This document shows, one piece after another, positions 1 to 38,576 of a DNA stretch of 38,576 nt (position 1 is its first letter; each line of letters begins with the position of its first letter). The stretch spans positions 1 through 38,576 of the forward strand of contig JWZX01003036.1 in the NCBI GenBank assembly GCA_001275005.1. The letters run 5' to 3'. This DNA comes from Chrysochromulina tobinii (lineage: Eukaryota). Both the position numbers and the translations under genes were made by a program. The notes under the pieces were generated by a model that did not search any database, was not told the DNA's origin, and was given only the letters and a program-made list of their open reading frames with translations.

Positions 1-409
1 CACGAGCACACCAAGCCGAGGCGCTCGGAAGGATGCGACGCAAGCCAACGGCCCGCGATCTGGGCGTGATCCCCAGCCTCCAGCCACGTGTACCGGTAGA
101 TGTCGTGTTCGTCCCGACCCGTTTCTGAACCAGAACCGGTACGCTTCTGTGTGAGCAGGAGGTCTCGTTCCGTCTCTAGAACCGTCAAGTAGGGGACAGG
201 AGCCTGGCAACCGACCGCTTGGTCCGACCGCCCGGAGCCACAAGGCCATCTACAGAGAGGAAGTCTCGTACATGTATTGGTCTACTACAAGGGGTCAACA
301 AGTAGGGGACAGTTTCTGAATTTTTATCTCAGTAAAACATGCATGCAATTCTCTAATGCGTCACGGGCTTTCTTCGTGCACTGCACAAACACGATTTTAT
401 TTCACGATT

Positions 410-883
410 ATGTCACAGCGAACCTATAATGCTTACTTACGCTATGAGGCCATCCGTCGCGAAGAGAGCACAAGTTCAGCCGTGAACGCGGAGGTCCTCA
501 CAAGGCCGCGCGCCGAGCTCATTATCGCAGCGGCGGCACCAGCGGCACCACCGGCACCACCGGCAGCAACGGCAGTGAGAATACCAGCGCGAGGGCGGAC
601 GGCCGCCATGGTCGCCGCTGAGCGACACGCTGAGGCTGAGAGGGCATTCGTACGGGCCAATGCGAGCATGGAGCGAGCGGAGCTCCGGCATCAATCAACT
701 GTTGTAGAGGCACGTGAGGAGCAGCAGACGCGTGAGCGAGAGCGTGTCGTCTCCGAGCAAGGTGCTGCTCGCCGCAGGCAAGCCGAGGATGCGGCAGAAG
801 CGAGCAGACAAATGTCGCTCGATCACCTGATTTCGATTTCCAAGGGCCCGGTTAGCGCGAGCATCAATGAATTCCGAAGGTGA
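410..883 (+). CDS. Hypothetical Ala/Glu/Arg-rich protein, doubtful
   Basis: Open frame from ATG 410 with coiled-coil-like composition. No recognisable domain. Confidence 0.25.
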   Translation: MSQRTYNAYLRYEAIRREESTSSAVNAEVLTRPRAELIIAAAAPAAPPAPPAATAVRIPARGRTAAMVAAERHAEAERAFVRANASMERAELRHQSTVVEAREEQQTRERERVVSEQGAARRRQAEDAAEASRQMSLDHLISISKGPVSASINEFRR

Positions 884-1108
884 CCTTCTTCTCGATCCTG
901 TTCCAAGAGTGTGTGGGGGGGGTCGGATGTGAGCGACGCGGACAAGGTGGATAAAATCCCGTTATGTGCACTTAAACAACGCATCTAGCCTGAAGTGAGC
1001 CGCCACGCCGTGAATTCACAGTGCGCGCGAGGCACTCCATGCACGCACACACGAGGAGAGCTCTCACCGTCACACACGCGCCGGTTTGGACGCCGCGCCG
1101 TGTGAGTG

Positions 1109-2279
1109 ATGACGGCCAACGCCGCCGTGCCTCTGCTCGTCCTTTTTTACGACGACAGGTACAATGAAACGCGCGATCGGCACACGATGCCCGTGTACCG
1201 CAGCCTCGACCGCGAGAACATTCCATTCCTCGTTGGCAGTCCGGAGGGTACCATCAGCGTCGGCCGGCCTGGCGACGGGCCGGCCGATCGCAAGCTGTTG
1301 CACTATCGGCCTGGACACAAGATACGATGGCTTCTCCAGGTACTGCCCACGGTGCGTTCTGAGCTTGTGCTTCTGCTCGACACCGATATCCTCTGGCTGT
1401 GCAGTGCGGCCGAGGTGATCGAGAAGCGCGTGAAGATGCTCGCGCAAAGGGAGCTGGCGGCAGCACGCACCGTCATCCTCTTCGGAGAGAAGGGCATGTG
1501 GCCGCCGTACCAGGAGTTTCGCGGCGTGCAGCTCCGCTACAATGAGACGTCGGGCTACCCGCCCGCGACAACGCGTGAGCCCTTCCGTTTCGTGAACGCC
1601 GGCGCGGCGCTCGGGCGGCCTCGCGACGTGCTCGCCATGCTCGAATGCATGCAGGCACGGTACGAGGGCTTCCCGGACGCATGCCCCGCTGGCCATGGCC
1701 CGGACGGCGAGCTGCGATATTATTCGCCCAATCGATCCTACGTGCCACCGCCGTTAATGGTGCCGAGTCGGCTGACCAAGTATCATGGGATGCGGCTGCG
1801 CGGGAGCAACTGGGGGTGGGAGCAGGGATGCTTCCACATGTACTACCTCGAGCACGTCCATGCCGAGCTCACGGCTGCGTGCCCTCCGGTCGTGCTCGAC
1901 CGCGCGGCAAGGTGTGATGGCCTCCCTGATAGCCTCCCTGATGACCTCCCTGATGGCCTCACTGATGGCCTCCTGATGATCGCCTGTGCTCGACCGCGCG
2001 GCAAGATGGCTCGTTCACCTGGCAGGTGTGGACGGTACCTCGCTGGCGCTCTCGCGCGCCGACGCCGAGCACGGGCGCCGTGGTGGGCGCCCGCGCGCGC
2101 TGCTCCTGTCGACGGGCGAGCGCCCGTGCGCGCTGCACGCCAACGGCCCTTCCAAGGCCTCGCTCAAGCCGTTGGCCGAGTGGTGGAATGGCAGTGGCGG
2201 TGTAATCCGAAAGTTCTGGCCATCTGCTGGCCGGGGACCCGTACTTTTGAAGCTCCGAGAAAGAGCGCGACGAGTATAA
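1109..2279 (+). CDS. PLOD-type (procollagen lysyl hydroxylase GT-domain-like) glycosyltransferase; exons 1109-1911 and 2006-2279
   Basis: Motifs HKIRWL, LLLDTDIL (DxD), ILFGEKGMWP, FRFVNAG and EQGCF. Removing GT-AG intron 1912-2005 joins VLDRAAR to WLVHLAG...CALHANGPSK, restoring the HxNG motif typical of this family. Confidence 0.7.
1912..2005 (+). other. GT-AG intron (94 nt) ending in a 20-bp copy of the upstream exon end
   Basis: GTGCTCGACCGCGCGGCAAG occurs at 1892-1911 and 1986-2005. The interior is reiterated TGATGGCCTCCC-like units. Removal restores the frame. Confidence 0.85.
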
Positions 2280-2440
2280 TCTTCTGTGGTGTGAGTTCAA
2301 TTTTTGCTTGCTTGGGGTGGGCTCGTTTAGAGAACCGGCGGCGGCGTCTCGCGGACTATCGGTGTCATTTTACCGGTAGGAGGGGCGCGCGCCGTGACAT
2401 GCCGTGAAATGGCCGAAACTCGCCGACCTTCGCCGACTAC

Positions 2441-5293
2441 ATGGCGGCGCCCGTCCTGAAGCCCGGCGCCGCCACCGCCCGCGCAGGCTCGCTGATTTAC
2501 CGCGACATCCACGCGCCTCGCGACTTGCTTCCCGATCTCGCCGCCGCACTGGCCAGCCACGATCGGGAGCTCATCTTGCTCACGAGCAACGACGACCAGT
2601 ATGACCTCGCAGTCAACCTGATCGCCAACCTAGCCACGTTCGGGCTGCATAACCACGTCTTGCTGACGGACAATGCGGTGCTCTCGGTGCACGCGAGTCG
2701 GCAGGGTGCCGTCGCAGCCGTGTGGAGCACGATGCTAGATAGCTACACGGAGCGACCGGCGGTCGGCCCTGACTGCCCTGCAGGCTGCCACGACCCGGAT
2801 CCGCGCACCTCCGGTCGCACACATACTCCGCTGCGATGCCGGCGCACCGCGCCCGATGCCGCATCAGCGGGCGCCGAGTCCTGCCCACCCTCGCCCGCAG
2901 CGTTTTACCGCGCGGACGCGGTGCGCCGGCTCTGGCTGATGCGCTATCACTACGCAGCGCGGCTCGTGGGCTTGCGGTACCGCGTGCTCGTGCTTGACTC
3001 GGACTCGATCGTGTTGACGAACCCGTACCCTCTGCTGCGTGCGCTCGCACACGAGGTCCGCCCCCTCGGACTCGCGGTCGGCGTGGAGGACGTAGGCGCC
3101 TGGCCCGACATGTCGATCAACGGAGGCACCTGGTATCTGAGCGCGCGGCCGGGTGGGCCGGTGCAGGACTTGTTTGCATCGGTGATGGAGCACGCGCGGC
3201 GCGTGCTCGACGCCTACCCAGCACGGCGCATTTTGGACACGAGCCCCAAGGTGCGGCGGGGCAAGGCGGCCGATTTTTTGCTCTTCGACCAGACCTTAGT
3301 CAACGTCGCCCTGCTCTCGCGATGTCTCGGGCGCCCTGTCAACCTCACCTCCTCCGAGTCCGTTCGAATGGCGACCGGGGCTGATGAGCGGCAGCGCGTT
3401 CAGTGGAAGCGCGCATGCTGCTACGCCGCACCTTCAGAGCTCGGTCACCCGCCGTGGCGCGCTGGCGACGAGGCACAGCAAAAGGGCACCGGCTTGTTGT
3501 TGTGCGGCGGCGGCGGCGGCGGCGGCAGAGGCGGCGCGAGCGGCGTCCGCGGCATGCCGGTGCACTTGCAAGGCTTCAATCCGCGGCACATTTCGGCGCT
3601 GCTCGGCGGCGGCGGCACCTCTGCCGGCTGCGATCCGAGCAGCGTGCCGTATGGTACTGCCTATGAGCTTCGGTACCACCTCCTCCGCAACCACAGCCCC
3701 GAGGAGTCGAGATCGTACCTCCCCGAGATTGCATCTCTCTCTGAGCTTGCATCTCGGGAGATTGCATCTCTCTCCGAGCTTGCATCGCGCCCGCCCACCC
3801 AACGGCCGTCGGTACCGGTACCAGTACGTGCACCCCTTGCCGGAGTTTGCGGCGAGCGTTGTGTGCCACGGGACGTCTGCGCCAGGCTGTGTGCGCGCCG
3901 GGCGGGCGCCGTCACGGTCGCAGCCGCCCAGGTGTGTGCGCGCGACAGGTCGTGTGCAAATTGGAGCCGCTTCAGCGACGAAGGTCAAGAGGCGGTGCTC
4001 AAATCGCCACCTTGGCTCTTTGCTTCGGAGAGCGATCGCGACGGCAAGAGTGGGCGTGCGCATGCCACCTTCTGGGGCGCGCGCCCACCGCCCGCCGCCA
4101 TCATTCACTTCGTCTGCTCCAGCTGGCCGGGCTCTGACGGGCGGCGCGCGGCGATGCGCCTGTGGGGGCACTGGCATGCTGCGGACGTGTATGCGGAGGC
4201 GCCCGAGAGGGGACGTGCCCTCATCGAGTTTCGTCAACGCGGGTTCGTCAGCTTCGACGCCCCGGTGGACGCGGCTCGACCGGCGGCGCTCATGCCGTAC
4301 CTGAGGCTGCTCACTCTGGTGGCGCACGCCACAGGTCGAACGCCGAGCCTACCGGTCGTGCGCTGCGACGCCGAAGGGCAGGCGTGGGTGGAGGAACGCA
4401 TCGATGCGCGCACCGGCTGGCCTACGAGCCAACGCGACGGCAAAGGCAAGGGCAGCAAAGGCAAAGGCGGCGGAGGCGGCGGTGTCAGCGGCATGGATGA
4501 TCGATCGGGCCGCGGGCGCCCCTGTGGCTGGGCGTTCCACCACATCGCTGAGCGCTCGAGCACTGTGGAACTAGAGGAGCCCCTCTGCGTGCAGCGCCCA
4601 TTGGAAGGGTGCTTCCTCGCCTTTGCGACCCCGGATGAGCTCGCACCGCACGTGCCGCTCGGATTTTGGCGACGCTTCGCCGCGCGTGGCCGCACACCAG
4701 CCAGCACACCAGCCAGCACACCAGCCAGCACACCAGCCAGCACACCAGCCAGCACACCAGCCAGCACACCAGCCAGCACACCAGCCAGCGCACAGCCGGG
4801 AGCAGTCACGGAGACAGTCCTGTCCGCCGCCACCGCCGAGGTCGAGGCGCGTCAGCACGCCACCCCCACCGTCGAGGCGGACGCACATGAGTTTCGTCGA
4901 GTTTCGTCGAGTTTCGCCAAAGGCCCACCCACCGTCGAGGCGGACGCACCGCCGCTCCTCAGCCTCTTCGACGGCGCCAACGGTCGCAACCTGACTCTTG
5001 ACGATCTCTCGCGACGCACGCGCCCATACGTGCTGCCCACGACGACGCTTCCCACGACGTTTCCCACGAGCGCAGGCGCGACCGCAGCGCGCGTGCCGCT
5101 GCTTCTGATTGGGACGCCCAGTGCGGCGCTTCTGGCTCAGCAACCGCTGCTCGAGAAAGAAAGAGTAGGCGAGGCGCTGCGCACGATCAACCGGGGCTCT
5201 CTCGTGCCCACCAACGGCCCCGCGCGCTGGGGAGCGACTTGGATGCAGTGCATGCGCATGGTGCTGAACAACAAGTGCGCCGCCGTCTGTTAG
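2441..5293 (+). CDS. Nucleotide-diphospho-sugar transferase-like (GT77-like) glycosyltransferase; may contain in-frame introns
   Basis: 950-aa ORF with LAVNLIANL, LWLMRYHYAARLVGLRYRVLVLDSDSIVLTNPY (DxD), INGGTWY, FDQTLVN and IIHF motifs. Confidence 0.65.
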   Translation: MAAPVLKPGAATARAGSLIYRDIHAPRDLLPDLAAALASHDRELILLTSNDDQYDLAVNLIANLATFGLHNHVLLTDNAVLSVHASRQGAVAAVWSTMLDSYTERPAVGPDCPAGCHDPDPRTSGRTHTPLRCRRTAPDAASAGAESCPPSPAAFYRADAVRRLWLMRYHYAARLVGLRYRVLVLDSDSIVLTNPYPLLRALAHEVRPLGLAVGVEDVGAWPDMSINGGTWYLSARPGGPVQDLFASVMEHARRVLDAYPARRILDTSPKVRRGKAADFLLFDQTLVNVALLSRCLGRPVNLTSSESVRMATGADERQRVQWKRACCYAAPSELGHPPWRAGDEAQQKGTGLLLCGGGGGGGRGGASGVRGMPVHLQGFNPRHISALLGGGGTSAGCDPSSVPYGTAYELRYHLLRNHSPEESRSYLPEIASLSELASREIASLSELASRPPTQRPSVPVPVRAPLAGVCGERCVPRDVCARLCARRAGAVTVAAAQVCARDRSCANWSRFSDEGQEAVLKSPPWLFASESDRDGKSGRAHATFWGARPPPAAIIHFVCSSWPGSDGRRAAMRLWGHWHAADVYAEAPERGRALIEFRQRGFVSFDAPVDAARPAALMPYLRLLTLVAHATGRTPSLPVVRCDAEGQAWVEERIDARTGWPTSQRDGKGKGSKGKGGGGGGVSGMDDRSGRGRPCGWAFHHIAERSSTVELEEPLCVQRPLEGCFLAFATPDELAPHVPLGFWRRFAARGRTPASTPASTPASTPASTPASTPASTPASTPASAQPGAVTETVLSAATAEVEARQHATPTVEADAHEFRRVSSSFAKGPPTVEADAPPLLSLFDGANGRNLTLDDLSRRTRPYVLPTTTLPTTFPTSAGATAARVPLLLIGTPSAALLAQQPLLEKERVGEALRTINRGSLVPTNGPARWGATWMQCMRMVLNNKCAAVC
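4694..4789 (+). repeat. 12-bp tandem repeat ACACCAGCCAGC x8, encoding (TPAS)n
   Basis: Perfect tandem array visible in the sequence. Confidence 0.95.
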
Positions 5294-5506
5294 GTTTGAA
5301 AACGGGATATTTCACTCACAGCATCATCTGTGAACGCGTAGTCGTGGTTTTCTTGGACCGGACGCGACAGACGTGTCAAGCAAAGAACGTAATCACGACA
5401 CATGCGACGCTGTGGGGGCGACGAACGAGTGTGAAAAAGCGTGTGTGAAACTGGAAAACAACGGTCGGACCCGCGCTTCGCGGCAGGTGCGCTGCGCTTC
5501 GTGTGG

Positions 5507-7804
5507 ATGCCAGCCTGGACTGGAGGGGAGACCCGAGACAAATCAGCCGAGGAGGCGATCGACTTCTCGGGGACAGAGCGCGCCTTCCTGTGCGAGCCGC
5601 TAGCCGAGGAGGCCTGCCGCAAGGCGGGCGTGCTGCTCGAGGAACTGCGCCCGCGCTCGTATGCCTCGTTCTCCGTCAAGGGCCAGGATGAGTGGCTGCA
5701 GCAGAAGCGGAGTGACGCGTACGAACAGAGGCGGCAGTTCAAGTGGCGACTCGTGCGTGAGCAGCACGCTCGCCTTGAGGCGGAGGACGCCAAGCGTCGG
5801 ACCCTGAAGGCCATCGAGGCCAGTGCCGGCGCTGCGGCTGGAGGTGCGAGCGTGGCGCAGCGGCAGCACGAGGCGGCGCTGAAGATCGTGGTGGAGCGGC
5901 AGACGCGCCTTCTCGAGAATGAGCTGCGTTCCGAGGCGCAGCGCCAGCGCATCGAGCGCAAGCAGGAGGCGGCGGCACAGGCGCGCGCCGAGTCGGCGAA
6001 CGAGCGCTCACGGGCAATCGAGGCGGCGAGGAGCAGCCGAGAGCTCATGTACGAGGTGCGCGGCGCGCGGCGCGAACTTGAGGATCGGCTCGGGCAGCCG
6101 ACGCCGCGCCCGGCGCGCCCGGCCTCAGCGCCGCACGCGCGGCCATCGAGCGGCGGCATCGGCTGCGGCGGCGGCGGCAGCGGCAGCGCGCGGAGCGCGA
6201 CGGGCGAGGCGGTCCGGCAGCGTGAGGAGGCGCAGCGCAAGCAGCAGCGCGCCATGGTGGAGGCGAAGATGGCGGCCAAGGAGGCGAGCACGGCGCGCCG
6301 ACGGGAGGCCGTTGCGACTGAGCGTGAGGTGCGCCGCCTCTACGCGGAGCAGATGAGGTTACGTCATGAAGAGCGCAAGGCGGCTTGCGAGCTGCAGGTG
6401 ATGCAATCGAAGATGCGCACGATGCGCGAGCTGCTCGACAAGCAGGAGAAGGCGCAGCATGAGCGTGATCGGCGCAACGCGGCCATCAAGAACGGCGAGG
6501 GGATCCTAGGGTCCTTGGTACGCAGTGCATCCGACGGCGCCCTCGGCGGCGGCTACGGGGGCCGTAGTGGCTACGGCGACGGCGGCTACGGCAGCGACGG
6601 CGGCGCGGGTGCCGGCGGCGAGGAGAATGCTCAGAACTCGCGCCAGGCGCGGGAGGAGAAGCGTAAGAATGTGGCCGCACGCCTGCAGCAAGCGCACGAG
6701 CGCCTGGCACACAAGCAGAAGCAGCAGCAAGAGGAGTTTGCTCTCAAGGAGAAGAAGGCCGACATGGCGCGTGCGCTCGCGGCGCAGGCGGCCGAGGCGG
6801 CGCGGCAGCAGGCGGCCGCCAGGCAGTTCGAGCACGAGCAGCGGAGCCAAGCGGCCGCCCTCGCCGCCGACCTCGCCCTCGAAGCGAAGCGCGCCAAGGT
6901 GCAGAGTGCCGCGGAACTGCAGGCGAGGCGTACGGAGGATTCGAAGAAACGGGTCGACGAGGAGCGAAGGCGCAAGCGGATCGAGGCGGAGGTGAGGGAG
7001 GAGGCGCAGCGCGAGAATGCCGAGCGCGTGCGCCGCGCTGAGCAGTACCGGATCAAGGAGACTGAGCGTTCGATTGAAGACAAGGACAGGCGTTACGACG
7101 AGAAGCGTCAGAATGCGGAGCAGCAGCAGAAGATGCGGCTCGCGTACCAGATCGCACGGGCGAAACAGGAGGAGGCCCTGCAGGCGAAGCTCAATGCGCG
7201 CGCGCACCAGGAGCTGCAGAGTTTAGGCAGCGCGCGTGCGACGCCCGCCGCGCTTGCGACGGCGCTCGAGGCGTACGAGCCTGTGAGGCACGAGCCGCCG
7301 CCGCCGCGAATGCGCCCGCGAGGACGCGAGGGCAGGCGCGACGCTGGCGGCGGCGGCGGCGAGGGCGACGGGGCTGGAGGGGGCGAGGCGGCGGTGCTCG
7401 AGACGGCGCGCGATGGGCGGCGGAGGCGCCGCGAGGCCAGCTCGGAGGCGGCAGAGCCGGCGCTCGCGACGGCGCCCCACGGCGACACGCGTGCTGACAG
7501 CGCCGCCGCGACGGCCGACGGCGGGTACGGGCGCAGCACGCAGCAGTTGAAGGCCTATGCCGCCATCGAGAGGCTGCGCGCTCGCCAGAACGCCGAGCTG
7601 CGCGCGGCCGTTGAGGCTGAGCAGCTCAAGGAGGCTGAGCGCGCACGCATCCTCGAGGCCACAGCCGACGGCGCCGACAAGACGCGCTTGCTCAAGCTGC
7701 TCAAGCTCGAGCGCGAGCGAGCCGACTCGGAGCTCATGGCGCTCACCGCCGAGCACGAGCTGGCCCTCGCGGAGCAATTCGCGAAGCTCGGGGTCACGCG
7801 CTGA
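5507..7804 (+). CDS. Long charged coiled-coil protein; N-terminus weakly resembles CCDC177-like proteins
   Basis: Uninterrupted E/R/K/Q/A-rich ORF with N-terminal EEACRKAGVLLEELRPRS motif. First in-frame ATG is 5507; the true start is uncertain. Confidence 0.7.
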   Translation: MPAWTGGETRDKSAEEAIDFSGTERAFLCEPLAEEACRKAGVLLEELRPRSYASFSVKGQDEWLQQKRSDAYEQRRQFKWRLVREQHARLEAEDAKRRTLKAIEASAGAAAGGASVAQRQHEAALKIVVERQTRLLENELRSEAQRQRIERKQEAAAQARAESANERSRAIEAARSSRELMYEVRGARRELEDRLGQPTPRPARPASAPHARPSSGGIGCGGGGSGSARSATGEAVRQREEAQRKQQRAMVEAKMAAKEASTARRREAVATEREVRRLYAEQMRLRHEERKAACELQVMQSKMRTMRELLDKQEKAQHERDRRNAAIKNGEGILGSLVRSASDGALGGGYGGRSGYGDGGYGSDGGAGAGGEENAQNSRQAREEKRKNVAARLQQAHERLAHKQKQQQEEFALKEKKADMARALAAQAAEAARQQAAARQFEHEQRSQAAALAADLALEAKRAKVQSAAELQARRTEDSKKRVDEERRRKRIEAEVREEAQRENAERVRRAEQYRIKETERSIEDKDRRYDEKRQNAEQQQKMRLAYQIARAKQEEALQAKLNARAHQELQSLGSARATPAALATALEAYEPVRHEPPPPRMRPRGREGRRDAGGGGGEGDGAGGGEAAVLETARDGRRRRREASSEAAEPALATAPHGDTRADSAAATADGGYGRSTQQLKAYAAIERLRARQNAELRAAVEAEQLKEAERARILEATADGADKTRLLKLLKLERERADSELMALTAEHELALAEQFAKLGVTR

Positions 7805-8772
7805 GGGGCAGCCCTCGGGAGTGAGGGGAGACATAAATATGTCACCGTCTCGCGGACGAATCTGGGATCCAGATCCTCAGGTGGGAGGGCGCTCAGGTAA
7901 CGCCTCGCCACGACATTAAGGTAGTCCGCTTATGTTGTACATGGGGCGAAACCTGTGATCTCCAAAAAAACTGTCTGACACTTAAGGGGATTATGGAAGA
8001 AACCGCTCGAGCAAGAGGGAAGAGGTGTTCCGCCCGTGTGGTGCTCCCGCGTTCTTGGCAATGGCATTCGACATTGATGATGTGATGCGTCGATCATGAT
8101 TGAAAAAGTCAAAGTGGTCTTCCGAGTTCGTCCGTGTACAATTGTACCGTGATTCTTCGGAGTGACGGTGCTGAGTTGTGCGTGAGTGAGTGCGGGACTA
8201 TAGCCTCCTCCTGGGGCTACTTGTAGTCTGTTCACATGAACGACGCCGCGGTTTGGCAAGTCGCGTGGAGGAAAAGCGCCCCGCGAGTCGTCCTCTTCGC
8301 TCTTCGTGCTCCGTCGCTCTTCGTGCTCAACGTGCGTCGGTGCGATCGCTGCACGTGCGCACTGTGCCGCCTTCGCACGCGGAATCGATCGAGTCCGCTC
8401 AGGTGCTTTCCTCTATGGTGCCCCGCGGGCAATCCTGCATCTCCGGAGGGAGCACATATCGCGTCTCCCCAGGCGCCGCCTCCTTCCTCTCCACTCCCGC
8501 GCGCTTCACTGCCATGTGACTGCCCAATCCTGAGACCCCGAGCTGGGCTGCTTCTCTCGAGGGCATGCGACTTTCCGTTCGCGATGAGCTTCGGAGCCAC
8601 ATACGCGCACGCGAGTCCCCTCATCCTTGCGGCACGCTGTTGGCTGCTGCATATCTGCGCCGAGACACGTCAAGCGCCCTTCAAGCTTGCAGCCGCTTGT
8701 GTGCCCATATCTCTATGCTGCCGAATCTCGCATGCAGCCTAATCCTCTCTATACTTCTCTCTTGTTCGCAGG

Positions 8773-9838
8773 ATGGTCGCGATGCTCATCAACTTTGTAG
8801 CGGAGAAGACGGATGCGCACAGCGACGGGATCAGGTCGGTGGCGTTTTCCCCAGACGGGACGAAGATTGTGTCTGGATCGGTCGACAAGACGATCAAAGT
8901 CTGGGATTCCGGTGCGCTTTTGCCCTCAAATCGCCCCTCCTCTTGGCCAAACTGATGCCTGCTGGCTTGTCTGGCAGGCAAACTGGAGCTGATGAGCGAG
9001 AAGACGAACGCGCACAGCGAATGGATCTCGTCGGTGGCGTTTTCCCCAGACGGGACCAAGATCGTGTCGGGATCGGGCGACAAGACCATCAAAGTCTGGG
9101 AGTCTGGTGCGCCGCGAACTCAAATCACGCCCCTCCTTGGCCAAAACTGATCCCTGCTGGCTTGTCTGGCAGGCAAGCTGGAGCTGATGAGCGAGAAGAC
9201 GACCGCCCACAGCGACACCATCGGGTCGGTGGCATTTTCCCCGGACGGGACCAAGATTGTGTCCGGATCGGACGACGGGACGATTAAAGTCTGGGATTCG
9301 GGTGCGCCGCGAGCCCTCAAATCGCCCTCCTTGGCCAAAACTGAACCCTGCTGGCTTGTCTGGCAGACAAACTGGAGCTGTTGAGCGAGAAGACCAATGC
9401 CCACAGCCACTTTGTCATGTCGGTGGCGTTTTCCCCGGACGGGACCAAGATTGTGTCCGGATCGGCTGATGGGACGATCAAAGTCTGGGATTTGGGTGCG
9501 CTGAGCCCTCACAATCGCCCCTCCTTGGCCAAAACTGATGCTTGCTGGCTTGTCTGGCAGGCAAGCTGGAGCTGATGAGCGAGAAGACGAATGCGCACAG
9601 CGACTACATCAACTCGGTCGCGTTTTCCCCGGACGGGACCAAGATCATCACCGGATCGGACGACAAGACGATTAAAGTCTGGGATATCATCAATTGGTCT
9701 CGCAAAGATCACTTGATGTTCAACGTTACCACCCAGCGATTTGTCTTGCAGATGCTGTGGCTGAACAAATACATAATGAAGTTTCCTGATGATGTGATTG
9801 ATCTGCTCATCGAAGCTTGCTTGCCGAAGCAGGTGTGA
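8773..9838 (+). CDS. WD40-repeat protein with five repeats; exons 8773-8911, 8978-9106, 9173-9301, 9367-9495, 9561-9838
   Basis: Five [30 protein letters not shown][DE] repeats separated by four near-identical phase-1 GTGCGC...CTGGCAG introns. An acceptor-like TTGTTCGCAG ending at 8771 suggests an additional upstream exon. Confidence 0.9.
8912..9560 (+). repeat. Tandem exon+intron units of about 195 bp; introns at 8912-8977, 9107-9172, 9302-9366, 9496-9560
   Basis: The introns are 65-66 nt and share CCTCC..TTGGCCAAA(A)CTGA...TGCTGGCTTGTCTGGCAG. Internal exons are exactly 129 nt. Confidence 0.9.
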
Positions 9839-10637
9839 GGTGAGGCGGGATGTCGGTAACCGTGCCGTGCATTGTTTGTTTTAGCTCAAAACTGTCAGAA
9901 TCGAACGTGGAAATCCCATTCTGCATACTCTAGTTCACAAACCAGCCCATAACCAGCCCAAAACTTACAATTTTACTAGACAAAAGTCAAAACCCTCTAA
10001 TTTCGCACAGAAAGCACGCACGACGCGTGCGGGATTGGGGATATTTGTCCCATGATTTGTCCACTTCTTTGTGGTAAAGGCTGCGAAACTGCGTTCGGTA
10101 AATTCGGTCAGCGTTCACTGTCGGTGCAGCGTGGAGATAGATCCAGAATTCATATGGATGGGTAGGGCCAAGAAGAAAAAGACCTTCCTAATTTGTGATG
10201 AAAGGCTGCTGCAAAATGAAAGGCGGCAACTCTGCAACTCTGTCATCATCTACTTCAGAAGCCAGCATCGTACGCCACCCGCACGTTTTTTGCAGTGGGG
10301 AAATCGTCTCTCGCGATGGGACCACACTGGTTCCTGGCGTCTCGCCTGGGTCCTCGGCTGCCCCTGGTCTCGGCGTCTGTCGTCGCGATGCCTGACGACG
10401 ACCAGCTTTCAGATCTAGCCAGCGTGCAGATCCGCTCGCATCCACATCTCGCGCAGATCCGCTCGCGCAGTCACCATGGCCACCGTGCGGCCACCGTAAC
10501 CTGAATCACTCCAGGCGGCTGCCAAGCTGCCGTGCGCCACGACACCGTCGTCTCTCGACGCCGCCGTCGTCACGCGACGGCGGCATCGAGTGACTTCTTT
10601 TGCGTTCCCTTCGGGGGGCGCGCCAACGGGCGCGTCT

Positions 10638-10812
10638 CTACACCTCCGACTCCCACTGCGACGACCCCGGCGCCCGTGCGCAGACTGCATCTACGGCACC
10701 GACTGCGCCGACTGCGGCCCGCGCTTTCCGCCTCCTCCGCCCATCTGCGCCGAGACGTGCAACTGGGCTTCCGACGCCGATTGCGACGGCGGCGGCCCCG
10801 GCTCGGAGTTCC
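10638..10812 (+). pseudogene. Degenerate fragment of a Cys-rich extracellular repeat (CDDGGPGSE...C.YGTDCADCGPR type)
   Basis: YTSDSHCDDPG in one frame, then CADCIYGTDCADCGPRFPPPPPICAETCNWASDADCDGGGPGSEF in another. No complete ORF surrounds it. Confidence 0.5.
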
Positions 10813-11226
10813 GCCCGGCCCCAGGCCGACGGCATGTGGACCGGACCAATCGTCACATGTAGTAAAGGTTGCAGACAGTGTGTACGTCCTGTACATAACC
10901 AGTCCAAGAACAAAAGTTCTCAAGTAAGAGCTACTCACCACCGAAACGAAAACGACAAACGCGGGTGGGGAAGCCGGCGGTAGCTCTCTCAACATGATGT
11001 TATTATTATTTGTTCATGTATTATTTGTTGTATGCATGGTTGTATGTTGATGAAGGCGTCACGACTGCCGAAACAATGTGGTACATGTACAGCCCTCTCG
11101 CAGTCGCGCCAAAGTCGCGCGCGCGCATGATGGTTACGAGTGAATTCACGAAAGTTGGCCCCACGGGTCCGTCTAGTGGTATACAGAACAGGACCTGACT
11201 TGCAGACGTGTGCACAGGCCCGCAGC

Positions 11227-12612
11227 ATGTCGTGTCCGGACACTGCCATGTGCAGACTCCGCACACGACTAGCGGCAATCGACAATGCGTGCGCGCGTCG
11301 GGAGGTACATTGCACGTGGGGTGAATCATCCTCTCGTTGCTGCATCCACAGCTGTCGGGGGCGCGGTGCTTGCGTGAATGGCTCCTGCCAGTGCGACACC
11401 GGTTTCAGTGGGGTCGACTGCAGCATGAGTGCCGACGCCCCTCACTGTCCCAATGGGGCACCACAGCCGCGTGGTATCTTCATCGGCGAGGAGGGACTTC
11501 ATGCAACAGGCGGATCGAGCACCATGAGCCCGGCACGCTTCGGCTATGCCCATGAATGCAAGGGTACTCCAATCACGACGTTGGAGCCATCACTGAACGG
11601 CATATACGCTCCAATAGACATCTTCTTGCTTCGCCTTCTCTCGGACCACACCTTCCGTTCCCTTTCGAGGTCGTGTGCACAGGCAGAGTGGCACCCGATG
11701 TATGCACGCCGCATCTACCACAACACTGACCTCGTCAGCAAGTGGAGCATCCGAGCAGTGCTTCGCCAACGAAGGCAGAGCAGGGGTGCCCCGATGCTCC
11801 CCTGGATCCACGAGGACCACTCTGATGTGGGCTCATGCGGCGAGCCGCTGGATCACTTTACGGAGGGAGATATACTGCTCACCTATTGGGGCCATGTGGC
11901 TTGCAAGCCGCCGAACGTCTTCCTCGTTGTGGTCCCTGGCGGCACACGCCACAGCCTCGTGTTGAACCGAACCGAGCATCGGTGGACGAGCATGCACCCT
12001 GAGCTTGTCACGTGGGCGCGCCGAGTGTACTCCCCTGCTCACTTGCATGCGCCGCGCCGGCCGGTGCTATACTTCCAAGGCTCCACCCGCGAGGCTGGCG
12101 CGAGCGCCGACGTGGTCAGCAGATGCTTCTTTCCTCACAACCGGAGCAAGGGGTGTGGTCAAGGGGTCTACTCACTTGGGATACGGCAAGCGGTGCGTCG
12201 GACCATCGGCAGCGACGCCCGCGTGGTCTTCAACGTTGGCAAGACTGGGGGTTACCTGACCACTCTGTCTCAGACAGAGTTCTGCCTGACTGCACCGGGC
12301 TTCGGGTTTGGAGTCCGCATCATCGACTACGTCGCGACGGGCTGCTTACCGGTCATCGTCCGAGTCGAGCCGCAAGTGCTCTTGCCTCTGGAGCCCGACC
12401 TCGACTACTCTGCGTTCGCTGTGAGCATACCGTTTGCAGCGATCGGAGCCCTTCCTGAGATTCTCGCCAACATGAGCTCCACCGAGATCCGCCGGAAGCG
12501 TGAGGCGTTACGGGATGTGCATAAACAGTTCATCTGGGACGAGGGGTACGGTCAGGCGTACGAAGCGGTGCTGGGCGCGCTGCAGCGCCGGCTTTCCCGC
12601 CGCCACACATGA
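11227..12612 (+). CDS. Exostosin-family (GT47) glycosyltransferase with EGF-like domain; 5' end uncertain
   Basis: EGF-like CRGRGACVNGSCQCDTGFSGVDCS. GT47 motifs RPVLYFQGS, YSLGIRQ, FCLTAPGFGFGVRIIDYVATGCLPVIV and LPLEPDLDYSAFAV. Confidence 0.85.
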   Translation: MSCPDTAMCRLRTRLAAIDNACARREVHCTWGESSSRCCIHSCRGRGACVNGSCQCDTGFSGVDCSMSADAPHCPNGAPQPRGIFIGEEGLHATGGSSTMSPARFGYAHECKGTPITTLEPSLNGIYAPIDIFLLRLLSDHTFRSLSRSCAQAEWHPMYARRIYHNTDLVSKWSIRAVLRQRRQSRGAPMLPWIHEDHSDVGSCGEPLDHFTEGDILLTYWGHVACKPPNVFLVVVPGGTRHSLVLNRTEHRWTSMHPELVTWARRVYSPAHLHAPRRPVLYFQGSTREAGASADVVSRCFFPHNRSKGCGQGVYSLGIRQAVRRTIGSDARVVFNVGKTGGYLTTLSQTEFCLTAPGFGFGVRIIDYVATGCLPVIVRVEPQVLLPLEPDLDYSAFAVSIPFAAIGALPEILANMSSTEIRRKREALRDVHKQFIWDEGYGQAYEAVLGALQRRLSRRHT

Positions 12613-12865
12613 AGCCTTGAAGTAGGTTCATAGAATATCACAGACCATAGGCGTATAGTATAGGGCACACGGTAATAGAGATAGTACCTTATAGGCGTCG
12701 TCGGGCATCTGTCGTACAATGTATAGGTCCAGGTCGGTAGCGGCAAGCGCGGGTAGGACACCAGTAGCAGTACCAGGTAGGACTCGAATAACAGTATCAG
12801 CGTAGGACCCCGCTCGGTGAAGAACGGCGACCCCCCGTTTTCTGGTTCACAGGGGGTGAGAGAGC

Positions 12866-14598
12866 ATGAAAGATCTAAGGACTCACCTCTTCCTCGCCGT
12901 CCTCGTCCTGGCCTCCACGCCCGTGTCCGGCGTCTTGCCGAGGCCGCAGCAGCAAACAGACTCGGGAGATGTGTTCTCACTCGGCGAAGAGTTTCAGTTT
13001 CTCGCCGTTGGTGTGCATTCGACGCCCATGCTTCAGAATGCATTCGATCGCTATCGCGCCATCATCTTCCAGCGGCGCAAGCCGGACGGTGCTGCGCCTG
13101 CACTGAGCACAATAACAGGCTGCGACGTGAACGTGACGTCGGATGTGCAAGTCAAGACGCTCACGACGGATGAGTCGTACGAGCTGCATGTCCGAGCGCC
13201 TCGCCTGTTCGTGCGCGCTGCGACCGTCTTCGGAGCCTTGTACGCACTCGAGACGTTCAGTCAGCTCGTTCGCTCCGATTTGTCCATCGATGGCACCGTG
13301 ATCACCGACAAGCCGCGCTTTGCCTACCGTGGCACCATGATCGATACGTCCCGGCACTTTTATCCGGTCACGTCTATCAAGATGCACATCGACGCGATGG
13401 CGTACGCAAAGATGAACGTGCTCCACTGGCACATCGTGGACGAAATCAGTTTCCCGTACGAGTCCGTCGTGCTGCCACAAATGAGTCTCGACGGCGCCTT
13501 CAGCCCCAAGCACGTCTACTCGATCGCGGCCATTCGGGAGATCGTCGAGTACGCGATGCTGCGCGGCGTGAGGGTGATTCCGGAGTTTGACACGCCCGGT
13601 CACGTGAGCCGAGGCTGGGGCTCTCTCGGCGTGCTCACCCAATGCTACGACGTCAAGACGGGCGCGCCGACCAACTTCGGAGCCCTCAACCCGACGTTGA
13701 ACCAAACCTACGCGGTGCTCAGCACCCTCCTCGCCGAGGTCAGGGACGTGTTTGCACCCGAGGCGTACATCCACGTGGGCGGCGATGAGGTTCCTAAGGA
13801 GTGCTGGCAGTCCAACCCGCAAATTGCGTCCTGGCTGCATGAGCACCCGAGTGTGAAGGACTTTGCCGGGCTCGAAACCTACTTTGAGCAGCGGCTGCTC
13901 GCACTGCTCAAAGCGCAGGGCTCGTCGTACATCGTCTGGCAGGAGATCTTCGACAACGGTGTTGAGATCTTGCCAGATACCGTGATCGAGGTGTGGAAGG
14001 GGAGCCCAGGATTGTCTGTGATCACCTCTCATGGCCTCTGATCTCATCTGATTGCCTCGCTCATCAGGTGTGGAAGGGAGGCCACGGAGGCGACCAATGG
14101 CTCTGGCAGACCGAGATGGCGAAGGTGACTGGCGCTGGCTTCAAGAGCGTGCTGTCCGCGCCGTACTACCTCAACTACATCGCCTATGGGGCCGATTGGA
14201 TCAATTACTACTCGATCGAGCCGGCTAACTTTACGGGCGGCGCCGCCGCCGAGTCCAACGGCCTCATCGCCGGGCTTGAGGCCTGCTTCTGGTCAGAGTA
14301 CATTGATGCCACCAACCTCGCTTCTCGCGCATGGCCGCGGGCGGCGGCCGTCGCTGAACGGGCGTGGTCGGCTGAAACCGTGACGAACCTGACGGATGCG
14401 GAACGTCGGCTGCACGAGTGGCGATGCATGCTACTGACTCGTGGCATCAATGCGGAGCCGATCGGCACCTGCTCGGTGAACGCTCAACGCGTTGGCGGGC
14501 CGACGTTGCAGCAGTGGTGCCAATACCAAGTGCCTGGGTACGGTGGCTACTGCGCGGAAGAATGGGATCCCGTGTACAGCGCGCCGTGGGACCGATAA
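12866..14598 (+). CDS. Secreted beta-hexosaminidase (GH20); exons 12866-13990 and 14068-14598
   Basis: Signal peptide. Motifs DKPRFAYRGTMIDTSRHF, KMNVLHWHIVD, RVIPEFDTPGH, catalytic HVGGDEV, EACFWSEYID and WPRAAAVAERAWS. The intron restores the frame. Confidence 0.93.
13991..14067 (+). other. GT-AG intron (77 nt) bracketed by 13-bp direct repeat AGGTGTGGAAGGG
   Basis: Repeat at 13989-14001 and 14066-14078. The 3' end is CTGATTGCCTCGCTCATCAG. Removal gives VIE|VWKGG. Confidence 0.9.
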
Positions 14599-15255
14599 GC
14601 TGCTGTGGTGCTGCCGTGGCCGATACGCCCTATAGCTTTGCGCGGCCACCACCAACTACATGTATGGTCAAGAGCAATTGTTCCTTAGAGCGAGAGAACA
14701 TCATAGAAAATAGACGCAAGCGGTGTGCGCGCGCCGGGATGCTTGGTTAGCGATTCGGCGTGAACCGTTGTGTGCGACCCCGCGTGCTGCGTGGTGAGGG
14801 CACGGCTTTTCAGATTTCGCGATTCGCGACGTAGTCTTTTGTTATGATTATTGTTAAATTAACGACGAACGTAACTCGGCCGGCGGGCCGCGGGACCAGA
14901 GCCCCGGGCGAAGCCGAGATGCGGCCGAGCGCGGCAGCAAAATTAATACCGCATCGCGGTCCACAGACGTGCGCGCGTCCCCCGCGCCCAGGACCCCCAG
15001 ACGCTCGGTCTGGCAGGACGACCACACCTGGCCATGCACCTGGTACACAGAGAACACACGCACACACACCAACGCAAACCGCGTCGGTTGTACCGTCCGC
15101 GAGAGACACGACCCCAAAGTCATACGTGGTATCGAAGTAGCTGTCACCTGCCCCTCGCCATGCCGGCTCGTGATGCACTCCGAGATTACTCCGAGATTAC
15201 TCCGAGATGCCACCGTACGGTCGCTCTCTCCTCCTTGGAGTGCTCAACACGGCGC

Positions 15256-18200
15256 TCAAGAGAGCACAAGGTCGGCCATCTGCAGCCCGACATGCATGTC
15301 CTCCTCCTCCTCGTCGTCGTCCTCGTCCTCGGTGCTCGATGTGTCGCCCTCCTCCTCCTCCGCCAACGCCGGCCGGGCGCCATGATGGGCGCTCGACATG
15401 GCGCTCGGGTCCCCTCGAGTGCGTGCGCCCACGACGGCCACCCGCACTGCGGGGTCTGCTCGAATCAGCGCGCCCAACGGCTGCGCCCCGTCGGGGCTGC
15501 CCGCGCTGTGTTGAGCACCAACAACCGCCGGGCCGCCGTCGCCGCCGCCGCCGCCAAGAACTCCAGCGCCCCCATCGTACAGGAGCGTCGCGTCCTCAGC
15601 ATGTCTCTCAGTACCTGTAGGCCTCGAGCTGCCGGGCTCGGGCCGCGGGCGCGGCGGCGTGAACGGCCGTTTCGGGTCGAGGACCCAATTGTGCTCGGCG
15701 GCGGCGGCACGCCCCCGTGCACGCAGAACCTGTGGGCAAGTGGATGGGGCGTCGTGGTGAGCACTAGTGAGCACTTGCATGCACGAGGGGGAGAGCGGCA
15801 CGCCCGCGTGCATGCAGAACCTTGGGGAAGACGTGGAGCTCGCGGCTCATGACGACCATCGCCGCGTCGTTCTTGTGATGGCCGCCGTAATCGGGCGCCG
15901 AGAAGACGGTTAGAATGCGCCCGCCTGCACACCTGCCATCACCAAGGGAAGCAGGCGAGATCACGGCGAGATCACGAAGGTCGTTTGGCGCACTCAGTCG
16001 CACTCAGTCGCACTCAGTCGCAATCAGTCGCAATCAGTCGCACTCAGTCGCACTCAGTCGCACTCAGTCGCACTCAGTCGCACTCAGTCGCACGCGCACC
16101 ACTCGAAGCCGTCCTGGACGCACTGGTGGGCGCGCAGGATGAGCTTGAGCCCATTAGCCGCGCAAAAGGCGCGTACGCGGTCGGGCGCGAAGGCGACCGT
16201 ATTGGGACCTGTGGGGAGAGGGTGCAGGGCGCGGTGAGGAGCACTTGCATGCAAGCGTAGGGTCTCGAGCGCGTTCGACTCGATCGTATTGGGACCCCGC
16301 GAATTCGGATGGCAGCCGACAAGACCGTCTGAGTCTGTTGGATCGGACCAAAGGATCTGATATGGGAAGCACTCAGTGACCAGTCAGTACTGATGAGGAA
16401 ATCACTCAGTGGCCAGTAAGTACTGGGCGATAACTGCTGGCAAGTTGTGCACCATCAGAGGGGCAATCAGTGACTCACCTCGTTGAGCACGTTCCGTTGC
16501 GACAAGTTCACACTCACGGGGCGCGGCAGCTCGCGGAGCTGATCGAGGTTCTGAAGCGACTCGCCTATGCCCCCATGCACAGCAAGCACCACATCGTCAA
16601 TGAGCGCCGCCACGGGCATCATCTCGAACACCTGGTTGATGGCAGTCCACACGTGCGCGCCGTCGCGGCAGCGGCGCATACACTCCTGGCGGAAACCGTA
16701 GTGAGCGTTCACTTGCGGGTCCTCGTGGTTGCCTCGCAGCAACGTGACCCTCGACGGATGGCAGATCTTGAGTGCAAGTAGCAACGCCACCACCTCCAGC
16801 GAGTGCTTGCCACGGTCGACATAGTCACCGAGGAACAGATACGAGCAGTAGTCCACGTCGCCCGTGTATGCATTCGGCGAGCCAAACGCGGCAAAGAATC
16901 GCTGCAAATCTCCAAACTGGCCGTGCAAGTCTCCAAAGATCTTGAGCGGGGCTTTGAGCGGCACGAGCGATGAAGTCGTCCACATGCGTCGCTCGAGGCA
17001 GAGCTTGCACATGATGAGCAGCTCGGCATCTGTGCACACGTACTCGAGTGAGCCTTCGCCCATTCCGCAGCGCTCGAGCGCCGCCGCGTCCCACCCGCCG
17101 AGCAGCAGTGTGTCACACACGCGCTTGGCCACGTCCTTCCCAGGGGCGGGAGAGGGCGGCGCCAACCACGATCTCGCATGCATCTCGACCTGCCGCTTTT
17201 GGATCGCCGCGTCCGTCGGATCGATGTCGACAGAGGTCTGCCGTTGCAGCCCAGTCGGAGCCGCCGCCCTGCCCAGGAGACCTTTGGGGCTAGCCGACGA
17301 GAGAGACCGGTAGGTCATCGGCGCCTCGAGGACGACCTTCTTAAAGGCAAAGCGCACCTCACCGCCCGGCGACGGCGGCGGCTCGCCACCGCCGCGCCGC
17401 CGCCTCGCGCTCAGCAAAGGGCCCTGCGCACCCTCCACAGCGCCGCCCACGACAGCGCCGCCCACGACAGCGCCGCCCACGACAACGCCGCCCACGACAG
17501 CGCCACCCACGACAGCGCACGTGGATGCATGCATGCTCGGGCCGAGGTTGAGCGCCGTACCGGGCAGCGGCGGGTTCATGCCGCCGGCATGTGGCGGCGA
17601 GTCAGGCGCACTCACCTGATGAGGGAAGCAATCATTTTGATGAGGGAGGCAATCAGGGCGGCAATCAGCATGTGGCGGCGAGTCAGGCGCACTCACCTGA
17701 TGAGGGAAGCAATCATTTTGATGAGGGAGGCAATCAGGGCGGCAATCAGCATGTGGCGGCGAGTCAGGCGCACTCACCTGATGAGGGAAGCAATCAGTCT
17801 GATGAGGGAGGCAATCAGGGCGGCAATCAGCATGTGGCGGCGAGTCAGGCGCACTCACCTGATGAGGGAGGCAAGCAGCCTGATGAGGGAGGCAATCAAG
17901 TCGGCAATCAGCATGTGGCGCACTCACCGATAGAGACGGCCTCGAGGCACGTGAGGAAGCACGCACGGGGGTGCCCTTGCCCAAGGCCGACGTAGCCGTA
18001 TCGGAAGCGTCCTCCGCCGACGCCGCCGTCACTGCCACCGCTGTCGCTGTCGCTGTCGGAGCCTGCTGTGAAGCCTGCTGTGAAGCATGCTCACGTTCCC
18101 GATAGGGCGAGGCGGTGCGTGAGCTGTCCGGGCATGAGGCCTTCGGCTTCATCAGCCGGGTAGGGGGCGAGAGCGGCGAGCGGCTGGCGCTCCCTGGGCC

Positions 18201-18977
18201 ACTCCCAAGTGCATGCAGCGTCGGCGCTGCGAGTGGCTGGGCCACAACAGGAGCGTACCGGTACGGGCCGACGGCGCCAGAGGGAGATTCGAATGGAGAT
18301 TCGAAGGGAGCCGCGGCGGCGACGGCGGCGGCAGCGACGGCGGTGGCGGCGCTCTCCTTCGCGGCAGGCAGGCAGAGCGGGAACTCAGTACGGTACAGTC
18401 GGCTGCAACCCCGCAGCTTTAATTGGCCGACGGCCTCCCGAAAAACAGGGAGCGTCAGCCTCGTTCCCACAGCGCCTGTGAGCTGCTCATGGAGCGCGGC
18501 GGCCTCGGCCATCTCGGCCTCGACCTCGAGTGACGGCTGCCCGTACGCGAGCCGCACGTGCCCGAGCAACACCGCCAGCTCGGTGGCACTCAGCTCTCCG
18601 TCGCCGTCCTGATCGTAGACGCGGAACACGTACTGCGCACGCAGGCCGTTCCAAACGCCGCCGTGCGCGGTCGTGGGATCCATGGCGACGAGCGCGACGA
18701 GGAAATCGTAAAAGGAAAGTCGCGTCCCGCGCAGCATCGCACGGTAGTAGTGCGCCTCCATCGTCGCAGGCACGCCCAAGGTCGCAAGGAAGGTCGTCGT
18801 GGCTGCCGCGCCCGCGGCGCCCTCGACGCTCGGCAGCGATTCGTATACGCTGCGGCAGCGATCCACCCGCTCGTCGTCCCATCCTGCGACGCGCAAGAGC
18901 TCCGGCAGAGCCTCTGAAGGGTCATCTTGCCGGTCCCAAGGCTGGCGTGCCGAATCCCACATCCCGTGGTCCATCAT
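15256..18977 (-). CDS. EF-hand-containing PPP-family Ser/Thr phosphatase with BSU1/PPKL-like catalytic domain; proposed exons 18977-17928, 17615-16479, 16356-16296, 16208-16100, 15932-15821, 15729-15256
   Basis: EF-hand YDQDGDGELSATEL. PPP motifs GDLHGQ, GDYVDRG, LRGNHE, VHGG, LWSDP, RAHQCVQDGFE and TVFSAPDY assemble in frame after splicing. Start and last exon are less certain. Confidence 0.88.
15730..15820 (-). other. GT-AG intron (91 nt) bracketed by 28-bp direct repeat with 2 mismatches
   Basis: AGGTTCTGCRTGCACGSGGGCGTGCCGC at 15822-15795 and 15731-15704. Carries the TGCATGCAAGTGCTC...CCCACAG module. Confidence 0.85.
15933..16099 (-). other. GT-AG intron (167 nt) filled by a 10-bp tandem repeat
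   Basis: Removal gives DGFEW-CAGGRILTVFSAPDY. Contains (CACTCAGTCG or CAATCAGTCG) x10 at 15991-16090. Confidence 0.85.
16209..16295 (-). other. GT-AG intron (87 nt, in-frame) bracketed by direct repeat GGTCCCAATACG(R)TCG
   Basis: Removal gives the PPP-typical HPNSRGPNTVAF. Carries TGCATGCAAGTGCTC...CCCCACAG. Confidence 0.8.
16357..16478 (-). other. GT-AG intron (122 nt) with internally duplicated acceptor module
   Basis: GTGAGT donor. Removal gives NVLNE|ILWSDP. Two copies of AGTACTKACTGGYCACTGAGTG...ATCAG. Confidence 0.85.
17437..17518 (-). repeat. 15-bp coding tandem repeat, about 5.5 copies, encoding (AVVGG)n
   Basis: ACAGCGCCGCCCACG units on the + strand. Confidence 0.9.
17616..17927 (-). 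repeat. Four stacked intron-like units (69+81+81+81 nt), each GTGAGT...CCCTCATCAG
   Basis: Units at 17927-17859, 17858-17778, 17777-17697 and 17696-17616. Each begins with a copy of the downstream exon start. Confidence 0.85.
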
Positions 18978-19314
18978 CAGTTCCGTTTGGGCTTGGTGGC
19001 CGTGGGTGCAGGTGGCGCTGTGCGGAACAAAGCGCGGAACAGTCGCGAGGCAAGATACACCGCGGCGAAGATGGCCAACAGATCAAATGGCGAGACGGGC
19101 AGAGCGCCTGCCTCGGCCGACTGAGAGGCCGCCGTGGCTAAAGAGGAGTAGGCCATCGGCACGAGGACGCGCCGGTGGAGAAAGCGTGCCTGTGAATATG
19201 CTCGGTTTTGCGTTTCGGCAGAGATGCCGAACCGATACCGTCTTCGCGAGGGTGGAAACGGCGGCCCGTCGGTTCAAATTCACGAGACAAACGCGCTCCT
19301 TTTTTGGTTCGAAA

Positions 19315-21069
19315 ATGAAAATGGTAGCTCTGGTGACTCGCGCTGGACTCATTGCGGCTTTGTTGCACATTACCAACGCAGTGCCGGCAGCGCAACTGCC
19401 GACGGCTTTGTTGCACAACAGCGCAACTGCCGACATTCGTGACGCTTTCCTCGATGGAGGCTTTGCCGATGATTGGGAGGCTTTGCCGGAGGAGCTCAAG
19501 CCACACCCGGGAGATGAGTTTACTGGCACCGGTTGGGGCACTTTGACGTGCACAACATCAGGATGCGACGAGGTCACCTCGATCCCCGGCTGGAGCGGCG
19601 CGCTGCCCTCGAAGCACTACAGTGGCTACCTACCCGTCGCCAACAGCACTCGCATGCTCCACTACTATTTGCAGGAGGCGGACGCATCTCCTCTTGACAA
19701 GCCACTCGTGTTATGGCTCAACGGCGGGCCGGGGGCCTCCTCGCTCATTGGCGCCTTCACAGAGATGGGGCAGCTGATCTTCAATCGGGACAGCGCGGCC
19801 GAGAGCCCGCCGAAGCTGTTTCGCAATCCCTTCGCGTGGACCACATTGGCCAACATGCTGTATCTCGAGGTGCCCGCCGGCGTGGGCTTCAGCTACTGCG
19901 TCGACCCAGCCGACCCTTGCCATAACAGTGACACGAGTACTGCGGAGCAGAACCACGAGGCGCTGCTCGGCTTCCTGGAGCGCTTCCCCGAGTACAAATC
20001 CCGGCCTTTCTACCTCACCGGCGAGTCGTACGCGGGCATCTACCTACCCACGCTCATGGAACTCATCCTGAAGCGTGGCGCCATCACCAACGTGCGTGGC
20101 CTCGCGATCGGCAACGGCTGCTGGGGCACGCAGGCAGGGACCAATTGCGGCGACGTGACCGGCCAACCGGGGACCACGTGGAAGATTGACGCCGAATACT
20201 TTGCGGGGCGCGGGCTCATCTCTCCCGCGCTCAAGGAGGCCGCCGACGCCGCGTGCGGTGAGTGGATCGACCCGTTGACGCCCACGTGCAAGGAGGCATA
20301 TGATGCCATCTCCGAGGCCCTCGGCGAGTTCAACATCGACAACGTGGATGACTTCTGCGCCAAAACAAACCCCGTCACACTCAAGTCCTTCCGTGCCCTC
20401 GGCGGCCGCTTCGCTCGGTTCACAGCTCGGTTCACAGCCGCTCTACCTGCCGACGGCAGCGCAGACCTGCCCGCGGCCGCTCGTACCACCAGCGGCGATG
20501 CGGCCGCCATCGAGTTTGGTTCGCCCGATAGCTGGTCGGCGGAGGGCGGCGACGAGGCGGATCCCCCAGTCGGTGAGGTTCAGATGTGGTGCGGCGCCGA
20601 GGCCGCGCTGCGTACTTGGCGTTTGCTTCCGGAGGTAGCGGTTGCGATGCATGTCACTTTGGAGCGCAACATTACCTCCATATATGGCCTGCAACGTGGA
20701 TTTCGTTACACCATCGAGCCGCTCGACCTCTCGCCGCTCTACCGTCAGCTGGCCGACACAGCCGGCCTGGGCTTCCTCATCTACAACGGGCAAAGCGACG
20801 CCAACGTGCCGTACAATGGGCAGGTGCAGTACTGGGCGAAGAACTACACGGTCCTCGAGGAGTACAAGCCGTGGTACAAGGACCGCCAACTTTCCCAAGC
20901 AGTCGCGGCAGGCCATGTTCGAGGCCATGTACGCACCTACGCGACGCAAACCGCGGGGAAGACATTCCAGTTTGTCACCATCGGCGGCGCGGGGCACGAG
21001 GTGCCGACCTACCGCCCGAGCGCCGCACTCACGATGCTGCAGAAATTCGTGCTCGAGAAAATGAGATAA
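19315..21069 (+). CDS. Secreted serine carboxypeptidase (peptidase family S10)
   Basis: Signal peptide after ATG 19315. Motifs HYSGYL, LWLNGGPGASS, PAGVGFSY, GESYAG (Ser), NGQSDANVP (Asp) and GAGHEVP (His). Confidence 0.93.
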   Translation: MKMVALVTRAGLIAALLHITNAVPAAQLPTALLHNSATADIRDAFLDGGFADDWEALPEELKPHPGDEFTGTGWGTLTCTTSGCDEVTSIPGWSGALPSKHYSGYLPVANSTRMLHYYLQEADASPLDKPLVLWLNGGPGASSLIGAFTEMGQLIFNRDSAAESPPKLFRNPFAWTTLANMLYLEVPAGVGFSYCVDPADPCHNSDTSTAEQNHEALLGFLERFPEYKSRPFYLTGESYAGIYLPTLMELILKRGAITNVRGLAIGNGCWGTQAGTNCGDVTGQPGTTWKIDAEYFAGRGLISPALKEAADAACGEWIDPLTPTCKEAYDAISEALGEFNIDNVDDFCAKTNPVTLKSFRALGGRFARFTARFTAALPADGSADLPAAARTTSGDAAAIEFGSPDSWSAEGGDEADPPVGEVQMWCGAEAALRTWRLLPEVAVAMHVTLERNITSIYGLQRGFRYTIEPLDLSPLYRQLADTAGLGFLIYNGQSDANVPYNGQVQYWAKNYTVLEEYKPWYKDRQLSQAVAAGHVRGHVRTYATQTAGKTFQFVTIGGAGHEVPTYRPSAALTMLQKFVLEKMR

Positions 21070-21252
21070 GTGAGAAAAAGCATCGATCCCACTGTCAGCC
21101 TTTCATGTGTGTGTTTTTGATCAGGTCGTCCCTTTTTCTCAGCATGCAAGAGTTGCCTCAAACACCCTTTTTCGTCTTATTGCCTAAAACGGATCTCTTT
21201 TGTTTTTCAGAGGGAGGCCTTGTGAGGCCTCTCTTCGTCCTCAGCGTGCGGC

Positions 21253-24200
21253 ATGAACCGCTTCGTATGCTTCTCGTGCTTGGTGTCAATCTATGCGTTG
21301 CCGCGTCAGCAGAGTGCGGTCTCCCTTCAGAAGGAGGTGGAGACTCAGGGCAAACTTTACCACAACCCGCCGCTGCTGCCGGAGAAGGAGCGTCGACGCG
21401 TGCATCACCTCCTTGAACGCGGAGAGCACGCAGTCGGTGCTCTACCGCCGCGAGAGATTGCGGCGAGCAGCGACTCTGTGCTGAATCCTTATACTATATC
21501 TTACGGAGCTATATCTTATCCTGACCGCTTCAACAAGGAGCCGAGCCATGCCTTGCCCGTGTCGAGCAATGCGTTGCCCGCCCATCAAGCTGCTGCGATC
21601 AGGATCATCCTGGACCGTGACCTGAAACAGGCTTCCGCGATCAGGGAACTCCTGGGCAGTGCAGATGGCTTGCAGCCCGAGGAGGGTGAGACTATCGGGT
21701 ATGGCCAACGCGACCTCGCAGCAACTCCCGAAGACAGCGCCATCGCACCGTGCACACCGGGGGAGGACGTCGAGGACGTGCCGTGTGCCCTATGGGCCAC
21801 TCAGGGCGAGTGCGAACATATTCCTGTGTTCATGCACTCAAACTGCGCAGCGTCGTGCCCCTGTCCAACGCCCACGTCCAACACCGGCTTCAGCCAGCTA
21901 GCAGGAAAGCTCCAAGTGTGCAAGCCGTGGTGCCCGGCGCACACAGCCCGATTGGATGTCAAGTGCGCCTTCCCCCAGTGCAACGGGTGTGCAGGGTGCG
22001 ACGCGAGCGACCCAAGCAACTTCCACGCACCGACCGCGGTCATCAAGGATGCGCCGATCATCAAGCCCATCCCGGCATGCAAGCCGTGGTGCCCGGCCCA
22101 CACAGCTCGATTGGGTGTCAAGTGCGCCTTTCCACAGTGCAGCACGTGTGCAGAGTGCGACGCGCTCAACACACCGGCAGCCAAGTTCCCAATCTTGCCC
22201 TTCAACGCTTCGGGAGACGACGAAGTGGGCTTGGTCGATGTAGGCTCGGGAGACTTCAACAACGCGGTCGACGAGCCCATCACACTAGCCTCGCCGGACT
22301 CGATAGGCGGCAGTTGCAAGCCGTGGTGCCCGGCGCACACAGCCCGAATGGAGGTCAAGTGCGCCTTTCCCCAGTGCAACGGGTGTGCAGGGTGCGACGC
22401 GCTCAACCTCAACACACCGACGAAGGTCGATGAGCCCATCCCAACTGCTGTTCTCGAGACAGACACATGCAAGTCGTGGTGCGCCGAGCACACCGCGGCC
22501 CTGGAGGTCAAGTGCACCTATGTCCCGTGCAGCACGTGTGCAGAATGCGGAGCGACGGAAGAAAGGGGTACCAAGCCGACGACTTCTTTTTTCGTCGAGA
22601 CAGACACATGCAAGTCGTGGTGCGCGGAGCACACAGCGGCCCTGGAAGTCAAGTGCACCTATGTCCCGTGCAGCGGATGTGCAGAATGCGCGGCGACGAC
22701 CTCCCCCCAGCCGACCTCCCCCCAGCCGACCTCCCCCCAGCCGACCGCTTCGGCACTCTCGCCGCCCCCTTCGCCATCGCCTCCACCGCCACCGCCACCA
22801 CCGTCGCCACCACCTTCACCATCACCACCTCCACCACCACCCTCGCAGCTGCCTTCACCTCCTCCGCCGTCGCCGCCAACGCCACCAATGACGGAGGAGG
22901 AGACGCAGCTAGCAGCGCCGGCGGAGAAGGTGGCGCAGCCAGCCGAGGACAAGGCGGCCCTCGAGAAGCTTGTGGCCGAAAAGATGGCTGAGCTTCAGAA
23001 AGCCAAACTCGCTCTGGAAGAGAAAGAGAGACTCGCTCTGCAGGAGAAGGAGCGCCTCGCTCTGCCGTCGCCGTCGCCGTCGCCGCTAGCACCATCGCCG
23101 CAGCCGCCGTCACCGCCACCATCGCCGCCGCCGTCGCCGCCACCATCGCCGTCGCCGCCGCCGTCGTGGTCGCCAGAAGTGCAGCCCGATTTCTCACCAC
23201 CACCTCAGGTTCAGCCCGAATTCTCACCACCACCTCAGGAGCAGCTCGACGTTATTGCTGAGCCCTCGAACCTTAGTGCTGAGCCCACGAAGGCGCAGGT
23301 GCTCGTGATCGTTTCGGACCACGGGAGCGGCACGTCGGACTTGGGGGTGGCCCTCAATACGCACCCGTGCATGCATGACCTGATGGAGCCGTTTGGCGAC
23401 GCTCTCGCCCTTTGGTCGTCGAGCAAGCTCGCGAAGGCAACCTGTGGCGAGTCGCGAACGGTCAAGAACGCTCTCTTCGACGCTGACTCGCATCAGCTCG
23501 TCAATGCGGTCAACGCGAAGCTGTCGGGCACGATCGATCGCGTGCTCACGCACTTTAACAAGAAAACCACCACAGCGGATTACTCGGTGCTGTACGAGGG
23601 CCTCGACTACAACCTCGCCGAGTACTTTGTGCGCGTGCGCGACCTCGTGTGTTCTCACATCCCCGCGACGGAGTGCCCGCGTGAAGACTGCGCGATCGTA
23701 CTCAAGTTCTTCCCGGCGTACGTCGACGTGAGTACCGAAGGACAGAAGACTCGGACCGACCTGCCGGATAAGTGCTCCGCGGCCAAGAAAGAGAAGAGCA
23801 TGGGCGCGTGGGCGGACACGCTCGAGTCGCTCCAGAGAAACCCCAAGGTCGCGACGCTGCAGTACAACCGCAATGAGCTCGATCGCCAATTCTCCAACTT
23901 CCACCGCTTCAGCCCGATCGGCACACGGTTCGACTGCACGATCCAACGCTCACCCAGCGAGTACGCGATCGCGGCACGGGATCACACGGACCTCCAGATC
24001 GGGGTCGAAAGCTGCTGGAAGGATGCCGAAGGTGCCGACAAGTGCCTCGGCGATGCCCTCAAGCTCGTCGGCCTCACCCCGCGAGCCATGATGGGCAAAG
24101 GCACGGAGGTGATGATGAGCGAGCTGAACGCGAGAGCCGAGAAAGGAAAGGTCGCCAGCCAGACCTGCTCCACCAACCAGACCGCCACGTTTACACGGTT

Positions 24201-25363
24201 CGCGTCCGGCGTCCAGATCACGGCAGTGTCGCCCTTGTACATGTACAACGCGCAGCAGGATGTCTTGCCGCAACAAGGCTACCCGCCACCTCCGACACCG
24301 CCTTCACCGCCATCATCGCTGCCTGCTCCATCACCACCCCTCTCGCCATCGCCGGCATCGTCACTGAGCTGGAACGATGCTATCCGCGACTGGAGGCTAG
24401 CTGACAAGGTCATGAAGCTTCCCGCCAACAACCGGGGCATCCCAGACAACGTGAGCGAGAACGACAAGGAATGGCAAGCCAGCATCCCTACTCTCGACAG
24501 GACGATGGCACCACCGTCGCAGCAGGGAGGCAAGCCAGAGCAGGGAGGCATGCCAGAGCAGGGAGGCAAGCCAGAGCAGGGAGGCATGCCAGAGCAGGGA
24601 GGCAAGCCAGAGAAGGGAGGCATGCCAGAGCAGGGAGGCATGCCAGAGAAGGGAGGCATGCCAGAGCAGGGAGGCAAGCCAGAGCAAGGAGGCAAGCCAG
24701 AGCAGGGAGGCATGCCAGAGCAAGGCTACCCGACACAGCAGCAGCAGCAGCAGGAGGGCCACTTGCCACAGGAGGGAGGCACGCCGCCGCAGCAGGGTGT
24801 GCCCCCCGCCGCAGCAGGATGTGCCCCCGCCGCAGCGCGACGTGCCCCCGCCGCAGCAGGACGTGCCCCCGCCGCAGCAGCAGGCCCACCCGCCACAGAA
24901 TTCGCCTGACCCGACCGAGGTCAACTCACCGGCCACGGTCGACGAGCCACCGGCCAGGGCCGATGAGCCGCCCGCCGAGGATACCCCGAGGGCAGAGTCA
25001 TGCGAAGACACGAAGGACGTGCCGTGCGCTTCGTTGGCCGCTATTGGCGAGTGCCAACGCATCCCAGTGTTTATGCACTCGACGTGCGCCTTGTCGTGCG
25101 GCTGCCCCGCGCCTGCTTCCTCCGAGGAGCTCCTACGGCGCGAAAGGGCCGACCAGGCTATTCTGGACCAAGCCAGGCTGAGTCGGCTCTGGGAGGAGGA
25201 TCCACCCTTGGCTCGGGGGCATTCGTCCTCAGCGGGACGGAGGCGTCCAGAGGACGTCGCGGTGGTGTCGGCCGAGGCATTAGCAGGGCTTGCCCCTTCC
25301 GAGCGTCGAAGGATAAGTCGGCTGTGGAAGCAAACGGGTGCGCTTTCGGCGCTTGTGCCATAG
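21253..25363 (+). CDS. Secreted mosaic protein: ShK-like domain, five 6-Cys repeats, Pro-rich linkers, sulfotransferase-like domain, PEQGG repeats, and a second ShK-like domain after an apparent frameshift at 24802-24807
   Basis: ORF 21253-24909 plus overlapping ORF to 25363. ShK-like CALWATQGECEHIPVFMHSNCAASC and CASLAAIGECQRIPVFMHSTCALSC. HGSGTSDL...LNTHPC...EPF resembles a sulfotransferase PAPS-binding loop. Confidence 0.75.
24521..24726 (+). repeat. 18-bp coding minisatellite, about 11 copies, encoding PE(Q/K)GG(K/M)
   Basis: CCAGAGCAGGGAGGCAWG units visible in the sequence. Confidence 0.95.
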
Positions 25364-25948
25364 GCGGCCGAAGCACTCGCCGCCACCGGTACGTACTGGT
25401 ACTGGCGAGCCTTATGGCAATGTGGTCTCCACACCAGACTATGCTCCGCGCTGTGGTGGGCGGCGCTATGGTGGGCGGCCATCGTGAGGCGCGCGCGCGC
25501 GCTCGGGCACAGGTGCCTCCATCGAGAGCGAGGTCCCTGGTGCTTGTGTTCCTAACGTTCCTGACCTTCGTTGGAGGCGAGGAGTGTAGCGCCATGAGGC
25601 GTGAGTGCGATGCGGGGAGAGTTCGTTTCCCTTTCCATGTGGGCTCGTGCGTCGCGGTGGCGGTGCGAGCAACGCCTGACGCGGGCGCTGTGACGGTGCG
25701 GGAGCGGGGCCGGGGGCTTGGCATGCGAATCGTTTTGCGTTGTGTGGGATTGGTCACGGGGAAGTTGGGGTGTCCGCGAAAAGAAAGACACAAACACCGA
25801 TTAACTAATGTCCGAACCAGCGTCGAATCGTGATCGTTCACCGACCGTTCGTTTGCATATGCACATGCAAAAATCGCCCAAAATCGGAAAGAAGGACATC
25901 TTGGGGAGGCTCACGCGCTTCTGGAGAGCTGCGCAGCGCAGCTGCGCA

Positions 25949-27976
25949 ATGGTTTTCACCAACGCATTTTTGGTGACTATATTTGCCTTACCGCGTCACA
26001 GGAGTGTAAACTCCCTCGACATGGCTGACGACAAATTTCCTGTCAAGACGATCGTTTTGATGGCGCTCGAGCACGCAGTGGTGGAGACTGAGGCCAAGTC
26101 CCCGCCGCTTCGCCGTCACCCGCCAATGCTGCCGGAGAAGGAGCGCCGACGCGTGCATCGCCTCCTTGAGCGCGGAGTTCACGGAGTCGGTGCGGAGCTG
26201 AGTCCTCATGATCCTGTCCGCTTCAGCGACGAGCCGAATCATACCTTGCACGCCGATCAAGTTGCCGCGATCAGGAATCTCCTGGACAGTGCAGGTGACA
26301 TGCCGCCTGAGGTGCCTCAGCCTATTGGATATGAGATTAGGCGTCCCAATTCAACGAATTCAACTCCCGACACCGCACCGTGCATACCGGGGGAAGACAT
26401 CGCGGGCGTACCGTGTGCCCTATGGGCCACTCAGGGCGAGTGCGAACATATTCCTGTGTTTATGCGCTCAAACTGCGCAGCGTCGTGCCCCTGCCCAACG
26501 TCAACCTCTGTTCCCGGCTCCAGCCAGCTCTCAAACAAGGTGCCAATATGCAAGCCGTGGTGCCCGGCGCACACAGCCCGATTGGATGTCAAGTGCGCCT
26601 TTCCACAGTGCAGCACGTGTGCAGAGTGCGACGCGCTCAACCTCAACGCACCGGCCGCGGTCGACGGGCCCACCAAATTGACCTCGCCGGACTCGATAGG
26701 CGGCAGTTGCAAGCCGTGGTGCCCGGCGCACACAGCCCGAATCGAGGTCAAGTGCGCCTTTCCCGGGTGCAGCACGTGTGCAGGGTGCGACGCGCCCAAC
26801 CTCAACGCACCGATCGCGGACCATGAGCCGAAGCAAGTGAAGGACGATGAGCCCATCTCGACAGACGGTTGCATGGCGTGGTGCGCGGAGCACACAGCAG
26901 CATTGGAGACCAAATGCACCTTTGGACCGTGTAATCAGTGTGCCGGATGCGAGTCGCTCAGCGCGCTCGTCACAGCGCCGACCACGCCGACCTCGATAGA
27001 CGGGTGCATGGCGTGGTGTCCCGCGCACACGGCGGCCCTGGAGGTCAAGTGCACCTATGTCCCGTGCATGCAATGCGCAGTGTGCGAGTCGCTCGACATA
27101 CCGTCCACGGCCGATGCGCCGACCTCGATCTCGCCAATCTCGTCGACGTCGCCGACCTGGCGGAACATGATGGACGGATGCATGCCGTGGTGCACCTTTG
27201 AGGGCATGTGCAACTTCGCCGCATGCATGCAATGCGAAGCATGCGGCGGGCCGGCGCTCAGCCTCGACGCACCGACCGCGGACGAGGAGCCGACCTCGGG
27301 AGACAGTGCACCAGTCGAGCAGGATGCCGCCAAACTGGACCCAATGCTCCTCCCGACATTGCACAAGATCTTAGATCCTGGCACGACCTTGCACGAGACA
27401 TTAGGCGGGTGCGATCCCGCGTGGTGCTTCCCAGACGTTCAGTGGGGCAAGTGCACCATTCCGCAGTGCAAGCGATGCGCAGAATGCGAGCTGCCGCCCG
27501 CGCCGCCTTCTCAAATTCCGAGGCCTTCCACACTGCCATCCACACTACCATCCCCAGTCTCGTCACCGGTTTCGTCACTTGGGTGCGCTCCGTGGTGCGT
27601 GGCGCACACAGCGGCAATGGAGGTCAAGTGCAATTTCATCCCGTGCAAGCAATGTGCCGGATGCGAGTCACTCTACACGCCGTCCAAAGCTGATGAGCTG
27701 GCCTCGTCCGACCTGCCGACTCACCGGCTCTTCATCCCGGGTCACTGGCCATCACCTGTGCGGAAGCGCTACTCGGCCCGTGACGACAAGCGCTCCCACC
27801 TTGCGTCCGACCTGACGTCCGTGAGCACCGATGTGGGCTCTCTGCCCTTCATTCTCGCCATGGCTTCCTTTGCTCTTTGCGCCATCGCCTTCCTTTGCCC
27901 GTACCTGTGGCTGTGCTGCTGCGCTTCGCTTCGCCTGCGAACGACGAAGCTATCAGAAAGAGAGGGCTACGGCTAA
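25949..27976 (+). CDS. Type I membrane Cys-repeat protein (ShK-like domain, seven 6-Cys repeats, C-terminal TM); paralogue of the 21253 gene
   Basis: Signal-like MVFTNAFLVTIFALP. Shares LPEKERRRVHxLLERG, the ShK-like domain and CKPWCPAHTAR repeats with the upstream gene. Hydrophobic LPFILAMASFALCAIAFLCPYLWL near the C-terminus. Confidence 0.8.
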   Translation: MVFTNAFLVTIFALPRHRSVNSLDMADDKFPVKTIVLMALEHAVVETEAKSPPLRRHPPMLPEKERRRVHRLLERGVHGVGAELSPHDPVRFSDEPNHTLHADQVAAIRNLLDSAGDMPPEVPQPIGYEIRRPNSTNSTPDTAPCIPGEDIAGVPCALWATQGECEHIPVFMRSNCAASCPCPTSTSVPGSSQLSNKVPICKPWCPAHTARLDVKCAFPQCSTCAECDALNLNAPAAVDGPTKLTSPDSIGGSCKPWCPAHTARIEVKCAFPGCSTCAGCDAPNLNAPIADHEPKQVKDDEPISTDGCMAWCAEHTAALETKCTFGPCNQCAGCESLSALVTAPTTPTSIDGCMAWCPAHTAALEVKCTYVPCMQCAVCESLDIPSTADAPTSISPISSTSPTWRNMMDGCMPWCTFEGMCNFAACMQCEACGGPALSLDAPTADEEPTSGDSAPVEQDAAKLDPMLLPTLHKILDPGTTLHETLGGCDPAWCFPDVQWGKCTIPQCKRCAECELPPAPPSQIPRPSTLPSTLPSPVSSPVSSLGCAPWCVAHTAAMEVKCNFIPCKQCAGCESLYTPSKADELASSDLPTHRLFIPGHWPSPVRKRYSARDDKRSHLASDLTSVSTDVGSLPFILAMASFALCAIAFLCPYLWLCCCASLRLRTTKLSEREGYG

Positions 27977-29017
27977 ATCTCGGCTCGTTGGTAGCCCGAG
28001 AAAGAACGTACCATCGAAAGAACGTACCCAGCCATCGTAATTGTGTAACAGTCATTCAAATCAAAGTTGTTGTTTCGGCGGATCCTCCCTGTTGCTCGGG
28101 TAGCGACAAGCGAGCCTCGGCGCCGGTCGGCCGTCGCGGCCCGCGCCAAACGTAAGAAATATTCATTTTTCGAGCGGGCGCAGGGCACACATGCATATCC
28201 CACCGCGGAAAGCGCTCCACCGCGCACAGTTTTGACTCCAGCGCACGAAGAGAGTCCCAGACGCGTTCACACTTCACAGAGCCAATGCCTATAGCGGAAC
28301 CAGGGGATACAACTCGACACCCAAAGACACCGAGCTGGCGTACCCATGAATGCGCGAGACAAGGTGCGGACTTCCTCGGCACTTGTCTGTGAACGTAAAG
28401 CAAAAACCGCCTCATCGTACATCGAGCTTCTACCTGTGGCAATGACCTGAGGCTCCACGAACATGGCAAGTACATGACACATGAGTTATCGGGACGCGTG
28501 CTCGTGTGCTCTCATAGATGCCGCTGTGTGTAGCTTCGGGCGACACACTTGTAGCTTCGGGCCGTTCGACTTGCAAGCTCCGATTCGTCAGCGTCCCGAT
28601 CGATTGCTCGAAGCGCTCCGTCACTTTCGGTGCCCTCATGAGCCCAACGGCCGTGCACGCCTTCCGAATCCATGCGGTCGACTAGTAACCGCACTAGCCG
28701 GCGCCCCACAGGCACCGCGCAGTGTGAGACCGGAGCGCGTCAGGACCGTCTGTCCGTCTCTCGTCTGGTCGATCGTCTGGTCTCTCGTCTCAACACGGCC
28801 GCGGGGAAGGCCGCGGTTGGACGGCGGTTTTGGCAATTTGGGGGCCGTAGGAAGGCGCTCACGGACTGTGTTCCCTAGACCTACTTTTGCGCGCCTGCGT
28901 GTCTACATACCCTCGTGCGCACTCTAGAGCCCGCCTCGCGCATACCTGGTTTGATCTCATTTTAAAAGAGCGCTACCTCCAGAGGGCTATACCCATGCCC
29001 GGCCGGCGGAGTTGCAC

Positions 29018-29530
29018 CTACTGCAGGTCTGGCACGCCCCCCCGTCGCGCGGATTCGCGGGCCGCGGCTGTCGCCGCGATCAGACGATCAAACCTGCCCT
29101 GGAAGCGCGCCACCTTACTGTGCAGCACGTACGGCTGAGCCGGGAGCGGCACGAATTGCCTGGTTGGTGGCGGCGCTCGAAATGACACTGCGCCACCAAA
29201 GAAGGAGATGATTGCCCGTATCAGGCGCACCCATAAGGAGTAGATCCATCCGCAAAGGCCGCCGATGAGGACGAGGACGAGTTCCGGTTGCTGCAACAAC
29301 ACTGCGAGGCGCACGCAAACACATGACAAGCAGGTCACATGAGTGTCTCAATCAAACTTCGGCAGCGCGGCGCACGCACTGAGAAAGAATATACCGACGA
29401 ACTGGAACAGCACGGACGAGACTGTGGAGGTCACATAGCCGGACTCTGCTGGCGCTGGAGGTGGTGGACTCGGTGGTTCCATCATGGCGTTGGCTGCCGC
29501 CTCCATGGTTGCCCACTCCTTCTCCGCCAT
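29018..29530 (-). CDS. Small hypothetical membrane protein, about 144 aa; exons 29530-29380 and 29301-29018
   Basis: A GTGCGT...CTCGCAG intron (29379-29302) joins two short ORFs in frame into VGIFFL-M-LLQQPELVLVLIGGLCGWIYSLW, giving two hydrophobic segments. Confidence 0.5.
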
Positions 29531-30176
29531 GATTTCACGCCTCACTTTTCAGCATCGAGGACTATATGAATTCGCAACGACGCCGCCGGTGCGACGCGTA
29601 TGAGACACTGTGAAGTAGGATGGAGTGCGAAGATTCATGAGATCGACGCATTCTTTCTATCTCGGTATCCTATGACGGGACCGGGGTAGGACCGCCATGC
29701 CGGAGGCCAGTAACCTATGAGGCTGACTGAGGTGGGGAGCCGGAATCGGGGGGTCTAGAAGGGACCCGGATGGCTTCACGTGTCACCCATGGTCCTAGAA
29801 GCCACATAGGAGGCCTCGGAGGAGGTACGGCATGGTCCTGAATGGACAGACACGCGCTACGAGACTGTGGACCGGCGGAAGCCGGGAGAGTGGGGGTCGT
29901 CTCAGGGGGCTGAAACAGATCCCATCCGTCCAGGTGCGGGATGAGAGCGGAGACTAAGCTCGGTCCTGCAGAGGCGGGGATGCGGCTTCGAGGGAGCTCG
30001 GCGTTGGAGAGAGGGAGGACCGCGGGAGGCGGTTTGGACCCGGAGCCGAGCCAGAGAGGCTGACGACTCACAGAGGAGGCCCGTGGGGGCGAGAGAGGAG
30101 AGGAGGAGCCGCGGGAAGAGACCGGGGCGGAGAAGGAGGGAGGGCCGCGGGAAGAGACCTCCAGACTCGAGCGCGA

Positions 30177-30698
30177 GGATCGAGAGATCGAGAAATAGAG
30201 AGATCGAGATCGAGAGAGATCGAGAGAGATCGAGAGAGATCGAGAGAGATCGAGAGAGAGGAGAGGGAAGGAGGAGGAGGAGAGGTAGAGAAGGAGGAGG
30301 AGGTGAAGAGGTGACGGAAGGAGGAGGATGAGAGGTGACGGAGGGAGGAGGAGGAGAGTCGACGGTTGGAGGAGGATGAGAGGTGACGGAAGGAGGAGGT
30401 GGAGAAGAGGTGACGGAAGGAGAGGAGGAGAGTCGACGGAAGGAGGAGGATGAGAGGTGACGGAAGGAGGAGGTGGAGAGGTGATGGAAGGAGGAGGAGG
30501 AGAGGCGACGGACGGAGGAGGAGGAGAGGTGACGGAAGGAGGAGGAGGAGAGGTGATGGAAGGAGGAGGAGGAGAGGTGACGGAAGGAGGAGGAGGATAG
30601 GTGACGGAAGGAGGAGGTGGAGAGGTGATGGAAGGAGGAGGAGGAGAGGCGACGGACGGAGGAGGAGGAGAGGTGACGGAAGGAGGAGGTGGAGAGGT
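30177..30698 (+). repeat. Purine-rich satellite block: (GAGAGAGATC)n followed by about 27-bp GGAGAGGTGACGGAAGGAGGAGGAGGA-type units
   Basis: Tandem arrays with extreme G/A strand bias, visible in the sequence. Confidence 0.9.
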
Positions 30699-32612
30699 TG
30701 CCGGAGTTTGGCGATGGGGAGAGCTGGGAAGACCGTGGGAGGCAATTTGGGCCCGGAGCCGAGCCAGAGAGGCTGACGACTCTCGAGAACAGCGGCTGAG
30801 ATGGAGAGTGAGAAGAGCGGTTGAACTCCGAACCGAGCCGGAGGGCTGACGGTTGCGAAGAGGAGGGCCGCGGGAGGAAACCCGGGCGAGGCAAGGTGGA
30901 GGGCCGCAGGAGCGGCGGACTCCGGATCGAGCCTGATGGAGCCGCGGGAAGCGGTTGAGCTCCAGACTGGGCCGGGAAGGCTGAAGGTGCAGGGGCAGCC
31001 CGAAAAGAAGATGAGAAAGAAGATAGAAGCTGCGGGCGGGAGCCCGAGCGGGTCAGGAAGGAGGGCCGCGGGAAGCGGCAGAACTCCGTTCAAGCCTGGA
31101 GGCGAACGTCGGAAGGAGAGAAGAATGAGAAACTCCACTCGAAGAGGGAGCGAAAAAGAAGATCTGCGGCAGGCTGAGACCTGGTCGCGGACGCGACGCC
31201 GGGTGGAGGAGGCGTCGGCGATGGGAGGGCATCTAGTAGATGCTGGCCGAGAGGGCCGAGTCCGTCCAGTGGCGGAGAGGGACAGCCATTCGTTCGAAAC
31301 GAAGTGGCTTGAGAGAGGGATGTGTGAACGCGCCTTGGTGGGCGCGCCTGTGTCTAGGGGTGTTCGACACCGGCGGGCGCCGTTGCGAATTGCATATAGT
31401 ATGCTTCGGGCCGTAAACCCCCCAAACACAGCTCCGCGAAGAACATACGAAGTCCGCTCCTGTTGTAATAGAATAAAGATGAAAGCAGTAGCGGATCTCA
31501 CAGGACTCACACTCTACAGCATGCTGCAACTTGCATGTGACCGACTACTGACCATCACAGCGGACGTCCGGCATGCAAGTAGCAAGAGACCATCATGCAA
31601 GCACATGGCCCAGGTTGTTAGCCCACCTTGCTATCCAACCATGATCAACCGCCGATGTCAGCTCCAGCGGCGAGATGGCTAGCCCGCATGGCTGCCCACA
31701 TGCATGCCCGCGCACGTGCACGCCCCCCCCCCCCATGCCCGCCCGCCAGTTCCCAGCCCCCAGAGCAGTCGCGACACGCGTGTGCGTCGCAGCCGCCACT
31801 ACCCAATCTCTCGGGTGCGCTCCCCAACGACCCCCCCCATGCGCCGTCCGCTGCCCGTGCCTCGTCTCGTCGCGAGCTGAGCGCACAACGATGGCATTCT
31901 TCGTCGTGCATGCCTCCACTGAAGGACGCCGCGTGCTGCTGAGCGGCAGAAAGACCTCAAGGACACGTGCCACGCCCATCCGCCGCCCGATCGCCGCGTC
32001 GAGGGATCGAGGCCACACCCGTCGTAGTCTCTCACTCGACGGGTATGGCGCCAACACCCCTCGTGGTCGATCGAGCTGCGCCCCCCTGCCCCACCGACAG
32101 GACTCCCCCCAACCTGCGAAAATGCTCCGAAAAATGCTCCGAATGCGCCCCACCGACAGGACTCCACCCCCTCCCTGCGAAATGCTCCGAATGCTGCTGC
32201 CTGCCTCGTACGAGTAGAAACCAAGAGGTGCCCCACAGGCACCGCTGGACTGCTGGAAGAAAGATCCTACCCACCGTAGTCGTCTGCCCACCATTCGCCG
32301 CCGCCCTCGCGGTGCCCATGTGACTGGTAACGTCGTCGCGGCTGGCTCGCCGCCTAATGGCGTGACCGTAGAACCTCTCATCATCCCGGCTAATGAAGAA
32401 GCCACTCCCGGCTAATGAAGAAAGAAGGAGCGAGGAGGCAGAAAGCCGTCCACCCTCGCTCCTGCCCGCCCTCTGCTCTCTGACCGCAGCACGTCGTCGT
32501 CCCCCGGCCCAAGCCAACGCCTCATCGATGCGCTCAACATGACGCCTCATCGATGCGCTCAACATGACGCCTCCTCTCGGCACTGGCTTGCCCCGGGCGC
32601 GAGCGCGCGCGC

Positions 32613-34276
32613 TTACGCGTTGAAGAGCTCAATATACCGAGTGCCCATGTGCTTGTTGTTCATAATGGTCGCGCGCTGCGCCTCGGCCGGCGACGTAAAG
32701 GTGACGAAGCAGTCGCCCGACGCGCGCCCGTCGCGCTGGCCGATGACTACGCCGCCAGGGACGACCTGGAAACCAGCAAAGAAGCGCATCACGTCCTCGA
32801 CCGTTGAGCGGAAGGGGATGCCGCGCATTCGGAGGGTCGAGCCTTTCGGGGTCGGGCTGCCTGGCATGTGCGGGCCGCCCATGCCCATGCCCATGTGCTG
32901 CTGCATGCCCCCGTGCGCGCCGCCCATGGCGCCGTAGCCGTAGGCCGCCTGGCCATACGGAGACCCATGCATGCCGTATGCGCCCATGCCGTACGCGGCC
33001 TGCGCGCCCATGCCATTGGGCGCCATGACGGCCATGTTGGCCATGTAGCCGCCCACAAACTGCTCGAGCGCCGCGATGAGCTCGCCGCGCGAGACGCGGA
33101 AGAGCTCGACGTACCTGTGGGGACGCGGCGCCGTGGTGAGCACGTGCATGCAAGGCAGATCATCACGTGGCAATCCACGTGAAGCTCCGAGACGCGGAAG
33201 AGTTCGACGTACCTGCCGCCGATGTGCTGCCGATCCTTGCTCATGGCGCGCTCGCGGTCGTCGGCCGACGAGAACTCGACGTAGGCCTCTCCCGTGGGCT
33301 GCTCGCGCTCGTTGAAGATGAGGTGCACGCCGTTGAGAGGCACTGAGAATCCCGAGAAAAAGTCGAGGATGTCGTTGCGGGTCACCTTGTACGGCAGCCC
33401 GCGCATCTTGACGACCGAATCAGAGCCGGGCATGCCGCCCATGTAGCCCATCTGAGGCATGCCGTAGGGCGCGTAGCCATACGGGCCGCCCATGTGGGCG
33501 GCGGCGGCGTGCTGAGCCATCGCGCTTGGGTGCATCGAGTGCATGCCCGGCGCGAGGTTGTTCGACTTGCCAACGCGCTGCAGCGCCATCATCATCTGCT
33601 CAGGCGTCGCTCGGAAGACTTCGACGTAGCGCGTGCCGATGGTGGCCCGATCCTTGTTGAGCGCGGCGTCGGCGACCTCCTCGGAAGCGAACTCGACGAA
33701 AGCCTCTCCATTGGGCCGTCCATTGGGCCCGAGGATCAGGTGCACGCCGTGAAGACCCTTGGGCGCGTCGTAGCCCTGGAAGAAGGCGAGGATCATCTCA
33801 GCCGTCGTATTGAACGGCAGCCCGCGCAGCCGCACGATGCCATTCGAACCCAGATCCCCCATGCCCATGGCGCCCCACGCGCCGTGGCCGCCCGTTGGCG
33901 TGGCCGGCGCCACGTTGGCCTGGTTCATCTCGCCCTCGCTCGACAGGAAGACCTCGACATATCGCGTGCCCATGTGGCGGTGGTTGAGCGACTGCACGGC
34001 GCGCTCGGCCGCCATATCGGGCAGCTCGACGTACTGCGAGGTGAGAGAAACGAGGGTGAGAGCGGGTGAGAGCGGGTCGTTGGGATGCAAGGCGGGATGG
34101 GTTGGCAGTGGCGGCAGCAGCGGCAGCAGCGGCAGCGGCGGCGGCAGCAGCGGCAGCAGCGGCGCGCAGCGGCGCGCAGCGGCGCGCAGCAGCGCGCAGC
34201 AGCGCGCAGCAGCGAGCAGCAGCGAGCAATAGCTGCTGCTAGCAGGCATGGCAGCAGCTAGCGCCCATGGCTGCTA

Positions 34277-34345
<69 letters not shown>

Positions 34346-34834
34346 GCTGCTGCTGCTTGCTGCTGCTGCTGCTGCTGATTGCTGCTGCTGCTGCTGCTGC
34401 TTGCTGCTTGCTGCTGCTGCTGCTAATTTCTATGGCTGTCGTTTCTGCCGTTGGCGCTGGAGCGCGCGGGACGGCGGCTGCGGCGGATTGCTCACCGCCT
34501 CGCCGCTCTTGCGGCCTGTCGTGTTGTACGTGAAGATCACGCGGCGCGCCTGCTGCGGCGAGCCCGGCGCGGACGCAAACCACTGCGCAACCTCCTGCTC
34601 GGTCGCGGAAAAGGGCAGGCCGCGCAAGCGCACGTACGACGAGCCGTTACCTGGCTGCTGCTGCTGCTGTGCCACACCGTTGGGCTGAGCGACCTGGCCC
34701 TGCGGCGGAGGCGCGCCCTGCTGTGGAGGAGCCTGAGTGCCCGGCACCTGCGGCTGTGTCACGCCGTTGGTGGGCGGTGCCACCTGCGCCGGTGGCGTCG
34801 GCGGCGGCGCGACGGGCATCTGCGGCGCCTCCAT
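32613..34834 (-). CDS. hnRNP F/H- or ESRP-like RNA-binding protein with four quasi-RRMs; exons 34834-34496, 34033-33213, 33114-32613
   Basis: Four copies of (V/L)(R/K)(L/M)RG(L/I)P(F/Y)...G(E/D)(A/C)(F/Y)V...RY(V/I)E(V/L)F. Both introns restore the frame. Confidence 0.9.
33115..33212 (-). other. GT-AG intron (98 nt) bracketed by 28-bp direct repeat with 1 mismatch
   Basis: CAGGTACGTCGARCTCTTCCGCGTCTCG at 33215-33188 and 33117-33090. Carries TGCATGCACGTGCTCACCACGG...CCCCACAG. Confidence 0.9.
34271..34424 (+). repeat. Interrupted (CTG)n microsatellite, i.e. (CAG)n in the pre-mRNA, inside intron 34034-34495
   Basis: Visible in the sequence. Lies between a GTGAGC donor (34495) and a CTCGCAG acceptor (34034) of the qRRM gene. 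Confidence 0.95.
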
Positions 34835-35280
34835 CACCACTGGCGAGCACGGATGACGTCGACGCCATGACGACCCCTCGAGAAGTGTGAACGAGCGTGG
34901 CAGTGCGCCACGGAAAGGCGTCCGTTCACGTTCACGTTAATTGGCCATCACGGCGAGACGCACAGCCACAGGTCCCGTGGAGACCCATCGTGGGGGGCGC
35001 AAAGCACAGAAAGGCGTCAAGAGGCCGCGCGCGCCGTGTGCGCGCTGCCGCTGGTGGACGCCGGCGGCGAAACGAGAGAAAACCCTCGTATAACTGGACG
35101 CACTGGTCACCATCGGTGCATGTTGAGCATCATACATGTATACAAGTATAGCATCTTGTAGACTAGCATCAACGTCGGGCCCGCGACGCTGACCCGCGGG
35201 TCAGCATGTGTATTTCATGTGTGTGTGACCCTTATGCGCTAATTATGCGCCAATATACGAATATTACAATTGTTACAACG

Positions 35281-35452
35281 ATCATCGGCCCCGCAATCCG
35301 CCTCCTTGGCGACCCAAGACTGCCCTCCTTCCAAGCGAAAGCGGATGCAATCCTTCGAGGAGATGGCTCGACCATCGCCCCTGGCCACCCTGTCCTCGGC
35401 TGCCCCGTCGGCACCGACGCCCACGTTGAGAAGGTCATCCAAACCTCCATCG
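35281..35452 (+). mobile_element. Possible fragment of a non-LTR (CRE-like) retrotransposon reverse transcriptase
   Basis: GHPVLGCPVGTDAHVEKVI resembles the GxxVLGxPxG segment of late RT motifs in CRE-type elements. The match is short and recalled from memory. Confidence 0.3.
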
Positions 35453-35765
35453 TAAGTTGAAAGTTCGTAACGATCATCGATCAACGAAGGCCCACATGAG
35501 ATGTCACATGTGGAAGGGCGGCTCCAGCTGACATAGTATAAGGCGTATACCCTTGTTCGGCCCTTCCGAAGGAGACCAGCCGCATCCCTGCATCTCGCAC
35601 TGACCCACTCGCCACTGTGCACATGCATCCGATCAAAGACAAAGTACGCAAAAGTACGCCCTTGACCGTGCCCCGCGCCGCTCCCCTTCATCAGCCAATG
35701 AAGGGTCGGTGGCGCTTGTAAATAGCTTTTACATTCAGGTGGCCCTCCAACATGTGGCCTGTGGC

Positions 35766-36683
35766 CTACGCCGCATGTGTCTTTGCAAAGACTCGGCGCA
35801 TCATCAGGCAGTGGCCCATCGACGCATGCGGCAAGAGCGACCGAAGGTCGTCGAGACTCATATCACCCACCAAATCCAGGGTGATGTCCTCGTCCGCAAA
35901 GGCCTTCCTGTACTTGGCCAAGGCTGCATGCTCCGGTTTGGACAGGAGCTCCGCAACTGACCCCGAAATGGGCTTCTCAGCCTGCTCGACCCTGTATTGC
36001 TCCAACACATGATGCCTGGCATTGAACATCGACTGGACGCTCTTGGTCGAAGCGAAGACCAGGGGAACAGCCACGAAGAGGCCCAAAAGTCCGATGGAGA
36101 TGAACCCAGCGATGAGGCCGAGATGCGATAGGACGAGCCATACTTGGGCAAATATGTAAAACAGGAAACCGAGGACCAAGAACAAGAAGTGGAAGTTCAA
36201 CAAGATGAATCCCATGCTTTCGGACCAGTAGGCTACCTCGGCCTTAGTCTTGAGCTCGCTGACTTGGATGTACAGGTACAGGGAGTGGAGCACCGACCCA
36301 AATAGGCACCACATTGCAAGAGAGTTGATGAACACGTAGACCTGGCCGGTAATCTCCAGGGTCACGATGCCAGAGGAGAACTCATCGATCTCTCCACCGA
36401 CAGCCGTCGCGTCTAATGCAATCATGGTGAAGAGAAGTGCGGCGACGACACCGACATTGACGAAATTATCCTTGATCATGGAGCCGTTTTCCGCGGTGTG
36501 TACAAAATCGCCGAGTTTGAGCCATTGGTTGCTCACGAAGAGCCAGAGAGCCTTCCATAACGAGACATCCGCGTCAAGATGCTTGTCTTTGCCGCCTTGC
36601 TCGCCGCCGTGCACGCTTGCGGCAGCCTCGATGTACGCTTCATCGCCGTCCACGATGCTCACCTTACGGGTTCCGAGACCCAT
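35766..36683 (-). CDS. Multi-pass membrane protein (about 4 TM, PGG-domain-like) with C-terminal SAM domain
   Basis: TM segments NVGVVAALLFTMIAL, LAMWCLFGSVLHSLYLYI, FLFLVLGFLFYIFAQVWLV and IAGFISIGLLGLFVAVPLV. SAM-like LAKYRKAFADEDITLDLVGDMSLDDLRSLL...MGH. Confidence 0.75.
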   Translation of the reverse strand: MGLGTRKVSIVDGDEAYIEAAASVHGGEQGGKDKHLDADVSLWKALWLFVSNQWLKLGDFVHTAENGSMIKDNFVNVGVVAALLFTMIALDATAVGGEIDEFSSGIVTLEITGQVYVFINSLAMWCLFGSVLHSLYLYIQVSELKTKAEVAYWSESMGFILLNFHFLFLVLGFLFYIFAQVWLVLSHLGLIAGFISIGLLGLFVAVPLVFASTKSVQSMFNARHHVLEQYRVEQAEKPISGSVAELLSKPEHAALAKYRKAFADEDITLDLVGDMSLDDLRSLLPHASMGHCLMMRRVFAKTHAA

Positions 36684-36859
36684 TCTTTGTCGGACAGGCG
36701 ACCACAACGTCGATTTTTGCTGAAGAGCGAAAACGCAAACGCCATTTTCGAACCTCGCCACATCTCCTCAAGTCAAGTCACCTCTCATCCACCTCATTCA
36801 CGCTCCATTCACGCAACATTGGTCCGCGAGAAATCAATACGTGCAGCCTTCGCCGTCTA

Positions 36860-38011
36860 ATGCGAGCAGCTATCCTTACAGGCCTCAAGACGATCGAGAT
36901 TGTCGAGCGCCCGGTGGCGGATCCCGCCAAAGGCGAGGTTGCGCTCGCCATTAACGCCGTCGGAATCTGTGGCTCGGACTTGGCCTACTGGGCGCAGGGC
37001 GTGGCTGGCGGCTTCAAGAAGCTCGACTTCTCGGCCGAGGGCCTGTGCAAGGGCTACTGCGGCCAGATGGGGCACGAGTGCGCGGGAACCGTCATCGCCG
37101 TTGGCGAGGGCGTCGACTCGCTCGTCGTCGGCGACCGCGTAGCCCTCGAGCCGGGCGTGCCGTGCGGCACGTGCGTCCAACACTGCCGCAAGGGCAGGTA
37201 CAACCTCTGCAAGTCGATGCGCTTCATCGGCTCGGCGGTGAACGAGGTGCCCGGAGCGATGGTGACGCGCTTCAACCACCCGGCCGCCTTTTGCTACAAG
37301 CTGCCCACCCACATCTCGCTCGACGAGGGCGCCATGTTCGAGCCTCTCTGCGTCGCGCTCCAGGCGGTGCGCCGCGCGCGTGTGGGGATCGCGATGCGGG
37401 TGCTGATCACAGGTGCGGGCCCCATCGGGCTGATGACGCTGCTCGCGGCCAAGGCGGCGGGCGCGACCGTCCTTGCCATCACCGACATGGTCGACGCCAA
37501 GCTCGTCGTCGCTCGCACTCTCGGCGCCACATATACCTTCAAGGCCAACACACCGAACCTCGTCTCAGTCGCGCAACAGGCGGTGGGCGGCGAGTTCGAC
37601 GTGACCTTCGAGTGCTCCGGCGTGGTGCCCGCGCTTGACCTGTGCGTCAGCGCCACCGGCTCGGGCGGCGTCCTCTGCGTCGTCGCCAACTACAAGGCCG
37701 ACGAGGCGGGACGTACTCCTGTGAGATTGCAGGAGCTCGCGAGGCGGGAGATCGATCTCGTCGGCGTGTACCGGTACTGCAATCTGTACCCGACGGCGCT
37801 CGAGCTCGTCTCGAGCGGCGCGGTCAACCTCAAGCCCCTAATCTCGCGCAAGTTCTCGCTCGAGCAGGCGGGGCATGCTTTTGAGTACTTTGCGACCGGC
37901 GAGCCGATTAAGGTACTCATCACGCCGAATGAGGCCGCGGGCGACGACGGGTGCAAGCCGTGCGAGTTTGACGAAGTGAGCCTCGAGAAGGCAAGAGAGT
38001 TTGGCGTATGA
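36860..38011 (+). CDS. Zn-dependent sorbitol/xylitol dehydrogenase (medium-chain dehydrogenase family)
   Basis: Motifs VGICGSD, MGHECAG, GDRVALEPGVPCGTC...CRKGRYNLC (structural Zn), GAMFEPL, GAGPIG and GVYRYCNLYP. Confidence 0.92.
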   Translation: MRAAILTGLKTIEIVERPVADPAKGEVALAINAVGICGSDLAYWAQGVAGGFKKLDFSAEGLCKGYCGQMGHECAGTVIAVGEGVDSLVVGDRVALEPGVPCGTCVQHCRKGRYNLCKSMRFIGSAVNEVPGAMVTRFNHPAAFCYKLPTHISLDEGAMFEPLCVALQAVRRARVGIAMRVLITGAGPIGLMTLLAAKAAGATVLAITDMVDAKLVVARTLGATYTFKANTPNLVSVAQQAVGGEFDVTFECSGVVPALDLCVSATGSGGVLCVVANYKADEAGRTPVRLQELARREIDLVGVYRYCNLYPTALELVSSGAVNLKPLISRKFSLEQAGHAFEYFATGEPIKVLITPNEAAGDDGCKPCEFDEVSLEKAREFGV

Positions 38012-38576
38012 TGAGTGGGTTCATGTGGACGAACAAAGGGTCAAGAAAAGGCGCGCGCTGCCTCTTATAGACATGTTAGAGATTATTTAAGAGATTATAC
38101 ATCTGAGATTATAAGTCGCGTCTTCAAACAAGACTTCCGCGTCTTGTGCACTCTCATCTCTCTCGTCTCTGTGTCTCTGAAGTCTGAACACTTGTATTCT
38201 TGTTCTATATGTGTATACCAAAAAGATAGTCCTGCTTTTGACGCTGCGATTCGGAGATTCGGTCGCACGTTCGGTCGTCGCGCTGTCGTGCGGGAATGTT
38301 GGTGGGTTTGGATGGTTGTGAGGTTCGTCTGTGTGATCCGTGTGCCCGTGTGTGCCCGAATCCCGTGTGGCACCCCCGGTGTCTAATTACCAGTACACCC
38401 CCCGGTGTCTTTTTACCGGTACATGTACTAGCTTACCGACCGAAGAAACTACTGAACTTTCTCAGCTTTTTTCTCTGTGAAGGAAGTGGAGTCAGCACAC
38501 GCCCTTAGGTCCATCAGACTTGCCTTGAGCTGAAAAGAGTTCCTAGCCGCTCTGTTTTGGCATCCGAATTATGTAA

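What the first reader, a model, noticed from the sequence alone, without database searches (positions are those of the whole stretch)
1892..33215. Recurrent introns built from a long exon duplication plus a stereotyped filler: candidate intron-writing insertion system
Seen: six introns in four unrelated genes contain a copy of adjacent exon sequence, with repeat lengths of 20 bp (1912-2005), 13 bp (13991-14067), 28 bp (15730-15820), 12+ bp (16209-16295), 29 bp (17616-17927) and 28 bp (33115-33212). In five the duplicated exon start provides the GT donor and the filler provides the AG. In one the duplicated exon end provides the AG and the filler provides the GT. Splicing therefore restores the original coding sequence exactly. 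Copies differ by only 0-2 bases, which implies recent origin. Established: described introner elements are mostly DNA-transposon-like, with short fixed-length TSDs and often TIRs, whereas long variable TSDs are typical of target-primed or staggered-break insertion. Inference: a repeated mechanism duplicates a proto-splice site and writes a short splice-signal-bearing filler between the copies. I see no TIRs and the fillers are not identical copies.
Basis: partly seen in the sequence, partly recalled or inferred. Interest (0 to 1): 0.9.

Follow-up and report, generated by a model that had tools for sequence, protein, structure and literature searches.

The report
Introns that copy themselves from neighbours
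In the alga Chrysochromulina tobinii many short introns consist of a copied piece of their own gene plus a piece of another intron, often a nearby one, which likely means that error-prone DNA repair keeps building new introns from existing ones, a route that would escape the usual searches for intron-making transposons.

Summary
All six introns carry the boundary repeats (s5: 29 bp inside an 81-bp array, 12 bp at the outer junction). RNA contigs show s2-s5 spliced exactly. The window is C. tobinii. The pattern is widespread in related DNA: 118 of 156 isolated filler cores sit between direct repeats (20 of 600 in controls; median 28 bp). Fillers are not one element but pieces of other introns. 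Four cases carry exon sequence of an identifiable donor intron, in the next gene, in inverted orientation or on another contig. Kin cluster locally (20 of 117 vs 2.5; 12 of 57 vs 2.0), junctions show microhomology, and non-intron and antisense copies exist. Best reading: microhomology-guided templated copying during DNA repair, with a 10-46-bp duplication, filtered by selection for spliceability (0.5). An RNA template is not excluded. No TIRs, no fixed TSD; a 2025 introner screen scored this genome 0. No empty allele was found; s2 was present in all conspecific genomic records that reach it, and one relative has an intron at s6. This scan noted the same footprint before in another piece of this genome.

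The parts
1892..1911 (+). s1 exon-1 end, original copy of the 20-bp repeat
1912..2005 (+). s1 intron (94 nt), L form: A-type filler 1912-1985 (12-bp units, gives GT) plus copy of exon-1 end 1986-2005 (gives AG); host gene has no Pfam match
   Evidence: indirect RNA support
12866..14598 (+). GH20 beta-hexosaminidase gene; spliced product equals KOO24932.1 of C. tobinii
13991..14067 (+). s2 intron (77 nt), R form: copy of exon-2 start (repeat 13989-14001 / 14066-14078) plus A-type filler ending CTCATCAG
15730..15820 (-). s3 intron (91 nt), R form: repeat 15795-15822 / 15704-15731, B-type filler ending CCCACAG; in a Ser/Thr-phosphatase-like gene
15933..16099 (-). control intron (167 nt, 10-bp array) without long boundary repeat
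16209..16295 (-). s4 intron (87 nt, in frame, partly retained in one run), R form: 12-bp repeat 16285-16296 / 16198-16209, 30 nt of unknown source, then B-type filler
16357..16478 (-). control intron (122 nt, A-like units) without long boundary repeat
17587..17927 (-). s5 intron 17616-17927 (312 nt): array of about four 81-bp units, each an exon-2-start copy plus A-type filler; spliced as one block
33115..33212 (-). s6 intron (98 nt), R form: repeat 33188-33215 / 33090-33117; filler is a nearly full-length B master lacking its own donor; hnRNP F/H-like gene
34034..34495 (-). control intron of the same gene, at a position shared with other haptophytes; no boundary repeat, no A/B filler

Best explanation
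These introns are mosaics of a duplicated piece of their own exon and a piece of another intron, and they likely arise when a broken or stalled DNA end in an exon primes by microhomology on an existing, often nearby, intron, copies 25-70 nt of it and returns to its own template 10-46 nt further back. Shown: the duplications, the shared filler, donor exon 'scars' in recipients, local clustering of kin, excess microhomology, and exact splicing of s2-s5. Inferred: the repair pathway (polymerase-theta-like end joining or template switching), a DNA rather than RNA template, and selection as the filter. In coding sequence only events that rebuild a whole intron would survive, in three forms. R: the copied piece brings branch point and AG, the duplicated exon start gives GT. 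L: the piece brings GT and branch point, the duplicated exon end gives AG. M: the piece brings only the branch point. Outside exons, doubly truncated or inverted pieces persist without forming introns. Once made, the flanking repeats would let the unit expand into arrays (s5) and copy itself into sites that share 9-14 nt with its repeat. Every new intron becomes a possible donor, so no autonomous element is needed.
For: Boundary repeats: 118 of 156 isolated B cores score 12 or more vs 20 of 600 mismatched pairs, 76 of 156 score 20 or more vs 1 of 600; A acceptors 37 of 86 vs 1 of 1,000. R repeats 10-46 bp, median 28, n=66; L 10-35 bp, n=12. Donor scars, each string found exactly twice in all loci: (1) L071 12534 carries exon-derived sequence of the intron 2.5 kb away in the preceding LRR gene, with 5-nt microhomology; (2) L060 carries 16 nt of L018 exon 1 and shares a 5' variant otherwise seen only, nearly, in L066; (3) L105 holds an inverted 35-nt copy, including donor exon-derived bases, about 0.5 kb from its donor and outside any splice register. 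A fourth case: L063 5502/5556 carries exon-1 sequence of L063 7448. Local kinship: B best hit on own contig 20 of 117 vs 2.5 (p 2e-4), 9 of 104 vs 2.1 without the two richest contigs (p 0.003); A 12 of 57 vs 2.0 (p 2e-4), from other contigs. Junction microhomology 1.72 vs 0.75 nt (46 testable of 99 sites after dropping one array artefact; p 8e-5). R targets resemble donors: G at -1 in 55 of 66 vs 104 of 388, G at +5 in 46 of 66 vs 133 of 388. Non-intron, in-frame and antisense insertions occur.
Against: No empty allele of any of these introns was seen in conspecific DNA; no whole genome or sister-strain DNA run was available. Kinship is significant for same-strand pairs (p 3e-6) but not opposite-strand pairs (p 0.82), and drops to p 0.08 without two contigs; a same-strand bias fits an RNA route. 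The L-form 5' 49 nt are a median 98% identical to their consensus across contigs (19 sites), which looks like one active source acting in trans. Intron-type fillers make up 163 of 264 repeat-spacer-repeat structures (loci were picked for a B core), more than blind repair would obviously give. All B counts are conditioned on my search motif, so fillers cut inside the core are unseen. One relative has an unrelated intron at the s6 position and another ORF ends there.
Confidence: 0.5

Rival explanations
1. RNA-templated insertion: a nicked DNA end primes reverse transcription on an excised intron or pre-mRNA (target-primed, as for non-LTR retroelements). The natural RNA ends give the exact AG of R forms and the exact GT of L forms; staggered nicks give the variable duplication.
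For: R forms end at the acceptor and L forms start at a fixed donor 30-31 nt before the core. Kin are mostly same-strand. 110 of 141 cores face the sense of the flanking coding frame. Variable TSDs with 5' microhomology are typical of non-LTR insertion (my own knowledge).
Against: Exact ends and sense bias also follow from selection. A donor in a different gene (L071), an inverted copy (L105), opposite-orientation pairs (L106) and doubly truncated pieces need extra steps. No A or T run of 5 in 78 fillers. No reverse transcriptase was looked for genome-wide (no genome held).
Confidence: 0.25
2. A dedicated non-autonomous introner (the roughly 54-nt L master) is mobilised by an unknown enzyme that makes long staggered cuts; R forms are its decayed or truncated descendants. 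This is closest to the first reader's 'system' and to note e1-2577349.
For: Near-identical L 5' halves on many contigs. A palindromic 8-mer in the core (sequence). High summed DNA depth over fillers (4,168-9,985 vs about 110-130, not a copy number). Introners with TSD and no TIR are reported in other Chrysochromulina MAGs.
Against: No TIR in 0 of 66 and 0 of 12 fillers, no stable fold. Neither end is constant across forms. Two different filler families (A, B) show the same behaviour. Host exon scars and local pedigrees show that many introns act as donors.
Confidence: 0.13
3. The intron positions are old; local duplication across the boundary, slippage and conversion between neighbouring introns later replaced one half of each intron with exon sequence and homogenised neighbours.
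For: Arrays of the unit exist and vary between assemblies (s5; L034 two units vs L075 one). s2 has two filler alleles and no empty allele. One relative has an intron at the s6 position (P0142). The genome is rich in short tandem repeats.
Against: Genomic-looking ORFs of relatives read through the s6 site (P0255 on a 47-kb contig, P0128, P0129, P0130, P0131, P0141) and the s2 site (P0003), while the conserved intron of the same gene has no repeat. Full-length introns without a repeat are a small minority (24 of 156 cores score under 10). Non-intron insertions of the same filler cannot be old introns.
Confidence: 0.12

Closest known systems
Introners with TSD-recruited splice sites (Chrysochromulina sp. 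MAG family 5, Symbiodinium, Polarella; PMC9860276 passages and supplement rows; bioRxiv 10.1101/2020.10.14.339549 parts 1-2 of 4)
   Same: Repeated intron sequence at unrelated sites; one splice site carried, the other taken from the duplication; mRNA restored; lengths about 70-90 nt; no TIR in the Chrysochromulina family.
   Different: Reported TSDs are short and fixed per family (3-9 bp; 4 bp in Chrysochromulina). Here they are 10-46 bp and variable, either end of the filler may be lost, donors are many and often local. C. tobinii scored 0 families in PMC12130899 file 7. MAG consensus sequences were not in the supplement held, so homology is untested.
Intron gain by staggered double-strand-break repair in Daphnia (PMC4202315, abstract and passages)
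   Same: Direct repeat of the adjacent exon end at the far end of a new intron, with inserted sequence between.
   Different: 33 such repeats of 4-12 bp; inserts AT-rich and of mostly unknown source. Here the repeats are 2-4 times longer and the insert is traceable to other introns.
Intron transposition and tandem genomic duplication (review PMC3443670, passages)
   Same: An intron sequence appears at a new position (14 cases listed, Mycosphaerella and Oikopleura); duplication of an AGGT-bearing exon piece yields both splice sites (the M form).
   Different: Transposition by reverse splicing is seamless and whole; tandem duplication has no foreign filler. Here partial copying and duplication occur in one structure.
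Polymerase-theta-mediated tandem duplications and templated insertions (PMC8355091, passages)
   Same: Small tandem duplications at breaks with overhangs, with junction microhomology when made by TMEJ.
   Different: Shown in mammalian cells at engineered breaks; not linked there to intron formation. The pathway in haptophytes is untested.
Direct repeats near intron borders in general (PMC11782384, abstract only)
   Same: Repeats of 4-30 bp near splice sites, read as insertion footprints.
   Different: A survey of 213 mixed introns; the abstract gives no donor-recipient tracing.

Membership tests
Introner (broad: intron sequence multiplied to new sites) | Similar intron sequence at non-homologous positions | tested here: met
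   273 B core sites and 86 A acceptors in about 640 kb; R core-to-AG median identity 83%; L 5' half 98%
Introner (broad) | Exact removal by splicing | tested here: met
Introner (broad) | End-to-end similarity of family members | tested here: not met
   10-46 nt of each intron is locus-specific exon copy
Introner (broad) | Presence/absence polymorphism or empty orthologous site | tested here: inconclusive
   no empty conspecific allele at s2 in 15 listed of 103 members; read-through in more distant genomic-looking ORFs, one intron at the s6 position
DNA-transposon (MITE-like) introner | Terminal inverted repeats | tested here: not met
   0 of 66 R and 0 of 12 L fillers with 6 nt or more
DNA-transposon (MITE-like) introner | Short fixed-length TSD | tested here: not met
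   continuous 10-46 bp
Fungal introner-like elements | No TSD, stable secondary structure | tested here: not met
   long repeats present; folding z about 0.1 (40 R) and 0.5 (12 L)
Non-LTR retroelement / SINE insertion | Variable TSD with truncated 5' end | tested here: met
   R form
Non-LTR retroelement / SINE insertion | Poly(A) or simple-repeat 3' tail and intact 3' end in all copies | tested here: not met
   no A/T run in 78 fillers; L and M forms lack the 3' end
Non-LTR retroelement / SINE insertion | Partner reverse transcriptase/endonuclease | not testable with these tools
   no genome held
DSB-repair / templated-insertion intron gain | Adjacent exon repeated across the insert | tested here: met
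DSB-repair / templated-insertion intron gain | Junction microhomology and nearby template | tested here: met
DSB-repair / templated-insertion intron gain | Dependence on POLQ or end-joining genes | not testable with these tools
   needs genetics

The most novel reading that the evidence does not exclude
C. tobinii runs a self-propagating, element-free intron factory: any intron can seed a new one nearby by partial copying during DNA repair, the host exon supplies the missing splice site, and each generation leaves an exon scar. Thousands of its introns would then form traceable pedigrees, and such gains would be invisible to introner screens in many other genomes.
Probability: 0.45. Interest if true: 0.9.

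Novelty: new variant of a known kind. Interest (0 to 1): 0.77.

Why it matters
The source of most newly gained introns is unknown, and introner catalogues rely on end-to-end similarity. Here donor and recipient introns can be named from exon scars, so the route, direction and distance of intron gain become measurable in one small haploid, cultured genome that a published screen scored as introner-free. It joins three mechanisms usually listed apart (break repair, tandem duplication, intron transposition) in one structure and gives a search signature to apply to other genomes.

Tried and rejected
No whole genome or record handles were held, so no genome-wide census was possible. Viral contigs gave one unrelated phage match for the B motif and none for A; prokaryote genomes gave none. 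A motif-free census of GT..AG segments with repeats was swamped by microsatellites and antisense hits and was not used for counts. The search for empty paralogous sites gave only internal domain repeats at 33-60% identity (PDZ, ankyrin, RRM), too old to date anything. Automatic gene chaining failed for L071 and was unreliable for L053; L071 was read by hand. One microhomology value of 20 came from the site's own array and was dropped. The 30 foreign nt of s4 and the starts of the s2 and s3 fillers had no convincing source in the loci held. The first read-laying at 85% likeness hid the joints among repeats. All DNA runs found held 95-96% of the words, so they were not used to look for empty sites. 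Rejected: assembly artefact (RNA joints, independent assemblies, conspecific proteins); chance; MITE-type element.
Full report
1. Observation. The six segments are GT..AG introns at the stated coordinates, with boundary repeats of 20, 13, 28 (2 mismatches), 12, 12/29 and 28 (1 mismatch) bp. s5 is an 81-bp array of 4.1 units; its 29-bp copies are internal. Random GT/AG pairs from the window reach 12 exact bases in 0 of 20,000 trials. RNA contigs skip s2, s3, s4 and s5 exactly, and also two introns without repeats (167 and 122 nt). One contig of run X15 retains most of the in-frame s4. s1 has indirect support from a relative's polyA contig. At least seven other window introns lack long repeats. 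The spliced GH20 protein equals KOO24932.1 of Chrysochromulina tobinii, whose longest contig has the window's length.

2. Breadth. After removing 11 duplicate loci there were 273 core sites, 156 of them isolated. 118 of 156 lie between direct repeats scoring 12 or more (20 of 600 mismatched pairs); 76 of 156 score 20 or more (1 of 600). Automatic classes were 62 R, 17 L, 10 M, 43 with a repeat but no splice register and 24 with a score under 10; curation gave 66 R and 12 L. R repeats are 10-46 bp (median 28), introns have a median of 80 nt, and copies differ at 83 of 1,891 positions (25 of 66 perfect). The A filler, not used for the scan, behaves alike: 37 of 86 acceptors have the exon-2 start copied upstream (1 of 1,000 in controls), and 75 of 86 are followed by GT or GC. 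The 5' half of the full B sequence is built from two A-type decamers, so A and B are related (sequence). All B counts are conditioned on the motif.

3. Source of the filler. Fillers carry sequence of earlier hosts. In L071 the intron at 12534 starts its filler with bases that are exon-derived in the intron 2.5 kb upstream, joined through 5 nt of microhomology; the donor lies in an LRR gene that ends before the recipient's gene begins. L060 carries 16 nt of L018's exon and shares its 5' variant. L105 has an inverted 35-nt copy, with donor exon-derived bases, about 0.5 kb from its donor and upstream of the likely ORF start. Each of these three strings occurs exactly twice in all loci. L063 5502/5556 carries exon-1 sequence of L063 7448. 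Four unrelated genes (L050, L067, L079, L125) share one GC-donor intron; in three the exon ends in the same 9-14 nt as the intron, so there the repeat is homology with the donor rather than a new duplication. Kin cluster locally: B 20 of 117 best hits on the own contig vs 2.5 (9 of 104 vs 2.1 without L071 and L063); A 12 of 57 vs 2.0, from five contigs that did not contribute to the B count. The excess is in same-strand pairs (p 3e-6; 0.08 without those two contigs) and not in 29 opposite-strand pairs (p 0.82). Microhomology at the duplication/filler junction averages 1.72 nt vs 0.75 for simulated blunt joins (46 of 99 sites testable after one array artefact was dropped; p 8e-5).

4. Filter. 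R targets look like donors before insertion: G at -1 in 55 of 66 and at +5 in 46 of 66, vs 104 and 133 of 388 background GT sites. By a codon score, 33 of 141 cores have non-coding-like flanks (7 of 89 coding controls, 31 of 32 intergenic controls, 422 of 1,229 random windows). Inspected cases include doubly truncated pieces at a stop codon, in frame within a low-complexity protein region, and antisense to the host gene. So insertion is not confined to events that make introns. Still, A/B fillers occupy 163 of 264 isolated repeat-spacer-repeat structures, and 100 of 128 whose period is not a multiple of 3 (loci chosen for a B core).

5. Age. No empty allele was found. Among 15 listed of 103 cluster members of the GH20 protein, 11 show the s2 intron, in two filler alleles; one is the spliced gene model and three start after the site. 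More distant ORFs that look genomic, because they break at other sites, read through s2 (P0003) and s6 (P0255, P0128, P0129, P0130, P0131, P0141). P0142 breaks exactly at s6 with unrelated sequence and P0126 ends there, so that position may be a parallel-gain site or old. The upstream intron of the same gene is shared with relatives and has no repeat. A 94-nt unit is present twice in L034 and once in L075, so arrays such as s5 still change.

6. Mechanism. Shown: duplication, copied filler, scars, local kinship, microhomology, splicing. Inferred: a DNA end switches by microhomology to an existing intron, copies part of it, and returns behind its exit point; selection keeps the events that rebuild GT, branch point and AG (0.5). 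Rivals are RNA-templated priming (0.25), a dedicated introner (0.13) and remodelling of old introns (0.12). The branch-point role of the CTCAC/CTGAT motifs is from my own knowledge and was not tested.

7. Known systems. Introner TSDs are 3-9 bp; the Chrysochromulina MAG example has 4 bp and no TIR (PMC9860276, passages; supplement rows). Polarella classes have fixed TSDs of 3-8 nt (bioRxiv 10.1101/2020.10.14.339549, parts 1-2 of 4). C. tobinii was among the genomes listed in 2022 and has 0 families in the 2025 table (PMC12130899 file 7; files 13-14 not searched; main-text passages). Daphnia new introns have exon repeats of 4-12 bp with mostly unknown inserts (PMC4202315, abstract and passages). 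PMC3443670 (passages) lists transposition, tandem duplication and break repair as separate routes. TMEJ duplications carry microhomology (PMC8355091, passages). PMC11782384 (abstract) reports repeats of 4-30 bp near intron borders generally. PMC8469720 (passages) describes seamless fungal copies without TSD. The genome paper mentions introns once (PMC4580454, passages). Ten searches found no description of this pattern in the open library; subscription papers and the MAG consensus sequences were not visible. No TIR, poly(A) or stable fold was found.

8. Earlier notes. e1-2577349 reported a 15-bp repeat-flanked intron in this genome and read it as a mobile family. I confirm the footprint on my own data and add the mirror forms, scars, local pedigrees and microhomology, which shift the reading from one element to intron-to-intron copying. 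e1-7377132 describes a similar duplication with another filler in another organism; I did not test it.

9. Verdict. Real, widespread in this species, and not matched by a described family in the papers I could search. It works like an introner and like break-repair intron gain, but fails membership of the transposon-type families. New variant of a known kind; interest 0.77.

Noticed in passing
window 16209-16295: s4 is in frame and stop-free; a contig of run X15 keeps it while the next intron is spliced.
   Followed up: partly
window 8760-9840: WD40-like repeat gene (family name from recall) with four similar 66-68-nt introns in 194-bp units and very high summed DNA depth, up to about 20,000: a high-copy family.
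   Followed up: no
window 10165-11386: High-copy region (summed DNA depth 9,000-24,000) with a short cysteine-rich repeat near 10640-10830.
   Followed up: no
window 21900-22700 and 26500-27700: Two related genes with a repeated cysteine-rich module of about 50 aa (families D4/D5/D10).
   Followed up: no
window 30182-30698: Purine-rich array of 24-bp units (18 copies) after a 10-bp array, in a region without a clear ORF.
   Followed up: partly
window 34034-34495: Conserved-position intron filled with GCT/GCA microsatellites.
   Followed up: partly
L071 13204-18200: SNF2-family gene with about ten A/B-type introns in 5 kb; four share one tail variant.
   Followed up: partly
L010 around 15171: A 63-nt core-plus-repeat insertion lies in frame in an apparent coding region, so filler may be translated.
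   Followed up: no
L073 around 1227: Antisense core at the very end of a gene whose C-terminus resembles family-A DNA polymerases (motif recalled, not tested); it supplies the stop codon.
   Followed up: partly
L050, L067, L079, L125: A GC-donor intron subfamily inserted at glutamate-glutamate-glutamine codons in unrelated genes.
   Followed up: partly
L034 1495-1682 vs L075: Two vs one copy of a 94-nt intron unit between assemblies that are 99% alike.
   Followed up: yes
window 3719-3786 and 15177-15208: A third kind of short repeat (CCGAGAT-type units) in coding and 3' regions; not spliced at 15177 in X14.
   Followed up: no

Follow-up and report, generated by a model that had tools for sequence, protein, structure and literature searches.

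Repeat-filled introns of Chrysochromulina tobinii that may arise by copying the 3' ends of existing introns

Background

The origin of new spliceosomal introns is a long-open question, and most large-scale gains have been credited to transposons. Introns of the haptophyte Emiliania huxleyi reportedly contain 10-11-bp repeats, said to be a genome feature described without an intron-gain mechanism; by that account they resemble the introns reported here in being haptophyte introns with short repeats of helical-turn length.

Among published systems, the closest are introners (Gozashti et al. 2022, 10.1101/2022.06.06.494994 / PMC9860276; Gozashti et al. 2024, 10.1101/2024.06.04.597373), which, like the present introns, form sets of many related introns at unrelated sites, are enriched in genes and exactly removed, and carry one splice site while obtaining the other from target duplication. 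The introner described by Gozashti et al. from Chrysochromulina sp. makes a 4-bp duplication, carries its 5' splice site and co-opts a 3' site, whereas in the present family the duplicate measures 8-55 nt, the 3' site is usually the one carried, there is no end-to-end element, and the donors are ordinary introns with exon pieces. Low-complexity families were removed in that survey, and in the part of its supplement considered, C. tobinii is mentioned once, in the input list only, and the present motifs were not found. Another described set of gained introns is similar in its flanking direct repeats, polymorphic presence and filler between the repeats; there the repeats are short and there is one mitochondrial source, whereas the present filler occurs at many loci and is copied, traceably, from the 3' end of another intron. 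Models of reverse transcriptase (RT) template switching and intron transposition (Roy and Irimia 2009, as cited in PMC3443670), which are proposals with indirect evidence, are comparable in invoking RNA-level copying into a new exon position and homologous introns at unrelated sites. Fungal introner-like elements, or sister (stw)introns (Fekete et al. 2021, PMC8469720), likewise proliferate without a transposase, and repair- or RNA-based models have been proposed for them; they insert seamlessly, without target duplication, and keep long inverted repeats, whereas the present introns have long duplicates and a 20-mer with only a 5-bp self-complementary end. The C. tobin genome paper (PMC4580454), in the portion considered, mentions introns once, at about one per gene. 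No description of this intron family was found in the literature searched; the supplements of the 2024 introner survey may list it.

Low-complexity intron families of this kind are discarded by surveys. In this case sequence reveals the source intron, where its copy landed, both junctions and intron-free alleles, and the alga is in culture and has an assembled genome; template-switching and break-repair models are therefore directly testable against each other. In this family, unusually, the origin of new introns can be traced.

Results

A repeated word in spliced introns

The window (the whole stretch of DNA analysed, 38,576 nt) had been described, in a sequence-only reading, as holding four introns assembled from one reiterated word of 11-12 nt, always on the sense strand. 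The word is present far above chance: TGAT[TG]GCCTC had 8 exact matches in the window against 0.07 expected from 30 dinucleotide shuffles, and 27 against 5.3 expected when one mismatch was allowed. When introns were compared by strand with the remaining sequence, a check which that reading had proposed, 20 of the 27 one-mismatch words fell in introns on the sense strand, none in introns on the antisense strand, and 7, about chance level, outside introns (13 introns listed in the window, 1,770 nt in total). Three of the four introns, 1912-2005, 13991-14067 and 17616-17927, contain 3, 1 and 4 exact copies of the word, respectively; 16357-16478 has no exact copy and is a loose member. The word length has to be revised, the commonest spacing across loci being 10 nt (200/401 among the matches listed, with 11 nt in 63 and 12 nt in 33), and the sense orientation, strict within the window, is broken at other loci (L108 and L112, see below). 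Sequencing runs X20-X22 contained next to none of the words.

All four introns have GT..AG ends. Intron 13991-14067 (plus strand), in a beta-hexosaminidase gene, is joined across by an RNA contig and not by a DNA contig, and the spliced product corresponds to P0128; it begins with an exact 11-nt duplicate of the next exon start (13991-14001 = 14068-14078) and ends, after degenerate words, in the terminal 20-mer of the family with one mismatch (14048-14067). Intron 16357-16478 (minus strand) has two degenerate one-mismatch words, a 33-nt tandem duplication and no exon duplicate, and is a loose, probably older, member of the family; together with three further introns it is joined across in two RNA contigs, and the hidden exon total of 173 nt equals that of the gene model. 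The joins at these two introns, present in RNA contigs and absent from the DNA run, represent removal from RNA at GT/GC..AG ends, as in spliceosomal introns. Nearby, intron 15933-16099 (minus strand; sequence and RNA contigs) holds 10.5 copies of a related 10-nt word.

Splicing is seen in part for 17616-17927 (minus strand), an in-frame array of four head-to-tail intron units (69 + 81 + 81 + 81 nt = 312 nt), each consisting of a duplicate of the next exon start (with a GTGAGT donor), then words, then an acceptor, so arranged that AG is directly followed by GT at every junction. The 29-nt exon start (17587-17615, minus strand), the last five bases of which equal the start of the filler, is duplicated at the heads of units 2-4, and the copy in unit 1 has a 12-nt internal deletion. 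In 3/3 RNA runs, contigs depart from the genome sequence at 17917, the point of divergence between the exon and the first unit, and a DNA contig continues through 17840. The first unit, at least, is spliced out of the RNA, and the whole array may be. P0121 and P0122, from two other assemblies, have three units instead of four.

Anatomy of the family across loci

A scan anchored on the exact 20-mer CTGATTGCCTCCCTCATCAG gave at least 157 distinct acceptors from at least 136 loci; as in introners, similar introns thus occupy many unrelated positions. Among the acceptors listed, the intron 3' end is this fixed putative branch-point/acceptor 20-mer, which has a 5-bp self-complementary end and is preceded by mostly 10-nt repeats; the adenosine of its CTGAT, 17 nt before the intron end, fits the YTRAY branch motif and is presumably the branch point. 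At 80 of the 157 acceptors listed, a duplicate of 8-55 nt from the next exon stands at the head of the intron and is the source of the GT or GC donor; duplicate rates in two controls were 1.4% and 2.8%. Half of the duplicates (40/80) are free of mismatches, and most follow exon sequence, not an older acceptor. The next exon starts with GT at 112 and with GC at 25 of the 157 acceptors listed. The other 77 have no duplicate, 10 of them showing a partial unanchored match. These exon duplicates had been overlooked in three of the four introns first described, which left their architecture incomplete.

The earlier view that the filler is not a transposed fixed element agrees with the constant part being the 3' 20-mer only: units are 42-202 nt long with a site-derived 5' part, target duplicates vary from 8 to 55 nt, introns of different loci share a median of 20 nt at the 3' end, and similarity does not run from boundary to boundary. 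Removal of the unit gave the best coding phase in 38 of 53 cases, one third being expected. Microhomology at the 5' junction was 1.17 versus 0.32 nt in the 18 of the 80 cases that were scorable. Duplicate length showed a weak periodicity of about 10 nt (p~0.03 at the best of seven periods, uncorrected), which was not used as evidence. The 20-mer had no exact match in viral contigs or prokaryote genomes. DNA read depth over the filler was 800-11,000 versus 48 alongside (a depth, not a copy number), which points to numerous near-identical copies.

With a duplicate of 8-55 nt and no inverted ends on the inserted unit, the family does not have the form of a TIR DNA transposon or MITE. Reverse splicing reportedly yields whole introns, without duplication; the present family, by contrast, has long duplicates at 80 of the 157 acceptors listed, common partial copies and microhomology to the donor's exon.

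A codon classifier trained on eight window genes scored the sequence after 148 of the acceptors listed as sense coding in 129 cases, neither in 10 and antisense in 9, compared with 707 sense, 539 neither and 277 antisense among 1,523 flank tiles; the 'neither' rate after acceptors does not exceed the rate at which the classifier missed the exons it was trained on (14/123). Copies lie almost all in genes and in sense, with two clear inverted exceptions, both inside genes: at L108 a neighbour's filler is inverted in an open frame of the other strand, and at L112/L001 an inverted foreign intron sits within a sense intron. L056 may hold a further inverted copy.

A recent gain at one site

Intron 1912-2005 (plus strand, 94 nt), identified by frame restoration and homologues, shifts the frame if kept, and its removal gives an intact 358-aa PLOD-GT-like protein. 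It has a mirror build, with the GT donor coming from the filler and the AG acceptor from a duplicate of the upstream exon end, the last 20 nt of the exon (1892-1911, plus strand) being exactly duplicated at 1986-2005. The filler is an array of 5.4 copies of a 12-nt word (1915-1978, plus strand), and P0180 and P0181 have other copy numbers and other variants of the word. The intron is missing from near-identical alleles such as P0186 (354/358 identical; up to 98.9% protein identity) and also from relatives at 61-68% identity, absence being read from uninterrupted protein calls on contigs up to 10.6-35 kb, at the protein and not the DNA level. In four RNA runs of low depth no spliced join over it was seen, and one contig reads 42 nt into the intron; this result was weighed neither for nor against splicing. 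Presence and absence at this single site indicate a recent intron gain with, as predicted from the restored frame, precise removal. The suggestion that the motif is simply an old branch/acceptor consensus holds in part for the word but fails for the introns, at least one of which is recent.

Introns copied from introns

Three clear donor-recipient pairs, among the matches listed, show an intron copied from an intron together with the donor's exon-derived piece and with microhomology at the junctions, both in cis and in trans (within and between genes). The L026 pair shares 104 nt over a distance of 2.9 kb at non-matching exon sites; L134 carries 61 nt of L074, a different gene, with 1 mismatch and a 7-nt internal microhomology; and L051 carries 75 nt of L110 with 2 mismatches, between unrelated exons with a 12-nt exon-start match. 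L106 and L057 form a weaker pair. The unit in L134 was added where an intron already sat, and this pair is therefore a case of copying, not of gain. The pairs were chosen by eye after systematic screens; the systematic donor screen gave 86 hits among the matches listed, mostly artefacts (two mis-bounded duplicates, units within one array), which were discarded. Donor and recipient exon starts match over 4, 3, 12, 5, 6 and 7 nt (L026, L074/L134, L110/L051, L106/L057, L094 and L108, respectively), and random pairs reach 4 nt in 10.6% and 7 nt in 0.5% of cases; this excess argues that the template included the donor's 3' exon. Junction microhomology and an identifiable template, the marks of templated insertion by microhomology-mediated repair, are both present. 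Shared filler was longer within loci than between them, both over 99 pairs (permutation p=0.0008) and over 82 pairs from a subset of 115 acceptors (p=0.0002).

Filler copy number is unequal between alleles of one insertion, so reiteration continues after insertion. The filler is passed on by copying and undergoes local expansion afterwards, as words and as whole units; it is neither a fixed transposon nor freshly synthesized from a master template.

Discussion

We read these young spliceosomal introns as 3' parts of existing introns, copied behind a variable duplicate of the new exon site, and see about an even chance that the copying was done by RT template switching between transcripts. We infer that a polymerase moved between transcripts and that its product entered the gene. 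The polymerase would copy the recipient transcript from its 3' side, leave it at an exon position resembling the start of the donor's 3' exon, read back across the acceptor and branch point in the donor's unspliced RNA, and rejoin the recipient 8-55 nt downstream of the exit point, at a second microhomology. The product could enter the gene via recombination or as RNA-templated repair, and selection would retain only exactly spliceable products, those in which the duplicate starts with GT or GC or, as at 1912-2005, ends with AG. With the 3' end copied in each round, one branch/acceptor sequence would spread as a copy chain without a master element, and slippage and unequal exchange would afterwards multiply the branch-point word and whole units.

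The sense-coding bias after acceptors supports an RNA step, since untargeted insertion would favour neutral DNA over exons. Counting against an RT route, no reverse transcriptase was found in the approximately 0.4 Mb examined, and a crude pattern scan of long ORFs, in the window and in the 136 listed loci, detected no RT-like motif; the inverted copies at L108, L112/L001 and possibly L056 fit switching at the DNA level better. RT-based gain models are also described as facing a rate paradox (Yenerall and Zhou, PMC3443670).

Copying at the DNA level is possible, though we would rate it clearly below even. In this scheme a staggered break would leave 3' overhangs of 8-55 nt, and repair synthesis primed at a microhomology would copy an intron, nearby or ectopic, through templated insertion of the polymerase-theta type or template switching at a fork; selection would then retain what can be spliced. 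This would account for the varying length of the duplicate, the two microhomologies, the bias towards cis and the inversions at L108 and L112; templated insertions may be direct or inverted, tandem duplications can come from paired nicks, and donors may be ectopic (Hanscom and McVey, PMC7407515). Such copying predicts many neutral intergenic copies in both orientations, yet 35% of flank tiles are non-coding and at most 7% of the acceptors listed have such sequence after them, and an extra assumption is needed, for example breaks limited to transcribed DNA or fast intergenic deletion.

A fixed 3' end, a variable 5' end, a target duplication of variable length and 5' microhomology are the geometry of target-primed insertion. 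All are observed here, with the 5' truncation of a non-LTR element or SINE, and the read depth over the filler likewise suits a SINE-like, target-primed, 5'-truncated non-autonomous retroelement or introner with a 3' end that by chance serves as branch point and acceptor. We nevertheless regard this as improbable: recipients bear pieces of other genes' exons, so that ordinary introns act as donors; no 5' body is shared over more than about 30 nt; the same behaviour is seen for at least two unrelated 3' ends; and intergenic copies in both orientations, expected of such elements, are almost absent.

Less probable again, to our mind, is the earlier proposal that each filler arises de novo, a short template being copied over and over (in a telomerase-like manner, or by end-to-end jumping on a small RNA). 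It would explain the 10-12-nt word vocabulary common to loci and the tandem full 20-mers with 1-3-nt linkers. However, long idiosyncratic fillers pass intact from donor to recipient (61-104 nt of existing intron), the linkers (21 contexts) are for the most part constant within a locus and agree with the end of the word before them, copy number has come to differ between alleles since insertion, no Rfam family was found in the window, and the search proposed with it, for a master locus, small RNA or reverse transcriptase, found none in the same 0.4 Mb or so. The mostly locus-fixed linkers speak against end-to-end jumping with random untemplated bases. That these are old introns with a strong branch/acceptor consensus, in which slippage and tandem duplications over the 3' splice site mimic target duplication, would explain multi-unit arrays (17616-17927), units added at intron-bearing sites and members without a duplicate such as 16357-16478, but is the least probable reading, most duplicates following exon sequence, neither near-identical alleles nor relatives at 61-68% identity having 1912-2005, and whole introns having moved between unrelated genes, which already contradicts it for the transfer pairs.

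Template switching between transcripts can be extended to a bolder proposal, which we hold tentatively and at somewhat less than even: Chrysochromulina would be gaining introns now in a transposon-free chain reaction, RT template switching copying any intron's 3' end from unspliced RNA into new exon sites with an immortal branch/acceptor word, and repeated events at a single site stacking zero-exon introns that would be spliced recursively. The same chain reaction may be the origin of the 10-11-nt intron repeats of haptophytes in general.

The build is shared by a second family with a different 3' end, in 12 of 19 cases, one of the 12 being an internal artefact. Its members in the window, all on the minus strand, are 16209-16295 (exact 11-nt duplicate of the next exon start; sequence and RNA contigs), 15730-15820 (imperfect duplicate of about 25 nt; RNA contigs skip 91 nt) and 33115-33212 (imperfect duplicate of about 24 nt; read from sequence). 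For annotation, unspliced filler is often in frame and gives spurious repeats in predicted proteins (P0121, P0122 and P0146).

Word content and splicing of the introns

The word TGAT[TG]GCCTC occurred eight times exactly in the window (0.07 expected) and 27 times with one mismatch allowed (5.3 expected). As the sequence-only reading had expected, introns held most of the 27 matches (20 in sense, none in antisense orientation), with 7 outside. Of the four introns said to be built from it (1912-2005, 13991-14067, 16357-16478 and 17616-17927), hosted by a PLOD-GT-like gene, a GH20 hexosaminidase and an EF-hand phosphoesterase, 16357-16478 proved a loose member, and the commonest word spacing was 10 nt (200 of 401), not 11-12 nt; helical or nucleosome effects behind a 10-11-nt period would be a guess. 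RNA contigs were spliced across 13991-14067, where a DNA contig was unbroken, and across 15730-15820, 15933-16099, 16209-16295 and 16357-16478 (the last three joins read from a 173-nt exon sum). At 17616-17927 (-), RNA of three runs departed from the genome at 17917 while DNA continued, so at least the first of its four units is removed. For 1912-2005 no spliced join was seen in RNA contigs, one of which read into the intron. The window is eukaryotic: the spliced product of the hexosaminidase gene (12866-14598) was identical to protein P0128, named by NCBI as a Chrysochromulina tobinii protein; a C. parva protein clustered with the product of another window gene.

Exon duplicates and copied tails

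One metagenome scan for the 20-mer, the branch-point and acceptor sequence ending family introns, yielded at least 136 loci (L-handles), 80 of them with flanks of up to 2.5 kb. Of the 399 acceptor-like matches among those listed, 157 were kept as distinct terminal acceptors; internal units, duplicates and matches at contig edges were set aside. Among the matches listed, the next exon began with GT at 112 and GC at 25 of the 157, and 80 of the introns, or their last units, opened with a copy of the next exon start (1.4% and 2.8% in two controls). These duplicates measured 8-55 nt (median 23), 40 being mismatch-free; their lengths showed a weak tendency to cluster at about 19, 28 and 39 nt (uncorrected p ~0.03). 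Since the intron head copies the next exon start, the donor comes from the duplicate and the branch point and acceptor from the copied tail, and splicing out the unit gives back the old message. Where this could be scored, in 53 cases, removing the unit produced the best coding phase 38 times. This build, overlooked in the sequence-only reading, is present in 13991-14067 and 17616-17927, and 1912-2005 is its mirror case, in which 20 nt duplicated from the end of the upstream exon provide the AG. Introns of a second family, whose 3' end is unrelated (15730-15820, 16209-16295 and 33115-33212, all (-); core GCATGCAAGTGCTC, ending CCCCACAG), have the same exon-duplicate build, found at 12 of 19 sites in the loci, one an artefact.

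Units are stacked in 17616-17927 (-) and at many loci (for example, L009, L014 and L082), AG being followed directly by GT at the junctions, which makes such stacks natural candidates for recursive splicing. They could arise by slippage or unequal exchange between duplicates, or by recurrent events at a single site. At the 17616-17927 site, two other assemblies have three units, which may be an allelic variant or a collapse.

Recent gain, expansion and copying between introns

A family intron was gained recently at one site, and family members are copied in cis and in trans at microhomologies and expand later. Proteins from other assemblies were uninterrupted at the 1912-2005 position: P0186, which matched the spliced window protein at 354 of 358 residues (contigs of up to 10.6 kb), P0185 and P0199 (93%; up to 16 and 34 kb) and P0158, at about 60% and on contigs of up to 35 kb. 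The absence of the intron is read from protein sequences, contigs of such size being assumed to be DNA. Because the 20-nt duplicate is exact and distant relatives lack the intron, gain is favoured here over loss in the other alleles. Intron-bearing alleles varied in word number and variant, both at this site (P0180, P0181) and in the hexosaminidase intron (P0127 versus P0136), so reiteration goes on after insertion. The sequence-only reading is partly supported: it rightly saw no transposition of a fixed element, but filler written afresh from a short template is not supported, as the donor-recipient pairs show copying from existing introns.

Among the matches listed, 3' filler was shared over longer stretches within loci than between them (99 pairs, p=0.0008), and the same held for a set of 115 of the acceptors taken from large-contig assemblies (p=0.0002). 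In three donor-recipient pairs, chosen by eye out of noisy screens, the direction is readable because the recipient holds part of the donor's exon-derived duplicate. Introns of L026 ending at 245 and 3113, 2.9 kb apart, have 104 nt in common, including a head that matches the donor's exon alone. L134 holds 61 nt of an L074 intron as a unit added where an intron already stood; these include a 9-nt piece of the L074 exon copy, lying behind 7 nt of microhomology. The two genes differ (by eye, one PIWI-like and one gamma-tubulin-complex-like). L051 contains the entire L110 intron; the 20-nt head of this intron fits the L110 exon throughout and the L051 exon over 12 nt. L106 to L057 is a fourth, weaker pair. 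Exon-start matches in the four pairs, L094 and L108 were 4, 3, 12, 5, 6 and 7 nt, compared with a background in which 10.6% reach 4 nt and 0.5% reach 7 nt, so the donor's 3' exon was part of the template, which was therefore DNA or unspliced RNA.

Location, orientation and mechanism

Of 148 sequences following an acceptor among the matches listed, 129 scored as sense coding, 10 as neither and 9 as antisense; the figures for 1,523 flank tiles were 707, 539 and 277 (the classifier had the strand right in 67 of 70 held-out 180-nt tiles and called 14 of 123 of its own training tiles 'neither'). Word clusters near the anchor lay on its strand in 102 cases and opposite in 7, among the loci listed. 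The claim that the word is always on the sense strand held for window introns, but two true inversions were found elsewhere: a neighbour's filler lying in an open frame on the opposite strand in L108 (about 300-365), and, in L112/L001 (L112 about 250-440), a foreign intron nested in a sense intron of a gene that by eye is filamin-like.

It is very probable that these introns were copied from existing ones by template switching, be the template RNA or DNA. For the complete scheme, from reverse-transcriptase template switching through gene entry to selection for exact splicing, we see about even chances. A reverse transcriptase would switch between the recipient transcript and donor pre-mRNA and return to the recipient downstream of the exit point; the product would enter the gene via recombination or RNA-templated repair and be retained by selection for exact splicing. 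The RNA step is preferred mainly because of the copy deficit in neutral DNA, where an untargeted process should leave more copies than in exons, in which perfectly spliceable ones alone would survive. DNA-templated repair of staggered breaks would yield the same junctions and is retained mainly because of the inverted copies; being DNA-level and untargeted, it sits poorly with the few copies in neutral DNA, and we regard it as rather unlikely. A free lariat as template is ruled out by the donor 3' exon in the template.

Relation to described introns

These introns behave like an introner of the kind that carries its 3' site and co-opts its 5' site (Gozashti 2022, PMC9860276), but they are not similar from one intron boundary to the other, as a fixed element would be. 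The published Chrysochromulina sp. introner differs, with a 4-bp duplication and the opposite splice-site logic. The 2022 survey demanded similarity up to intron boundaries and discarded low-complexity families, and the portion of its supplement examined has C. tobinii in the input list only. In a 2024 survey (10.1101/2024.06.04.597373), roughly 72% of families went unclassified (section 5), and the main text mentions no haptophytes. Proposals that introns are gained by break repair, with direct repeats, or by reverse-transcriptase template switching are covered in the consulted part of a review (PMC3443670). No account of this 20-mer family was found in the literature searched; the mode of proliferation is real and active, with traceable donors, and apparently undescribed.

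Other features

In public collections, proteins P0121, P0122, P0146 and P0138 contain unspliced filler translated as repeats (for example, DCLPHQ), which adds noise to annotations in this lineage. Within a long ORF (2441-5293), at 3719-3786 (+), a site RNA contigs do not cover, lies a repeat of 18 nt whose core is GAGATTGCATCT; it could represent a third type of filler, within an intron not recognised as such. In a WD40-like gene (about 8803-9685, +), a 194-nt unit is repeated 4.5 times, and one short intron, free of the family word, has been duplicated with it in every copy. The long intron 34035-34496 (-) of an RRM-like gene is full of CAG/CTG microsatellite tracts, and GA-rich, strongly strand-skewed tandem repeats occupy 30182-30698 in a 4.6-kb gene-free stretch. 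Adjacent paralogous genes with cysteine-rich repeats lie at about 21250-25360 and 26020-27980 (+); a Pfam search with the product of the first gave no match, and that gene has an apparent frame shift near 24780-24900.

Follow-up and report, generated by a model that had tools for sequence, protein, structure and literature searches.

A transcribed one-exon-per-blade WD40 gene of Chrysochromulina tobinii and a blade pool common to NACHT-type and NACHT-less genes

Structure and Transcription of the Gene

The window, that is, the whole stretch of Chrysochromulina tobinii DNA analyzed here (38,576 nt), contains a 194-nt tandem array at 8803-9685 (85% matches in Tandem Repeats Finder), which was parsed on the forward strand as a gene with five coding exons and five WD40 blades, one blade per exon. 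Coding exon 1 (8772..8911) comprises the probable start ATG 8773, an N-terminal strand and WD40 repeat 1 (PF00400, E 5e-13). It is followed by three internal blade exons of 129 nt each, phase 1-1, for repeats 2 (8978..9106), 3 (9173..9301) and 4 (9367..9495), of which the first two were placed by sequence and RNA joints and the third by sequence. The last exon (9561-9838) encodes WD40 repeat 5 in its part 9561..9685 (PF00400, E 1e-12) and, at 9686..9838, a family-specific 50-residue C-terminal tail (9686-9835) with three predicted helices, followed by the stop. The four introns, all GT..AG and all in phase 1, are 66 nt (intron 1, 8912..8977; intron 2, 9107..9172) and 65 nt (intron 3, 9302..9366; intron 4, 9496..9560) in length and 83-90% identical in pairwise comparison, and exon plus intron make up a unit of 195 nt. 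The spliced product from ATG 8773 is open over 267 residues, and its repeats are 69-83% identical in amino acids to repeat 5. The first-pass annotation of this DNA had described internal 129-nt phase-1 cassettes separated by near-identical introns, which was confirmed for the three internal exons and their introns; its extent of 8773..9690 leaves out the 50-residue tail and a spliced intron upstream.

This upstream intron (8403..8771, GT..AG, 369 nt) was seen in one RNA contig of run X13, and an alternative donor at 8340, giving an upstream intron of 432 nt, in one RNA contig of the same run; the joint contigs have sides of 32 and 25 nt, and unspliced contigs across the intron are also present. 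The exon in front of it is probably 5′ UTR and was delimited by paralogue comparison and RNA joints, its family-shared part being 8311..8402; homology to the paralogues begins sharply near 8311. Since this exon has no conserved reading frame, the gene was taken to start at 8773, and a start motif like that at ATG 8773 is conserved in short-type paralogues (see below). An N-terminal extension from the in-frame ATG 8236 was judged unlikely because that ATG is not conserved in the paralogues; in DNA run X3 a 1-nt deletion at 8258 would shift its frame.

The joint of intron 1 (8911>8978) was present in three of the four RNA runs (X11, X13 and X14) and that of intron 2 (9106>9173) in all four, both with no mismatches in X13. 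For introns 3 and 4 no locus-specific joint was found among the RNA contigs of the four runs, and their support, besides the sequence, consists of loose RNA ends at the family level. The window gene is thus real and transcribed, with introns 1 and 2 spliced. Two loci from other assemblies, L029 and L083, are 100% identical to the window over 4963-10399 and 8663-9871, respectively, and the longest identical stretch between any two units of the window is 37 bases. On both grounds collapse or mis-assembly of the repeat, a concern of the first-pass annotation, is unlikely. No blade-number variants of the window locus were found in the matching assemblies and runs. The last residues of the window copy (9820-9838) differ from those of most paralogues, and DNA run X8 contains an allele without one base at 9826.

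Just upstream, on the same strand, lies an open frame of 789 residues (5435-7804) without a Pfam match; upstream of paralogue L074 the first 91 nt of a match to this frame are present. Two long related frames at 21226-24909 and 25805-27976 (1227 and 723 residues) gave no Pfam match; a dispersed family of 51-nt repeats is present in them with 12 copies. The neighbours over 11131-38011 are otherwise ordinary: an EGF and exostosin GT47 protein, a GH20 hexosaminidase, an EF-hand metallophosphoesterase, a serine carboxypeptidase, an RRM protein and a zinc dehydrogenase. Repeat scans of the window gave no second WD40 array.

The Gene Family and Its Sister Genes

The family was collected by one exact-pattern (intron plus exon) scan of metagenome contigs, in which 102 matches gave 99 loci, a number to be read as a lower bound on family size and one that includes many re-assemblies of the same gene; the same pattern gave no match in viral contigs. 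The locus is therefore not a single-copy invariant one, the outcome that would have spoken against the first-pass reading, and belongs to a dispersed multi-copy family of dozens of related genes. The loci fall into two classes, short and long, both built from the same exon-plus-intron unit. Short genes have about 1.5 kb in common, from 8311 to the stop, within unrelated flanks, and long genes end differently and contain 6-11 of these blades. The 16 distinct complete short genes have seven blades in 11 cases, six in 2 and five in 3, so that the five blades of the window gene are indeed, as had been pointed out, fewer than the canonical seven. Both classes occur in one assembly, as judged by contig prefix, to which L083 (identical to the window) and the long-type L028 belong. 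Among the distinct internal exons of the family 178 of 193 are 129 nt long, one 0-nt and one 42-nt artefact and the units with unrecognised splice sites having been left out of the parse.

Pfam searches upstream of the blades in five long or atypical genes placed L006 and L021 above the NACHT cut-off and L028 and L068 below it; L020 showed the downstream helical domain only, within the sequence range available. Sister genes thus carry NACHT/NPHP3_N domains in front of the same blade type, and one blade pool feeds both NACHT-WD40 genes of the NLR type and short NACHT-less genes. The upstream ORFs of the window gene that were scanned gave no NACHT match.

In L006 (1201-2100), and also in L021, L028 and L020, an insert is found between the NACHT core and the winged-helix region. 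This insert matches the structure 6ox6 (Tas1), which we take to be a (p)ppApp synthetase, at E 2.5e-4, and Pfam and NCBIfam gave no support for a Tas1-like assignment; judged from the sequence match, the insert may be a built-in alarmone-type effector. Another type of NACHT-like gene is represented by L068 (3-3833), with ten blades and two long frames separated by a stop, the N-terminal region of L068 being, by motif, presumably HET-like. In L046 (792-3257 and the array behind it) seven blade exons lie within the ARM repeats of a gene with a U-box, a dynamin-family GTPase and armadillo repeats; here the blade unit has moved into an unrelated gene. A non-blade cassette whose pattern we take to be WW-domain-like stands between blades in L021, L064, L075 and L020, in short and long genes alike, and an extended blade variant with longer loops is common to one long and two short genes (L018, L019 and L058).

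Of twelve tail-bearing protein matches the only named one is the C. tobinii gene model P0126, which places the family probably in Chrysochromulina; it is 82% identical over the last exon and joins a three-blade family member to a UDP-GlcNAc diphosphorylase, probably as a merged model of two neighbours; P0128 and P0131 apparently have a single blade before the tail.

Variable Positions and Selection

In the window gene the loop residues of the five blades are DGIR/EWIS/DTIG/HFVM/DYIN in the first loop and V/G/D/A/D and K/K/G/G/K in the second. For the variable codons of the five blades pN is 0.55 as against a pS of 0.34, and for the scaffold 0.04 as against 0.30, which bears out the earlier observation that variation is concentrated at these loop residues in an otherwise nearly invariant repeat. 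The pattern extends to 175 further exons of the family (those of the window excluded), in which entropy is 2.1-3.8 bits at positions 14, 15, 17, 33 and 35 and at most 1.3 bits elsewhere, and in which the five positions form 153 combinations. The intervening codons 16 and 34 are conserved and the other surface loop positions nearly invariant. Of the 119 database proteins with the last exon, 118 vary in the same way and have a nearly fixed tail.

Positions 15/17 and 33/35 together with 14 have the same spacing as the codons under selection in HET-E, which are numbered 7, 9, 25 and 27 in the part of one report available to us (PMC1805685) and 11, 12, 14, 30 and 32 in that of another (PMC12222747). 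The HET-E-like placement of the variable residues asserted in the first-pass annotation therefore stands. In nine fungal or unlabelled WD40-array proteins, 3-5 of the five sites were among the six most variable. By this register with HET-E, the five variable residues are predicted to lie on the top face of the propeller, facing a ligand.

Selection keeps the blade exons in frame: an open frame without a shift is retained by 192 of the 193 distinct internal exons, and length variants are divisible by three in 14 of 15 exons as compared with 9 of 111 introns (p=8e-12). At the five sites the diversity of codon positions 1+2 is 0.59 versus 0.25 at fourfold sites (p=1e-4), and it also exceeds that of intron sites. 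Between close pairs dN/dS was 1.4-1.9 for the five sites and 0.14-0.20 for the scaffold, ratios that would be inflated if codon bias holds back synonymous sites. The excess was significant from 56 edges up (omega 1.55-1.9, p=0.006 and lower), and the two closest-pair bins were not significant alone (p=0.21 and 0.15). A site-wise codon model on a tree, of a kind whose assumptions recombination violates, gave a pooled five-site omega of 0.96-1.12, not above 1; when one synonymous rate was shared by all sites, and only then, sites 15 and 33 reached 3.3 and 2.1; scaffold dN/dS was 0.12-0.20 throughout. The diversifying module proposed in the first-pass annotation thus shows an amino-acid excess in two of three tests, whereas the site-wise omega does not rise above 1, and the data suggest diversifying selection at the five sites of moderate, method-dependent strength.

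The synonymous rate showed no rise at the variable codons in the close-pair comparison, so that targeted mutation is not indicated; local hypermutation was rejected on this ground and because codons 16 and 34 are conserved. Eight blade cores of L070 differ from those of L006/L031 by a single base, a non-synonymous change in blade 5 at variable position 17.

The selection values bear on an alternative in which the five surface positions drift under relaxed constraint, the rest being homogenised by gene conversion, and recognition plays no adaptive role. The pooled omega near 1 and the non-significant closest-pair bins are what it would lead one to expect, and concerted evolution needs no selection. 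We consider it unlikely, since diversity at the five sites exceeds that of fourfold and intron sites, the close-pair omega is raised from 56 edges up, variation is close to absent at the remaining surface loop positions, selection acts on these same sites in fungal receptors as far as the accessible text of the reports cited above goes, and the blades belong to proteins with a NACHT domain.

Exchange of Blades between Genes

In a comparison of 147 blades drawn from 21 distinct genes, the mean number of differences per 105 nt was 17.5 for blades of one gene, 17.9 for different genes of the same class and 17.8 from one class to the other, and in a permutation analysis class had no explanatory value (p=0.60) and gene membership hardly any (p=0.046). 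Fifteen cross-gene blade pairs lie within 4 nt of each other, and seven of these pair a short gene with a long NACHT-type gene.

Seven allele pairs with common flanks (89-99.4% identical) were compared. In three of them (L027/L066, L009/L058 and L014/L044), all short-read metagenome contigs that could be chimeric, the blades differ to the extent of random family pairs, with tail and flank still close. The remaining four are collinear where comparable, with few changes, those in blades 2-3 of L002/L022 falling exclusively on variable codons; the first blade of L027/L066 and of L002/L022 was left out because insertions shift the register. Linkage falls off within some 10 nt of exon sequence (rho -0.21, p=0.0005), and the same first loop can be found with up to six second loops. 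The loops of a single exon are thus reassorted, and exchange cuts inside exons. The exchange of blades anticipated in the first-pass annotation is therefore upheld by the replaced alleles and by the pool across genes, but it is not confined to whole exons.

The Tail and the Number of Blades

The three helices of the 50-residue tail are predicted with pLDDT 78. The tail is unique to the short genes, where its pN/pS of 0.31 in 13 genes (L008 left out) indicates purifying selection, and in relatives it sits behind a WD40 blade at 38-57% identity. A profile search gave 17 representatives, one of them a low-complexity false match and most others WD40 plus tail, and a wider search gave 454 clusters at 90% identity, the best 120 of which were listed. 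The tail had no significant match in Pfam, NCBIfam or the PDB sequences, and none at E<0.001 with Foldseek in the viral and PDB libraries. Ten tail sequences gave no box family in Pfam at E up to 10. VIA gave a best Z of 5.4 with unrelated helical chains and no F-box or SOCS chain among the best 50 listed, and Atlas gave three unnamed clusters at 0.77-0.78, below the lead threshold. The last helix, as we read its motif, presumably resembles a cullin-adaptor box (F-box/PRANC, SOCS/VHL box). The tail would couple the propeller to a constant partner, and a putative cullin-ligase adaptor is our preferred guess for its role.

Since seven is the mode of the family and, in the part of the report available to us, the favoured size modelled for HET-E repeats (PMC12222747), the window copy, with five blades, probably represents a contracted allele of a gene that has seven. 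It is probably either inactive or completed by oligomerising, and would still donate and receive blades; a functional dimer is possible because, according to their PDB titles, repetitive WD40 fragments of three to five blades assemble as oligomers. A single-sequence fold of the three-blade protein P0132 was poor (pLDDT 60).

Dormant or inverted blade exons are absent from the window. Across the arrays, splice sites are non-canonical at two acceptors out of 204 and one donor out of 213; L019 and L058 have one acceptor each changed from AG to TG, and L044 has one frameshifted exon. Two blade exons are inverted beside the last blade of the long-type gene L012 (about 3500-4300), and its same-flank allele L072 has ten blades in order.

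These features have to be weighed against the suggestion that the short genes are a transcribed reservoir, or decoys, storing blades for the NACHT-WD40 receptors and having no output of their own. Their blades match those of NACHT-type genes within 1-4 nt, some of them have five or six blades, a frameshift in one exon (L044) or an inactive acceptor (L019 and L058), and Podospora pseudogenes retain intact repeats, according to the part of the report at hand (PMC1805685). A mere store of blades would nevertheless not be expected to keep under purifying selection a tail that is its own and that is conserved in relatives, nor to have exactly seven blades in 11 of 16 complete genes and intact acceptors in 202 of 204 cases, and we regard this suggestion as quite improbable.

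Introns and Splicing

Conservation in the interior of the intron is not above that of fourfold sites (pi 0.22 versus 0.25, p=0.44). In an alignment of 182 introns the first 16 or so positions vary strongly and the 3′ part of about 48 positions is well conserved, for which splice signals would be part of the reason. Inspection by eye of the unit ends in 14 genes revealed neither terminal repeats nor target-site duplications. The first-pass annotation had taken the symmetric phase and the similar introns as signs of a cassette. Both follow automatically from tandem copying or conversion of a whole 43-codon unit with one intron, and they are no evidence for a splicing or cassette mechanism. The skipping of blades by splicing that it had considered found no support either, as the RNA contigs contained no locus-specific GT..AG joint of this kind at 97% likeness. 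Skip-like joints appearing at 90% likeness were set aside as paralogue noise, their sides being mostly shorter than 30 nt and their ends not GT..AG.

Diversity arising mainly at the RNA level, or by programmed exchange of exon cassettes at conserved signals in the introns, as has been proposed for Ectocarpus, would suit the symmetry of every blade exon, the conserved 3′ two-thirds of the intron, the inverted blade pair of L012 and the skip-like joints at 90% likeness. It is nonetheless very unlikely, because those joints are short-sided, lack GT..AG ends and fit paralogues, because the loops of a single exon reassort, and because the intron interior does not exceed fourfold-site conservation. 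That the array is an assembly artefact or a product of mobile introns (introners), as short-read assemblies of an 85%-identical repeat with many paralogues in the same runs might lead one to suspect, is extremely unlikely, since the locus is identical in L029 and L083 with no more than 37 nt common to its units, RNA contigs cross the exon junctions without mismatch, and 534 of 535 intron matches adjoin a blade (within 260 nt, in the 99 loci chosen by the intron-plus-exon pattern), no copy having been found elsewhere in the 38.6-kb window.

Proposed Function and Its Implications

The reading that we regard as probable is that the window gene is a short, NACHT-less member of a family whose blade pool is likely remixed, giving each gene its own face of five residues per blade, likely for intracellular non-self recognition. 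Among the dozens of near-identical units of 195 nt, ectopic gene conversion and unequal crossover would keep the scaffold uniform, and the exchange between units, with breakpoints anywhere along the 195 nt and the intron as a passenger, would spread loop variants, while selection would remove frameshifts and favour new surface residues. Each gene would in this way present a different binding face of five residues per blade. The propellers would bind variable intracellular targets, viral or microbial, and hand them on to a constant partner via the tail. Ligand, partner and defence role are here suggested by analogy with the fungal precedent.

A more far-reaching possibility, which we offer tentatively and hold to be doubtful, is a two-armed immune repertoire drawing on one blade library, with NACHT-WD40 proteins that carry an alarmone-synthetase-like domain (Tas1/RelA-SpoT type) as one arm and seven-blade propellers with a ligase-recruiting tail as the other. 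If so, the arms would sense and shut down in the one case and bind and degrade in the other, and specificity acquired by one arm could be copied to the other by gene conversion. RelA/SpoT domains are listed on fungal NLRs in the accessible part of one survey (PMC4986451).

The question of how single-celled algae recognise invaders such as giant viruses is still largely open, and a giant virus and virophages are reported for the freshwater haptophyte concerned (PMC6459981). If the probable reading given above holds, the family offers a countable candidate repertoire of five codons per blade and some seven blades per gene; one could trace blade genotypes in the course of infections or from lake to lake, and address binding specificity by swapping blades.

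Comparison with Known Systems

The family would work like the fungal HNWD sensors, a group of which the window gene is not a member. In the HNWD/NWD genes of Podospora anserina (HET-D, HET-E and HET-R), as far as the accessible parts of the reports go, conserved WD40 repeats are exchanged within and between genes (PMC1805685, PMC12222747, PMC4986451), the variable codons are in the same register, the repeat number varies and a NACHT domain precedes the array. This last feature is found in the algal sister genes but not in the window gene, which has neither a NACHT nor a HET domain and ends in a three-helix tail. Lacking the NACHT domain, the window gene is not an HET-E/NWD receptor, the kind with which the first-pass annotation had aligned it; the sister genes with the same blades have that domain. 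The algal repeats differ further in that each is a separate exon with its intron, introns being unreported for the fungal repeats in the same parts of those papers, in that the pool is common to non-NLR genes, and in that the host is a unicellular alga and not a fusing fungus.

The ROCO-LRR and NB-ARC-TPR genes of Ectocarpus are likewise algal candidate receptors with one repeat per exon, for which the part of the report at hand describes intra- and intergenic recombination, diversifying selection and occasional inverted or silenced repeat exons (PMC3341825). Unlike their open LRR or TPR solenoids, the present array would form a closed WD40 propeller (mode seven); its introns are short and homologous, dormant exons are rare (2 of 204 acceptors) and exchange cuts the exons. 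A Pfam scan and a check of the upstream exon gave no ROCO or NB-ARC NTPase for the window protein, and since it is without an NTPase, the window gene is a member of neither receptor family.

The LRR arrays of Tetrahymena, with 90-bp exons in phase 2, are comparable as fixed-length single-phase exons in a protist that have spread by ectopic recombination, in the accessible text of the report (PMC6564038). No counterpart of their LRR repeats, their thousands of genes or their link to retrotransposons was observed in the present family, and that paper nowhere uses the term "positive selection" (PMC6564038). Near-identical blades are also known from PDB entries 2ymu, 7bie, 6r60, 6r5y and 6r5z, which are 35-39% identical to a three-blade family member. 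The match is mostly one of sequence, because the query model is of low confidence (pLDDT 60, TM about 0.2); by their titles, the repetitive WD40 entries are 3-, 4- and 5-blade fragments assembling as oligomers, and the proteins are bacterial or designed, without introns or tail.

Searches of the open-access literature gave no account of the family in haptophytes; it may appear in the supplementary gene lists published with the Chrysochromulina genomes. The underlying principle is known already. The family unites concerted WD40 repeats of the fungal kind with one-repeat-per-exon arrays of the algal kind, hitherto known from separate lineages. What is distinctive is the exon-per-blade WD40 design together with a pool common to NLR-type and NACHT-less genes.

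What the first reader, a model, noticed from the sequence alone, without database searches (positions are those of the whole stretch)
15730..33212. Filler family 2: TGCATGCA(A/C)GTGCTC...CAC...CCCACAG acceptor module shared by three introns
Seen: introns 15730-15820, 16209-16295 and 33115-33212 lie in two unrelated genes 17 kb apart. They are 87-98 nt, start with the duplicated exon start, and end with TGCATGCAMGTGCTC, then a CTCAC branch-like word, then CCCACAG. Inference: a second, distinct intron family using the same duplication strategy as family 1.
Basis: partly seen in the sequence, partly recalled or inferred. Interest (0 to 1): 0.7.

Follow-up and report, generated by a model that had tools for sequence, protein, structure and literature searches.

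The report
Self-copying intron module in haptophyte alga
In a freshwater alga, dozens of short introns in unrelated genes share one 25-base piece and sit between two copies of the gene's own sequence; they likely arise when DNA repair duplicates a few dozen bases of a gene and pastes in part of an existing intron, a route to new introns that standard transposon screens would likely miss.

Summary
The three introns are real (minus strand). One is spliced in RNA; the other two are fixed by protein homology. The shared motif is part of a 25-nt branch-point core that is a high-copy repeat in a freshwater Chrysochromulina (144 sites in about 385 kb; 435 DNA contigs pile on one copy). Insertions carry a variable 9-48-nt duplication of host exon in two mirror forms. 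In the other, it supplies the AG acceptor and the insert brings the donor. An orthologous locus shows the empty site with one copy. One intron carries 22 nt of another gene's exon, inherited from that gene's intron, and neighbours in a gene resemble each other more than chance. There are no terminal inverted repeats, no fixed duplication length and no tail. Family 1 behaves the same way and is mosaic with this family. Best reading: tandem duplication at staggered DNA breaks, with filler copied from existing introns at microhomologies and filtered by splicing (mechanism inferred, about 0.5); RNA templating is the main rival. Not found in seven literature searches. New variant of intron-generating elements; interest 0.72.

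The parts
15730..15820 (-). type-A intron (91 nt) in a PPP-family Ser/Thr phosphatase gene
15795..15820 (-). intronic copy (26 nt, 2 mismatches) of the next exon's start; supplies the GT donor
15704..15729 (-). exonic original of that duplicate
15749..15783 (-). branch-point core with an internal 10-nt re-duplication
16209..16295 (-). type-A intron (87 nt, in frame and stop-free if retained) in the same gene
16281..16295 (-). intronic copy (15 nt, 11 exact) of the next exon's start (16194-16208)
16229..16253 (-). branch-point core (variant)
33115..33212 (-). type-A intron (98 nt) in an RRM-domain gene; spliced in one RNA run, retained in contigs of two
33188..33212 (-). intronic copy (25 nt, 1 mismatch) of the next exon's start (33090-33114)
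33153..33187 (-). filler whose 3' part resembles the donor head of type-B introns
   Evidence: a loose end with the same word
33128..33152 (-). 25-nt branch-point core
33115..33127 (-). C-rich tail and AG acceptor
13991..14067 (+). family-1 intron, type A (11-nt duplicate of next exon start); same strategy, other filler
1912..2005 (+). family-1 intron, mirror type B (20-nt duplicate of upstream exon end)
   Evidence: splicing not tested

Best explanation
These are recently gained spliceosomal introns, each made of a duplicated 9-48-nt piece of host exon plus a fragment shared with other introns of the genome, and they were likely formed by repair of staggered DNA breaks in which synthesis switched template to an existing intron at short microhomologies. 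Shown: the shared 25-nt core; the duplication belonging to the insertion (empty allele); splicing of both polarities; one clear intron-to-intron copy; excess similarity between neighbours. Inferred steps: (1) two nearby nicks give a tandem duplication; (2) the gap is filled by copying from another intron, often a nearby one; (3) in exons only products that splice out cleanly survive. The insert must therefore bring whatever the duplicate lacks: branch point and AG (type A), GT and branch point (type B), or branch point alone. That would explain why the branch-point core is the one constant part. Each new intron becomes a new template, so the module would spread like a transposon without needing fixed ends or an enzyme of its own.
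For: Duplication length is variable: 9-48 nt, median 23, in 53 precise cases; decoy controls gave 1 of 101 and 21 of 510. Insert lengths are 39-110 nt with no terminal inverted repeat (4.3 of 10 matches against 4.6 random, n=34). Orthologous loci L044 and L048 (97.4% identical over 3.35 kb) differ by one 78-nt type-A intron, and the empty site holds a single copy of the duplicate. The L064 intron holds 22 nt found in the L114 exon and in L114's intronic duplicate, plus L114's rare core variant, in an unrelated gene; L093 likewise holds part of L023's exon end. The most similar insert lies in the same locus for 10 of 102 introns against 1.9 expected, p=0.0008. At 5' junctions that could be placed, microhomology averages 2.25 nt in 24 (one 25-nt tandem case left out) against 0.73 null, with 9 of 24 at 3 nt or more against 6%. 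The variable end is 5' in type A and 3' in type B. Family 1 shows both forms with another filler. An antisense core copy lies inside an intron at about L046:1676-1700. Staggered breaks give tandem duplications, sometimes with in-cis templated inserts, in mouse ES cells (PMC5730883, passages).
Against: Type-A introns are very precise: 53 are exact and only 2 are off by 3 nt among 69 with a duplicate. That is more than a loose selection filter would give and needs microhomology at GT or a splice-site-guided step. Homology between donor and recipient exon starts is weak (p=0.017; without the L070/L074 pair the mean falls to 2.96 against 2.83 permuted). In 44 of 69 5' junctions and 26 of 33 3' junctions there is an unexplained gap, so no microhomology could be scored. 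66 of 69 sites with a confident coding flank are sense, which fits RNA templating equally well. 40 of 144 sites showed no duplication at the threshold. Gain versus loss cannot be polarised at L044/L048. No repair gene of the host was examined, because no genome is held.
Confidence: 0.5

Rival explanations
1. RNA-templated copying. Excised, trimmed or circular intron RNA (or nascent pre-mRNA) is reverse-transcribed into a staggered cut, by a non-LTR retrotransposon enzyme in trans or after partial reverse splicing by the spliceosome. The long variable duplication is then a target-site duplication.
For: Type A has an exact 3' end at AG and a variable 5' end, as in target-primed reverse transcription (established knowledge). 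Type B starts exactly at GT and often ends about 7-10 nt after the CTCAC word, like a trimmed lariat. Orientation is almost always sense. Whole introns occur in tandem (L017, L032, L074). Trimmed and full intron circles and a post-splicing spliceosome activity are reported in yeast (PMC10996645, passages).
Against: No poly(A) or simple-repeat tail is seen in the listed inserts. Two opposite polarities need two RNA classes. The introns do not fold better than shuffles (z -1.3 to +1.0). An antisense copy exists. No retrotransposon was seen, but none was searched for genome-wide.
Confidence: 0.3
2. Plain tandem duplication at AG|GT proto-splice sites, with the shared core added later by gene conversion between introns or by selection for a branch-point or enhancer motif.
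For: 10 of 144 sites are duplications that span AG|GT. The core holds CTCAC and TGCATG words. Tandem genomic duplication is an accepted route (PMC3443670, passages).
Against: In 27 of 53 precise type-A introns the upstream exon does not end in AG, so the acceptor cannot come from the duplicate. The filled L044 allele differs from the empty L048 allele by duplicate, core and tail together. Host-specific baggage travels with the core.
Confidence: 0.1
3. A classical introner: a non-autonomous cut-and-paste DNA transposon whose target-site duplication supplies one splice site.
For: High copy number. One splice site is carried and one co-opted, as in dinoflagellate ILEs (10.1101/2020.10.14.339549). 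Chrysochromulina MAGs have introners (PMC9860276).
Against: The duplication is 9-48 nt and variable, against a fixed 3-9 nt. There are no terminal inverted repeats and no fixed length or ends. The inserts are mosaics.
Confidence: 0.05

Closest known systems
Introner-like elements of Symbiodinium and Polarella glacialis (10.1101/2020.10.14.339549; parts 1-2 of 4 read)
   Same: [quoted passage not shown]
   Different: There the duplications are fixed at 3-8 nt, with inverted repeats described for Symbiodinium and defined element families. Here they are 9-48 nt and variable, with no inverted repeats, variable ends and mosaic inserts.
Introners of Chrysochromulina sp. MAGs (PMC9860276, Fig. 2C legend and supplement rows)
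   Same: Same genus; no TIRs; carries the 5' splice site and co-opts the 3' site, like type B here.
   Different: Reported TSD is 4 bp. The screen required similarity at both intron ends, which introns with one host-derived end would usually fail. Their consensus sequences were not seen, so identity with a listed family is not excluded.
Daphnia pulex new introns from staggered double-strand breaks (PMC4202315, passages)
   Same: Recent, polymorphic introns with a direct repeat of adjacent exon at the opposite intron end; repair origin proposed.
   Different: Exon-intron repeats there are 4-12 bp and no shared filler family appears in the passages read. Here the repeats are longer and the filler is a recurring module traceable to other introns.
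Intron gain by tandem genomic duplication of AGGT (reviewed in PMC3443670, passages)
   Same: Duplicated exon sequence provides splice sites; 10 of 144 sites here span AG|GT.
   Different: Most sites here take only one splice site from the duplicate and import the rest with a foreign insert.
Sister stwintrons of Hypoxylaceae (PMC8469720, passages)
   Same: Proliferating intron family proposed to spread as filler during end-joining repair.
   Different: Those have 45-55-nt terminal inverted repeats and no flanking duplication.

Membership tests
U2-type spliceosomal intron | GT..AG ends removed from RNA but present in DNA | tested here: met
   33115-33212 is skipped in an RNA contig of X16. In L046:2330-5800, 7 of 7 GT..AG joints, including a type-B intron, appear in 3 of 3 RNA runs and not in the DNA run.
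Introner (intron-generating repeat, broad sense) | many sequence-similar introns at unrelated positions | tested here: met
   144 sites in about 385 kb; 186 cores against 0 in a Markov control.
Introner (intron-generating repeat, broad sense) | similarity reaching both intron ends (criterion of PMC9860276) | tested here: not met
   One end is a host-specific duplicate in types A and B.
Introner (intron-generating repeat, broad sense) | recent presence/absence at orthologous sites | tested here: met
   One polymorphic core-bearing intron with a clean empty site, in one of the 2 orthologous locus pairs available.
TIR DNA transposon / MITE introner | terminal inverted repeats | tested here: not met
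   4.3 of 10 end matches against 4.6 random, 34 inserts.
TIR DNA transposon / MITE introner | short target-site duplication of fixed length | tested here: not met
   9-48 nt, median 23, n=53.
TIR DNA transposon / MITE introner | autonomous transposase partner | not testable with these tools
   No genome is held.
Non-LTR retroposon (SINE-like) | variable-length target-site duplication and 5' truncation | tested here: met
   Type A; type B has the opposite polarity.
Non-LTR retroposon (SINE-like) | 3' poly(A) or simple-repeat tail | tested here: not met
   Inserts end in a C-rich tract and AG, or at the core.
Non-LTR retroposon (SINE-like) | tRNA/7SL/5S-derived head or known RNA family | tested here: not met
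   No Rfam match at gathering score in 5 loci; the 11 weak hits were all far below it. No Pol III promoter test was run.
End-joining (TMEJ / SD-MMEJ-type) templated insertion | junction microhomology | tested here: inconclusive
   Raised in 24 scorable 5' junctions (2.25 against 0.73 nt), but 44 others have a gap of unknown origin.
End-joining (TMEJ / SD-MMEJ-type) templated insertion | insert templated from nearby or ectopic genomic sequence | tested here: met
   Same-locus nearest neighbours 10 of 102 against 1.9 expected; L114 to L064.
End-joining (TMEJ / SD-MMEJ-type) templated insertion | dependence on polymerase theta or NHEJ genes | not testable with these tools
   Needs the genome and mutants.
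Tandem genomic duplication (AGGT) introns | both splice sites come from the duplicated AG|GT | tested here: not met
   Met for 10 of 144 sites only; exon 1 lacks a final AG in 27 of 53 type-A cases.

The most novel reading that the evidence does not exclude
Freshwater Chrysochromulina runs an ongoing, transposase-free intron factory. Any short tandem duplication in an exon can be turned into an intron by copying the missing splice signals from an existing intron. Introns therefore reproduce from introns as mosaics, in two mirror polarities, and a large share of the genome's introns (thousands) arose this way unseen by introner screens.
Probability: 0.45. Interest if true: 0.88.

Novelty: new variant of a known kind. 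Interest (0 to 1): 0.72.

Why it matters
How new spliceosomal introns arise is still open, and recent surveys attribute most large-scale gain to transposons found by end-to-end intron similarity (PMC9860276, PMC12130899; passages). Here a culturable alga shows mass intron gain with a readable footprint: the duplicate marks the target, and baggage marks the parent intron. Parent-daughter trees, template choice and DNA versus RNA templating can then be tested directly, and polymorphic sites show that the process is recent. Because one end of each intron is host-derived, the same process could be hidden in other genomes. A practical side effect: the core has no stop codon in any sense frame, so missed introns would put recurring false peptides into gene models.

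Tried and rejected
No whole genome is held, and the records behind the loci are not held, so a true genome-wide count was not possible. Pattern scans gave 0 in viral contigs and 0 in prokaryote genomes: no sign of a viral carrier at exact match. A structured RNA was rejected: folding z from -1.33 to +0.96 for 5 stretches, two of them offset by one base, and no Rfam family at threshold. An assembly artefact was rejected: DNA contigs of run X7 cover the intron region and RNA skips it. Chance was rejected. Exon-side homology as proof of a DNA template was not established. The in-frame near-miss prediction of a pure selection filter was weakly met (2 of 69). Automatic B and C classes contain miscalls: 7 of 10 single-copy B calls carry the donor head, and several C calls are introns with a shifted duplicate. 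The family-agnostic scan gave 79 calls against 17 in reversed sequence and includes some tandem-repeat and antisense false calls. No transposon-like protein was evident by eye among ORFs at 28-32.5 kb (not scanned against families). Earlier-findings look-ups by sequence and by words returned nothing.

Full report
Observation. The three segments are GT..AG introns on the minus strand (91, 87, 98 nt). Each opens with a copy of the next exon's start and closes with the 15-mer, a CTCAC word and CCCACAG. The 15-mer is far above chance in the window. Two lie in a calcineurin-like (PPP) phosphatase gene and one in an RRM gene. The 98-nt intron restores the RRM frame. It is skipped in an RNA contig of X16 and retained in contigs of X12 and X15. 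The host is a Chrysochromulina: another window protein clusters at 90% with a C. parva protein. That the clade is freshwater is recalled.

Copy number. No genome is held. In DNA run X7, 435 contigs were laid on the 1.7-kb RRM stretch, and summed depth over the module is 14,700-18,200 against about 40 beside it (the tool warns this is no copy number). Of 163 distinct hits, 108 continued into the same next 10 bases, 42 did not, 4 were intermediate and 9 were too near an end. A flanking direct repeat scoring >=12 was found in 82 of 108, 1 of 42, and 21 of 205 random host positions; some of the 82 are module-to-module tandems. After dropping two apparent prokaryotic coincidences, 72 host loci (about 385 kb unique, window included) hold 186 loose copies of a 25-nt core, TGCATGCAMGTGCTCACCACRGCGC, against 0 in a Markov control. 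Conservation drops sharply after position 25. Away from the scan seeds the density is 33 sites in 221 kb. That suggests thousands in a 59-Mb genome (size of C. tobin from PMC4580454), but clustering inflates the estimate.

Anatomy. The 144 sites fall into A 40, B 14, AB 10, C 28, no duplicate 40 and edge 12. Of 102 core-plus-tail introns, 73 are followed by an exon starting with GT. Of the same 102, 69 have an upstream duplicate, and 53 of these start exactly at GT in register, 9-48 nt long with 5.3% mismatch. Type B is the mirror image: a constant 29-nt donor head (for example L046:4964-4992), the core, then a duplicate of the upstream exon end that supplies the AG. Seven of 10 single-copy B calls are of this clean form. 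In type AB the duplicate spans AG|GT. Other copies form 45-64-nt tandem units with no evident splice sites. In L046:2330-5800, 7 of 7 GT..AG joints, including the type-B intron and family-1 introns, are seen in 3 of 3 RNA runs and not in the DNA run. Family 1 (10-nt repeat fillers ending in CTCATCAG) shows both polarities too: of 79 duplication-type calls in 361 kb, 35 carry the core, 29 carry family-1 words only and 15 neither, against 17 calls in reversed sequence. The type-B head is made of family-1-like decamers, and a decamer array at L046:4340-4400 grades into the start of the core, so the two families are mosaic.

Recency and parentage. Two orthologous locus pairs from different assemblies were available. 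In L044/L048 one 78-nt type-A intron is present in L044 only, and the empty site has one copy of the 31-nt duplicate. Its head and tail match the neighbouring intron about 650 nt away in the same gene. The direction of change cannot be fixed from two alleles. In L011/L068 no core-bearing intron was cleanly present in one and absent in the other; tandem-unit counts differed. The L064 intron contains 22 nt that are exonic in the unrelated gene of L114 and sit in L114's intronic duplicate, followed by L114's rare core variant; the two exon starts agree at 13 of 16 bases. L093 carries part of L023's exon end behind an identical head variant. Nearest neighbours by insert similarity share a locus in 10 of 102 cases against 1.9 expected, although mean same-locus similarity is only marginally raised (p=0.06). 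Long contiguous homologous proteins on contigs of 11-241 kb suggest that relatives lack the phosphatase introns; this is inferred, since their DNA was not seen.

Mechanism. There are no terminal inverted repeats, insert lengths run from 39 to 110 nt, and scorable 5' junctions carry more microhomology than chance, while most junctions hold filler of unknown parent. I commit to tandem duplication at staggered breaks with filler copied from an existing intron, followed by selection for clean splicing (0.5). It explains the variable duplication, the mirror polarities, the local and mosaic copying, and the independence from filler type. The core would be the part no duplication can supply, the branch point; that the CTCAC word is the branch point is inferred from consensus. 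Against it stand the high precision at GT and the weak exon-side homology: L070 and L074 have identical inserts and share 10 exon bases, but the signal fades without them. RNA templating (0.3) fits the exact AG and GT ends and the sense orientation (66 of 69), but it lacks a tail, a structure or a known RNA family.

Literature. Seven searches listed no paper describing this family. Known introners have fixed 3-9-nt duplications; Daphnia repair introns have 4-12-nt repeats. An earlier unchecked note on this genome (e1-2577349) describes a repeat-flanked intron family and reads it as a mobile element. I confirmed the same footprint for family-1-type introns, not its locus, and it is not independent evidence.

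Verdict. The feature works like an introner but fails the defining tests of transposon introners. New variant of a known kind; interest 0.72.

Noticed in passing
window 17616-17927 (-): A family-1 intron unit of about 81 nt repeated about four times in tandem in the phosphatase gene. Whole-intron tandems also occur for the core family (L017, L032, L074).
   Followed up: partly
window 33115-33212: An RNA contig of X12 is spliced at the upstream intron but retains this intron, so the young intron may be spliced incompletely.
   Followed up: partly
L046:1-5800: One gene carries more than ten introns, most with a boundary duplicate and fillers of 10-nt repeats; the 10-nt period is unexplained.
   Followed up: partly
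window 8770-9830 (+): A gene with WD40-like repeats (by eye) in which an exon plus a near-identical intron of about 70 nt is repeated four to five times.
   Followed up: no
window 21253-24909 and 25808-27976 (+): Two neighbouring long ORFs share near-identical cysteine-rich repeats, apparently paralogues.
   Followed up: no
window 29700-31400: A purine-rich stretch (GC skew 0.59) with a 24-nt tandem array and repeated flanking blocks; only low-complexity ORFs.
   Followed up: partly
window 36013-36570 and L017:7877-8434: 85% identical stretch, likely paralogous membrane-protein genes.
   Followed up: no
L008, L019, L057, L077: Core-bearing tandem arrays with units of 45, 45, 51 and 48 nt, all multiples of three, and no clear splice sites; they may be translated as in-frame repeats.
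   Followed up: no
core, first half: With the common upstream CT the core begins with a perfect 12-nt palindrome; role unknown.
   Followed up: no
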